Positions 1-64,000 of a stretch of DNA of 64,000 nt are shown here, one piece after another. The position numbers and the translations under genes are program-made. Location: positions 38,750,001-38,814,000 of the forward strand of contig NW_027266267.1 of assembly GCF_022045235.1 (NCBI RefSeq), written 5' to 3'. The DNA is from Haliotis cracherodii. Its lineage: Eukaryota. The notes below the pieces were generated by a model. The model ran no database searches. It saw only the letters and a list, made by a program, of their open reading frames with translations, and was not told the DNA's origin. Position 1 is the first letter of the stretch. Every line of letters starts with the position of its first letter.

Positions 1-564
1 TTTGGATGATTGTCAATTCAAATACTTCCAAAATCATTAACTTAGGAACACAATCGTGAATATAGTTCATTAAAACCCAAAACTGATGGAGCCATACCAC
101 GGTCACGAATGCAACATGTTCCCTGGTATAACACTTTATGTTGTTCACCGTCCCCATAGGAAGAAACCTCAGATCGACTGCCCTGGCTAGCCTGGAAGGT
201 CATCAGGTTTGAGGTTGGTTGGTTGGTTGGTTGTTTAACGCCGCACTCAGCAATATTCCAGCTATATGACAGCGGTCTGTAAATAATGGAGTCTGGACCA
301 GACAATCCAGTGATTAATATCATGAGCATCGATCCACGCAATTGGGGTCAATGACATGCATCAACCAAGTCAGCGAGCCTGACCACACGATCCTGTTAGT
401 TGCCTTATACGACAAGCACAGTCACCTTTTACGGCAAGCATGGTGCCACAATTGGTTGATAGCACTTTGAGTTACAATATAGAGTACACTGGCTGTCACG
501 AGATAGATGCAATATTGTCCATCACAACAAACACTCCAGAATATTTTTTTGTAACTTGCGATCT

Positions 565-1140
565 TGTGATGTACAAATATATTCGCTGAACACTCTACAT
601 GCCACTTTTGTACAGGGTTCAGCGAATATATATGTACATCACAAGACGTACATGCTGCTTTTGTACAGGGTTCAGCGAATATATATGTACATCACAAGAA
701 GTACATGCTGCTTTTGTACAGGGTTCAGCGAATATATATGTACATCACATGACGTACATGCTGCTTTTGTACAGGGTTCAGCGAATATATATGTACATCA
801 CATGACGTACATGCTGCTTTTGTACAGGGTTCAGCGAATATATATGTACATCACAAGACGTACATGCTGCTTTTGTACAGGGTTCAGCGAATATATATGT
901 ACATCACAAGACGTTCATGCTGCTTTTGTACAGGGTTCAGCGAATATATATGTACATCACAAGACGTACATGCTGCTTTTGTACAGGGTTCAGCGAATAT
1001 ATATGTACATCACAAGACGTACATGCTGCTTTTGTACAGGGTTCAGCGAATATATATGTACATCACATGACGTACATGCTGCTTTTGAACAGGGTTCAGC
1101 GAATATATATGTACATCACATGTCGTTCATGCCGCTTTTG
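565..1140. repeat. 53-bp minisatellite, ~10 copies
   Basis: Unit cttttgtacagggttcagcgaatatatatgtacatcacaagacgtacatgctg; it explains the repetitive ORFs at 556-1162. Confidence 0.95.
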
Positions 1141-3288
1141 GTTCCGTAGAGATACGGGGTAGATCTGGGTCTTCAGCAACCCATGCCTAGGCGACTAACG
1201 GGATCGGTTGGTCAGGCTCGCTGACTTGTTAGATGCATGTTATCGATCCCAATTGCGTTTATTGATGCTTATGATGTGGATCACTGGACTGTCGATTGTT
1301 TTCATAGCTGGAATATGGATGAGTGCGGCGTTTAACAACAAACTAAACCAAACATGCCGCCCTTGAGACAAGTAACACTGTATGAAAACAAGGCCTACCC
1401 TACATCGGCGCATGGATGCCGCTGGTGACGACATAAGGGGCATAACTCTGCATGGCTTGATCGTGAAGATCGTGATTCAGCATTTGGATCTTGACAATGT
1501 TACGATTTATCGAGAGACGCATCCAAGGCAAGATACTCACGTTGTGTGCAGGTTAATGTTGATACAAATTACAATACCTGTATTGATGAGCTGAATTTTA
1601 GGCCAGTTTCACCTATAGACATATATCTCTACGATGGACACATAAATTGTTTGTAACCAGACAATTCAGTCACACGATAACGCGTTTACTCATTTTGTTG
1701 AAACCAAAAACGATAAAGACAGATATGTTTCCAACAGCGAGGGCGCATTTTTGACGCATTTTGCTGCCGAATACGGTTGCCTCCAAGCGACACTTCATGT
1801 ATCCATAAGTTAGATCATTTGAATGCGTCCGATTCAAATAAAATAAATATACTGAACAACAAAAGTTTCTGTGACATTGAATAAGATTCAATGCATAGTT
1901 ATGTTTTTTTTACCAAATCTGAAACAATTTCGGTTTGCAACAGATAAAAGACTCCTGTAAGTGTTCAAATGGTTTAATTTGCCATACTGACTTCAAAAAA
2001 TGTGTGATTTCATAATAAAACATGAACATGCCAAAATGTCAATTTACAAATCAATAGCAATGGTGTTTCTGTGGACGTAAAATTGTCTTGCAACATCACG
2101 TTGACTCGACCCTGCTTCAAGCAAATCAATGGCCCGCAGACGCTCATTTTCGGACAGGCGTGGCATTTCGTAATGTTGTATAATTGCGTAATTTTGTTGT
2201 TTTTCTGAATGGTTGTCAGCACGAACAGGAACTTTTGTTGCTGAGTATACTTCCAGAATTTTACAGAATCAAATAAATTGCAAGCGGCACATGATGTTAC
2301 AGCTTTAGATAAAATTTGATTCGTGACATAAAACCAAAATGTGTCTGTGTACTACATGACAAGAAATGGATTAAAATACATCACATGCATGTCGTAGGAG
2401 GCGTCTAAAGGGATCAGGTGGTCAGGCTTGCTGACTTGGTTGATGCATCGACTTGGTTGTCATCGATCCCAATTGCGTGGATCGACGCTTATGATATCAG
2501 TCACTGGATTGTCTGGTCCAGACTCGATTATTTACAGACCGCCGACATATAGCTTGAATATTGCTGAGTTCGGCGTTAAACAACAAACAAACAAGCAACA
2601 CAAAACAAACATCACAAAGAATAATACACCCTTACTGCTAAAAAGCCAAATGCATGTTCCTTTAAAATTTGAAAGATTTCATATGTACAACAGCAATACG
2701 AGTTTGCATACATAAATACAACCTCATGAAATTGTATATACTGAACAATATGTACATACATATCATTGAGTAAATCGCACTCAACAATATTCTTGCTATA
2801 TCACAAAAGCCGATAAATAATTGAGAAAACACCAGTCACAACAATTACAGAATGATACGGACCTACGTCAACGGGGCACGTCAACGGGCACGTCAACGAG
2901 CCTGACCACCTCGTTGCCATTTCACAGCCCAGGTGACAAGCATGGACTACTGGGAGACGTGTTCCGACGGGGACGCGTATACAAACACTTGACAGTCGTA
3001 CTCGCAAAGTCAGGAGGACCGTCAGTAGTAACAAGCACAGCAAGCTTGGTTATTTCTTTAATTTGACCACACCCGTTTCCTTAATTCGACAGGCTGACAT
3101 GACAATCCGAAAATAACGAGACTACTGAAACAAATGTGACGTTTTAACGTCATGGAGCCGATTTGGGTGAAACTAATTTGACATGAATGCTCTCATGCGG
3201 TAGTCTAATTTAGTTGTTTACCCCACTAGTTGTGGGAACGTAGGACTAGTCGCTACTAAGGCTGCATATGCTGTCCGAGCGGTGCCTT

Positions 3289-3295
3289 TATAAAG
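3289..3295 (+). promoter_or_regulatory. TATA box of paralog A
   Basis: TATAAAG 55 nt upstream of the ATG; paralog B has an equivalent motif. Confidence 0.6.
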
Positions 3296-3343
3296 CATGA
3301 TTTACGGAAAAGCACTACAATTCTTCGACGTCGTACCGTCAAG

Positions 3344-6300
3344 ATGGCCGCCACGTTCCTTTCCGTGCTATGCGTCGTCTTTGTTTTCTCGTCCTACACA
3401 TCAGCTACCTTCAAAGTCGCCCAGAGGAGGCTTCAAACATCTAATGTAAGTAGAATAGTATTTTATCATTGATACGGGCCGTAGGGGAAGATTAAAGCCT
3501 TTACTCGTCATGCCGAAGACCCGAGATCGATTCCCCACATGGGTACAAAGCCGCGTTCAGCAACATGCGAACGGTATACCGCCTGTTTGTAAATAATGCA
3601 GTCTGGACCATACAAACCAATGCTTCAGGTATTATACTTGAGAGTGAGTTGGGTTTAACGCCGCTTTTAACAGTTATCCAGTTATATCACGGCGTGTCAG
3701 TTTAATGTGGGAGGAAAGCCCGAAGTGATGCAGGTCTCTGACGTGTACCGCTTCGGTGAAACCCACGAGCACGGGTATGGTGCTGACAAACCTAGAAACA
3801 TAATCTGGGCGAACCGGGATTCGAACCAAAGGGACGCACAGCGAATCGCGGCGCCTAAGACGACTAGGCCACCCGTGCCCTAGGTATCATATTATGAATG
3901 GGGTAATATAACACGTCACCTAGTCTGACATTAACATTTTCTAATATTTCCCCACTCTAGTTTTGTAATATTATTAACATATTTACATTTTCTTATATTT
4001 CCCCACTCTAGTTTTGTAATGTTATTAACATATTTACATCTTCTTATATTTCTCTATTTGTCTTCATACCCTTGATGATCCGGCTTAGAATGGGTCTTCA
4101 GCCGCTTGCTTGATGCATGTCATTGTATCCCAAGTGCGTGGATCGATGCTCATGATATCAATCACCGGATTGGGTGCTCCGGATTATTTACAGACAGCTG
4201 TAAAATAGCTGGAATATTGCTGAGTGAGGAGATAAGCAACAAACAATTATATTTGACTTCAACCTTACATGACAGAAATGACAAAAAACATTTGGCGTTC
4301 AAATATTAGCTATAACTTTTTTCGTATTGTTTCGTAAAGCGTTCCAATATCTTATACCTGTACAACAGTTGCCTTCAATCTTTACTACGAAGTAAATTAA
4401 AACTTTTATCGTAATACATCTGTAACGTATAAAAACATTATGTCCCTTCCAGGAATGGCAGTTGATCGACTCGTGGACGTTCGAATCAGGCTACGTTCGC
4501 TTCAACTTCAACATCACCTTTCCTCGGGTAAGAACGCATCAATTTATATCAGCATTTTTGTGTCAAAGGTGTTCTCGCAAATCTCCTATCAAATGTGCAA
4601 CTGTGTCATTTGTTGAAAGATATACGTTGACTCTAAAGGACGGGGATATAATACCACTCTTTCAGGACATTTATGAAGCTGATAAAATTATTATTTCTTC
4701 TAAATTTATAGAAATAGTTACATTTGATACATCACTGGTATCATTGAAGTCTACATTTTAGTTATGACTTAACTAATGGATGAATCCTCTTGATAAAGGT
4801 AAAAACATCTTTACCGAAACGTCAGGCATCGATATAAAACAGAGATGTCTTCAACAGAGATGTGTTTGTGCCGGCTGTAAAACATTATCCTCTCTTCTTC
4901 CAGAGTTATTCCCCCATGAAACTGCTCTTCTACAAACAAGACCAGTACTTCCAGGCTAACGAAGGTTCTAAGGTGAGGGAGATCAGTGGGTGAGTGAGTT
5001 GGGTTGAACGCCACCTTTAGCAATATTTCAGCAGTAATGCGGCGGGGACACCAGAAAGGGACTTTGGGACCCTAAAAAATGAAGAGGTGAGGTGAGGTGA
5101 AATTGGGTTTAACGTCGCGTCCAAGATTGNNNNNNNNNNNNNNNNNNNNNNNNNNNNNNNNNNNNNNNNNNNNNNNNNNNNNNNNNNNNNNNNNNNNNNN
5201 NNNNNNNNNNNNNNNNNNNNNNNNNNNNNNNNNNNNNNNNNNNNNNNNNNNNNNNNNGGACTGAGGTGAATTTGCAATGAGCTGAGTTTACGGGTAGATC
5301 ATGTTTAATGGAGCACTATTAAATGCAATGTAAGCCAATGGTTTATATACGAACAACACCTTATTGGCTGTACATATTAAAATACAATGTGTTTGTCCTC
5401 TCAGTTTAGTGTTCAAAATGATGATTCCAAATATACCCCTCTCCATTTGAACTTTGAGAAAGTCTCCCTTACACAAAGTTGATGAGAAATATTGTTGCAT
5501 TTGGGTTTTTTTCTAAAACCAGACCTTTTAGTGGTCACGTGACATATCAGGTCGTACAATGTGTTAGCTTTAGACCGATGGTCGAATATAACGTATACAA
5601 TTATTTAGGGAAACAATTATATAAATACCACAAAGCTCAAACTAATATCACTGATTATGTTTGCTGGAACATGGGTGTCTCCTTTCCTTGTACAGAGATG
5701 CTTGCCAGAAACTATGGTAGTGGATTCGAATCTCCGTTCATCCCCTTCATGAATTAGGTTTGTCATCAGCAACGTACCAGAGGCTCACACCAAAGTGTTG
5801 ACAGTTAGAACATGCATCAAATTGGGCTTTCCTCCCACATCAAGCTAATACCCCTAAAATCGGTGTTAAACCCAACACACTCACAGATGTATGTTTGCTT
5901 TTTGTCACAGTCTTGCGACGAGAAGTTGTCAGTTCTACAATTCGCGGCCACCGGTCAGCAAATCCTGAACCTTGACGTTGGAATGACCCAAGCCGGCTGT
6001 ATGCAGCGTTACGACTCCACCATGGGGGACAGCGTCACCTGTAACGGCCGCGTTACCTTCAACGTCGATCGTGGTATGATGTGGTACGTGGTGGCCAACA
6101 GATGTGGCACAATGAACGGAATTTCGGTACGTATCACACTTTTATACCATTTTATCAGGTTCTTCTAACGAAAAGTTCATGTCACTTTTCTTAAAATAGT
6201 ATGCATCGCTGTGCTTTGTGGCTACCAAATAGTCTATGACATGATGGGTGTGAGAATCATTAATCTGGCACACCGTTCGCTGTTCCATGCTTGTTGGTGT

Positions 6301-6881
6301 ATTAACCCTTCCTCATCCTCATCGAACTATTCCTGGATGTTGGTCCCTGAAATGTTAAAATATGTATCAAGATTGTTTGGTGCTAAAACGTATGTTCGAT
6401 GGTCGAAATGAAAGGAAAACAACATTCAGAAATATTTTAAGTAGATTATAGAACCTCATCGGCCCCGTGCATTTAAAACAAACCTATAATAAGAATGAAC
6501 ATGTGAAGGGTAACGTCGCATCCTGCAGTTCCCTTCTGTTTTGGTTTGACGTCAGTTTAAAGACTAATTGAAAAAACAACTGTTCTCAATTCAATTCAGT
6601 TTACTTTACGTTTGTAGGATGTTGGTTTGTGAAATGTAAATAGCAAGCAACTGAAATAACGCCTAAGAGAGCATTATCTGACTTCCCACGCTTGAACATT
6701 CTGAAACATGCTTGAACGTCTTTCTCTCCCTCTGCAGGGCATGGACATGTGGTACTACATCGACAACATGGGGGAGCCGAACAACAACCCGCGCTTCCCG
6801 ATGTACTCGGGCCAATCAAAAGCCACGTTCACGGCCTTGACCTTCGTTCCATTCCTTGTTCTTAAACAATGCCTGGCGTAA
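3344..6881 (+). CDS. TMEM145/GPR180 N-terminal (GOLD-type) domain-only protein, predicted GPI-anchored, paralog A (201 aa); exons 3344-3445, 4453-4527, 4904-4972, 5911-6126, 6738-6881
   Basis: All four introns are GT-AG and phase 0. The joined ORF reads MAATFLSVLCVVFVFSSYTSA-TFKVAQRRLQTSN/EWQLIDSWTFESGYVRFNFNITFPR/SYSPMKLLFYKQDQYFQANEGSK/SCDEKLSV...WYVVANRCGTMNGIS/GMDMWYYIDN...YSGQSKATFTALTFVPFLVLKQCLA*. It has a signal peptide, 4 conserved Cys and a hydrophobic C-terminus, and the same exon layout as paralogs B and C. The family call rests on my recollection of the TMEM145 N-terminus. Confidence 0.88.
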
Positions 6882-8669
6882 GACATGGCACCTGGTCTGG
6901 TATGCCACTTTCAAGAAATATAAGAACGTTATATAAACGTCCTACGTATCCACTGTCATTCGGAAGCTAAAATATGAACTTCTTCAAAGCAATCAATTGA
7001 ATATGACAAAACATGTTAGATACAAATCTCTTTATCTCAGCCTTGGTCGACTCTTGAAAAGCTACATCTATATGCGTCAACTCTTAATGGTTAATTTTTG
7101 AACTACTACTATCTGTATTCATATGCACCCGATGATTACAAATTACTGTTAGTTGGTAATGTCAATTACACAATGTACTTGTAATTCCTATCAGTGGCGC
7201 TTTTGTTTGGTACACATCAGTAACAAATATTTGGCAGCCTATGTCTGTGCTCTTCAGTTTTACAATCAGATTATGCATACCCCTAACCAAGGGAAGTTTA
7301 GAAGGCGATATGTAGCGTGTTTATATAGCTTCAAAGGACCTGTCCCCGGAACTTGACTTCAAACAACCTCAATTTTACCTGGATTTGAAACTGCGTATGA
7401 CTAGTTTGTTGCACATTGGCCTGCCTTCATTCGTGTGTTTAGTATTTGCAGTGTGACGTTACCATTACCATGGCGACTGACTGCTGAACGGCATAGTCAA
7501 TGATGTACATTTGTGTTCGTCTATGTTCATCACGACCATGAACGTTCATATTTAATAGTCTTTGAGCAATAAAAAAATAGACAATTATCCTTTCTGTGTT
7601 AACATTTGTCATAGTTATGGACCATGATGCATATCAAGTGATTATTGCACCGGACATATTCAAAAACTTCGAATTGGTTTGCACTGACATGCATATACTT
7701 TTTAAGGACCATCTGTAGCTAATCTGTCCTTAACTGTTTTAGTAGTATACACTGCCATTCGTCTCTTTTCGTTGCTTACACACACTCCAAAAAAAAGAGA
7801 CAAACATAATTGTAAGATATTCCTGTAACATATATTTGTAATGAAATATATGTTTCAGCATGTCCCGTTTAATAAACGATACAAGTTTGGGTTCTCATAC
7901 GTGTCCGGTTGCGTTTGCTTAATTTGTGGTGATGACAGAGGATCGGTTGGTTACTAGTCAACCTGATTGTGTGTTTCTGTATCATGAAAGGGAGGGTCGT
8001 TTATCATTATGGTGAATGAAGTTAATGCTGTTTCACAGTCAGCAAATACAATTACAGGGCAGCCTGTAAATTATCATGCTAGAGCCAGGTAAACCAGTGT
8101 TTGATAGCATGGACACACCATGACCACCTGATCATTTTCAACAACTTTTGCGACAAGCATAACGTATGGGTCTCTCGCACACGATGTCCCCATTCAAATC
8201 GATCGGTTTTCTGGGTTATCAACTGAGTTGCTTTACAAAAATGTCTGAGGTAAATTAATTGTTGTCGATACGATAAGGTTGCCAATTGATCGATTATTCC
8301 AATGCAGTTTATGATTTCATCAGTCACATCTTTTTCAAAGACGTACAAGTGATAGTGGTGATGACACCATGGTCCTTTAATCAATCTCTGCTTTGTCCGC
8401 TTCTGAATATTTAGAGGACTGCACGAAACACCCAAATACTCGAATCTGATTTGATTTCACGGTTTGTCAGAGGCTGTGTAACGCTGGAGTATTGCTGACT
8501 TGGACTTAAAACAACATTCACTCACCTACAAAAACGTGTAGGTATATTGAAGCAAGAACTGAAACTTTGGTTCGGAAAAGGACAGTTCGACGTATTTATT
8601 TCATGAAAGTAGTTGGTGCACTTTGTAAGTTCATCACAAGGAGTATTATGGACAACAACTTCTATATTA

Positions 8670-8808
8670 CAAGATAGGCACAATTTTTATGGATAACAAC
8701 TTCTTTAATACTGTGAAAAGCGACGTTTCGGTATAGATCCTTATACATGTACGTCGCTTTTCACAGTATTAAAGAAGTTGTTATCCATAAAAATTGTGTC
8801 TATCTTGT
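8670..8808. repeat. 58-bp inverted repeat around a Penelope-type CGAAACGTCG motif
   Basis: Arms 8670-8727 and 8751-8808 are nearly perfect; a related structure lies at 22096-22216. Confidence 0.8.
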
Positions 8809-9541
8809 CATCCGTCAACTTCTAAGTAATGCCTATCAAACAACTTCTATATTATACATACACGAGGTGTCAGCGATACTTCTGTTATCTCAGTGTACGT
8901 CCGAGAAACCGTTGAGTGTTATTTACCTGCCTGTATTTGAAAATGTCTCACGTACAATTGTATGGGTACTACAAAGACAGTGTTAAACGACCCAGGAGAT
9001 GCAAGACAAAATGTAGCTCGCCTACAACATGGACAGGGCCAGTAGAGTCCCTGATTGTCCATCCTGACAAGATTTGATGAATGCACATCTTGTTTGAAAA
9101 AGGTGAAACGCATTATCCAGTAAGAGATAGTTTTTTCGATGCAATACAGGCATGTCTTTAATAAAATCAAAACATCGACGTATTCGCAAAATATTGCCTT
9201 TCGTTCATTATAAGATTGGACGGGGGTTTATGTTTCGAACTGTTGTCGTTTTTGTATACAACCATTGGTTGCACGTCACGTAATCTCATGTGATAAATTA
9301 GACAGTTCACTCTACATGTGGCATAGTAGTCCTACGCGGTGTCTGGCCCGAGAAGAACCGGGTGACAAATGGTCTTCAACACATGTTTTTTCGTAAATGT
9401 GGCGACTAACGGGAACGTGTGGTCTGAATCGCTGACGTGGTGGATGCATGTCGTTGTATTCCAATTGTGTAGAACGATGATCAGGATGTAAATCGCTGGA
9501 TTGTCTGGTCCAGACCCTATTATATATAATATATATATATA

Positions 9542-9721
9542 TACTGTAAAATACGTTTATAACGAATACGCTTATAACGAACTGACGGACATAACGAACT
9601 GATTTTTTTGTCCCGACTATTTGCTATAGTTATGCTGTATATATGCCTATAACGAACTACAGTTATAACAAACTAAAGTTCGTGGTCCCTTTGAGTTCGT
9701 TATAACCGTAGTTTACTGTAT
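9542..9721. mobile_element. Tc1/pogo-type MITE
   Basis: Termini TA-ctgtaaa ... tttactg-TA next to a (TA)n run, with internal ataacgaa subrepeats in both orientations. Confidence 0.6.
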
Positions 9722-12700
9722 ATACCGCCGTCCTACAGCAAACATAAAATTAAACAATGAGAAGGGGTAATAATTCTTAGATGATAATAATTCTACACTC
9801 ACGACTCTGAAGGGCTGAAGGGGCGGAGTGTTTGACGAAATGCTGAACATGAATGTGTTTCCCACCAGTTGGTAACAGACCAGTAAGGACATGGGGACCC
9901 AAGCTGCTTACATAACATGCCACCATCTGGATTGGTCGATCAGCTTTTTAACTCACAGTAACCACTTCTGATTAAAACAACTAATTAGACACTCACATCA
10001 GTGCGGAACCTGATATCCAAAATTATTCATCATCCCTAGGCATCGGAAGCAGTGACATTTACAGATTATTGTGAAACACCTTTTTATTTGTAATATTTAA
10101 AGTTGTCAATACATTTAGGGCGAAAGGCAGGTCAGAAAGTCGTGACAGAAACCATGGACTGCATTGAAATAATCATTTGATAACGGTATCGTATCTACAA
10201 CAACTAATTTACCTCAGACTTTCTGAAAAGCAAATTAATTGATACACCTAGAAAGCCGAACAATGTAAAATGGGGACAGCGATGTGTGAGAGACCCAGAC
10301 TTTATGGGGGCGGACGGGTAGCCTAGTGGTTAAAGCGTTAGCTCGTCACGCCGAAGACCCGGGTTCGATTCCCGACATGAGTACAATGTGTGAAGCCCAT
10401 TTCTGGTGTCCCCCCCGTGATATTGCTGGAATATTGCTAAAAACGGCGTAAAACCATACTCACTCACTCACTCAGACATTATGCCTGACATTTCAGAATA
10501 ATTAAAACGAGTAACACAATTAGTGTTGAAAACACTATCCATTTGGAACATCGAACCCAGAATTTCATCGTGACGAGCGAACGCCTCAACCACCAAGCTA
10601 TCCTATGTCCCTGATTAATACGTAACAGTTAGAACACCTACACACATAATGCTGCCAAACCGATGACAAAAACTTCAGGTCAACATTGTGTTATACACTG
10701 TATAATCGTGATGAGAGTGTCTGTAGAATTAAACACATATTTAATTATTTCATTTCAAACTGATACCATTCTCCTGCAGTAATCACATAATCTATAAAGT
10801 AGCTGACTGAAACTTTCACTTTCACAACGTACCTTAATTTCAATTTCTATTTTCCATTAACACGGTCAGTTGGTTCAGAATATGATGACCCTTTCCCAAT
10901 AAAGCAATTGATAACCTCAATAAATACCCAAACCAAATTTCAAATGTAATTTGTCTCCCTTTGGGTATACGGTTGTTTGGTTGGTTGGTGTGTTGTTTTA
11001 CGCCGCAATCAGCAATATTCCAGCTATATGACGGCGGTCTGTAAATAATCGAGTCTGGACCGGTTAATCAAGTGATTGATATCATGAGCATCGATCAACG
11101 CAATTGGGATCGATGACCTGCATCAACCAAGTCAGCGAACCTGACCACGCGATCCCGTTAGTCGCCTTTTACGACAAGCATAGTCGCCTTTTATGGCAAG
11201 CATGGGTTGCTAAAGACCTATTCTACCCCGGATCTTCACGGGTCTTTGGATATACGGACACACAATTGCATGTACATCTTTGTTGACATATATCGTCTTT
11301 GCAAGGTCTGTTCCTTTTGGATTTATTTATCTTTAGTGTTGAGTATGAAAGGACTCTTGGTCACTGATAGAACGGGGGAAGGTTAAAGTAGCCTTGCAAC
11401 TGCCGCCAACTTTACTTTGAATGCATTTGTATTTGCGATATATATATATACAACGTGTACACAAGTCAGAAAATCACCACTTTTGGTCCTGTGTATTGCG
11501 TACAAGAACCATACAATAAAACAAATACACAACAGCTGAAATCTTCTACATTCAGCTGTCAAGGTCGATATTTTCTGCAACAATATTAGTGTTGAGTGTG
11601 AAAGGACTCTTTGTCACTGATATAGCGTGGGAAAGTTATAGTGACCTTGCATTTGTCGTCCACTGTTCATTTAATGATCCTAAGCACGGTATATATATNN
11701 NNNNNNNNNNNNNNNNNNNNNNNNNNNNNNNNNNNNNNNNNNNNNNNNNNNNNNNNNNNNNNNNNNNNNNNNNNNNNNNNNNNNNNNNNNNNNNNNNNNN
11801 NNNNNNNNNNNNNNNNNNNNNNNNNNNNNNNNNNNNNNNNNNNNNNNNNNNNNNNNNNNNNNNNNNNNNNNNNNNNNNNNNNNNNNNNNNNNNNNNNNNN
11901 NNNNNNNNNNNNNNNNNNNAACGTTCAGTTTTACAGGCTCCATACAAATGTAGCAAATGGCTGTAGTAATTGTGACCACAACGCAGCAATGACATTTTAT
12001 TGAGCCTAAGGAAGAATATAAAACCCGCGACTGTGTTCAGAATTTCGTTCAAATAATGGCCGACGATAAACTGTGTACAGGGAAAGTTCCGATAAACAGG
12101 TAAAACACGGACAAGGTCGCGCGGTTCTCAAGACCAGGTATGTGAATGGTGACACCGGGCTACACCGTATAGATAAAATGAAAACATGTTGAATACTGAA
12201 TTATATCAAATATTACATGTTTGGACAGATTGTACTTACTTGGTCGCTATCTTTTTGTTAAGTCAGGAAAATATACGTGAACAACCACCATTAAGGGACC
12301 TTATAGATGAAAAATATCTTTATGACTTCTTATTGTATTTTAATACTACAGTATCCTGGGACCGCAAAGACATAAGCTTCAATTCCTATTTATTACAGAG
12401 ATACATGGCATCCAACATTTGGACTAATTTTCAGCAAAGTCCCATTTTGAGACTCGTAGCTGTTATGTAATGATTAAAGTTTTTGAAAATTGAAAGTAGG
12501 CATGTATGCTGAAATGTTTAGAATAAAGTTTGTATTACATTACGAACTAACGAGAGAAAAATAAGATATTTCTGTACAGTCCGCATACATGGCGACTTTA
12601 CGTCACACGTCTTTATGACGTCACAGCACAATTGTATCCCAGCACCCATAAGGTCCCCTTTCTCCTGGTGGGTCACATATATTCTTTTGCCGTCAATAAA

Positions 12701-12947
12701 GTGTTTGTGTAAGGACATTTTCATGTGTCTGAGCTGGGGCAATGGGATTTTTACCTTATTATAGTTACATGCTGGATTCGAAGGGTAATTATCAAGGGCA
12801 CGGATCAGAAAGGCACCTGACTATCGTCGTAAGTGGCATAATACAGAGTAAAAGAATTCAGATAGCGACACTCGCTCCACAAAAACGAACAGAACACTTA
12901 CAATTTCAGTCTTCTTTTTTTGGACGTGTGCAGGAGCACATATAGGG

Positions 12948-13207
12948 TTGGTTGGTTTGTTGTTTAAGGCCGCACTCAGCAATATTCCAGCTATATGACG
13001 GCGCTCTGTAAATATTCGAGTCTGGACCAGATAATCCAGTGATTAATATCATGAGCATCGATCCACGCAATTAGGATCGATGACATGCATCAACCAAGTC
13101 AACCTGACAACCCGACCCTGTTAGTCGCCTCTTACGACAAGCATAGTCGCCTTTCACGGCAAGCATGGGTTGCTGAAGACCTATTCTACCCCGGATCTTC
13201 ACGGGTC
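12948..13207 (-). mobile_element. Retroposon family 1 (~260 bp, no tRNA head, (CAAA/CAAC)n tail), exemplar full-length copy; more than 20 copies or fragments in the window
   Basis: TSD cacatataggg (12937-12947) / cacagataggg (13208-13218). Other copies at about 213-442(-), 1150-1350, 2390-2600, 10973-11244(-), 13968-14228(-), 14456-14705, 14995-15252, 15804-16068, 17476-17695(-), 21218-21472, 22735-22978, 26864-27125, 35603-35870, 39010-39247(-), 48470-48700(-), 50375-50612, 58117-58385, 60905-61165 and 61730-61972. Confidence 0.92.
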
Positions 13208-15585
13208 CACAGATAGGGAAAGTGGTATAGATTTGAGACTCCTTACCGGACATCAAAATGATGTCAGCTTTGATATGACGTCATACCTCTATTATTTTCT
13301 AAATTTGTTATGAATGAATGACTCGCCCCTGCTCTAAGTCCTATTATGGCTATGAGTGATTGCGTGAGTGAGTATGGTTTTACGCCGCCTTTAGCAAGGT
13401 TCCAGCGATTTGATGGCGGGGGACACCGGAAATGGGCTTCACATATTGTACTCATTCGGGGAATTGAATGTGGGTCTTCGGAACGTTTTAACCACTAGGC
13501 TAGCCCACCGACCTACCACAGATCTGTATCTTAATACAGATTATACTATCACCACCAACTCGAATTGAGAAATGTCTTACCAAACATACAACATACTCAC
13601 ATATACAATATGTAAGTCTTTTTATATATACAAAATAATTAAACGACAATCATATAGATTTTTACAAAAATACCTGCAAGCCATATACCTCGTACAACAT
13701 AACCAAGGGCACTCAACTGACTGTCATGACGACTTACAGTACCTGAGCTTGACGTACCATGCCTCAGCTGGACTCATGTCATCACCATAATGACGTCCGT
13801 CATCACTCTGGCAATGACACGTTGTCAGCCTAGTAGCATCACACCATTACCTCTGGAACATCACGTCATCTTCCAAAGAAGGCCGCGTCATCCGCCTTGC
13901 ATCGTATGGCGCTATCCATTCAGAGACCAAATACTGAAATTGACAACACAAGATGCAGTCACAAACTGTTTGTTTGTTGTTTAACGCCGTACTCAGCAAT
14001 ATTACAGCTTTATGACGGCAGTCTGTAAATAATAGAGTCTGGACCAGACAATCCAGTGATTGACATCATGAGCATCGATCCACACAATTGGGATCGATGA
14101 CATGCATCAACCAAGTCAGCGAGCCTGACTACACGATCCCTATAGTCGCCTCTTTCGACAAGCATAGTCTCCTTTTACGGCAAGCATGGGTTGCTGAAGA
14201 CATATTCTACCCCGGATCTTCACGGGTCCAGTCCAATACTGGCTGATGTTAAATACTATCGGCCTTACATCAGCAGAAAAGCGGGAAATACATCTTGTTC
14301 AATTTCAGTGTTGTACAACATCCTTCCAATGGCAATTTCATAGTCACTCAAACGGAATTAAAACCATCTCAAGGGATCTCTCTTCAGGCCAGTACGAAAA
14401 GGCACATTTGGCATACTCGCTACAAACACATGTGTGTGCTCTCTTGGCGTATTGTCCCGGTAGAATCGGTCTTCAGCAACCCATGCTTGCCGTAAAAGGC
14501 GACTATGCTTGTCGTGAAAGGCGACTAACGGGATCGGGTGGTTAGGCTCGCTGACTTGGTTGATGCATGTCATCGATCCCAATTGCGTGGATCAATGCTC
14601 ATGATGTCAATCACTGGATTGTCTGGCCCAGACTCGATTATTGACAGACCGTCGTCATATTGTTGGAATATTGCTGAGTGCGGCGTTAAACAACCAACCA
14701 ACCAACGTATTGTCACAAAATGTGTTTAATCAGTCGATATAAAGGTCAATCTCAGTTGGGATTCCGGATCACAATTGATCCCCATGGATCTCTGGTCGTA
14801 GGATAGGGTGGACGGTCAGGCTTTGCGACCTGGCTGATAACGAATCATTGTACACTAAAGGCGTGCAGCGTTGCAAATAATATCAGTCACTGGATTGTCA
14901 GGTCCAGACTCGGTTAATTATAGGCCTTAAGAGACAGTGAGATGAGCTGAAATCGGGTTGTACTTATATAGCGACGTGCATTCACGTGTGTGTGGCACCA
15001 GTGAAGATCCGGGGTAGAATAGGTCTTCTGCAACCCATGCTTGCCGTAAAAGGCGACTTTTCTCGTCGTAAGAGGCGACTAACGGGATCGGGGGGTCAGG
15101 CTCGCTGACTTTGTTGATGCATGTCATTGTATCCCCCATTGCGTGGATCATGCAAGTAATGTCAATCACTAGATTGTCTGGTCCAGACTCGATTTTTTAC
15201 AGACTATTTCATATTGTTGGAATATTGCTGAGTGCGGCGTTAAACAACAAACACACATGTAGAAGCATACACGTTGTCACATATTGGTAAATATCAAGTG
15301 AATAATTACTTAGGTTGACTGACGTCGGTCCTCGGGAACACAAGTCACATCTACTCCATTAAACATAACAAGCTTGTTTATATCTAATTGGATGGTGGTA
15401 GCTTTGTCAATTCTACAAACTGTCACCCTTAATGGGTTTCCCCTACCCAGCCTGATTTCCTTGACAATAACATGACACAAACTCACTCATGCATAAGTAC
15501 AAATTAGTCATTAGCTGCATGTTCGCTGTATATGACAACAAGGTTACATCTCACAAAAGATCTGCAGTTGGGTCTCAGGGTTGCC

Positions 15586-15594
15586 TATATAAAG
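15586..15594 (+). promoter_or_regulatory. TATA box of paralog B
   Basis: TATATAAAG 60 nt upstream of the ATG, in a context similar to paralog A. Confidence 0.6.
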
Positions 15595-15645
15595 ACTTGG
15601 TTGGTAGGAGGCGCCACATTTCGGGATCAACTTTGAAACGTCAAG

Positions 15646-18600
15646 ATGGCCGCTGTCTTTCTTTCCGTTCTGTGTGTCCTCTTTTTATCAGCCTTCACGT
15701 CAGCTACTTTCAAGGTCGCTCAACGGAGGCTTCAAACAGCTAGTGTGAGTATGACCATGCAGATCTCAATGATGTACATCGTGTACACATTAATTATGTC
15801 GGGGACCCGAGAAGATCCGGGGTAGAATAAGTCTTCAGCAACCCATGCTTGCCGTAAAAGGCGACTATGCTTGTCGTAAGAGGCAACTAACGGGATCGGG
15901 TGGTCAGGCTTGCTGACTCGGTTGATCCATGTCATCGTATCTCAGTTGCATAGATCGATGTTCATGATGTTAAACATTGGATTATGGATAAACTCGATTA
16001 TTTACAGACCGCCGTCATATAGCTGGAATATTGCTGAGTCAGGCGTTAAACAACAGACAAACAAACACAATAATGTGTGGAAGTTAATTTTACCCAACTA
16101 GTATGATGAAATTCTAATGTATTATTTAATGGTAAGATGACAATGATGGAGCTAGCATTTAGGGAACTGTTGAGAAGGCAGTCAAGGAGATTCTTTATTC
16201 GAAAAATCTTGAGGTGAGTTGAAATCTGGTTTAACGTCACGTCCAAGATTATTGCACTTATATAGCGACATGCATGTACGTGTGTGTGTGGCTGCTTGTG
16301 CAGGTCCCGACTGATGCCGATTTAAAGTGCCAGCTCACTGAGATACCATGCCGCAGTTTAAAATGAATAACCCACTCAGACACAGTATACTGACTCCGAG
16401 CCGACCAGTCTTTGTTTTTGCCCCTTAATGCCGAGCGCCAAGCAGGGTAACAACAAGTACCATATTTTAAGACCTTTTGGTAAGACGCGACCGGGGTTCG
16501 AACCCTGGACCTTTCGCTCTCCGGGCGGACGCTCTACCACTACACCACGGAGGCGGTCGAAAAACTTGAAGAGAGATATAGTGTATATACAGCAATTATA
16601 TTCAGTTCCTGCTTTAATGTTAAGATTTCAAAAGTTTCACCGCACGAAAATAATATGATGTTTTGTTATGTAGATATCAACACTGGACTACGTATGATAA
16701 GGCACTACTTTATGAAGCAAGATTCACCGGAATCGAGTCCACTCCAATATTGCTCATTGGCGATAGATGTATTTCGTAATAAATAACTTAACAATTAGTG
16801 TATTCTTTATACCCTAATGCAAACACAAGGCTTTTAAACTAGATACCACTATACATACATATACATGTATCACCGAGTCTAGTGAGCGTACATGTTTTAT
16901 ATATCTTATAATATAGATACAGTACGTTGACGTTACAGGCAAAAATTTACATGTATGAAAAGATGTACACTTCTTGAATACTATGTACCACAATTGTATT
17001 GACATTGTATTGATTGTATATATAAATGATGTACCTGCTGAGATGAATAAAGAAGGAAAAAATATCTTATGATATAGTTCGATTAATTTGATTCTAAATG
17101 ATCGCAAACAATGATCTTTTCCTTTCATGATTCGGTCATGTTCGACGATGTTGTGAGGTGTTCGGTTGTGTTCTATGCCATGCCATCGTGTGGAAAACGT
17201 AAAACCGTCAATGGGTTTGAACGTTTCTGGTGAACTTCTCAAGGTCAGGTGACTGGTATTTTGTCAAATGGGAAACGTTTAGATCTTGTGAACTTCACAT
17301 TACAGAATTGATGTGTGACTTTATTCCCTTCCAGGAATGGCAGTTGATCGACTCGTGGACGTTCGAATCAGGCTACGTTCGCTTCAACTACAACATCACC
17401 TTTCCTCGGGTAAGAACGCATCGTGGTCGGCGGCTTATGACGACCTTCCCTGTCATGTCCCAGACGTCATCAATAGGTTTGGTTGGTTGGTTTGTTGTTT
17501 AACGCCGCACTCAGCAATATTCCAGCTACATGACAGCGGTCTGTAAATAACCGTGTCTGGACCAGACAATCCAGTGATTGATATCATGAGCATCGATCCA
17601 CGCAATTGGGATATGATGATATGCATCAACCAAGTCAGCGAGCCTGACCACCTGATCCCTTTAGTCGCTTCTTACGACAAGCAAGGGTTGCTGAAGCGTC
17701 AAACTGACCAGTTGTGTGGTGGGTGGACAGTCCTATATAACACAGATGAAGATTCCTTCATTGGGACGGGTTGAGATGGTGAAGGGGTAGGGGCAGGTGG
17801 GGTGGGTGTGTGGGTGTTTGTTGTCTAAGGGTGCCGCAACTGGCTGTGCAGAGTCTCGTCCCTTGGGCACGCCAGAACCGTCGGGTCACACTGATTATGT
17901 TTCAAGGTTTGTCAAGACCATACCCGAGCTTGTACATGTAGGTTGCACCCACATCATGCTGACACGCCGTGTTGTAACTGGACTTTTGTTCGAGTGGCGT
18001 TGAACTCAACTCATCACTTCGCGAGATATGGCCACTGGGCTACCACTGTACCTATCCAGCTGGCACGACGGGGAAAGTATCAATGTTCATGGGGAATCCA
18101 GGACCATAACTACGGATATTATATTATGAATCCTTTTCAAGGACATGTGTCTTATGAATGATATATCACCACAAAATAACACTAACTCTTCTCAAACTTT
18201 TCTTTCCTTCTTTTTAGAGCTATGCCCCCATGAAGTTCCTTTTCTACAAACAAGAACAGTTCTTCCAGGCGAACGAAGGAAGCAAGGTGAGGATTCACAT
18301 CCATGAGATTGTTTTACTGCAGTGTACATGATCTAAGATTCAGCTTGAACCTATTCTGTTCTGGATTCTCCTTTCGGGTGAATTTTAGCGTGATATATAT
18401 GCACTTCGGAAATTCTTGAAATTGTTTCTAAGACTGAGACAAAAATGGACAGACAATTTATTGACCTTTGTTTCCTCCAGAAGAGCAAAGTCCAAGAAAT
18501 AACAATTACGTAGGTTTGGCCAAACCGATGATAATATGTACCATTTGGGAAAATGTATATGGATTGTTAAATGTTTTTAAGTGCAAACCACACACTCACA

Positions 18601-21600
18601 TCAAACATTGAGGGCAAGATCAAACTTTTAGCAACCAATTACTACATAATAACCAGCTACATCACGCGTTCTCTAATGCAAACTGCCGATCGAAAGAAAG
18701 AAAACATGTAAAAATCTTTTAATACATTGGCTAGTGGAGACTGAATTCAGGATGAAAACGATTGCCCAAACACACCCAACATCATCTGACTGTTCGATAG
18801 TCCGTGCAATTTGTGGCGAAAAGATTGTTCGTGATATTGTTATGAAACGGGTCTGTGTGTGACAGCATGAGCTGAAAGTGCATAGCAGATAAGGTGAGGT
18901 GAAATGGGGTTTAACGTCGCGTCAAAGATTTATTGCACTTATATAGCTACGTGCATGTACGTGTGTGTGTTTGTGTGGCTGCTTGTACTAGTCCGATGCC
19001 GATTTATAGTGCTTGCTCACTGAGATACCATACCGCAGTTTTAACACGAATACATCACTCTGACACAGTATACTGACTCCGAGCCGACCAGTCCTTGTTT
19101 TAGCCCCTTAATCCCGAGCGCCAGACGGAGTAAGAACAAGTACCATCTTTTAACGTCTTTCGGTATGACGCGGCCGGGGATCGAACCCCGGACCTTCCGC
19201 TCTCCGGGCGGATGTTCCACCACTAGACCACGGAGGCGGTCTTAAAAACACGCGAGGTTATTAGCAGAACAAAGAGGGGTATGTGTCTTTGAATGCCTCT
19301 GATGGTAACCACGTAGATCCTTTATCGGTCGGGTGCGGCCGACTGATCCCTGCTACAATGACAACCTCAGGGGTATCACCAGACTGGGCACACAATGGGC
19401 AGGCCGGAAGCTGGAGGCCAAATGTGATCACGCCACAGCAGAACCGGCATCTGCGCAACCACTTCCTGACGGTGACGTCATCGGCGTTGACGTGATTTGG
19501 ACGGAGTGTAAACATGATTACACGCTGCTGCCCTTCGTTTTTTAAGCCAGGTCAATGCCAAGCCCAAGGCTGCACGTGTGAGTGAGTGAGTTGGGTTTTA
19601 CGCCGTTTTTAACAGCATTCCAGTTATATCACGGCGTGTCAGATTAATGTGGGAGGAAAGTCCGAATTGATGCAGGTCTTAGACGTCTACCACTTCGGTG
19701 AAACCCACGAGCACGGGTATGGTGCTGACAAACCTAGAACATAATCGAGGCAAACCGGGATTCAAACCTACAATCATAGGTTTCTGGCGTGCCCAAGGGA
19801 TGCATAGCTGCACAGCACATTTTCTTAATAATAAAATAATATTGGAAACCATTTATCGTATCGATTCAGTTCGAAAGTTGGAATTATTTAACTTAAAAGC
19901 AAGTGGACTTGTAACGTAAAACAATCCTCACCGCCAAGGGCACCTAAACGTCTTGAGGCTATTATCATGAAACGACGGGCATATTTTTCCAACATTGGTA
20001 GGCGGTAGGACGAGACGGTAATTATGTGACTGTAAACATTCAAAAGCCTGATGAAGCAGGATCCATTTATTCACTCCCAAATCATCATCATCTTCACCTG
20101 ATTATGTTTAAGGGTTATACCAACGTGTTAATTGTCTTGGACATGCGTCACCTTTGGCTGTCATCCAACACCTAGTTGACATGCCGTGATATAACTGAAA
20201 TGCTCCTCAAATCGGCGTTACATTAAATCTCACTCACTCACGCATGTATGTATGTTTGCTTTTATGACAGTCTTGCGACGAGAAGTTGTCTGTTCTACAA
20301 TTCGGCGCCACCGGTCAGCAAATCCTGAACCTTGACGTTGGAATGACCCAAGCCGGCTGTATGCAGCGTTACGACTCCACCATGGGGGACAGCGTCACCT
20401 GTAACGGCCGCGTTACCTTCAACGTCGATCGTGGTATGATGTGGTACGTGGTGGCCAACAGATGTGGCACAATGAACGGAATCTCGGTACGTGATACACC
20501 TTTACAGCATTTTATCATTACATGATAGCCAGGACGAGTGCATAAATGTATTAACGTTTATTTATGTAAAATGAGTGAACGAGTGAGTGAGTGAGTTTGG
20601 TTTTACGCCGCTTTTAACAACACTCCAGCAATATCACGCCGGGGGACACCGGAAATGGGCTTCACACATTGTACACACGTCGGGAATCGAACCCTGGTCT
20701 TCGGCGTGACAAGCGAACGCTTTAACCATAGGTTACCCGATGGCCCTTTACGTAAAATGAAGAAGGGTTATAGTTACTCTGTAGGGTACAACGTGAAGTG
20801 CCTCAGCATTATAAATAGCCATCGGGTATGAAATGTAAGGACATTATCTCCTATCAATCGTGTGATATGGGTGTAGATGGACCTTATGGCCATTTCCCGC
20901 ATCCCCCTCAATGTAACTTTAAAAACACCAAGTGCTCTTGCTCCACCTTGCTGCAACATCCTTCAGTCATGTCATGGGTTGCTGAAGACCTACTCTACCC
21001 CGGGTCTTCACGGGTGTTCAGTCATGTCATGGGTTGCTGAAGACCTACTCTACCCCGGGTGTTCAGTCATGTCAGACCCGTTGATGGTGGGTTCTAACTC
21101 GCCATCATCACTTCAGATGTTCGGCCCCAATCACGCCTACACGACGCGACCTAATTCACATACTGTTTAATACGGTGAACATGTACATGTACAATCCTCA
21201 CTCACTGAAATAACATTAGATCCGTGTAGGATAGGTCCTCAGCAACCCATGCTTGCCATAAAAGGCGACTATGCTTGTCGTTAAAGGCGACCAACGGGAT
21301 CGGGTGGTCAGACTCGCTGAATTGGTTGATGCATGTCATCGTATCTCAATTGCGTGGATTGATGCTCAGGATGTCAATCACTGGATTTTCTGGCCCCGAC
21401 TCGATTATTTACAGACCGCCGTCATATTGCCGGAATAGTGCTGAATGCGGCGTTAAAAAACAAACAACAACAATCACTGAAATAACAAATATACTAGATA
21501 CATATTTGACGGCACTTCACGTGAAACGTTATGATACTATAACATGAAAGCGAACTAGTTGCGACAAAATCCTTTCCATACAAACAGTTATCTAAGAGTT

Positions 21601-21870
21601 AATATGTTATAAATGCACAATCGGTAATTAATACCAGTCGTTAATTATATTGATAAATTAATTACTGTATTACGAGAGAAGTTGTTGCTTGAACGTCTTC
21701 CTCTCCCTCTGCAGGGCATGGACGTGTGGTTCTACATCGACAACCAGGGGGAGACGGAGGGAGAAACCACCCGGCACCCTGGCTTCCCTACATACTCCGG
21801 CCAATCAAAGGCCACATTCACGGCCTTCACCTTGATTCCCTTCCTCGTGCTTAAACAGTGTCTGGCATAG
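15646..21870 (+). CDS. TMEM145/GPR180 N-terminal domain-only protein, predicted GPI-anchored, paralog B (204 aa); exons 15646-15744, 17335-17409, 18218-18286, 20271-20486, 21715-21870
   Basis: GT-AG phase-0 introns. Internal exon sizes 75/69/216 are identical to paralog A, and the protein is roughly 85% identical to A by eye. AATAAA at 22602-22607. Confidence 0.88.
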
Positions 21871-23442
21871 TTCTCATTGGTTGGCCTCCACACGTATATA
21901 AGAATGAACATATTCCTGACTTCATATTGAATTGTTCCTGAGATATAAAGACCCGTCGGTATTCTAAAACCAACTATAGATCCAAGGCGTCAGAAGTTTG
22001 TTTTTCCTAATTTCGTGAAAAAGCTATCCATGTTAAGCAATTATTAAGCCGAAAGAGATCGACCTTTTCTCGCCTCGTCCCCATATGCCATGTGAGAATA
22101 AGATATATGGATGAACAACTTCCTTATTACAATTAGGAGCGACGTTTCGGTGTAGGTTCTCACACCCTTATTAAGCAATTGTAATAAAGAAGTTGTTCAT
22201 CCATATATCTTACTCTTACTTAGTCCTCCAAATTTTAAATGCATCTCAAAGAAGCAACTATATGCCATTATAGATTCATTAACTGGGTGTATGTAAACAT
22301 TTTTGTTAAGTCCAGTCCATCTTTAAGACAGGATAAAATTTATGTTGATAATGGACACGCCCCTGGATGTCGAGTACCATATAGTGAATAGTTACCTGCA
22401 TAAAACACCTTGTGGATATGAATGTAATTTGATCTCAACACCTAGTTGAGAGGAGAATCGCGCGTTGAAATGTTGCAGTCTGACGTCACCATTGCCATGG
22501 CGACTGACTTCTGAACAGTGTACCTAATACTATTCCGTACCGGTGGCTGTGCATGCACACCCCGTACGAGAACGATAGAGTGTAATTTGTCTGTATATGA
22601 TAATAAACGCTATTTTCCTTACGATTGTTCACGAGTATTTGATTTTGTTATGAAATGTTCACATCAACTTTCAATACTTTCCGCGTAGGAAACAATCAAT
22701 TTGGGGTCGGATAGTTGCTACCTAGATGTGAGAATGATAGGTCTTCAGCAACCCATGCTTGCCGTAAAAGGTGACTATGCTTGTCGTAAAAGGCGACTAA
22801 CGGGATCGGATGGTCAGCCTCGCTGACATGGTTGATGCATGTCATCGTATCCCATTTGCGTGGATCATTTTTCATGATGTCAATCACTGGATTGTCTGGT
22901 CCAGACTCGAGTATTTACAGACCGCCGTCGTATAGCTGGAATATTGCTGAGTGCGGCGTTAAACAACAAACGAACAAAAAATGTTATCGACAACATGACC
23001 AAAGACCCATGCACTTCGCGTCTCTCGTACTACGGATAACTCAGTGGCCCTCGAACCTTAAGTAAACGTTATGTAGAGTAATTGTATTTTGCCATCCCAG
23101 AGAGACAAACATTTGAAAAAGGTGAAAAAATAAAATATATACTCACATGCAAGAGAAACGCAAGTTGTTTTAAGCAAATAGGTAACAAACACGGAACCAT
23201 AAATTGATACGAGTTTTAGCATGTAGTGAAGCCTGATGGTGTTATCAATATCTTTGGTTGCATTTTGGAAGCCCCGAGTAAAAACGCAACATAAAAAACG
23301 AATCGCCAAAACGCACCATTTCAATGAATATGGGGGTATCATGCACCCATTTCTCGCGAAATCGAAAATGCACTAACTGAGATGAACTGTAGTGTGTATA
23401 AACCTGTGGCCGATTCTTGGACCTACCACTCCTTGGTCAACA

Positions 23443-23679
23443 ATGCCATGCCTAACTCAAATTCAGAGAAACCAGGCTATCGGACGTTTGGAAGCTGGAG
23501 AGTCTGTCCAAGATGTTGCCCGTCATGTCAACGTTAACATAACCACAATTTACCGTCTCCTGCATCGATACAATGCTACAGAGACCACAGATGACTTTCC
23601 TCGGAGCGGTCGGCATAGGGTCACCACACCTCGACAAGATCGGCAGATTACCCGTCAACACCAGCAACATCCGGCATAG
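23443..23679 (+). pseudogene. Tc1-like transposase N-terminal HTH fragment
   Basis: MPCLTQIQRNQAIGRLEAGESVQDVARHVNVNITTIYRLLHRYNAT..TDDFPRSGRHRVTTPRQDR, then truncated. Confidence 0.8.
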
Positions 23680-25814
23680 TGACCCACGTTCTGCAAAGGA
23701 GGGTGGGTTCCCCAGTGTTCTATCGTACACACCATAGCGAGGATCTGATGATTACTGGTTCAGATCACCTCTTATTTAGATCATTAAGCTGAGACGCAGT
23801 GATATTACAGACATGCTATACACACGTTAAACACAACATAATCTGTTGTTAAGATATAATCACCAACAAAGTGGTGTTGAAAGTGGATGTCATTCACTGT
23901 GACGAGTCCTTTAGATCAGCTGGTCGTTTCATGTCAAGATCAGTTGGACATGGGTTCGAATCCCATATTCGCCTTGATTAAAATGTTTCGTCTTTCAACC
24001 GTTATTAAAGTGGTCTGTCCCTCAATCAACAGGAAATCAAAATGCAAGTAAATTAATCTTTATTCATTTAAAGGCACCAGCAACAAATATATATTTCCAT
24101 ATGGACATAATTTATACTGAAACACTTTGAAAACACAAAATGGCCTCAAACGTTAAATTGTCTTGTTCTTGGCATGAGATAATCTAACAAAAACAATGTC
24201 GTCGTACGAATTCGAATCTCATTCGATGTTTTTTTAGATAACCTTTTTATTATTCTGATTTCGAGTTGAAGTTGATATTTTGTTATCATTAATATAAGCA
24301 AACATTCAACAATGAACACCTCAGATGTGGCCTTGTTACTTTGGCGAACATTCGACAGCTAACATGTGTAAACATTTTTTTCATGAGAACGTTTTCAATA
24401 ACACTTCGGAAAAGAGGAGTGACTTCTACTTTCCAATAGTCCCTTTTTCCTTTATGTCGATCAATATTTCTGCAGCTCCAGCCTTTGGAGTTTACATTTG
24501 ACAACTTGGTTCTATCGAGGTCTTTCTACGAAAGGTCCAAATGACTCTTGCTCTAGAGATGCTTGATCAGGATTACCACAATCAAGGCCTTACTAAATCT
24601 GTAAACGTGTCTTGGTACTCATGTGGAGTGACAAAATATATCTCTGTTGCAATCCACTATTTGGGCTTGAATAATATGTTCCCGTGAACAATAGATTTGT
24701 CTCTGCAGGTGATACTGACAAGTGTCATCTGTAGAGTAGCATACGCCCAACTTTTCGAGAATACCTAGTATCTTCACTGTAACTACATTGGAAAAATAAA
24801 TAAATAAATAAGATAGTGATTCCTAAACACATGTTCATGATATAGTCGGAATCGGACTATGGAATCTGATTTCAATACAGATTCACATAGAATACAAATT
24901 TCCCTATTCATAACCGAATTTAGTTGGTTTTTATGAAAATGTTATTGTTATTTTCACAGAATTCTTCTTTCCGCAGTGGCAGAGTCTTCATGTAATGTCC
25001 AATTGATTTATTTTTTCAATGTACAGGCAATTTCCATTTTGTGTTTGTGAATACATTATAATAAATCTCATAAATCAAAACAAACACAACATATTAAATG
25101 CATTAACAAACTGTGAAATTAGATTTGTATCTAGCAATCTGGTAGCAATAAATGTGGTAACGTGAATGTGTGTGCTCCAACCATGAATGTTTTGTGAAAA
25201 GAAACATATGCAACATCATAAAATGTCGGTGCCTATCCCACTCAACATGGCTTCATTGAGCATTAAAACATATTCCAATAACAATCTGAAAAAAATGTGA
25301 TATATCAGACCACGTTTTCAAGGCCAATACCGATCATTAATCGGAAGATTATTTGTTCTAGTGCAGAAATACATTTATTCATGAGTAAGTGACTTGTGTT
25401 GTACATTGTTTAAAAGTATTTCAGTTATATCTCATCTCAGATAGACACAACTGGGGAGCAGGGGAGGGGTGGGGTGGAGTTAGGCGATTTTAAACATTCA
25501 GTAGTTTGGTGAAAGCCGGCAGTAGGGGTGTTGGCAAACAAAGTGTCTTAATCTGGTGTCTGGTATTCCAACCATCGATCACGGGATCCGTGGCCCAGAC
25601 AACTTCACGAATGTTTACGTGTTCAGATAGTTTGTAGACTTCTTGTAATATTGAATGATATCGTGTTGCTTACTTATTATTAGGGAAAGGATTTTGTCGC
25701 TTTTATTATTCCATATATTTGGCCAATTTTATTGCTATCTCCATGATCTGTTTTCAATTTTAGAAAATCTCATGCTTTGGTATCATCTGGTTTCGTCTAT
25801 TTCTGATCTTCACT

Positions 25815-27440
25815 TTATTGGCCACCCTCCTTTTCACCACCTTCCGGTTTTGGAACTTCCGGTTTGGGATCCTCCGGTTTTGGGACTTCCGGTTTTGGAT
25901 CCTCCGGTTTTGGAACTTCCGGTTTTGGGACCGGTTTCGTGTCACTCCCAGCCGTGCTAGCATCCACAGCCATACGAGGCAGGACAGGGTCCGCCTTCTT
26001 TCTGACAACAACAAGTGTTATCTTGGCAGTGAGAGCCACAATCGTTAGGCCCAACAGCACAGCCGTGACGATGAAGTTGGCAGTATTTGTAGCAGGCAGG
26101 CTGACCAGAATACCGATCAAGACCCATATGACAACGGCATAGGGGGTGAAGGTATAGCGGGAGTATTTGTCCAGGACAGTCAGGTCAGTTACAGTGTAGG
26201 CAACAAGGAAAGCTGCGATAAAGGCAATAGCAACAGAGGAAGCAGTATTTTGGTTGATGATTGGGTCAGATCGGTAGACCACCAACACAGCCATCGTGAT
26301 GAAAGTAGCCATGGAAGTCCAGGTAGCGTACAGGCCTATACCATTCTGAACCAGACCTCTGATGAGAGCGTCGTCCACCCTGCGATTCTGTTGAACCAGA
26401 ACAGTTCTGTTCTGATACAGAGCTATGTAGGAGATGGCTAGAGATGCAAACAGGGTAACAGAGATGAGAAGCAGAGCAACGAATGATACGGAAACGATGT
26501 CCGTGAAGGCTACTGAGTTGATGGCGATCTGGATAACAAGTGCCAGGAAGTAGATACCAAGGAAGAGCGGGGTCAGGAGCGTTGGGTGAGGGCTGGACCT
26601 GCACACCAGGATCAGAGAGTAGATGATCCAGCTGACCTGCCAAGAGTAGACGAACCAGGCGATGACCAGTGTCCAGCGAGCCGGGTAGACGTCCAACACG
26701 GGAACAACGTTTTGCAGTGCTGGAACTAAGGAAAATATATACTCGTGAAAATTAATAAGTAATCATTCAAATTATAATTACAAAAACGTGTCTATAAAAA
26801 TACATGGACACTAGTAATTAGGTTCATAGCTATATGTGACTGTCATGCAGCCTTCTATGTAGGGACACGTGAAGATCCGGGGTAGAATAGGTCTTCAACA
26901 ACCCATACTTGCCGTAAAAGGCGACTATGCGTGTCGTAAAAGGCGACTAGCGGGATCGGGTGGTCAGGCTCGCTGACTTGGTTGACACATGTCATCGATC
27001 CCAATTGCTTTGGATCGATCCTCATGATGTCAATCACCGGACTGTCCAGATTCGATTATTTACAGACCGCCGTTATATAGCTGGAATATTGCGGAATGCG
27101 GCGTTAAACAACACTCAATCAATCAATGGTATGTAGGCTACCTTTAACGTTAATAGTTATGACGGCACAGTCATTCTGGTTTTAAGGTTACTGGTACTTG
27201 GTCGACATGATAAGATAAGATAGCAGTACTGTTTCGTCACAGCTGTCCAATATGGTTGCTAGTAAAGACCTTACAAAACTCGCGGTTGTAACTTTTATTA
27301 AATCCGTAAAACAACATTCTCTCGCTCTCTGTACCAGGATCATTGCTGTATACGCCGGCGATGAAGACAGTGATAGCAACGATGAAGAGAACGACGATGG
27401 CGGAGTTCAGCGCCAACAGCTGAACGTACTGTTTGTTCAT
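25815..27440 (-). CDS. Uncharacterised multi-pass membrane protein, TspO/MBR (tryptophan-rich sensory protein)-like invertebrate family (338 aa); coding exons 27440-27335 and 26725-25815
   Basis: The ATG exon MNKQYVQLLALNSAIVVLFIVAITVFIAGVYSNDP splices in phase 1 (G|gtacag ... ttccttag|TT) into the 294-aa ORF. About 8 hydrophobic segments, with motifs PARWT...W..IY and NGIGLYATWT..A. An acceptor (ttttgtag) at 27464/27463 implies an upstream non-coding exon. Confidence 0.8.
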
Positions 27441-27486
27441 CTTGAACCCACGGTTTCTTGAGCTACAAAATAATGTGTAATTGTGT

Positions 27487-30400
27487 CACTACTTACACCT
27501 GACATATCCTGAACGTCATCATCCAACAAAAACATGTACATCACCACTTACACCTGACATATCCCGAACGTCATCATCAAACATAAACATGTTAGCACTA
27601 CTTACGCCTGACATATCCTAAACGTCATCAGCAAACATAAACATGTTAGCACTACTTACACCTGACATATCCTGAACGTCATCATCAAACATAAACATGT
27701 TAGCACTACTTACACCTGACATATCCTGAACGTCATCATCAAACAAAGACATGTTAGCACTACTTACGCCTGACATATCCTGAACGTCATCATCAAACAA
27801 AAACATGTAAATCACTACTTACATCTGACATATCCTTAACGTCATCATCAAACAAAAACATGTAAAGCACTACTTACATCTGACATATCCTGAACGACAT
27901 CATCAAACATAAACATGTTAGCACTACTTACGCCTGGCATATCTTGAACGTCATCATCAAACATAAACATGTAAAGCACTACTTACGCCTGGCATATCTG
28001 GAACGTCATCATCAAACAATAACGTGTAAAGCACAACTTACACCTGACATATCCTGAACGTCATCATCAAACAAAGACATGTAAAGCATTACTTACACCT
28101 GACATAACCTGAACGTCATCATCCAACATAAACATGTTAGCACTACTTACACCTGACATATCCTGAACGTCATCATCAAACAAAGACATGTAAATCACTG
28201 CTTACATCTGACATACTCTGAACGTCATCATTAAACAAAAACGTGTAAAGCACTACTAACACCTGACATATCCTGAACGCCATCATCAAACAAAACCGTG
28301 TAAAGAACTACTTACATCTGACATATCCTCAACGTCCTCATCAAACAAAAACGTGTAAAGCACTACTAACACCTGACATATCCTGAACGTCATCATCAAA
28401 CAAAAACATGTAAACTACAACTTACGCCTGACATATCCTGAACGTCATCATCAAACAAAAACATGTAAAGCACTACTTACATCTGACATATCCTTAACGT
28501 CATCATCAAACAAAAACATGTAAATCACTCCTTACATCTGACATATCCTGAACGTCTTCATCAAACATAAACATGTTAGCACTACTTACGCCTGACATAT
28601 CCTGAACGTCATTATCAAACAAAGACATGTAAAGCACTACTTACACCTGACATATCCTGAACGTCATCATCAAACATAAACATGTTAGCACTACTTACAC
28701 CTGACATATCCTGAACGTCATCATCAAACAAAGACATGTTAGCACTACTTACGCCTGACATATCCTGAACGTCATCATCAAACAAAAACATGTAAATCAC
28801 TACTTACATCTGACATATCCTTAACGTCATCATCAAACAAAAACATGTAAAGCACTACTTACATCTGACATATCCTGAACGACATCATCAAACAAAAACA
28901 TGTTAGCACTACTTACGCCTGACATATCCTGAACGTCATCATCAAACAAAAACATGTAAATCACTACTTACATCTGACATATCCTTAACGTCATCATCAA
29001 ACAAAAACATGTAAAGCACTACTTACATCTGACATATCCTGAACGACATCATCAAACATAAACATGTTAGCACTACTTACGCCTGGCATATCTTGAACGT
29101 CATCATCAAACATAAACATGTAAAGCACTACTTACGCCTGGCATATCTGGAACGTCATCATCAAACAATAACGTGTAAAGCACAACTTACACCTGACATA
29201 TCCTGAACGTCATCATCAAACAAAGACATGTAAAGCATTACTTACACCTGACATAACCTGAACGTCATCATCCAACATAAACATGTTAGCACTACTTACA
29301 CCTGACATATCCTGAACGTCATCATCAAACAAAGACATGTAAATCACTGCTTACATCTGACATACTCTGAACGTCATCATTAAACAAAAACGTGTAAAGC
29401 ACTACTAACACCTGACATATCCTGAACGCCATCATCAAACAAAACCGTGTAAAGAACTACTTACATCTGACATATCCTCAACGTCCTCATCAAACAAAAA
29501 CGTGTAAAGCACTACTAACACCTGACATATCCTGAACGTCATCATCAAACAAAAACATGTAAACTACAACTTACGCCTGACATATCCTGAACGTCATCAT
29601 CAAACAAAAACATGTAAAGCACTACTTACATCTGACATATCCTTAACGTCATCATCAAACAAAAACATGTAAATCACTCCTTACATCTGACATATCCTGA
29701 ACGTCTTCATCAAACATAAACATGTTAGCACTACTTACGCCTGACATATCCTGAACGTCATTATCAAACAAAGACATGTAAAGCACTACTTACACCTGAC
29801 ATATCCTGAACGTCATCATCAAACAAAATCATGTAAAGCACAACTTACATCTGACACATCCTGAACGTCATCATCAAACATAAACATGTAAAGCACTACT
29901 TACATCTGACATATCCTGAACGTCTTCATCAAACATAAACATGTTAGCACTACTTACGCATGGCCTATCCTAAACGACATCATCAAACATAAACATGTAA
30001 AGCACTACTTACACCTGACATATCCTGAACGACATCATCAAACATAAACATGTTAGCACTACTTACGCATGGCCTATCCTAAACGTCATCATCAAACATA
30101 AACATGTAAAGCACTACTTACGCATGGCCTATCCTAAAAGACATCATCAAACATAAACATGTTAGCACTACTTACGCATGGCCTATCCTAAACGTCATCA
30201 TCAAACATAAACATGTTAGCACTACTTACACCTGACATATCCTGAACGACATCATCAAACATAAACATGTTAGCACTACTTACATCTGACATATCCTGAA
30301 CGTCATCATCAAACAAAGACACATGTAAAGCATTACTTACACCTGACATAACCTGAACGTCATCATCCAACATAAACATGTTAGCACTACTTACACCTGA

Positions 30401-32520
30401 CATATCCTGAACGTCATCATCAAACAAAAACATGTAAATCACTACTTACTCCTGTCATATCCCGAACATCATCATCAAACAAAAACATGTAAATCACTAC
30501 TTACGCCTGCCATATCCTGAACGTCATCATCAACCAAAAACATGTAAATCACTACTTACGCCTGCCATATCCCGAACGTCATCATCAAACAAAAACATTT
30601 AAATCACTACTTACACCTGACATATCCTGAACGACATCATCAAACATAAACATGTTAGCACTACTTACATCTGACATATCCTGAACGTCATCATCAAACA
30701 AAGACACATGTAAAGCATTACTTACACCTGACATAACCTGAACGTCATCATCCAACATAAACATGTTAGCACTACTTACACCTGACATATCCTGAACGTC
30801 ATCATCAAACAATAACGTGTAAAGCACAACTTACACCTGACATATCCTGAACGTCATCATCAAACAAAGACATGTAAAGCATTACTTACACCTGACATAA
30901 CCTGAACGTCATCATCCAACATAAACATGTTAGCACTACTTACACCTGACATATCCTGAACGTCATCATCAAACAAAGACATGTAAATCACTGCTTACAT
31001 CTGACATACTCTGAACGTCATCATTAAACAAAAACGTGTAAAGCACTACTAACACCTGACATATCCTGAACGCCATCATCAAACAAAACCGTGTAAAGAA
31101 CTACTTACATCTGACATATCCTCAACGTCCTCATCAAACAAAAACGTGTAAAGCACTACTAACACCTGACATATCCTGAACGTCATCATCAAACAAAAAC
31201 ATGTAAACTACAACTTACGCCTGACATATCCTGAACGTCATCATCAAACAAAAACATGTAAAGCACTACTTACATCTGACATATCCTTAACGTCATCATC
31301 AAACAAAAACATGTAAATCACTCCTTACATCTGACATATCCTGAACGTCTTCATCAAACATAAACATGTTAGCACTACTTACGCCTGACATATCCTGAAC
31401 GTCATTATCAAACAAAGACATGTAAAGCACTACTTACACCTGACATATCCTGAACGTCATCATCAAACAAAATCATGTAAAGCACAACTTACATCTGACA
31501 CATCCTGAACGTCATCATCAAACATAAACATGTAAAGCACTACTTACATCTGACATATCCTGAACGTCTTCATCAAACATAAACATGTTAGCACTACTTA
31601 CGCATGGCCTATCCTAAACGACATCATCAAACATAAACATGTAAAGCACTACTTACACCTGACATATCCTGAACGACATCATCAAACATAAACATGTTAG
31701 CACTACTTACGCATGGCCTATCCTAAACGTCATCATCAAACATAAACATGTAAAGCACTACTTACGCATGGCCTATCCTAAAAGACATCATCAAACATAA
31801 ACATGTTAGCACTACTTACGCATGGCCTATCCTAAACGTCATCATCAAACATAAACATGTTAGCACTACTTACACCTGACATATCCTGAACGACATCATC
31901 AAACATAAACATGTTAGCACTACTTACATCTGACATATCCTGAACGTCATCATCAAACAAAGACACATGTAAAGCATTACTTACACCTGACATAACCTGA
32001 ACGTCATCATCCAACATAAACATGTTAGCACTACTTACACCTGACATATCCTGAACGTCATCATCAAACAAAAACATGTAAATCACTACTTACTCCTGTC
32101 ATATCCCGAACATCATCATCAAACAAAAACATGTAAATCACTACTTACGCCTGCCATATCCTGAACGTCATCATCAACCAAAAACATGTAAATCACTACT
32201 TACGCCTGCCATATCCCGAACGTCATCATCAAACAAAAACATTTAAATCACTACTTACGCCTGCTATATCCCGAACGTCATCATCAAACAAAAACATGTA
32301 AATCACTACTTACGCCTGCCATATCCCGAACGTCATCATCAAACGAAAACATGTAAATCACTACTTACGCCTGCCATATCCCGAACGTCATCATAAAACG
32401 AAAATGTAAATCAGTACTTACGCCTGGCATATCCCGAACGTCATCATCAAACGAAAACATGTAAATCACTACTTACGCCTGCCATATCCCGAACGTCATC
32501 ATTCAACATACACCTGATAT
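27487..32520. repeat. 54-55-bp satellite, ~90 copies, with higher-order duplications; intronic to the minus-strand gene
   Basis: Unit ctacttacacctgacatatcctgaacgtcatcatcaaacataaacatgttagca and variants. Confidence 0.97.
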
Positions 32521-32884
32521 ATCCTGTTTGCCTCAATGGGTCTCAATTTGAAATGTGCAGCAGAAAAAACACCTTACATACAAGATTAGTTCCAAGGAAA
32601 TATAAATTAACTGAAACAAATTAAATCATACAAATTTTGACGTATTATCATTATAGTATCATATATATGTATAGATTATGTGTAAAGTAGGTCGATACTG
32701 GTTTTGTGCTAGGCGCGCCGATGTACAAAGTGTTATAGGCGAGTGAGAGTGTATAGTTTTACGCCGTTTTAGGCAATATTTCAGCCGACGAACACCACGG
32801 ATGGCTTCTCATATTGTTTCCGTGTCGAGAAACGAACATTGACTTTCGGAGCGACGAACCAACTATTTACCTCCAAACCCGTCA

Positions 32885-33135
32885 GGGGGGCACGGATGGC
32901 CCAGTCGTCTAAGGCGACGCGATTCGCTGTGCAGAGTTGCGTCCCTTGGGGTTCGAATCCTGGTTTGCCCCGATTATGTTTCTAGGTTTTTCAGCACCAT
33001 ACTGCTAGTGGGTTTCATCGAAGTGGTAAACGTCTGAGACTTGCATCACTTCGGTCTTTCCTCCCACATTAAGCTGACACACCGTGATATAACTGGAATA
33101 CTGTTAAAAGCGGCGTAAAACCCAACTCACTCACT
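32885..33135 (+). mobile_element. tRNA-headed SINE with a V-domain-like core (RUDI/V-SINE-like)
   Basis: A/B boxes, core ...cggtctttcctcccacattaagctgac..., and a 3' tail shared with the short SINE. Other copies at about 3640-3880(-), 17845-18017, 19580-19810(-), 35041-35315(-) and 58775-59010. The superfamily name is from memory. Confidence 0.75.
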
Positions 33136-33270
33136 CCCTCCCTCACTTACTCACTCCAAACCCATCACACCGACCTCGAAATTCTGCTGAATTCGACATG
33201 GTTTTATTTTAGCAGAGCTTAACTTCTGTTGCGAAATAATTCATACGAGTATGAGATGTATGCTACTTAC

Positions 33271-33555
33271 GCCTCTTGCAGCTGCCCGTGCTCCCTGATT
33301 CAGACAGCAAACTGATCCAAGTATATGTAGGGCCAACATCAGACTGTCACATAATGGCCGATTGGTATTCCGAAGGCATGAAATGTAAATAAACATTGCC
33401 ACACCAAGTTCTAATTTATTGCGTTGTAAAACAATAACACATTATATCGTCGACACAGTTCAGTCGTGTTGGCTAATTAAATATTCTAATCTGAACAAGT
33501 ACAACGAAAACTCGTCAGTCCGAACGTATCTGACACGAAAACCTCGCCTTTTATA
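33271..33555 (-). promoter_or_regulatory. Putative TATA box and non-coding first exon of the minus-strand membrane-protein gene
   Basis: Minus-strand TATAAAA at 33555-33549 and a strong donor GGC|GTAAGT at 33271/33270. The link to the acceptor at 27463 is inferred. Confidence 0.35.
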
Positions 33556-34281
33556 CCATTCTCGCTGGAACGTCCATATGTGTTATGGTTAAAATGTATG
33601 GTTAGTTATTATATATAAAATGGGGCGGTCGGGTAGCGTAGTGGTTAAAGCGTTCGATTGTAAAGCCGAAGACCCGGGTTCGATTCCCGACATGGGTACA
33701 ATGTGTGAAGGCCATTTCTGGTGTCCCCCGCCGTGATATTGCTGGAATATTGCTAATAGCGGCGTAAAACCCTACTCACTCACTATTATGTATAATAGAC
33801 ATAATAACAATAAGTAAGAATGCAGTTAAAAACATCAATATGTTTATTGATAGTTTTTTCAATTTTTTCCAAGTAAAAATGAAACACATAAATGTAACAT
33901 TTTGAGGTACATTGACTGAAGACACCATTGCCATTTATCAATGGTGAACATATGGAACATGTTCATAGTTATATTGCTATGACATGGTTTATCTAATTGA
34001 TCTGTTCTTCACAACTCAATCAACAACACAAATTCTTCCCGAATTTTTTGGGCCAATTTGATGCAACACGTTTCCACTGTATATCTGATCTGGAAAATGA
34101 CTCCATCTATGAATCCACGATCGTGTCGTCAAACTAACTGACCTTTAAAAATCTGTCGACTTTGTGCTCACTGAGGCTCACAGTCACCCACTATGTTGTA
34201 ACTGGGTACCCGGTAGGATGAGATGTATATGTGTTTAGCGCTCTGGTATACTCCGCAGGGCGATGAGAATGTACGCTTTAA

Positions 34282-34934
34282 AGGGGAAGTGTACACGCAA
34301 AAATCACTTTCTTTCTTTTTCTAAACAAAACGCAATTTTAGAATTAGTTAGTATCTGTGTTTGAAAATATACACTCATTTTTTTCCACATTGAAAGTAGG
34401 AAGCTCACAATAGTGTGAAAGTGATATGCCGTTATGAGGCCTTCGTTTTACGATCGAAACAGGCCTGAGTTATCCCCCTTAGATTATGACGTAATTGGTG
34501 CCAATTCAACTGGGTCCCTGTCTATTCTCAACGCAAAAGATATCAAGGACCAGTTTGCGGTAAAACAACATGGTCTACGACACATTCCGGCGCAGTGGTG
34601 ACTCAGCATAACACAATTCTGGCTGGCATCTGAGATGCTAGAATCACAAAACTGTACCTACACCACGTGAAGCGGCTCTAACAAAGCATGATGACGTCAT
34701 AATGTTTATCAATTGGCACCAATGACGTCATATTGCAAGGGACATAAGCCATGGTGTTTTTGTTATGGAAATAGAACACTTGGTAAATGTGAAAAATATA
34801 AATCGTTTTAGTGCAAAAAATATGTTAATTAAATATGATGTTTTTATATTTTTGTCTATGACACTTCTATGTTAACACTTTTAATGTGGAAAAAGTACAA
34901 GAAAAAAAGGTTCATTTCCGTGTGAACTTGCCCT
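34282..34934. mobile_element. Non-autonomous DNA transposon with TTAA TSD (Kolobok-like)
   Basis: TTAA|AGGGGAAGTGTACACG ... CGTGTGAACTTGCCCT|TTAA, plus an internal inverted pair at about 34485-34506 / 34711-34732. Confidence 0.65.
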
Positions 34935-36193
34935 TTAAGTATGTTCATAGCATGTTATATTGGTGGCTAGTTATCATAATGTTTTGCACCATAATTGTCG
35001 CACGTGTAATGCATGCGTCGTGATGATTTCCACAAATATAGTGAGTGAGTTGGGTTTTACGCCGCTTTTAACAGTATTCCAGTTATATCACGGCGTGTCA
35101 GCTTAATGTGGGAGGAACACCGGAAGTGATGCAGGTCTTTGACGTTTACCACTTCGGTGAAACCCACGAGCACGGATATAATGCTGACAAACCTAGGAAC
35201 ATAATCGGGGCGAACCGGGATTCGAACCCACAATCATAGATTTCTGGCGTGCCAAGGGACGCAACTCTGCACAACGAAACGCGGCGCCTTAGACGACTGG
35301 GCCACCCGTGCCCCCCTCCACAAATATAACTGCTGTCTCTGTATGGGACCCCTGCTACTGATATCGAAACATTCTACGATGGAGATCGAGGGGTCACTTT
35401 CGACAGCTGTGGTACCATCAAACCCTAGATGCTTAACTGAAATATTCTTAGCTCAAGTCAATTATAAGGATTCATTTCAGTGGAAGACTCATTTAGTTAT
35501 GTTTTACGACGCTTGTGGAACTATTGCAGCCAAATGAGATAATAAAATGGCCTCCACACATTGTATCCATATCGGGAATCGACCCGGGACCTTAGGCGTG
35601 AAGACCCGTGAAGATCCAGGGTAGAATAGCTCTTCAGCAACCCATGCTGTAAAAGACGACTATGCTTGTCGTAAGAGGCGACTAAGGGGATCGGGTGGTC
35701 AGGCTCGCTGATTGGTTGATGTATGTCATCGTATCCCAGTTGCGTGGATCCATGCTCATGATATCAATCACTGGATTGTCTGTCCAGACGCGAATATTTA
35801 CAGACCGCCGTCATATAGCTGGAATATTGCTGAGTGCGGCTTTAAACAACAAACCAAACCAAACACACAAACCTAAGGCGTGACAAGCAAACGCTTTACC
35901 CACTAACTTACCCCCGTCCCCTATGAAAGTAAGGAGAACAAGAGAAGACATAACTATAAAGGCTAATATTTGCTTTTCAAATATGACATAGAATTACGAA
36001 ATATGAAGATGAGCTCAGCAAACTTTACTTTATACGTATTCCAGAATTACCTACTGATGATGAAAATTTATAAAATACTCATGGAGTAACACAAGTACAC
36101 GGCTAATATTGTGATCACGTACACAAGCACCATCACGCGTGTGTATGAACGATCTGCCTAGACAAACAGCCACCAACTGTATTTTATTAAGAG

Positions 36194-36358
36194 TGAGTGA
36201 GTGAATATGGTTTTACGCCGCTTTTAGCAATATTCCAGCAATATCACGGCGGGGGACACCAGAAATGGGCTTCACACATTGTACCCATGTCGGGAATCGA
36301 ACCCGGGTCTTCGGCGTGACGAGCGAACGCTTTAACCACTAGGCTACCCGACCGCCCC
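36194..36358 (-). mobile_element. Short tRNA-derived SINE (~165 bp, tRNA-Asp-like head, (ACTC)n tail), exemplar copy
   Basis: A-box TAGCCTAGTGG, B-box GGTTCGATTCC, 14-bp TSD tattttattaagag (36180-36193 / 36359-36372). Other copies at about 10305-10472, 13362-13513(-), 20580-20746(-), 33621-33784, 35545-35920(-, interrupted), 38768-38928(-), 43730-43875(-), 49112-49265(-) and 49546-49640. Confidence 0.92.
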
Positions 36359-37799
36359 TATTTTATTAAGAGCAAAGGTTATATCATAAAACACATATTT
36401 CATTCTGAGAGACTTCTGAAGCCGACATGGTAGATGCGGCTTTTTTAGAATTGCTTCTGTAATACCGTTACAGCTGGTTCATCGGATTATAAGTCATGTT
36501 CTCCTGAAATGCCGTCGTGCCGCTAAACCCATCCTCGTATTTCCTGGGTGTTATAAACCGATATAGACTGTCTTTTAAATACCCTGGATATGGGTATATA
36601 TAAGATATTGATAGCTGAAATTGTATTTCTTTACTGATTGAGGATACGGACGTTTTACATCATTTACATTTTAATCATCTGGATGTGTACATGTCAATCA
36701 ACCTAACAAGACTCTTCATTCACGTGAAGAATAAACGTGTAGCGATGATTGACAGGACTGACGTTCGATATTCAGGCTTACCAATAGATACATCGTTTCC
36801 AAAAACAGAATTTGAATAAATTGTACCTGTCAAAAAAACTTTTACGAAGGTTATCGTGAAAAGATTGAGCTGTGACTTTGTNNNNNNNNNNNNNNNNNNN
36901 NNNNNNNNNNNNNNNNNNNNNNNNNNNNNNNNNNNNNNNNNNNNNNNNNNNNNNNNNNNNNNNNNNNNNNNNNNNNNNNNNNNNNNNNNNNNNNNNNNNN
37001 NNNNNNNNNNNNNNNNNNNNNNNNNNNNNNNNNNNNNNNNNNNNNNNNNNNNNNNNNNNNNNNNNNNNNNNNNNNNNNNNNNNNNNNNNNNNNNNNNNNN
37101 NNNNNNNNNNNNNNNNNNNNNNNNNNNNNNNNNNNNNNNNNNNTCTATCTACCACAACATATTTCATAAAAAAAACGTATAAAGCTCCCTTGTCCTTTCC
37201 TGCAAAGTGACTTAACATGTACAAATGTATCTGTAAAAGTCCTCAGAGCCCAACATGATTATAATGGAGTGAGCGTCATTGAGTATTTGTATATCTGTGT
37301 TTATAATCAAACCTGTATTCATTCGTCATGTTTATTTCTGACAAAGCCTCCGAGACGTTCGAATTGTGGGAACACATTGCAGGCTAATTGTACAGATCAA
37401 CCCTTGGTGTAAGAAGGAAAGTGTCACAACTAGAATGTAATATGGCTTCAGACTGTCACCAACCGTGTCTGACATAGATACATTGTGACTCACGCAGTCG
37501 ACCAGCCTCGAGTTGGATTGTACAAAAGCTTCATGTTCCAACTCATGTTGCACTTGAAACGCACGTACTTTCTGATTTAATCAGATTACAAATAACACAT
37601 GCATCCAGCCAGCCAATCACCAATTCGAATGGTATTAATTGCTGCTCTCATGTGCTCCTTGAGTGTGGGTTAGAAATCCGCTCATAAACGCTGCACTGAT
37701 TGAGTGCGGATAACAAACACGCTCTGATGCATTGCTTGAGTGTGGTTTAAACATCTGCTCTGATAAATTGCAAACCTTAAGTGACTCTAATAGACTGCC

Positions 37800-38170
37800 C
37801 TTCTTGAGCGTGGGTTACAAACACGCTCTTATGCACTACACTGCTGGAGTGAGAGTTACAAACCCGCTCTTATACACTACACTTCTGGAGTGAGAGTTAC
37901 AAACACGCTCTTATACACTGCACTGCTGGAGTGAGAGTTACAAACCCGCTCTTATGCACTACACTGCTGGGGTGTGGGTTACACATGTACACCCGCTCTT
38001 ATACACTACACTGCTGGAGAGAAAGTTACAAACCCGCTCTTATACACTACACTGATGGAGGGTGGGTACAAACCCGCTCTTATACACTACACTTCTGGTG
38101 TGTGGGTTACAAACCCGCTCTTATACACTACACTGCAGGAGTGTGGGTTACAAACCCGCTCTTATAAAAT
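37800..38170. repeat. 41-bp minisatellite, ~9 copies (degenerate copies extend to ~37660)
   Basis: Unit acaaacccgctcttatacactacactgctggagtgagagtt. Confidence 0.9.
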
Positions 38171-39600
38171 GGACTACGTAAGTGTTGGCTAAAGAACCAC
38201 TCTGTGGGATAAAATTTGTAAGCCCTCGCTGACACTCTGCGCTGCTTGGGTGTTGATTCATAAACACATGTATGCTAATGCTTTACTCGGAAATCTACAA
38301 TCGATTCTGTTTTCGGTAGATATTTCTTATGAATGTGTAAAGGGTTTTGTCGCTTTTATTTTATCAAATACCCTCTCTGATTCACTGCGCCGTATGGATG
38401 TGGGTAAACAGCCGCAATGGTGCCCAACGCTGCTTGAATGATGGTTACCGACGTGTGTGCGCCATAAATACAGAGCCTTATTTCTCCTAAGAAAACTAAT
38501 ATGTAACTGATATAATATTTAAAACATGTGTGGTCGGTGGGCCATGATTCGGGGACGAGAAACAGGAAAGGTACCTAGAAACTAGAAACTACAACTCATC
38601 AATGAAAGCGGGTCATCTTGTCCGATGGCGTCCTTTTTGTGATCTGTCTGCGGCATTGCACAACATGTTATTTCCACAAATAAGGTGATGTTAAATTATA
38701 TATAAGGCTCTAATGTGAAAAGTTGTCAAAATAAATTAAAGCGATCCTGTCATATCCATTGTTTTGTAAGTGGGTATGGTTTTACGCCGCTTTTAGCAAT
38801 ATTCCAGCAATATCAAGGCGGGGGACACCAGAAATGGGCTTCACACATTGTACCCATGTCGGGAATCGAACCCGGGTCTTCGGCGTGACGACCGAATGCT
38901 TTAACCACTAGGCTACCCTACCGCCCCCTGTCATTGTATAAGAACCAAGTTACAACTGTTACAAGACCTGCTGGTTACTTATTTGACATGCATTTTTTTC
39001 TTTCATTTTTTTGTTTGTTGTTTAACGCCGCACTCAGCAATATTACAGCCATATGATGGCGGTCTGTAAATACTCGAGTCTGGACCAGACAATCCAGTGA
39101 TTGACATCATGAGCTTCGATCCACGCAATTTGGATCGATGACATGCATCAACCAAGTCAGCGAGCCTGACAACCCAATACCGTTAGTCGCCTCTTACAAC
39201 AAGCATGGGTAGCTGAAGACCAATTCTAAACCGGATCTTGACGGGACGGCCTACATTTGTAAACAAGGGACCTATTTGCAACGGAGGTTGGTGAGTTGTG
39301 CACACTGGAGGCCGTAAATAATTGGGTAAATTGTATGAAAAAATGTATGATTCGATGTTCAATGTCACCCGACCGAGATAATCGTATATGCCATAACAAG
39401 CCGATAACAGGACCGCAGCAATGGCTAGGGGCGACATCAACGCGATCCGTAATTGGGTTTTGCGGTGTGTATATGTGTGTGTATGTGAGAGAGGGGGGTC
39501 GGGGGAGGGGTTGGTGGAGTTCGGGGGTCGGGGGTCGGGGCCGGGCGGTGGGAGGTTGGAGGCATCGTCTGATCGTGACATCGAGATATTGAGAAAGAAG

Positions 39601-42600
39601 ATGGCGGGCATGTGGTTGCTTACTGTTTGTAGTATACTGACCTGCGTCTCAATTATATCAGGAAAATATGCAGAGGGAACAATTGTCTCTTTGAAGGTGA
39701 GTGTTGCCCTTTTGAAATTATTGGTATTTGTTTCAATATTGAAGACAGGTTATTTAGCATAAGTCTGTCCTAAGTACACGCAGTTGGTCTGAATACAAAG
39801 AAAACCCACGCGGTTCCTTTCCAGGCGTGGGGACACAGGTGGTTCAGGCATCTTATCCGCCGCAAGTCTACATGCAATCAGAATCAGATTAATTATGATT
39901 CTTTGTGCGCTGGATTTTACTACAATCATAAACTTGGGGAATTTACATACTGTCATTNNNNNNNNNNNNNNNNNNNNNNNNNNNNNNNNNNNNNNNNNNN
40001 NNNNNNNNNNNNNNNNNNNNNNNNNNNNNNNNNNNNNNNNNNNNNNNNNNNNNNNNNNNNNNNNNNNNNNNNNNNNNNNNNNNNNNNNNNNNNNNCACTT
40101 AAAATGTGCTAACCTCCATGTAGAATTCCTGCTCAAAGCGCTACATTCAAAATGTCACTTTGAACAAATGTGTCTTTAGTTTTGCTTTGAAAGTCTGAAA
40201 TGTTGACGAAAGTCAAATCTCAAGTGAAAGATCAACTGAGACACTGTTCACAGCGTCCTCTACATCGACCCCCCCCCCCCCCCCCCCCCCCCACCCCATT
40301 TTGGATTTGGGTCATTATTTAAATAAACGTGTGTGTGATTGTCTATTGCAGGGCTGGGTCTTCATGGACAGCTTCCTCTTCCCCGCCGGCCTCGATGCCT
40401 CATTCACCTACAACATCTCCTATCCAAGGGTAAGTCATTCAACCGACATCAAGGCCTGTTTAAGCTACAACCTCGTCTACCAAAGGGTAAGTAACTCAAC
40501 CGACATCAAGGCCTATTTCAGTTACCACCTCGTCTACCCAAGGGTAAGTAACACAACCGACATCAAGGCCTATTTCAGCTACAACCTCGTCTGCCCAAGG
40601 CGTAAGTCACTCAACCGGCATCAAGGCCTATTTCAGCTACAACCTCGTCTGCCCAAGGCGTAAGTCACTCAACCGGCATCAAGGCCTATTTCAGCTACAA
40701 CCTCGCCTACCCAAGGTTGAGTCATTCAACCGACATCAGATGGTGAACATCTCAAGCAAACCTGTATTTGTTCAAGGATAAAACTAACTGAGACGCTGTT
40801 CTCATTATCATATTGGGATATGTATTTGAAGCAAATCTAATGCATTTCTTTCTTTCTTCGGCGATAAGCTGTTAAACGATTCAATTCCCATCATGTGTTC
40901 AATATGTGACTCTTCTGGAGTTCCCCTTCGTATTCTGCTCACATATTGCTAACATCAGAGTAAAGTCACCCTCATTGAACCTCTTAGATTTGGAGAGCAA
41001 AATTTCAAATTCATCCATTAATTATGTTAATCTATATAAATAAATGAGTAATGGCGAAATGTGTTGTTCACATTAAAGATTCATCACAATTTGAAAGTGA
41101 AAATAGGCTGAGGTCTCTTTGTATGCAAATCCGGCACGTCAATAAATATAGCTGCGGCATAATAAGTAATAATGGTACTTTTAGATTTCACATAGGGTTG
41201 GTTATAATGGGCAAAAACTGCCTATTACTTCTTGAACAAGTTCGTCTATTTTCACCACTTCACTAGTTACATCTCCTAAAAATGTCAGATTCACCAAAAA
41301 GATTTCTTGAACAACTTTTTAACATATTCACGCGAAACATTTGTGTCGTAACACGCGTGTGTTGAAATGAACGAACTATAGTTCTTATTCATGCGAACAT
41401 ATCTGAAAACTTTCTTAACCATTTCTAATTTGTTTTGCTCATTTCTTAAATTATGCAGATCATGTAGGGTAAAAAGTCCCTTTTCACATAGTGTCCCCAG
41501 AAGGACATCTGGACACCCTGATATTGATAAGTGATTTGTTGTTTTTATGGTTTGATGATACATAAAGCTACAAACCACATCATCTGCATCATTATTATAA
41601 TTATCACTACTTTTTAAATAAGTATTAAACAAATGTATAATCGTTACGTTCCTTTTGATTGTAGGTCTACATTGGATATGCACAGTTTTTGTCAAAAATA
41701 AGTTACCCTCTAAATAAAAAGCTCATTATCGTTTAGTATTTCCAAACTTTTGGAAGTTTAAATGACAATATCAAAGCATCAGCATAATGTAAGTGGTATT
41801 GAATAAAGAAACGATCCACTGACTTCTTGGTTGGATTGAGGTGACGATTCTAAACCTGACTGAGGACATCTTTAGATAGAAATCCACTGATGCTTGAGAG
41901 GAGGGGGTGTCGCATTCATATTAAGTCGCACTTTTGGCTAGGGTCCAGGGGTCGCATTCTTTTGGAGAAGCATTAATTTCACGATTTACAGTATATGTCC
42001 TTGTTTTACAGCAATACGCTCCAATGTTTCTGCTGTTCTATGGTGGAGAACAGTTTGATCAGGCCAACGATCCTCTCAAAGTGAGTCTCCCGTGATCAGA
42101 TCTACGGATATGCAAATCCTTAATATCAATTGTATTGCTATATAATACATTGGACTCGCATACTACCAAAACGAATACGTACATAGCATAGTTGAGACAG
42201 TCGGAATCGGTCTGGAAGACGGGATACATCTTCAGGAACTAGTTTTCGACATTGAGTACTGTACACAAAGAAGTGTGGAAAGCATTCAGACATGAATGTT
42301 TGAAAAGAGGGAACCGCATATGCTAGGGGATACTTTGTATTGGCAGAGAGGACACATGCGCTACGTTTACCCTGCTACCACGTGTACGATACTGTTACCG
42401 GTGGCAACCGACCATTTTATTCAGTCTGCATGTCAGGGAATACAAATTTATTCCGAGAAAGTAGAAGTCAAATATTGTTCTTTTACCCATAAGATCACAT
42501 GTCATCTTTAACAATACAAAAATGTTCCCACCTCTGAAAAATGTATATAAAGATCAACGCAAAGCTTACAAACTAAGCCATTCATGATATTCTTTTGAGA

Positions 42601-45293
42601 CGAAATATATTTTCAAACACACACATTATTTCCTATAATAGGAGGACCACACATTTGTTGACACACAACACTTTCTTGCCAGGTCATCCGAAATGTCCAG
42701 TTAACGATGTTTTTTCTGTTAAACCGTCAACCTTCCTTCTTCCAGTCATGTCAACAGAAGATCGCCCTCCTTCAGTACCCCTCCTATTCAAGGCAGATTC
42801 TCAGCCTGGACACCAGTAGACCCAGCTCGGGCTGTTACAACCGCTACGACCGGTTCAAAGGAGACTACGTCTTCTGTGTTGGTCGTTTCAACATAGATAT
42901 CGACAGCAGCTCTGGGTGGTTCGTGACCGCCAATCGGTGCGGGGATCAGAACGGCGTCACTGTGAGTTCTGTAACCTTGAGAATTATGTGCGTACTGTCT
43001 ACACCCGAATCTGGTATGATGAAAGTATGGGAATGCCCAGCAATCTGTTTCAAAACAGATTCGATAAAAATGCATTGTTATTGTGTAAATTATAGGCCAG
43101 TTGGCATCCACACATATAAGTTTTGAACACAGCTGCCTGAAGAAGTCTGTTTTAACTGTGGGCGTTCCCATACTTTTCTGAACGTATATATAACATAACT
43201 CAGGATCAAAATTTGACATTGTTGTATACAGAATGTTGACATATGAAATACCGAGTTATTAAAAAAATTGGGGCAAATAATGTTTATGCCCATTCTAACA
43301 CTATTGTTTGTAGAGTTGCTCTGTCAAGAGTTCTTGTTGCTTGTGAACATCCTTTGTGATGTATACTCAGAGTTGCCGCAACATGATGTTGTCACTTTTA
43401 ACACTTGGTAAGAACAGTGACAGAATTTACCGTAACGAAAAACAATCCATATGAAAGCCCTTCCTGACCTGTGTGTTGGTCATGCCAAACGAGTGGTTTC
43501 AGAGGCAAGTCATCACAATCAGCAGTGAGTGTGTCGACCTTGTGCATTGAGACAGGTCTTTAACCTTCGTTTCATTGAAGCAACTAAACGTTGAAGAATT
43601 GTCAGGGGAATGACATTCAAAATCTGAGGTATGATAAGCCGGTGACGTTGTTGGCGGAACTGGAAGAAGTCGCAAACGTCATTCCATTTCATCCCACACA
43701 TGTTCGGTTTGTGTCAGATCAGGGGATGGTTAACGCTTTTAGCAATATTCCAGCAATATCACGGCGGAGGACACCAGAAATGGGCTTCACACATTGTACC
43801 CATGTCGGGAATCGAATCCGGGTCTTCGGCGTGACGAGCGAACGCCTTAACCACTTGGCTACCCGACCGCCCCGTTAACACATTAACATTGAGAAAGAAA
43901 CGTGCTGCACTGACGTGCTGTCCACTGCGTGTATCGACGTTGATGTCTGACTGGGCATCTCGCACGGATGTTGTAGATGCGTAGACGTCGTCGGACTGTC
44001 CTCTAAAATACGTCTCTTTTGCCAGGTATGGTACGGGCTTTGAACGCCTGGACCTTTGTCGAAGCTGCGTAAAACGAATACATATGTCTTGGTGAGAGGT
44101 TATGACGGGTGGGCGGCCATTTCGATACAGTCTCGGAGGGTGGTGTTTCGTTGTTAACGGCGCCATAAATGTGGAAGTTGAATTGACGTGCGTGGTTAGA
44201 GGTACATATGACACGCCATCAGTCATTTTCATTTAGGCGTGGAATGGTGATATCTCAGGAAAACCATTAGTGGCGTAGACTGTCAGTGGTAAGGGATTGT
44301 ATGTCTGTCCTTTAAAGCAGTTATTCCCTAATAGTCGTTACTTCTTGCACAAACATGCAATATCAGCGACGGTGGTTAATTAGCTTCTTCGAGTTACTCG
44401 TATATCAGAACTATTTTCACTGGTTCCAATCCAGAAATTAATGTAAAGATCTGCAAGTGAAAATAAATCCACGTCATGACAGCTTTCACCTTTGGTAATA
44501 TTTTGCTTTGCGTTGCAGAGGTGTTAATATTTTCCCTTCGAGTGAAACATGATCCTCACACAAATAATGTTTACAATTACGTAATCGTATGGTCTTAATC
44601 TGCTCTTTGGTATAGTAGCCAAACTGGCACCGTGTCTCACCATGTCTGTGGTGTTCCGATGAACATGGTGTGGATGATGGGGGCGTCCTATAACTTTACG
44701 TATTCTTCACAGCATTTACTCTGTTTATTTGGGACGCCTCCGTGGTCTTGTGGTAGAGCGTCCGTCCGGAGAGCGGAAGGTCCAGGGTTCGTTCCCCGAC
44801 CGCGTCATACCAAAAGACGTAAAAAGATGGTACTTGTTGTTACCCTGTCTGGCGCTCGGCATTAAGGGCTAAAACAAGGACTGGTCGGCTCGGAGTCAGT
44901 ATACTGTGTCTGAGTGGGGTATTCATGTTAAACTGCGGCATGGTATCTCAGTCGGCTAGCACTATAAATCGGCATAAGTCCGGACTAGTACAAGCAGCCA
45001 CACACACACGTGCACGTCGCTATAAAAGTGCAACAATCTTGGACGCGACGTTTAATCCAATTTCACCTCACATCACCTGTTTATTGGGCTGGTGTATTCG
45101 GGTGTACTAACATACTGTTTTGATTTTGGTGTATTCTTTTCTTCTCCAGGGTTTACACCTGCAGTACCGTATCGAAGGCAGTGTGGGCGTCGACAAGGAT
45201 CAGGTTTTCCCCTTTCACTCCGGTGAAGGGAGGGTCACTATTCCAGCCGTGACATTCATCATGATGGTAGCCCTTGGACAGGTCATTGTTTGA
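39601..45293 (+). CDS. TMEM145/GPR180 N-terminal domain-only protein, predicted GPI-anchored, divergent paralog C (200 aa); exons 39601-39696, 40352-40429, 42012-42080, 42746-42961, 45150-45293
   Basis: GT-AG phase-0 introns, exon sizes 96/78/69/216/144. Protein: MAGMWLLTVCSILTCVSIISG-KYAEGTIVSLK/GWVFMDSFLF...FTYNISYPR/QYAPMFLLFY...LK/SCQQKIALL...RQILSL...SGC...FC...WFVTANRCGDQNGVT/GLHLQYRIEG...HSGEGRVTIPAVTFIMMVALGQVIV*. The motifs KYxxG, WVF, YP, QIxxL, SGC, W-F/Y-xxxxxCG and GLxLxY parallel TMEM145. Confidence 0.88.
40400..40737 (+). repeat. 57-58-bp tandem repeat of the exon 2 / intron 2 junction of paralog C
   Basis: GTAAGT donors at 40430, 40487, 40544, 40602 and 40660; each is preceded by a copy of the exon end. 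Confidence 0.9.
43519..44230 (-). pseudogene. Decayed Tc1-like transposase with an inserted SINE
   Basis: GRPPVITSHQDICIRFTQLRQR near the N-terminus and IPLTILQRLVASMKRRLKTCLNAQGRHT at the C-terminus. Confidence 0.7.
44731..45071 (+). mobile_element. tRNA-headed SINE (~340 bp) with a Meta/MESC-like core and (CACCT)n tail
   Basis: A/B boxes followed by gtcataccaaaagacgtaaaaagatggtacttg. Other copies at 16212-16558(-) and 18892-19241(-), with a fragment at 5085-5129. Confidence 0.78.
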
Positions 45294-45307
45294 GACGCAG
45301 GACAACA

Positions 45308-45610
45308 CACAGCAAAAAAAGTGTAGGTTTCCGTTTTCCGGAAACCTTCCGGAAACCTTCCGGATACCTTCCCTCTTTGGATCCGGCCCGGAAACCGCCC
45401 GGAAACCTTCATGATACCTTCAGCACCCTTCAATTTTCTTGGTAATTTTCAGACACATTTTTATATTCTTCACACTTAATTGAACAAAATGCACCCCCAA
45501 AATATTGACATTTTTTTTGAAGGTTTCTGGAAGGTATCCGGGCCGGGTCCAAAATGGGAGGGTATCCGGAAGGTTTCCGGAGAACGGAAACCTACACTTT
45601 TTTTGCTGTG
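45308..45610. mobile_element. MITE with ~100-bp TIRs, CAC...GTG termini and 3-bp TSD (CMC/CACTA-like), in the 3'UTR of paralog C
   Basis: aca|cacagcaaaaaaagtgtaggtttccg ... cggaaacctacactttttttgctgtg|aca. Confidence 0.85.
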
Positions 45611-46790
45611 ACATCTGACCATCAGGAAAATATTGAGACAAAGGAAACCAGGCTTTTATGTCTGTATCGTCATGATGCAGCAGAATCGTGATGAATAAAA
45701 TATACGAACATGTATCAACACTTGGCTTCCTCAAGTTTGTATTTAACTCGTGCCTGGATACACTAGCATACATACAGAAAACATATACAGGGTATCCAAC
45801 ACAACAGAATTGACCTTAAGCAGCAGTCATATCATCACTTGACATTTGTATTATATCATGAGATATTGTTCGCCATGGTAAAAATACACAAAATGGGCAC
45901 TGGTCCACGATTGGTCAAATGAGGCCCAAATTCATTTCAAATGGTATGTTTGCACTGCACTCTTTAATCTTGATATGCCGAAAACTTGACATAACTTATT
46001 TCTAGTGACTTGATTGGTTAAAGAAATTTCCACGTGTGAGGTTTCAGTCGTGTTCTTTTTAACAAAATTCGAATTCGGTTTCGTGTGAAAACTTCGGCTG
46101 GTTGGCACTCCCAGCAAATTTGATTTTAGTCCCCCGCGATCGATTTCAATTTGTCTTGAACTTGAAGACAAGTCGAACTTGAATGTGTATGTTAAGCTAC
46201 TTGTGCATGATTCAGCAGACAAAATGGCTCAGTCTCACATATAGAACAAACTACAATGCTTACATGTATTACCAGTGGTAAAAAGAAGAGGCATTTAATA
46301 ATTATTAAGCACATACTGTAAAGCCCTTCAGGATTACCATGCCGATTGTCGTCATTCTCTGTTAAAGTATGGACCTAGCAATCGCCAAAGCTCGGAAATC
46401 GACTCGTTGTCCATGCATCATAATGTCCCTTCATGGTTTTCACTGACTTTGCGTAATACAAGAGATCGTTTGAGGTGACAAGATTTTCAATATGAAAATC
46501 ACTATGTCTCAGAAGTGGCAATAAAATCCTTCATCACAATTCCTTTAATTCAGTCTATATGAATAATATTCATAACGCAGGTGTTTTTCATCTGCAATGT
46601 GCACTGGCTGATGCGGAGAAGGGGGATGGAGAGGAGAGGGAGGGGGAGTGGCAGGGATTCGCAGTCATGACAATGATGTCGACGTCGTATGTTGAAATGC
46701 TCAAGTTAGTCAAATTACACTAACATTACATATTGAAAGACACAGCAAGAAACTATTTTCTAGCTGTTCGTATTGAGCTCTCTCTCTCTG

Positions 46791-46821
<31 letters not shown>

Positions 46822-47344
46822 CTCTTGTACACTTAAATGTAAATGAAAACGTACACATAGCATCCGTCTTTATCACTATTCTTTTCATATTAACCACAGA
46901 AAAAAACACTTTAAGATTATTGTTGTGCAAATATATTTCTATGTGTTTTTCATATTGATCAGTAAATATCATCCGATGAATGTTTAATGCAAAGCAGGAG
47001 AATTCAAAAGCATTGTTGTGTTTGTAACGACACTTTTCTACCAACCGAGCAGGTGACCCAACCTTATTAGTTCATGTTTTGTACTCGATTGTCGATTGTA
47101 GTTGTGAGCAATAAACTAGAGAATTCTAAATATTTTTATTTCTTATTATGTCAAGGTTTAACGTATATCAGGAAAGGTATACGGTAGTAATCAACTAAGA
47201 TCAGGGAAAGGTTGCTATAGTGTGGTGAAACAAATTAACCCATTAACGTTTATTGCAAGTTGCCGAGTGCGTTCGGGATTATGTTACATGCTTTCACCGT
47301 TATAAGACCAACGACCGACTAACTTAACAACAGGGTTAAACAAC

Positions 47345-50300
47345 ATGGACGTGGGCTGTGTTCCTCTCGGGTTGTTGCTGGTGGGGGTTTCCGCAACTTG
47401 TGTCATAGCAAGCCAGATCTACGTGGATGATTTTGATACTGACGAAAGCAATATGGCTGCAGGTTAGTGAGATAACAACAACAACAACAACAACAACAAC
47501 AATAATGTCAATATGAAATGTGGGTTATGTCATGAATTTAATGAGACTGTCCAAAACATTTTCCTTGGATTATTTGGCACAAACACAGTATCTTAAGCGA
47601 CATGATGGGGTGGCTCGATCATTTTACTACCGTCCTCACCATGCTTGTGGTTTTCACACAGAGGTCCATCAATGATACGACCCGGACTATGTAGAGGGCG
47701 TCATGGAACATGATAAATACAAAATTCTGAGGAAGAGGCCTGATCTTGTCCTTTTTGATAAATCCAATGAAAGCATTTATATTATTGAATTGTGACACCA
47801 AAGTGATTGACAAGATTGAGGAAAAACATGGCAAATATTCGGATCGCGCTTTCGAAATGTCACACTTGCATACCAAGTACCAAGTTGTCCGACTTCCCAT
47901 TGTTTTCGGTGCGTTAGATTTGGTCCCTCCGAATCTGTTGACTGACATTGGGAGAGTACCCGGGTTTGCTACCAGGAATACAGCCCTTCTGATAATCTGG
48001 GTAATGCAGAAGGCTGCAGTGTTGGGGAGTCTTCACATTCTCCGAAAAGTTCTGGGTGGGTTTTACTGGGCAGCGCTTCCTGGGAGAAGTCCCATTCGCT
48101 GTCTGGGCTGCGTGTAGAGGGGGCAAGGGCCCTGAGCTGATGATGAGCCTAACCAGCCTGACTGTGCCAGGATCACCCAAACCCTCTTTGCTGAACTCGA
48201 ACTCGGTAATAGCTATTTGATGACAATTATCTGATTAACGTAACATAAGATGCCTAAAAGAAGTCATCGTGCAGCCAGTATTAACGCAAAGACGTATGCA
48301 TTTAAGGTGAAAATGAGCGTCGAGACATATTATAAAATTTAGGTTTTGTCTCTAATTTTCGTAATGTGTTAACAGGGACAGATCGATTGAACGATATTGA
48401 CATTCGCGTGGCTGTACTGGAAAGAAAGCTTGGTAAGATATAATCTTTTTTCAGTATATTAGCAGTTGATTGTTTGTTTTGTTTGTTTGTTGTTTGGTTT
48501 AACGCCGCAAGCAGGAATATTCCAGCTGTATGATGGCGCTCTGTAAATAATTGCGTCTGGACCAGACAATCCAGTGACCGACATCATGAGCATCGATCCA
48601 CGCAATTGGGATACGATGACATGCATCAACCAAGTCAGCGAGCCTGACAACCCGATCCCGTTAGTCGCCTTTTTCGACAAGCTTGGGTTGCTGATAACCT
48701 TCATATCTGTAGCCCAGTGAGTGTACCACCAGGCTGCAGCCGCGCTGATGAATCACAATGCTTCAAAAAGTACCCGTACGCCAGCAACAGATGTTTTACG
48801 CCCGTTTCCTAATGTTCATGTAAAGTATGTATGAAACATAAAAGTGTTGATAAATGTTGTTTTAAGTTTCTGTTTTCGTTTTATAAGTTGGAAAAAACTC
48901 ACCAACGTAACTTTTTGAGATTTAAAACCCTCATACGCGGGATAAAAACCTCGATGCTGACGCCCCTCGGTCTTATCCCTTGGATTCGAGTTTTAACTCT
49001 CATAAAAACCATGCGACATGATACGTCCTGCACTTAAAGTGTGGCGAATCAATGTTGTACAAGCATGGATGTTTCCCCACCTCTTGTATCAACATTGCGC
49101 CATCAGTGTGGGTGAGAGTGAGTGTGGTTTTACGCCGCTTTTAGCAATATTCCAGCAACTTGACGGCGGGAATGGGCTTCACACATTGTACCCATGTCGG
49201 GAATCGAACCCGGGTCTTCGGCGTGACGAACGAACGCTTTAATCACTAGGTTACCGGACCGCCCCGCGCCATCAGGGTGTGACTTCTACATTATTTTGTC
49301 CAACATTCACTCACTCTTGAACATAAAAATCATATCTCCGCAAAAATATTTGGCTCTTCTTTTAAAATATAAAGCTGCCAGGTGTACTCAGAAAGGCAAG
49401 GGGTTGGTGGTCGAAATAAATTGAAATGTTTTGCGGGCCAGGGAACATAAAACATGAATGAAAATTATAATTGGGAGGTCAGGCTCGCTGACTTGGTTCA
49501 TGCATGCCATTGTATCCCAATATCCTAGATGTCAATCACTAGATTGACCCTGGTTCGATTCCCGACATGGGTACAATGTGTGAAACCCATTTGTGGAGTC
49601 CCCCGCCGTGATATTGCTGGAATATTGCTAAAAGCGGCGTAAAACCTCACTCACTCACTGCATTGTCTGATCCAGACTCGATTATTTACAGACCGCCGTC
49701 ATATAGCAGGAATATTACTGAATGATATGACCCTAAGGCACATATCATTTTATGAACCCAGAAGTGCCCTTGGGTCAAATCAAGTCACGAGAAAACAGGG
49801 TATTGTTTCCGTCATCCGGACGGCACTGCTGACGTCATTCGAATCTTATTTTGACGAGAGGTCGGAATGACGTCACACTAGAAACAACGTCATGGCTGAA
49901 GAATGTTGACGTCATTCGACAAATTGTGGTTCCGCTGCTGTTGCGACTTGTTGTCCTTAACCCTCTGGATGATGAGTTTTTTTCTGACGCACATTTTCCT
50001 AAGATCGAAAAAGGACATATATGTCCCTCTGGCATCCAGGGGGTTAAGTAATCGTACATCGGCCGGACAATCCAGTGATTGACACCATGAGCATTGATCT
50101 ACGCAAATGGTTTACGATGACATGCATCAACCAAGTGTTCAACGCCGCAGTCATCAATATTCTAGCTATATGACCAGAGAACCGCTAAAATTCGTATCTG
50201 TATGTAGACATCTTCTTCAGTAATAGACAGAACATTATATTCGTCTTCATGTCATACTATGTTTACGACACTCGTACCTACATTGCGGGATTTCCGTCGG

Positions 50301-53300
50301 ACTCGCTCGGGAAATACCGGAATTTAGACACTCGTGTCATAAACAGTATGACATGAGGACATACAATATCCTCTATAGCTCTTCAGCAACCCATGTTTGC
50401 TGTAAAAGGCGACTAAGCTTGTCGTAAAAGGCGACTAACGGGATCGGGTGGTCAGGCTCGCTGACTTGGTTGATGCATGTCATCGTATCCCATTTGCATT
50501 GATCGATGCTCATGATATCAATCACTTGATTGTCTGGTCAAGACTCGATTATTTACAGACCGCCGTCATATAGCTGGGATATTGCTGAATGCGGCGTAAA
50601 ACAACCAACCAACTATTCAAGGCATAGACATGCGTTACGAACGCCCTTCTAATCCCAAAAGGGGAAGTACACAGCAGTGTAAGAAGATTTTTTTTTATGA
50701 TTTTTTTTATCAGCGACGTTGACGACTGAATGTGGCCAACCTCCTGCCAAAGACGGAGCATTGGTTGTGCATACATCAACACAACTCAACGGCGTGGCCA
50801 GGTACACATGCAGAGAAGGAACCACGCGCACAGGTCCAGGTCGAGAGACTGATGTTTCACTGTGTACGAAGTCAGGCCTTTGGACACGGTTGGACTTGAA
50901 ATGTTGTAACGGTAAGTCCTATACAGACTGCCGAAGCTAAGTTTGCGCTGTACAGTTAAATCACCCACCCTACAGCCCAGACTAGCCCCCAGTGACTATT
51001 TCCTGTTCCGGCAAATGAAATCTGCCCTTCGTGGAAGACGCTTCCAGGATGACAAGGACATAAAGTATGCCACAGAAGCGTGGTTAGAGGGCCAATCTGC
51101 GGATTTCTCTAAAAGTGTTTTTTCAAAGCTTGAAGGACAAATGGAATAAGTGTATTGAGGTGAATGAAGATTATATTGAAAAATAAAAATGCAAAAGATC
51201 TTCTGCGACTTGGTTTTATATTGAAGTTGCAAAACTTATTGAACGCCCCTCGTAGCTACCAGTGGTGAAACTCATATATACGATAGAAAGCCACACCTGA
51301 TACCGTTCTTAGAATGTAACCAGATTTGTTAAACCCTTGAGCGCGGGCAGGGTTAAATCAACGATCGTTATCAGGGAAAACCTGAACTTGACCCAAGAAT
51401 ATAAGATGATGGAGCGTCAAAGTGACCCAACTCGTTAACCACTGGAGCAGTAGTCAAATTATAGATTGAAAGCCTGTCTCTGTAGCTTCATACGGATAAA
51501 GAACTGGAATGGCATTAGCTAGATCATCCCCGTATTTGAAATGAAGAATATTGGAATGATAGGCACAAGAATTCTTTCAGCGGTGTTGGGTGGCAAGTCA
51601 GCCCAAATTCGATTCCCCGCATTGGTATTCATATCGGAATCCTTTGAACCACTTCATGGCTGTGGTATTAAAAGAAGCGGCGAAAAACATAATCACAAAC
51701 TCCTTCACTTACATGGACACGAATGACAAACTCCTTCACTTACACAAACATGAATGACAAACTCCTTCACTTACATGAGACACGAATGACAAACTCGTTC
51801 ACTTACACAAACATGAATGACAAACTCCTTCACTTACACAGACACGAATGACAAACTCCTTCACTTACACAGACATGAATGACAAACTCCTTCACTTACA
51901 CAGACACGAATGACAAACTCCTTCACTTACACAGACACGAATGACCAACTCCTTCACTTACACAGACATGAATGACAAACTCCTTCACTTACACAGACAT
52001 GAATGACAATCTCCTTCACTTACACGGACACGAATGACAAACTCCTTCACTTACACAAACACAAATGACAAACTCCTTCACTAACACAGACACGAATGAC
52101 AAACTCCTTCACTTACACAGACACGAATGACAAACTCCTTCACTTACATGGACATGAATGACAAACTCCATCACTTACACAGACACGAATGACAAACTCC
52201 TTCACATACACAGACATGAATGACATACTCCTTCACTTACACAGACACGAATGACACACTCCTTCACTTACACAGACACGATTGACAATCTCCTTCACTT
52301 ACACAGACACGAATGACAAACTCCTTCACTTACACAGACACGAATGACAAACTCCTTCACTTACGCAGACACGAATGACAAACTCCTTCAATTACACAGA
52401 CACGAATGACAAACTCCTTCACTTACACAAACATGAATGACAAACTCCTTCACTAACACAGACACGAATGACAAACTCCTTCATTTACACAGACACGAAT
52501 GAAAAACTCCTTCACTTACACAGACATGAATGACAAACTCCTTCACTAACACAGACATGAATCACAAACTCCTTCACTTACACAGACATGAATGACAAAC
52601 TCCTTCACTAACACAGACATGAATCACAAACTCGTTCACTTACACAGACACGAATGAAAAACTCCTTCACTTACACAGACACGAATGACAAACTCCTTCA
52701 CTTACACAGACATGAATGACAAACTCCTTCACTTACACGGACATGAATGACAAATTCCTTCACTTACACAGACACGAATGGCAAACTCCTTCACTTACAC
52801 AGACACGAATGACAAACTCCTTCACTTACACAGACACGAATGGCAAACTCCTTCACTTACACAGACACGAATGACAAACTCCTTCACTTACACAGACACG
52901 AATGACAAACTCCTTCACTTACACAGACATGAATGACAAACTCCTTCACTTACACAGACATGAATGACAAACTCCTCCTCTTACACAGACACAAATGACA
53001 AACTCCTTCACTTACAGAGACAAGAATGACAAACTCCTTCTCTTACACAGACAAAAATGACAAACTCCTTCATTTACACAGACACGAATGACAAACTCCT
53101 TCAATTACACAAACATGAATGACAAACTCCTTCACTTACACAAACATGAATGACAAACTCCTTCACTTACACAGACACGAATGACAAACTCCTTCACTTA
53201 CACAGACACGAATGACAAACTCCTTCACTTGCACAAACATGAATGACAAACTCCTTCACTTACACAGACACGAATGACAAACTCCTTCACTTACACAGAC

Positions 53301-54195
53301 ACGAATGACAAACTCCTTCACTTACACAAACATGAATGACAAACTCCTTCACTTACACGGACACGAATGACAAACTCCTTCACTTACACAGACACAAATG
53401 ACAAACTCCTTCACTTACACAGACACGAATGACAAACTCCTTCACTTACACAGACACGAATGACAAACTCCTTCACTTACACGGACACGAATGACGCTGC
53501 AATTCGTCGTTAGTGAATCTAACCTTACGTTAGTCATGCATGATCTTAGCTGACTGTCTATTTTTTATCAGTACCATAATATTAGCAACAACGACATTTA
53601 TAATGTGCATATTCATAAAGCGCCAAAACCACGCCCAAAAGCGGGCTCAGAGCGCCACATTTGTTTGATGTGTACGTTTCCTGGTTAATATGTACGACCT
53701 TCTGCATTGAGCTCGCTAACATATTTAGTGCAGTGGGAAAGCCTAAAAGTGATAACGCTTGCTCGAAGACTAAGAATTCGAATAGGGGCCAAATGTGTAA
53801 GGTCCATTAATATTACTGCTATTCCCCGCAGTGCTCCTTAAATCTGGCACCATCCAAACATAATATCATCACAAATTCAAATTGTCGTAATCATATTGTC
53901 GTTGTTATTTTGTTTTGCAGTGTCCAACACTGAAACAAAATGGCACAGTAGAGGGGTGTACCTTGGCACCGTAGCTACGAGCGTGACCGGCAAGACGTGT
54001 CAGAGATGGAAGGCCCAGGTGCCGCATGAACACCGCTTCAAGGGGCCCATCTTGAGGAGCCCTAGCGGCTTTGCCTCGGAGACTCTGGACGAGGCTGTCA
54101 ACTACTGCCGTGACCCCAGCGACGCCGGATTTATGTGGTGCTACACGATGGATCCACGGTCACGCTGGGAAAAATGTGATGTCCCCAAATGTTGA
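47345..54195 (+). CDS. Secreted Sushi/CCP + single kringle protein (215 aa, no protease domain); exons 47345-47462, 48376-48432, 50714-50911, 53921-54195
   Basis: All introns are GT-AG and phase 1. Signal peptide MDVGCVPLGLLLVGVSATCVIA; CCP exon CGQPP...ARYTCREG...C..SGLW...LKC; kringle exon YLGTVATSVTGKTCQRW...NYCRDP...WCYTMDPRSRWEKCDVPKC*. The 57-nt exon 2 is the least certain part. Confidence 0.82.
47505..48060 (+). pseudogene. 3' fragment of an RLE-type non-LTR retrotransposon (R4/Dong/NeSL-like)
   Basis: Frameshifted motifs C..C, YLKRHDGVAR, RPDL, EEKHGKY, LPIVFGAL and MQKAAVLGSLHILRKVL; adjacent to a (CAA)n run. Confidence 0.7.
49961..50043. mobile_element. Tiny piggyBac-like MITE
   Basis: TTAA|CCCTCTGGATG ... 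CATCCAGGGGG|TTAA. Confidence 0.5.
50960..51254 (+). pseudogene. mariner transposase 3' fragment with terminal repeat
   Basis: LAPSDYFLFRQMKSALRGRRFQDDKDIK..TEAWL, ending in aacttattgaacgcccctcg-TA. Confidence 0.85.
51695..53495. repeat. 31-bp minisatellite, ~58 copies, in intron 3 of the CCP-kringle gene
   Basis: Unit acaaactccttcacttacacagacacgaatg. Confidence 0.97.
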
Positions 54196-54559
54196 CAGTT
54201 TTGTTTTATGTTACGCCTGATACGCATGTGGCTGGTGGAAACAACATAAGCGTATGCCAAAACCATTCCAAGTTACGATAAAGAGTTTTGCGTCATTGTG
54301 TTTGTTTGTTTGTTTGTTTGTTTGTTTGTTTGTTTGTTTGTTTCTTGTTTAATGCCGCACTCACCAATATTCCAGCTATCCAGACAATCCAGGATTTCGG
54401 ACACGATGTCATGTATCAACCAAGTCAGCGAGCCTGACCACCGATCCCGTTAGTCGCCTCTTACGACAAGCTTTGTCGCCTTTTACAGCAAGCATTCTTG
54501 TCTTCGATTTTAAAACATTGGACACGAAACGAATTTGAAACACGAAGTTCTTAATTTCG

Positions 54560-54910
54560 TCTTTTTAGGAAAACCTCTCAATATGTTTGATGTCCTGTCA
54601 GGAAGACTTTACGAATTTGGACTGGTTTCGGAAAAAATCGTACAAAGAGAGATATATTGCTGGGTCCAGCAAATGTACCGCCAAATCCTTGTCTCAACAA
54701 TAAGTCATTATCCTTAATAATTTCAAGGAAACACTGTCTTTATATTCACAGACAGTATTTGAGACAAGAGTACATATAATACCATCTGGATTCTCAAAAA
54801 CTTAAATGATTTGCTTAACTTTTTACAATCTTAGAAAAGAATCAGGTTCCATTCTGTCAAAACATTTGATTTTTCCACTTTGTACACCACCGTCCCACAT
54901 AACACACTTG
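54560..54910 (+). pseudogene. Penelope-like reverse transcriptase fragment
   Basis: WILKN and SVKTFDFSTLYTTVPH motifs in a disrupted frame. Confidence 0.6.
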
Positions 54911-55744
54911 GACCTTCGTTACAAAACGTTTTGACCATAGATATAGTTACATATCTGTCTTTAGAGGTTCCGGCCAATTTCTCAACAATGAAAGCAAATT
55001 TACAACGGATGTATTAAGGCCTACAGGTACGTACATACGCACTTTATACATCGGCGTTTACCTCCTTGACCATTAACCTCCAATTCAGTTCAGTTCAGTG
55101 GTAATTGTTAGCGAACAATACATCAATTAACACCACCTCTCCACTCAATCCCCAGGGTAAATACTGTTGTACTATGCTCATGTGGAGAGCTTAAACCCCA
55201 CATCTTCCTCATATACACAGGCACCGACTTGCCGTGGAGTATCTGGCTCACGTAACGCCCGGTGTAACCCATGGTTTGTGTGTAGCCGAAGATAAACCGT
55301 ATAGAAACATCTCGGATTTAGGAACCGCAAGCACCCAAGTAAACATCATCATTGAGAGCTGATAGCATTAATGCAGTGCCGGGCATTGTATAGTTTAATG
55401 AACATTATGTACAACCTTATTGTGGCGACACTATTGACATGTGTGTCCCTTCTACAACCCCTTCGGACAGGCCACAGGGGGTGGCCTATTGTACATTACT
55501 GGGAGATCTGCAAACCAGATCTCAATGTTGACAACATATCTTACCTATATTTCAGGTACATTCGGACTGTGCGGCTTTGTTCCAAATAGGATAAGGATAA
55601 GTTTTATTCCATACTGAAAGGCCTCAGGCCCATTGTACAATTCTGTTTTCGGGAGTGGTGACGATATGTTTATCAGGTCGTATTCTAGTTAACATAGCAT
55701 GATAAATGAACATTGGTAGTTTTTTTATAGTATCTTTATCAGCT

Positions 55745-57620
55745 GTTGACATGATCGATTTACATTTTTGTTGAGTGGGGTGTACATAAAAGATCAATAT
55801 ATTTACTTCTTAGGTGGTCGTATTTTGGACAAACTAACAGAAAATGAAACTCATCTTTAATCACATTTAAACCAAATTGCTCACACATTCTCAATTCTCT
55901 GGCTCTGTTTCTATGTCGGCCTACTTCGATTCTAAGTCTATGAGAGCTGCATCTAATTGTGCCAAACTTATTCAAAACCTTTTTAATTTGATATCAAACA
56001 AATAGTATTCTGGGGAAATAGTTGACTTAAGAAGCTGGTAAGAATTGCATCTTTCTGAACTTAAAACATGCGATGACCATTTTTGTAAGTAAATATCGTT
56101 AAGTCTTTGGCGTATATATACTAAAAACGAATCTGGATTGTTAGGTACACATTGATTATGCCAAACATACCCATAGCCGCATTCATTTAATAACGACTTT
56201 ACATCATCTCCTCAATTGGGAATTCCATGTTTTTTAATTTTAAACTCATAATGAGGATTTAGATTTCCGACGATTGTCCAACATTCTTTCGACAACTTAA
56301 TCAATGTTATCTTCCAAATGTTTTTTTTCAAGAGATATAAGCTTCTTTTCCCTGCACGTGGTTTTGTAAAGATTTCTAATTTTTGTAAATTCCCTTAACG
56401 ACTGTAAATCTTTATCTCTTCTGAATTTGTTGAGGCATGTAGATCTCTCTTTTGTTAGTAACTGACATTCCCAAGCAAACTATTGTTGTGTTTTCTTATC
56501 CATGTGAGCTACTTTCTTCATTTCGTCACCAGCATAGGAGAGTACCTCACTAATAAACTCGATACTTTCATCAATATTTGTGACTACGACATCAACTGCT
56601 TTTTCAAAAAGTGATACAAACTTGTCTGAAGATAAGTTGCAAAGAAATATTTCTTCTTTATCAATTTTCCATTTAAATCTAAATGTACTTGCATAATTGA
56701 TATCACCATAACCATTGATGTCTGAGTGAAGCGTACACGTACGTAAAGACATTGTTATAAGAAAATGTTGCGACTCGTAACGTGTGTCCATGTCGAATGT
56801 TTTACAGAGTTCAAACATATGTACGGTGGAGATATTGTAGTCATTTACGCTGACCCTGTACTACTAATGAATGTATAGTCCCCAACACCAGCGTCACTGT
56901 CAAATCGACCATTCATAATATGAATATTTAAGACAAAGCAAAGGTTCAACAAACATTTACCAAACTTATTCAAAATAATATCAGCAGAGTAGCCATCAAA
57001 ATAGTCTATCAAGAAAATCCAAGACGAGTTATCACGACCTTCAAAATAATCCAAAATATCGTCTTCCACAAAGTCGGGGTCGGACCCTGTTCTGCAAATA
57101 AAATATCCACACATCCCCCCAAAAACAACAACAACAACAACAACAATATAAAAAAATAAAATAAATAAAATGTCATCGATCTGATTTAAAATATACAGGA
57201 GCTCGTCTTGGAACATCAGTACACCATTTCTAGAAGTAGCACGTTTATCATAATAGGTTGAGTCTTCTGGGTGTGCATACGCACAACAGAACAGGACATT
57301 TGTTTCAGTACCAAACCGTAATTTATCTAATACAATGTAAATACCACTTTCTTACCAACTCCGTTTAATATATTTTTTCAGCTGTTTTCTAACCATAACT
57401 ATGATACCGTCAGAGATCTAGAGTCTCCCTGCTTCTGCTGACTTATCACCTGGGCTATTATGATATAAATATTATATGTAATCAGCCAACTTGTTCTGGA
57501 AGTCAAACTTCTGAATCTTTGTGAGGCCTACAATGTCAAATGAATGTAAATATAAAACAAAGTCACTGTCTTCTAATTTAGATTTGAATCCAGATATATT
57601 CCAATATAAGAGCTTTATTG
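55745..57620 (-). pseudogene. Decayed APE-type LINE (CR1/L2/Daphne-like): endonuclease and C-terminal CCHC region; RT core not seen
   Basis: YWNISGFKSKL...DIVGLT; NKFGKCLLNLC...IMNGR..GDYTFISSTGS; RCSSHRLRIEVGRH...DEFHFLLVCPKY. Confidence 0.8.
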
Positions 57621-60164
57621 TAGGAGAGTCATCACTTTTTAAATCCTCACTCTTGGTATGGGCCCCGGCCACACCCCTAGGAAGTGCGGTCCTGCTGGCT
57701 GCCCCTAGAGCTGGTAGCCTGACTGCGGGTTGTGGGGCGTGAACACCCCTCGTTCCTGGTTGAATTGTTGATTCTGTCAGAGACCCCACCTTTTCTCCCA
57801 TCCGTGACCTTGATTGAAGCGTGTGTAACCTGTTTGGGTGCTGACACAATTTACCACCTATATTAAAATAATGTTAAGATGTGATATAACGCCCAGTACG
57901 ATACGGATCGGTTATCAAATACAATGTACAGTAAAACCCCGTTACTGCAGACAATGAAAGCGAACCTGTTTTGAAAACAACCTCTGAGTTTATAAAAGAC
58001 CGGATTAACGAATCTAGAATCGTATCGATGTCCTTTTACTAATATATAACACGGCCCAACTCTAACTGTGTCCTAACTAACAGGGTTGCGTTGAAAAATT
58101 AATTAGCTACTTAACCTGTGACGATCCGCTTCAGACTAGGTCTTCAGCAACCCATGCTTGTCGTAAGAGGCGACTATGCTTGTCGTAAGAGGACACTAAC
58201 GGGATCGGGTGGTCAGGCTCGCTGACTTGGTTGTTGCATGTCATCGTTTCCAAACCGTGTGGGTCTATGCTCATGCTATCAATCACTGGATTGTCTGGTC
58301 CAGACTCGATTATTTACAGACCGCCGTCATATAGCTGGAATATTGATGATTGCGGCGTAAAACAACACACCAACCAACCAAACAATCGTATACCCAAAGG
58401 GGGACAAATTACATTTGAAATTTGGTTTGGGTATTTATTGAGGTTATCAATTTCTTTATTGGGAAAGGGTTATCATATTCTGAACCAATTGACCGTGTTA
58501 GTGGAAAATAGAAATTGAAATCAAGGTACGTTGTAAAAGTGAAAGTTTCAGTCAGCTACTTAATAGATTATGTGATTACTGCGGGAGAGTGGTATCAGTT
58601 TGAAATGAAATAATTTAATATGTGTTTAATTCTACAGACACTCTCATCACGATTATACAGTGTATAACACAATGTTGACCGGGGCGTTAAACAACCAACG
58701 AACAAACACAACTCTGTATTGACTGACCATGTGTGTGTCTGTGTGTGTGTGTCTGTGTATACACACCATATATAGGGAGTTGCGTCCCTTGAGCACACCA
58801 GAATCCTATGATCCTGGCTTCGAATCCGGGTTATTATCGCCGCTATTGTGTTTCCAGTTTTGTCAGCACCATACCCGTTCTCGTGGATTTCACCACAGTG
58901 ATAAAAATCTAAGACCTGCATAACTTTGGGCTTTCTCCCACATTAAACTGACATACCGTGATATGACTGGAATACGGTTCAAACCGGCGTTAAACCCAAC
59001 TCTCTCACTCTGCGTGGCCACATTATCAGAAACAGTGGTCAACAACCTCCCGTGCGGACAGCTTTTTACATAAAACAGACAATCAGGGTAATGCAGCTTA
59101 GAATGTGTGACGTACGTGTGTGTTAATGAAGCGGTTTTGTGACAATAGGGACATATCATTGTGCTGACCACTCCCGCCCTGCAGGTGACAATACCACCTT
59201 ACCTAGGATAGCAGCGTCCGCTACAAGAACGGCATTATCAGTAATTTGCGGTACAATTCAGCCGAGATTATGTGATAATCCAATAATCCAGGATTATGTC
59301 AGTACTAATTTAGTTTATTAGGGATCATCGTTTTAATGAGTTTAAATCATAATTCCTTGTTTATGTAAATACTGAAAACAAGTGACCCTATTACAGATTG
59401 GCGTCCTCACTGTCGGCTTTTTTCGACTTGCCGATTATGAGGATAAGTTCATGCAGCAGCCTTCGAACAAGACCAGGATCACTGTAGCTTCGTGTGTAAT
59501 ATTACATAATTGTTTATTGGGTATGCAATAAGATATGTAATGCGGTCCTACTAAATGGCATTTGAATGCATTTTATGCATGGGCGAATAATAATGTCAAT
59601 CATTAATAATATTGTTTGTAATATAAGTTTGTTGACATACAATTTATACAATGGCACAAACAATGATTATTTTTGTTACCATGAACATATGGAGGTCAAA
59701 AATTGTGTATTAATAAATCAAGCAAAAACATGTATATACGTCGTGTATTCACTCATGCGCAATAGGCTTTATATAGAAAACATTGACTTATGAAACAATC
59801 TACCTGGTTCGAGGTCGAAATGCAATAACTTTCTCTGACAGGTCATTGTGTTCGAAAAGTTTCAAGTTACAACAATTATTGACTCTATGTGACATACATA
59901 CATCACCAGCACATTCCCTTAACTTATCAAGATACGTCTATCCGGCGTGAATGTTATTCATTGATAGAAGTACGTTGCCTAGTTCAAAGAAACTTTCGAG
60001 TAAATTACTTAAAACAATATATGTTAGTTATGAGAGGATTAGGTATCAGAGTTAAAAGACTTATGGGTTTAACATTCGTTTTCGTTCCATGTGGGTTCTG
60101 GCATTGGTTCAAGTGTACCGAAACATTGCTTTGAGAGAACAAAGAAGTTCAATTCATTACGTAG

Positions 60165-60950
60165 CCCCTGAAATTCCGGGGTAGAAAAGGTCTTCAGCAA
60201 TCCCATGCTAGTCTCCCCCTGTGAATATCCGGGGTAGAAAAGATCTTCAGCAATCCATGCTAGTCTCCCCCTGTGAAGATCCGGGATAGAATAGGTCTTC
60301 AGCAACCCATGCTAGTCTCGCCCCGTGAAGATCCGGGGTAGAATAGGTCTTCAGCGACCCATGCTAGTCTCCCCCCGTGAAGATCCGGGGAAGAATAGGT
60401 CTTCAGCAAAAAACCCATGCTAGTCTCCCCCGTGAAGATCCGGGGTAGAATAGGTCTTCAGCAAAAAACCCATGCTAGTCTCCCCCGTGAGATCCGGGGT
60501 AGAATAGGTCTTCAGCAACCCATGCTAGTCTCCCCATGTGAATTTCCGGGTTTGAATAGGTCTTCAGCAACCCATGCTAGTCTCGCCCCGTGAAGATCCG
60601 GGGTAGAATAGGTCTTCAGCAAAAAACCCATGCTAGTCTCCCCCGTGAAGATCCGGGGTAGAATAGGTCTTCAGTAAAAAAACCATGCTAGTCTCCCCCG
60701 TGAGATCCGGGGTAGAATAGGTCTTCAGCAACCCATGCTAGTCTCCCCATGTGAATTTCCGGGTTTGAATAGGTCTTCAGCAACCCATGCTAGTCTCCCC
60801 CTGTGAATTTCCGGGGTAGAAAAGGTCTTCATCAACCCATGCTAGTCTCCCCCCGTGAAGATCCGGGGTAGAATAGGTCTTCAGCAACCCATGCTAGTCT
60901 CCCCCCGTGAAGATCCGGGGTAGAATAGGTCCTCAGCGAACCATGCTTGC
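60165..60950 (+). repeat. Tandem array (~15 copies of 51-57 bp) of the 5' head of retroposon family 1, running into a full-length copy that ends at ~61165
   Basis: Unit ccccgtgaagatccggggtagaataggtcttcagcaacccatgctagtct. Confidence 0.93.
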
Positions 60951-61499
60951 CGTAAGAGGCGACTAACGGGATCGGGTGGTCAGGCTCGCTGCCTTGGTTG
61001 ATGCATGTCATCGTATCCCAATTGCGTGGATCGATGCTCATGATGTCAATCACTGGATTGTCTGGTCAAGACTCGATTATTTACAGACCGCCGTCATATA
61101 GCTGGAATATTGCTGAGTGCGGCGTTAAACAGCAAAGAACTAAACAAACAAACAAACAAACAACTATCCATTACTTAAGTCTCCTTCATCTGACTAATTA
61201 CTAGAACATATTTGTCCAAGTTAAAGTGGTATCTACCTGCACCAGCATTTCGACGGTTCATGTGCACGGTCCATGAATATATAACACATCAAGTTCACCG
61301 GCTCTGTTGCTTCAGTTTGTGTGTACTCGAAAATGTATAATCCAGTTTTGTTTACTAAACTATACATAGATTAATGACATTCTTAGCTGCTTGGATTAAC
61401 CGATTATACGCCATATCTCTAAATCGGATCAGAACAGGCTCGGCGGACAATCCGTCACCCGCCATCGGCATTTGGACAGAAAATCAATGATTCCAGCAG

Positions 61500-61548
61500 T
61501 GACGTCAAAACGAGATCGGAAGGTCACGTGACGTGTGGCTATATATAT
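61500..61548 (+). promoter_or_regulatory. Core promoter: CRE (TGACGTCA 61500-61507), palindromic E-box GTCACGTGAC (61523-61532), TATA (61540-61547)
   Basis: Exact motifs clustered 40-85 nt upstream of the ATG at 61584. Confidence 0.5.
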
Positions 61549-61583
61549 GAGTGTGAGGCGGTGGACCTCTTCAAAGAGTAACG

Positions 61584-62437
61584 ATGAAAATACGTTGGAA
61601 GGAACCACTTATACTAGCCCTTATCGCAGCCTTAGGGTGTCAGTTAGCGAGTGCTGCAGGTATAGTTTATACCATTTTTTCTTCACCAAATGACTTGAAA
61701 TTTGAACATGATGCATTTGTTCGTACTTCGATAGAATAGGTCTTCAGCAACCCATGCTTGCCGTAAAAGGCGACTATGCTTGTCAGAAGCGACTAACGGG
61801 ATTGGGTGGTCAGACTCGCTGATCTGGTTGTTGCATGTCATCGTATCCTAATTGCGTGGATCGATGCTCATGATGTCAATCACTGGATTGTCTGGTCCAG
61901 ACTCGATTATTTACAGATCGCCGTCATATAGCTGGAATATTGCTGGGTGCAGCGTTAATCAACAAACAAACAGTAGTTTTAACTTTAAATGGCATTGTGT
62001 ATTCATAGGAAGTCTTTAATGTAATGTTATATTTCCCAATGTGAGATAGTTCTCTGACATTTTTGTAGATAAAACCAACATATCATGTAAGGCGAGGCTA
62101 ATTTGTTTTATCAATTGTAAGTTAGTATTGTTTTACGTCGGCTTTGGAGACTCTCATGAGACGCTATGGTGGACGTCGGTCTTCTGTGTGTCCTCTAGCA
62201 CTTGCTTAAATGTCATAGCTATATCCTGAATACTTGTACGTAACTGCGTCGGCAAATCTACATGATAAACTTTATATCTAATGTGAAATTAAGACCTGTG
62301 CGTTCTCCTTGTGGAACTGTACATAGCACTATATGGACTGAAACGAAGAGCTTTGTTTCCAGAATCCTCAGTGCTCTACATTGAGCCTAGTCATGGCAGC
62401 ACGAACGGCGAGACCCGCATCACCATCACCGGACGAA
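61584..62437 (+). CDS. PKHD1L1: 5' end of a fibrocystin-L (PKHD1L1)-like IPT/TIG-repeat protein; exons 61584-61659 and 62363-62437, continuing beyond the window
   Basis: Signal-peptide exon MKIRWKEPLILALIAALGCQLASAA, then a phase-1 exon ESSVLYIEPSHGSTNGETRITITGR that matches the start of an IPT/TIG domain directly after the signal peptide, as in fibrocystin-L. Only about 50 aa are visible. Confidence 0.6.
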
Positions 62438-62504
62438 GTGAGTACTGGGGGCGGGGGGTGTCAGCGTTTGGGTGGGTAGGTGTGTGGGTGGGTGGTGCTC
62501 GACA

Positions 62505-62649
62505 CAGACAGAGAGGCAGAGACAGAAGCAGCGAGAGGAAGAGAGAGAGAGTGAGTGAGTGAGAGAGAGAGACAGAGAGGAAGAGAGAGGAGAGACAGGG
62601 AGAGGGACAGGCAAACGGACAGATAGATAGACAAAGACAGAATGATAAT

Positions 62650-62690
<41 letters not shown>

Positions 62691-62710
62691 GGGGGGGGGG
62701 GGGGGGAGAG
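62505..62710. repeat. (GA)n-rich microsatellite and poly-G
   Basis: Direct inspection. Other simple repeats: (CT)n 46778-46823, (CAA)n 47475-47500, (TTTG)n 54298-54342, poly-C 40269-40292. Confidence 0.9.
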
Positions 62711-62834
62711 AGTGTTAACCTCACTCGGATTTTAAAGCCAGAAATACGTCAAATAAACATTATAATGAACTTATTTATAGCTCGTTTATAGCATCCTGTA
62801 TCAATGATACAAAATCGCATATACCAAAAATACA

Positions 62835-63305
62835 CCTGGTATACAATACTATAATACGTAATGTATACAACCCATCAGTTCATTATGTATACAACCCAGC
62901 AGTTCGTCATGCATACAACACTATAATACGTCATGTATACAACACTACAATGCGTCATGTATACAACACTACAATACGCCATGTATACAACACTACAATG
63001 CGTCATGTATACAACACTACAATACGCCATGTATACAACACTACAGTGCGTAATGTAAACAACCCAGCAGTTCATCATGTATACAATACTACAATACGTC
63101 ATGTATACAACACTACAATGCGTCATGTATACAACCCAGCAGTTTGTCATGTATACAACACTATAATACGTCCTGTATACAACACTAAAATATGTCATGT
63201 ATACAACCAAGCAGTTCGTCATGTATACAACACTATAAAACGTCATGTATACAATACTACAATACGTCATGTATACAACCCAGCAGTTCGTCATGTATAC
63301 AACCT
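62835..63305. repeat. 24-bp minisatellite, ~19 copies
   Basis: Unit cgtcatgtatacaacactacaatg; it explains the RHVYNTTI / MTYCSVVY ORFs. Confidence 0.92.
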
Positions 63306-64000
63306 AGAATTACTGAATGTTTACTACTAAGCAGTACATGTATAAACCACACCAATGCGTCACGTCTCCATCCCAGTATTACGTCACGTATATTATCAAG
63401 CATAACGTCACGTATACAACCTAGCAATACGTCATGTACACCAGCAAGCAATACGTTGTGTACACGTGATAAGTTCACATAATTACTGGTATACATGTTC
63501 ACTCGCGTTTGTCAACCTACCATTGAAACAGACTATGTTGTTGGCAATAGTTTTACCAATCCCTCCCACAAAGAATTAAGCGTCATTTCAAAGTTACGCA
63601 TCAACGCGTAACATGACGAATCATAAGAATGCAAGTGCGTATACCTATAGCACCTTAACGTACACATATTAATCTTCATGGCCAAGTTTTACCGGAGAAG
63701 CCGCCATGCTGGGAGCCATACCCCGAGCTCATTACCATCAGAGTACGACATACAACAATGAGGTAATTACCCTCCGGGTAATGTATTATGAATAGCCAAT
63801 CTACCCTCTGAATGGGGTATTTAATTAATAAGGCTAATACAGGTTGTAAACAGCTCCGAATAAGCCAGCCATGACCTTGTACATGTGTGAATGCCAGGGT
63901 TACCATCAACGCCATCATGCTGGAGCGAGGGAGTCAGTTATTAGTCACACCTCAGCGAGCCAGCTTATGTGGGAGTCTTAGCTATAGCTAAATACGTTAT

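Follow-up and report, generated by a model that had tools for sequence, protein, structure and literature searches.

Three tandem abalone genes encode stand-alone TMEM145-type GOLD domains with a putative GPI-attachment signal

We found three neighboring five-exon genes (A, B, and C), all on the plus strand at C4:38.75-38.81 Mb of Haliotis cracherodii, that each encode a TMEM145-type GOLD domain without a seven-transmembrane (7TM) domain. Our preferred reading, which we hold to be probable though with reserve, is that A, B, and C are functional tandem paralogs encoding small secretory-pathway GOLD glycoproteins, in which the C-terminal tail would be a GPI signal with its omega site at a conserved S-G and the domain would serve as an extracellular binding module. 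The GOST proteins (TMEM145, GPR180, TMEM87, GPR107/108, and Wntless) are largely orphan. They are defined by a GOLD domain directly joined to a 7TM domain (PMC12716839, PMC11605061).

Results

We rebuilt the exons of the three genes from coordinates alone; positions refer to the window, that is, the whole 64-kb stretch of DNA that was analyzed. Gene A (3344..6881, +) encodes 201 aa, with a predicted signal peptide, TMEM145_N, and a hydrophobic C-terminal tail, in exons 3344-3445, 4453-4527, 4904-4972, 5911-6126, and 6738-6881, the last including the stop codon. Gene B (15646..21870, +; 204 aa) has no internal assembly gap, and its exons lie at 15646-15744, 17335-17409, 18218-18286, 20271-20486, and 21715-21870. 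Gene C (39601..45293, +; 200 aa) shares about 37% identity with A and B and has its exons at 39601-39696, 40352-40429, 42012-42080, 42746-42961, and 45150-45293. All introns are in phase 0 with canonical splice sites: every acceptor has a polypyrimidine tract followed by AG, and the donors read GT[AG]AG or GTACG. The codons per exon in A/B/C number 33/34/32, 25/25/26, 23, 72, and 47/51/47. The rebuilt translations were identical in every letter to the NCBI proteins P0003 (A), P0004 (B), and P0001 (C), which bears out an earlier note on this DNA that described three intact five-exon genes with phase-0 introns and matching exon sizes. That note had also called the genes a tandem family; the family consists of this trio, as a genome-wide search for a further close copy elsewhere found none. 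NCBI and UniProt already hold the three proteins as "uncharacterized protein" with PF21892 assigned. The 3' ends and the expression of the genes are based on the NCBI models and on conservation.

Unfilled assembly gaps lie in intron 3 of gene A (5130-5257) and intron 1 of gene C (39958-40095), and intergenic gaps lie at 11699-11919 and 36882-37143. The gaps touch no exon, and gap-free gene B shows the same five-exon structure. A 57-nt tandem repeat of 5.9 copies (40403..40738, +) copies the 3' end of gene C exon 2 together with its GTAAGT donor; this adds in-frame donors at 40487 and 40544, and the ORF 40301-40663 remains open.

Comparison with Pfam identified the domain. The whole proteins matched PF21892 (TMEM145_N; model length, 131 positions; curated cut-off, 28.1 bits) with 71.3 (A), 68.9 (B), and 57.0 (C) bits and E values of 1e-15 to 1e-19, far above chance, and the match covered positions 4-128 of 131 in A and 2-128 of 131 in C. 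Exon 4 (A, 5911..6126; B, 20271-20486; C, 42746-42961; all +), with its 72 codons, encodes four conserved cysteines and the beta-sandwich core (Pfam positions 60-127), and exon 4 alone scored 35.6 (A), 35.1 (B), and 25.6 (C) bits (E 1e-8). The domain cysteines C83, C111, C125, and C146 (gene C numbering) are all kept in A, B, and C; all of the 76 family members compared have C111 and C125, and at least 90% have C83 and C146. Other features noticed previously, namely, an N-I-T/S sequon in exon 2, four aligned cysteines in exon 4, and S-G followed by a hydrophobic C-terminus, were likewise present in all three proteins. Residues 1 to 22 form a hydrophobic segment, followed by small residues at -3 and -1 (T-S-A in A/B and I-S-G in C), a candidate cleavable signal peptide. 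No second Pfam family besides PF21892 was matched in A, B, or C. As judged from sequence and model, each protein has one predicted TMEM145-type GOLD domain and no other domain.

The AlphaFold (AF2) model of the C protein (pLDDT 86) had its best structural match in the GPR180 N-terminal domain, 9fow_A (Z 10.3; rmsd 3.0 Å; 113/123 residues). This structure was the sole PDB representative at a Z of at least 8 among 48,161 scanned and ranked top in both VIA searches, while the GOLD domains of p24 and SEC14L gave Z values of about 7 to 7.7. Foldseek alone returned a weak match (E 0.025), and the family profile found no match among PDB sequences. The predicted C model thus has a GOLD-like beta-sandwich that resembles a solved GOST N-domain, with short decorating helices as in the GPR180 GOLD domain (PDB 9FOW; PMC11605061). 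However, GPR180 and the C protein share only 12% sequence identity, and GPR180 has a 7TM domain, which C lacks. The initial assignment to a TMEM145/GPR180-type N-terminal GOLD domain is therefore supported by the Pfam profile and the predicted-structure match.

We searched for 7TM coding sequence within the 64 kb by tblastn and tblastx with TMEM145 7TM sequences and obtained nothing below E 0.07. Genome-wide, PF10192 matched only in C45, at C4:36.27 Mb, and in C67. As a control, the Argonauta TMEM145-like protein P0006 matched PF21892 and PF10192 (152 bits), so that a 7TM domain in A, B, or C would have been detected. The claim that the 7TM part is missing therefore held, with no PF10192 in the proteins and none in the window. 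Lacking a 7TM domain, A, B, and C do not have the GOST architecture (GOLD plus a PF10192 or PF06814 7TM) and are relatives rather than members.

A full-length TMEM145 gene lies on the same chromosome, 2.5 Mb upstream of the trio (C4:36228449-36275270). The earlier note had proposed comparing intron positions with such a gene; the boundaries of exons 2, 3, and 4 and the start of exon 5 coincide, which points to descent from a TMEM145-type gene. These common boundaries imply that the trio are DNA-level duplicates that lost all 7TM exons, and they rule out retroposition as the origin. The reading frame of the trio runs about 21 codons beyond the end of the parent's exon 5, which falls just after the FSADEF linker motif and is where TM1 starts in the parent. 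By exon structure and sequence, then, the predicted products end where TM1 would begin. TMEM145 (PF21892 plus PF10192) resembles the trio in its N-domain over the whole profile, in the four cysteines, in exon boundaries, and in chromosome, and it shares with gene C a mature N-terminus of K-Y-x-x-G. The trio differs in lacking the 7TM domain and cytosolic tail, with a frame ending ~21 codons after the FSADE-equivalent motif, in its sequence identity of about 20 to 29% to 7TM members, and in having the conserved N-I-T/S sequon instead of the family's usual motif before Y-P.

TMEM145_N proteins that lack a 7TM domain but have similar tails are also predicted from Lingula, Acropora, Intoshia, and further ENA/Logan assemblies, and all are uncharacterized. 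They include Lingula anatina XP_013387053 (202 aa), an Acropora "TMEM145-like" protein (199 aa), and the two-domain Intoshia linei OAF70446 (376 aa), none of which has PF10192. As in the trio, a putative signal peptide is followed by PF21892 (one domain or two) and a hydrophobic C-terminal end, with no PF10192, but these forms are only 20 to 27% identical to the abalone proteins. This layout is thus not confined to abalone. In a quick tree, the abalone clade nested among 7TM members; an AU test did not reject a single clade of the abalone, Lingula, and Acropora forms (p 0.85). Haliotis also has a fourth paralog (P0054, C4:33.09 Mb), with the domain present and the hydrophobic tail missing altogether.

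Single-pass TMEM145_N proteins of molluscs with an E-T-S-A end (abalone C6:26266736-26267929, chiton XP_064596083, and Biomphalaria XP_055873052) also lack a 7TM domain, and one is encoded in the same genome. However, they have an intronless ORF, a true TM helix, a long His/Pro-rich cytosolic tail, and a PDZ-ligand-like end, and they form a separate clade with good support (SH-aLRT 99). The p24/TMED cargo receptors share with the trio a small luminal or extracellular GOLD beta-sandwich (Z about 7.0 to 7.4) and, as proposed for the trio, a minimal membrane anchor, but they belong to another Pfam family without sequence similarity. They are equipped with a coiled coil and a genuine TM helix, and their cytosolic tail binds COPI/COPII. 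Assignment of A, B, and C to p24/TMED (EMP24_GP25L, coiled coil, TM, COP tail) was rejected: they have PF21892 only, and nothing follows the hydrophobic end.

Exon 5 (A, 6738..6881; B, 21715-21870; C, 45150-45293; all +) encodes the last beta-strand, a linker, a conserved F-P..S-G that contains the candidate omega site, and the hydrophobic end up to the stop. In all three proteins, the C-terminus consists of 15 to 19 hydrophobic residues and then the stop, with no cytosolic residues beyond. The candidate omega to omega+2 positions at S-G read G-E-G in C and G-Q-S in A/B; 5 or 6 mixed residues come next, and then 14 or 15 hydrophobic residues up to the stop, the spacer being short and rather hydrophobic. 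A simple rule scan with the tail set at 19 residues found no textbook omega site in the abalone proteins. In an alignment with full-length TMEM145 proteins, S-G falls on their FSAD[EQ] linker motif, which lies ahead of TM1. Between the C orthologs of two Haliotis species, the domain is 86% identical and the tail 40%, yet the tail is hydrophobic in both, as expected of a cleaved targeting peptide. The tail of A and B is well conserved (17/20). Together, S-G, the spacer, and the lack of anything after the hydrophobic run make a GPI-attachment signal plausible.

Discussion

The same tail could instead stay in the protein as a short type I anchor in the membrane, left over from TM1 and without a cytosolic tail. 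The tail stands where TM1 of the parent stands; at its widest extent of 19 residues, with a mean hydropathy of 1.5 to 2.2, it would be barely long enough to cross a membrane; the AF2 model shows a helix there (residues 185 to 199); and its 17/20 conservation in A and B would fit an anchor. Nevertheless, no residues or positive charge follow the hydrophobic stretch, which is interrupted by a proline and has K/Q (A/B) or G-Q (C) near its end, leaving about 14 or 15 clean residues. Moreover, a conserved small pair, S-G, lies 8 to 10 residues upstream of the tail, and the 40% conservation of the C tail also argues against an anchor, which we regard as a rather unlikely, if serious, alternative to GPI attachment. 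We give still less credence to soluble luminal or secreted proteins, acting as p24-like ER-Golgi cargo adaptors or released, with the tail as a retention or degradation feature. GOST and p24 GOLD domains do act mostly in trafficking (PMC11605061; PMC9711517), and the tailless P0054 agrees with this proposal, but the tail persists across the three paralogs, H. rubra, and the unrelated forms without a 7TM domain from other phyla, which argues for membrane attachment.

That the genes are decaying, functionless partial duplicates of TMEM145 is very unlikely. They are indeed partial copies of a bigger gene, and they have lower Pfam scores (57 to 71 bits) than any other family member checked, but the reading frame is open in 15/15 exons, the splice sites are undamaged, and 4/4 structural cysteines are retained. 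Between A and B, exons 1, 3, and 5 gave a dS of 0.89 and a dN of 0.13 (dN/dS about 0.15), and H. rubra retains orthologs; these sequence comparisons indicate that A, B, and C are functional genes under purifying selection. It is equally hard to credit that the models are incomplete and that alternative splicing joins exon 5 to 7TM exons far away, which would make the genes ordinary GOST receptors, as an in-frame stop follows the tail in the three paralogs and both H. rubra orthologs, the NCBI models end at the same stop, downstream of each gene comes the signal-peptide exon of the next, and neither the window nor its genomic neighborhood contains PF10192-like coding sequence.

If the tail is a GPI signal, exchange at S-G would place the mature GOLD protein on the outer leaflet of the plasma membrane, or the protein may be shed. 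For mouse TMEM145, the GOLD domain by itself suffices to bind stereocilin, a secreted protein (PMC12789471). By analogy, the abalone module, which lacks the 7TM and cytosolic parts of the parent, might tether an extracellular protein ligand, present it, or sequester it. A decoy or co-receptor role for the trio could be envisaged from this one mammalian study.

The earlier note had proposed a new family created by 7TM loss and GPI gain. That claim is too broad: we found no description of receptor-less TMEM145 ectodomain proteins in the literature, but the three proteins already have database entries with PF21892 assigned, and given the invertebrate look-alikes in Lingula, Acropora, and Intoshia, the trio is not evidently a recent "loss plus gain." Tentatively, and with more doubt than confidence, the trio may be part of an old, metazoan-wide, undescribed class of 7TM-less lipid-anchored TMEM145-type GOLD proteins, with a single domain in molluscs, brachiopods, and cnidarians and two tandem domains elsewhere, that would act as surface tethers or decoys for TMEM145 ligands.

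The abalone locus presents a GOLD domain of the TMEM145 branch freed from its 7TM domain. Purifying selection has kept this domain in three tandem genes, and it is probably lipid anchored. The exon structure of the locus illustrates neatly how the ectodomain of a receptor can turn into a putative tail-anchored surface protein via truncation at the start of TM1. Retention of the trio suggests that the GOLD domain can work as a self-contained extracellular module, in agreement with the stereocilin binding. Small stand-alone GOLD proteins are easily expressed and could be baits for GOLD-domain ligands; if the metazoan-wide class is real, they would provide a simple soluble handle on the ligands of the orphan TMEM145.

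Structure of the three tandem genes

Reading frames and splice signals define three genes on the plus strand of the window, which spans C4:38750001-38814000 of Haliotis cracherodii. Gene A comprises exons at 3344-3445, 4453-4527, 4904-4972, 5911-6126 and 6738-6881 (201 aa), gene B exons at 15646-15744, 17335-17409, 18218-18286, 20271-20486 and 21715-21870 (204 aa), and gene C exons at 39601-39696, 40352-40429, 42012-42080, 42746-42961 and 45150-45293 (200 aa). These sizes are the ones reported in an earlier note on this DNA. All 12 introns are in phase 0, with GT donors and polypyrimidine-AG acceptors. The translations agree in every letter with the NCBI predictions P0003 (A), P0004 (B) and P0001 (C), each named "uncharacterized protein"; these entries were used for whole-protein searches, and the window was searched exon by exon. 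Of the window's four assembly gaps, one falls within intron 3 of A, one within intron 1 of C, and two are intergenic. Since the gap-free gene B has an identical structure, the exons do not depend on unread sequence. The N-I-T/S sequon in exon 2, which had been noticed previously, is kept in A, B, C and P0002, the Haliotis rubra ortholog of C.

The products carry a TMEM145-type GOLD domain and lack the 7TM part

The earlier note had proposed that the three proteins carry the N-terminal domain of TMEM145 and GPR180, and both a Pfam match and a structural match bear this out. The whole proteins matched PF21892 (TMEM145_N, a GOLD domain) with 57 to 71 bits, from profile position 2 or 4 to 128 of 131, and no other Pfam family was matched by them. 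Exon 4 alone matched profile positions 60-127 with 35.6 (A), 35.1 (B) and 25.6 bits (C), the last being below the cut-off of 28.1 bits. The four cysteines of this exon, also singled out earlier, correspond to the conserved cysteines of the TMEM145_N family. The AlphaFold model of C, based on a 76-sequence alignment, reached a mean pLDDT of 86 and superseded an AF2 run on a 5-sequence alignment (pLDDT 59.6). It shows a beta-sandwich (residues 22-165) with one helix N-terminal and one C-terminal of it. Among 48,161 PDB representatives, GPR180's N-terminal GOLD domain (9fow_A) was the sole chain with a Z of at least 8 against this model (Z 10.3, rmsd 3.0 A, 113/123 residues). The GOLD domains of p24 and SEC14L scored Z values of about 7 to 7.7, inside the general jelly-roll background. 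A language-model atlas likewise indicated GOST N-domains. Foldseek alone returned no match at E <=0.001, and the family profile matched none of the PDB sequences.

Loss of the 7TM domain, the second element of the original proposal, was borne out as well. In the full-length Argonauta TMEM145-like protein P0006, used as a control, both PF21892 and the 7TM family PF10192 were detected, so a 7TM domain would have shown up by the same method. A six-frame search of the whole genome with PF10192 gave matches only at C45:15.03 Mb, C4:36.27 Mb and C67:10.13 Mb. When full-length TMEM145 was compared with the window by tblastn, only the three fourth exons matched, and in tblastx the best E reached by 7TM exons of the abalone itself was 0.07. 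Each gene is closed by an in-frame stop that is conserved across the paralogs and H. rubra, and downstream of each lies the next gene's own signal-peptide exon. Candidate poly(A) signals are located past the stops, at 7568 (A), 22183 (B) and 45694 (C). Taken together, the domain assignment and the 7TM loss are well supported.

A 294-aa ORF on the minus strand (25815-26699), in which about seven hydrophobic segments are accompanied by a C-terminal P-E-V-P-K-P-E-D repeat, was considered as a stray 7TM part. It was rejected, as it had no Pfam match and no similarity to the 7TM region of TMEM145 or other GOST proteins; it probably belongs, as an exon, to an unrelated gene between B and C that encodes a multi-pass membrane protein.

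Origin from a TMEM145-type gene

The true TMEM145 gene of the abalone is located on the same chromosome, 2.5 Mb upstream of the trio (C4:36228449-36275270). We compared intron positions with this full-length gene, as had been suggested, and found that the boundaries of exons 2, 3 and 4 are common to both, the N-domain exons of the parent starting and ending at the same residues. Its 25-codon exon starts one residue ahead of the conserved Trp and stops one past the Y-P motif, its 24-codon exon corresponds to exon 3 of the trio (23 codons), and a third exon, with about 70 codons against 72 in A, B and C, runs from one residue before the first Cys to about 5 to 6 past R-C-G. These common boundaries indicate that A, B and C arose by partial duplication, at the DNA level, of a TMEM145-type gene. 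A genome search with P0001 and P0003 found no further close copy.

The G-[ML]-x-L-x-Y strand likewise opens exon 5 of the parent, which closes directly after the linker motif FSADEF, and TM1 is encoded by a separate mini-exon. The conserved [FY/H]-S-G-[EQ] of A, B and C aligns under FSAD[EQ] of full-length TMEM145; past this point, their frame continues for about 21 codons, consisting of spacer and hydrophobic tail, before the stop. Judged from this alignment, the trio is truncated at the point where the first membrane helix begins. Either the former TM1 exon or read-through into what used to be intron 5 may have supplied the tail, a matter on which such short hydrophobic strings give no statistical signal.

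The C-terminal tail

The earlier note had further proposed a GPI anchor. The C-termini of A, B and C consist of 14 to 15 clean hydrophobic residues, or 19 by the widest definition, with no residues after them. Upstream lies a conserved F-P..S-G motif. If the Gly of S-G is taken as omega, positions omega to omega+2 read G-E-G in C and G-Q-S in A and B, and 5 to 6 mixed residues separate this region from the hydrophobic end. This layout fits the usual arrangement of a GPI signal. A crude rule scan of the three proteins gave no omega candidate when the tail was set to 19 residues.

When C is compared between H. cracherodii and H. rubra, identity amounts to 86% in the domain, 71% in the signal peptide and 40% in the tail, which is hydrophobic in H. 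rubra too despite this low value. Having diverged but stayed hydrophobic, the C tail behaves like a cleaved targeting peptide. The tails of A and B are better conserved (17/20). On these features, a GPI anchor is the probable, though by no means certain, fate of the three proteins. That the hydrophobic stretch, which ends the protein with nothing beyond it, is instead retained as a short membrane anchor seems unlikely, and a soluble or luminal location of the proteins, all of which end in this stretch, less likely still. With the putative GPI anchor, a surface-binding role would be a reasonable reading by analogy.

Selection and exon homogenization

All exons of A, B and C are open and their splice sites are intact. 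Comparison of exons 1, 3 and 5 between A and B gave a dS of 0.89 and a dN of 0.13 (dN/dS of about 0.15), and the two genes are old duplicates under clear purifying selection. In H. rubra, the ortholog of C (198 aa) is 79% identical, and the A/B ortholog, a partial 142-aa model, lies on one contig with it.

Exons 2 and 4 of A (4453-4527, 5911-6126) and B (17335-17409, 20271-20486) are 98 to 99% identical in DNA (dS 0.05); exons 1, 3 and 5 are 79 to 83% identical, and the introns are unalignable. The high identity drops off within about 10 nt of the splice sites. This exon-delimited homogenization between A and B is real, and one candidate mechanism is conversion in short, homology-limited tracts.

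Repeats in the window

In gene C, a 57-nt tandem repeat of 5.9 copies (40403-40738) duplicates the end of exon 2, including its GTAAGT donor. The extra donors lie in frame at 40487 and 40544, within an ORF that is open as far as 40663; their use as alternative 5' splice sites could thus add 19 or 38 residues to the GOLD domain. Minisatellites occupy 596-1140 (53-nt unit, 10 copies), 27487-32502 between B and C (55-nt unit, 92 copies, 5 kb), 51691-53495 (31-nt unit, 58 copies) and 60175-60947 (52-nt unit, 15 copies). A short interspersed repeat with similar ORF fragments is found in many copies on both strands (e.g., 13071-13256, 14358-14582, 15732-15935, 22696-22887 and 26855-27037); it is window-wide and occupies the introns and spacers of all three genes.

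Relatives in the abalone genome and in other phyla

The black abalone genome contains two more 7TM-less relatives, at C4:33.09 Mb and C6:26.27 Mb. The former (L003, G000:C4:33093158-33096373), a short fourth TMEM145_N paralog, matches a 177-aa H. rufescens "TMEM145-like isoform X3" (P0054) and also a 201-aa H. asinina protein; a hydrophobic tail is missing from it, and its exon-4 boundaries are those of A, B and C. The latter is an intronless 397-aa ORF (L001 1384-2577; G000:C6:26266736-26267929) encoding a single-pass protein in which a signal peptide and TMEM145_N (120 bits) are joined to a single TM helix and, on the cytosolic side, a His/Pro-rich tail that ends in a PDZ-ligand-like E-T-S-A. 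Such E-T-S-A single-pass proteins of chiton, Biomphalaria and abalone form a well supported clade (SH-aLRT 99), in which the chiton and Biomphalaria members bear the erroneous names "midnolin homolog" or "rho GTPase-activating protein gacZ".

Searching 1.84 billion representatives with a profile yielded just 119 matches at E <=0.001, and a final word-based homolog search added only 3 further ENA proteins. The best score beyond Haliotis was 73 bits, which marks the trio as a divergent, Haliotis-restricted group. About 49 of the 119 matches contain 7TM domains. Some two to three dozen others lack a 7TM and combine one or two PF21892 domains with a hydrophobic C-terminal end. This architecture is found, for example, in Lingula anatina (XP_013387053, 202 aa), in Acropora "TMEM145-like" proteins (199 aa), in Intoshia linei (OAF70446, two domains) and in ENA and Logan proteins.

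In a quick tree from a 140-column alignment, the abalone clade (SH-aLRT 99, long stem) was nested among 7TM TMEM145 sequences, as an independent abalone-specific origin would have it. This origin was rejected after the tree constrained to place the abalone, Lingula, Acropora and two Logan forms in one clade scored better (AU p 0.85, same alignment). Either a single old 7TM-less lineage or repeated truncations may account for these forms.

Implications

GOST proteins are defined in recent work by a GOLD domain directly joined to a 7TM domain (PMC12716839, PMC11605061, PMC9711517), and our full-text literature search found no paper on 7TM-less GOLD proteins of the TMEM145 or GPR180 type. The suggestion of an undescribed family holds in this respect only: because A, B and C are already public as uncharacterized predictions and their architecture occurs in other phyla, they are not a categorically new family. 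Mouse TMEM145 without its 7TM part retains binding to stereocilin, via the GOLD domain (PMC12789471); this is the only functional lead. The trio represents a natural stand-alone GOLD module, which could help to find ligands of the orphan TMEM145 branch.
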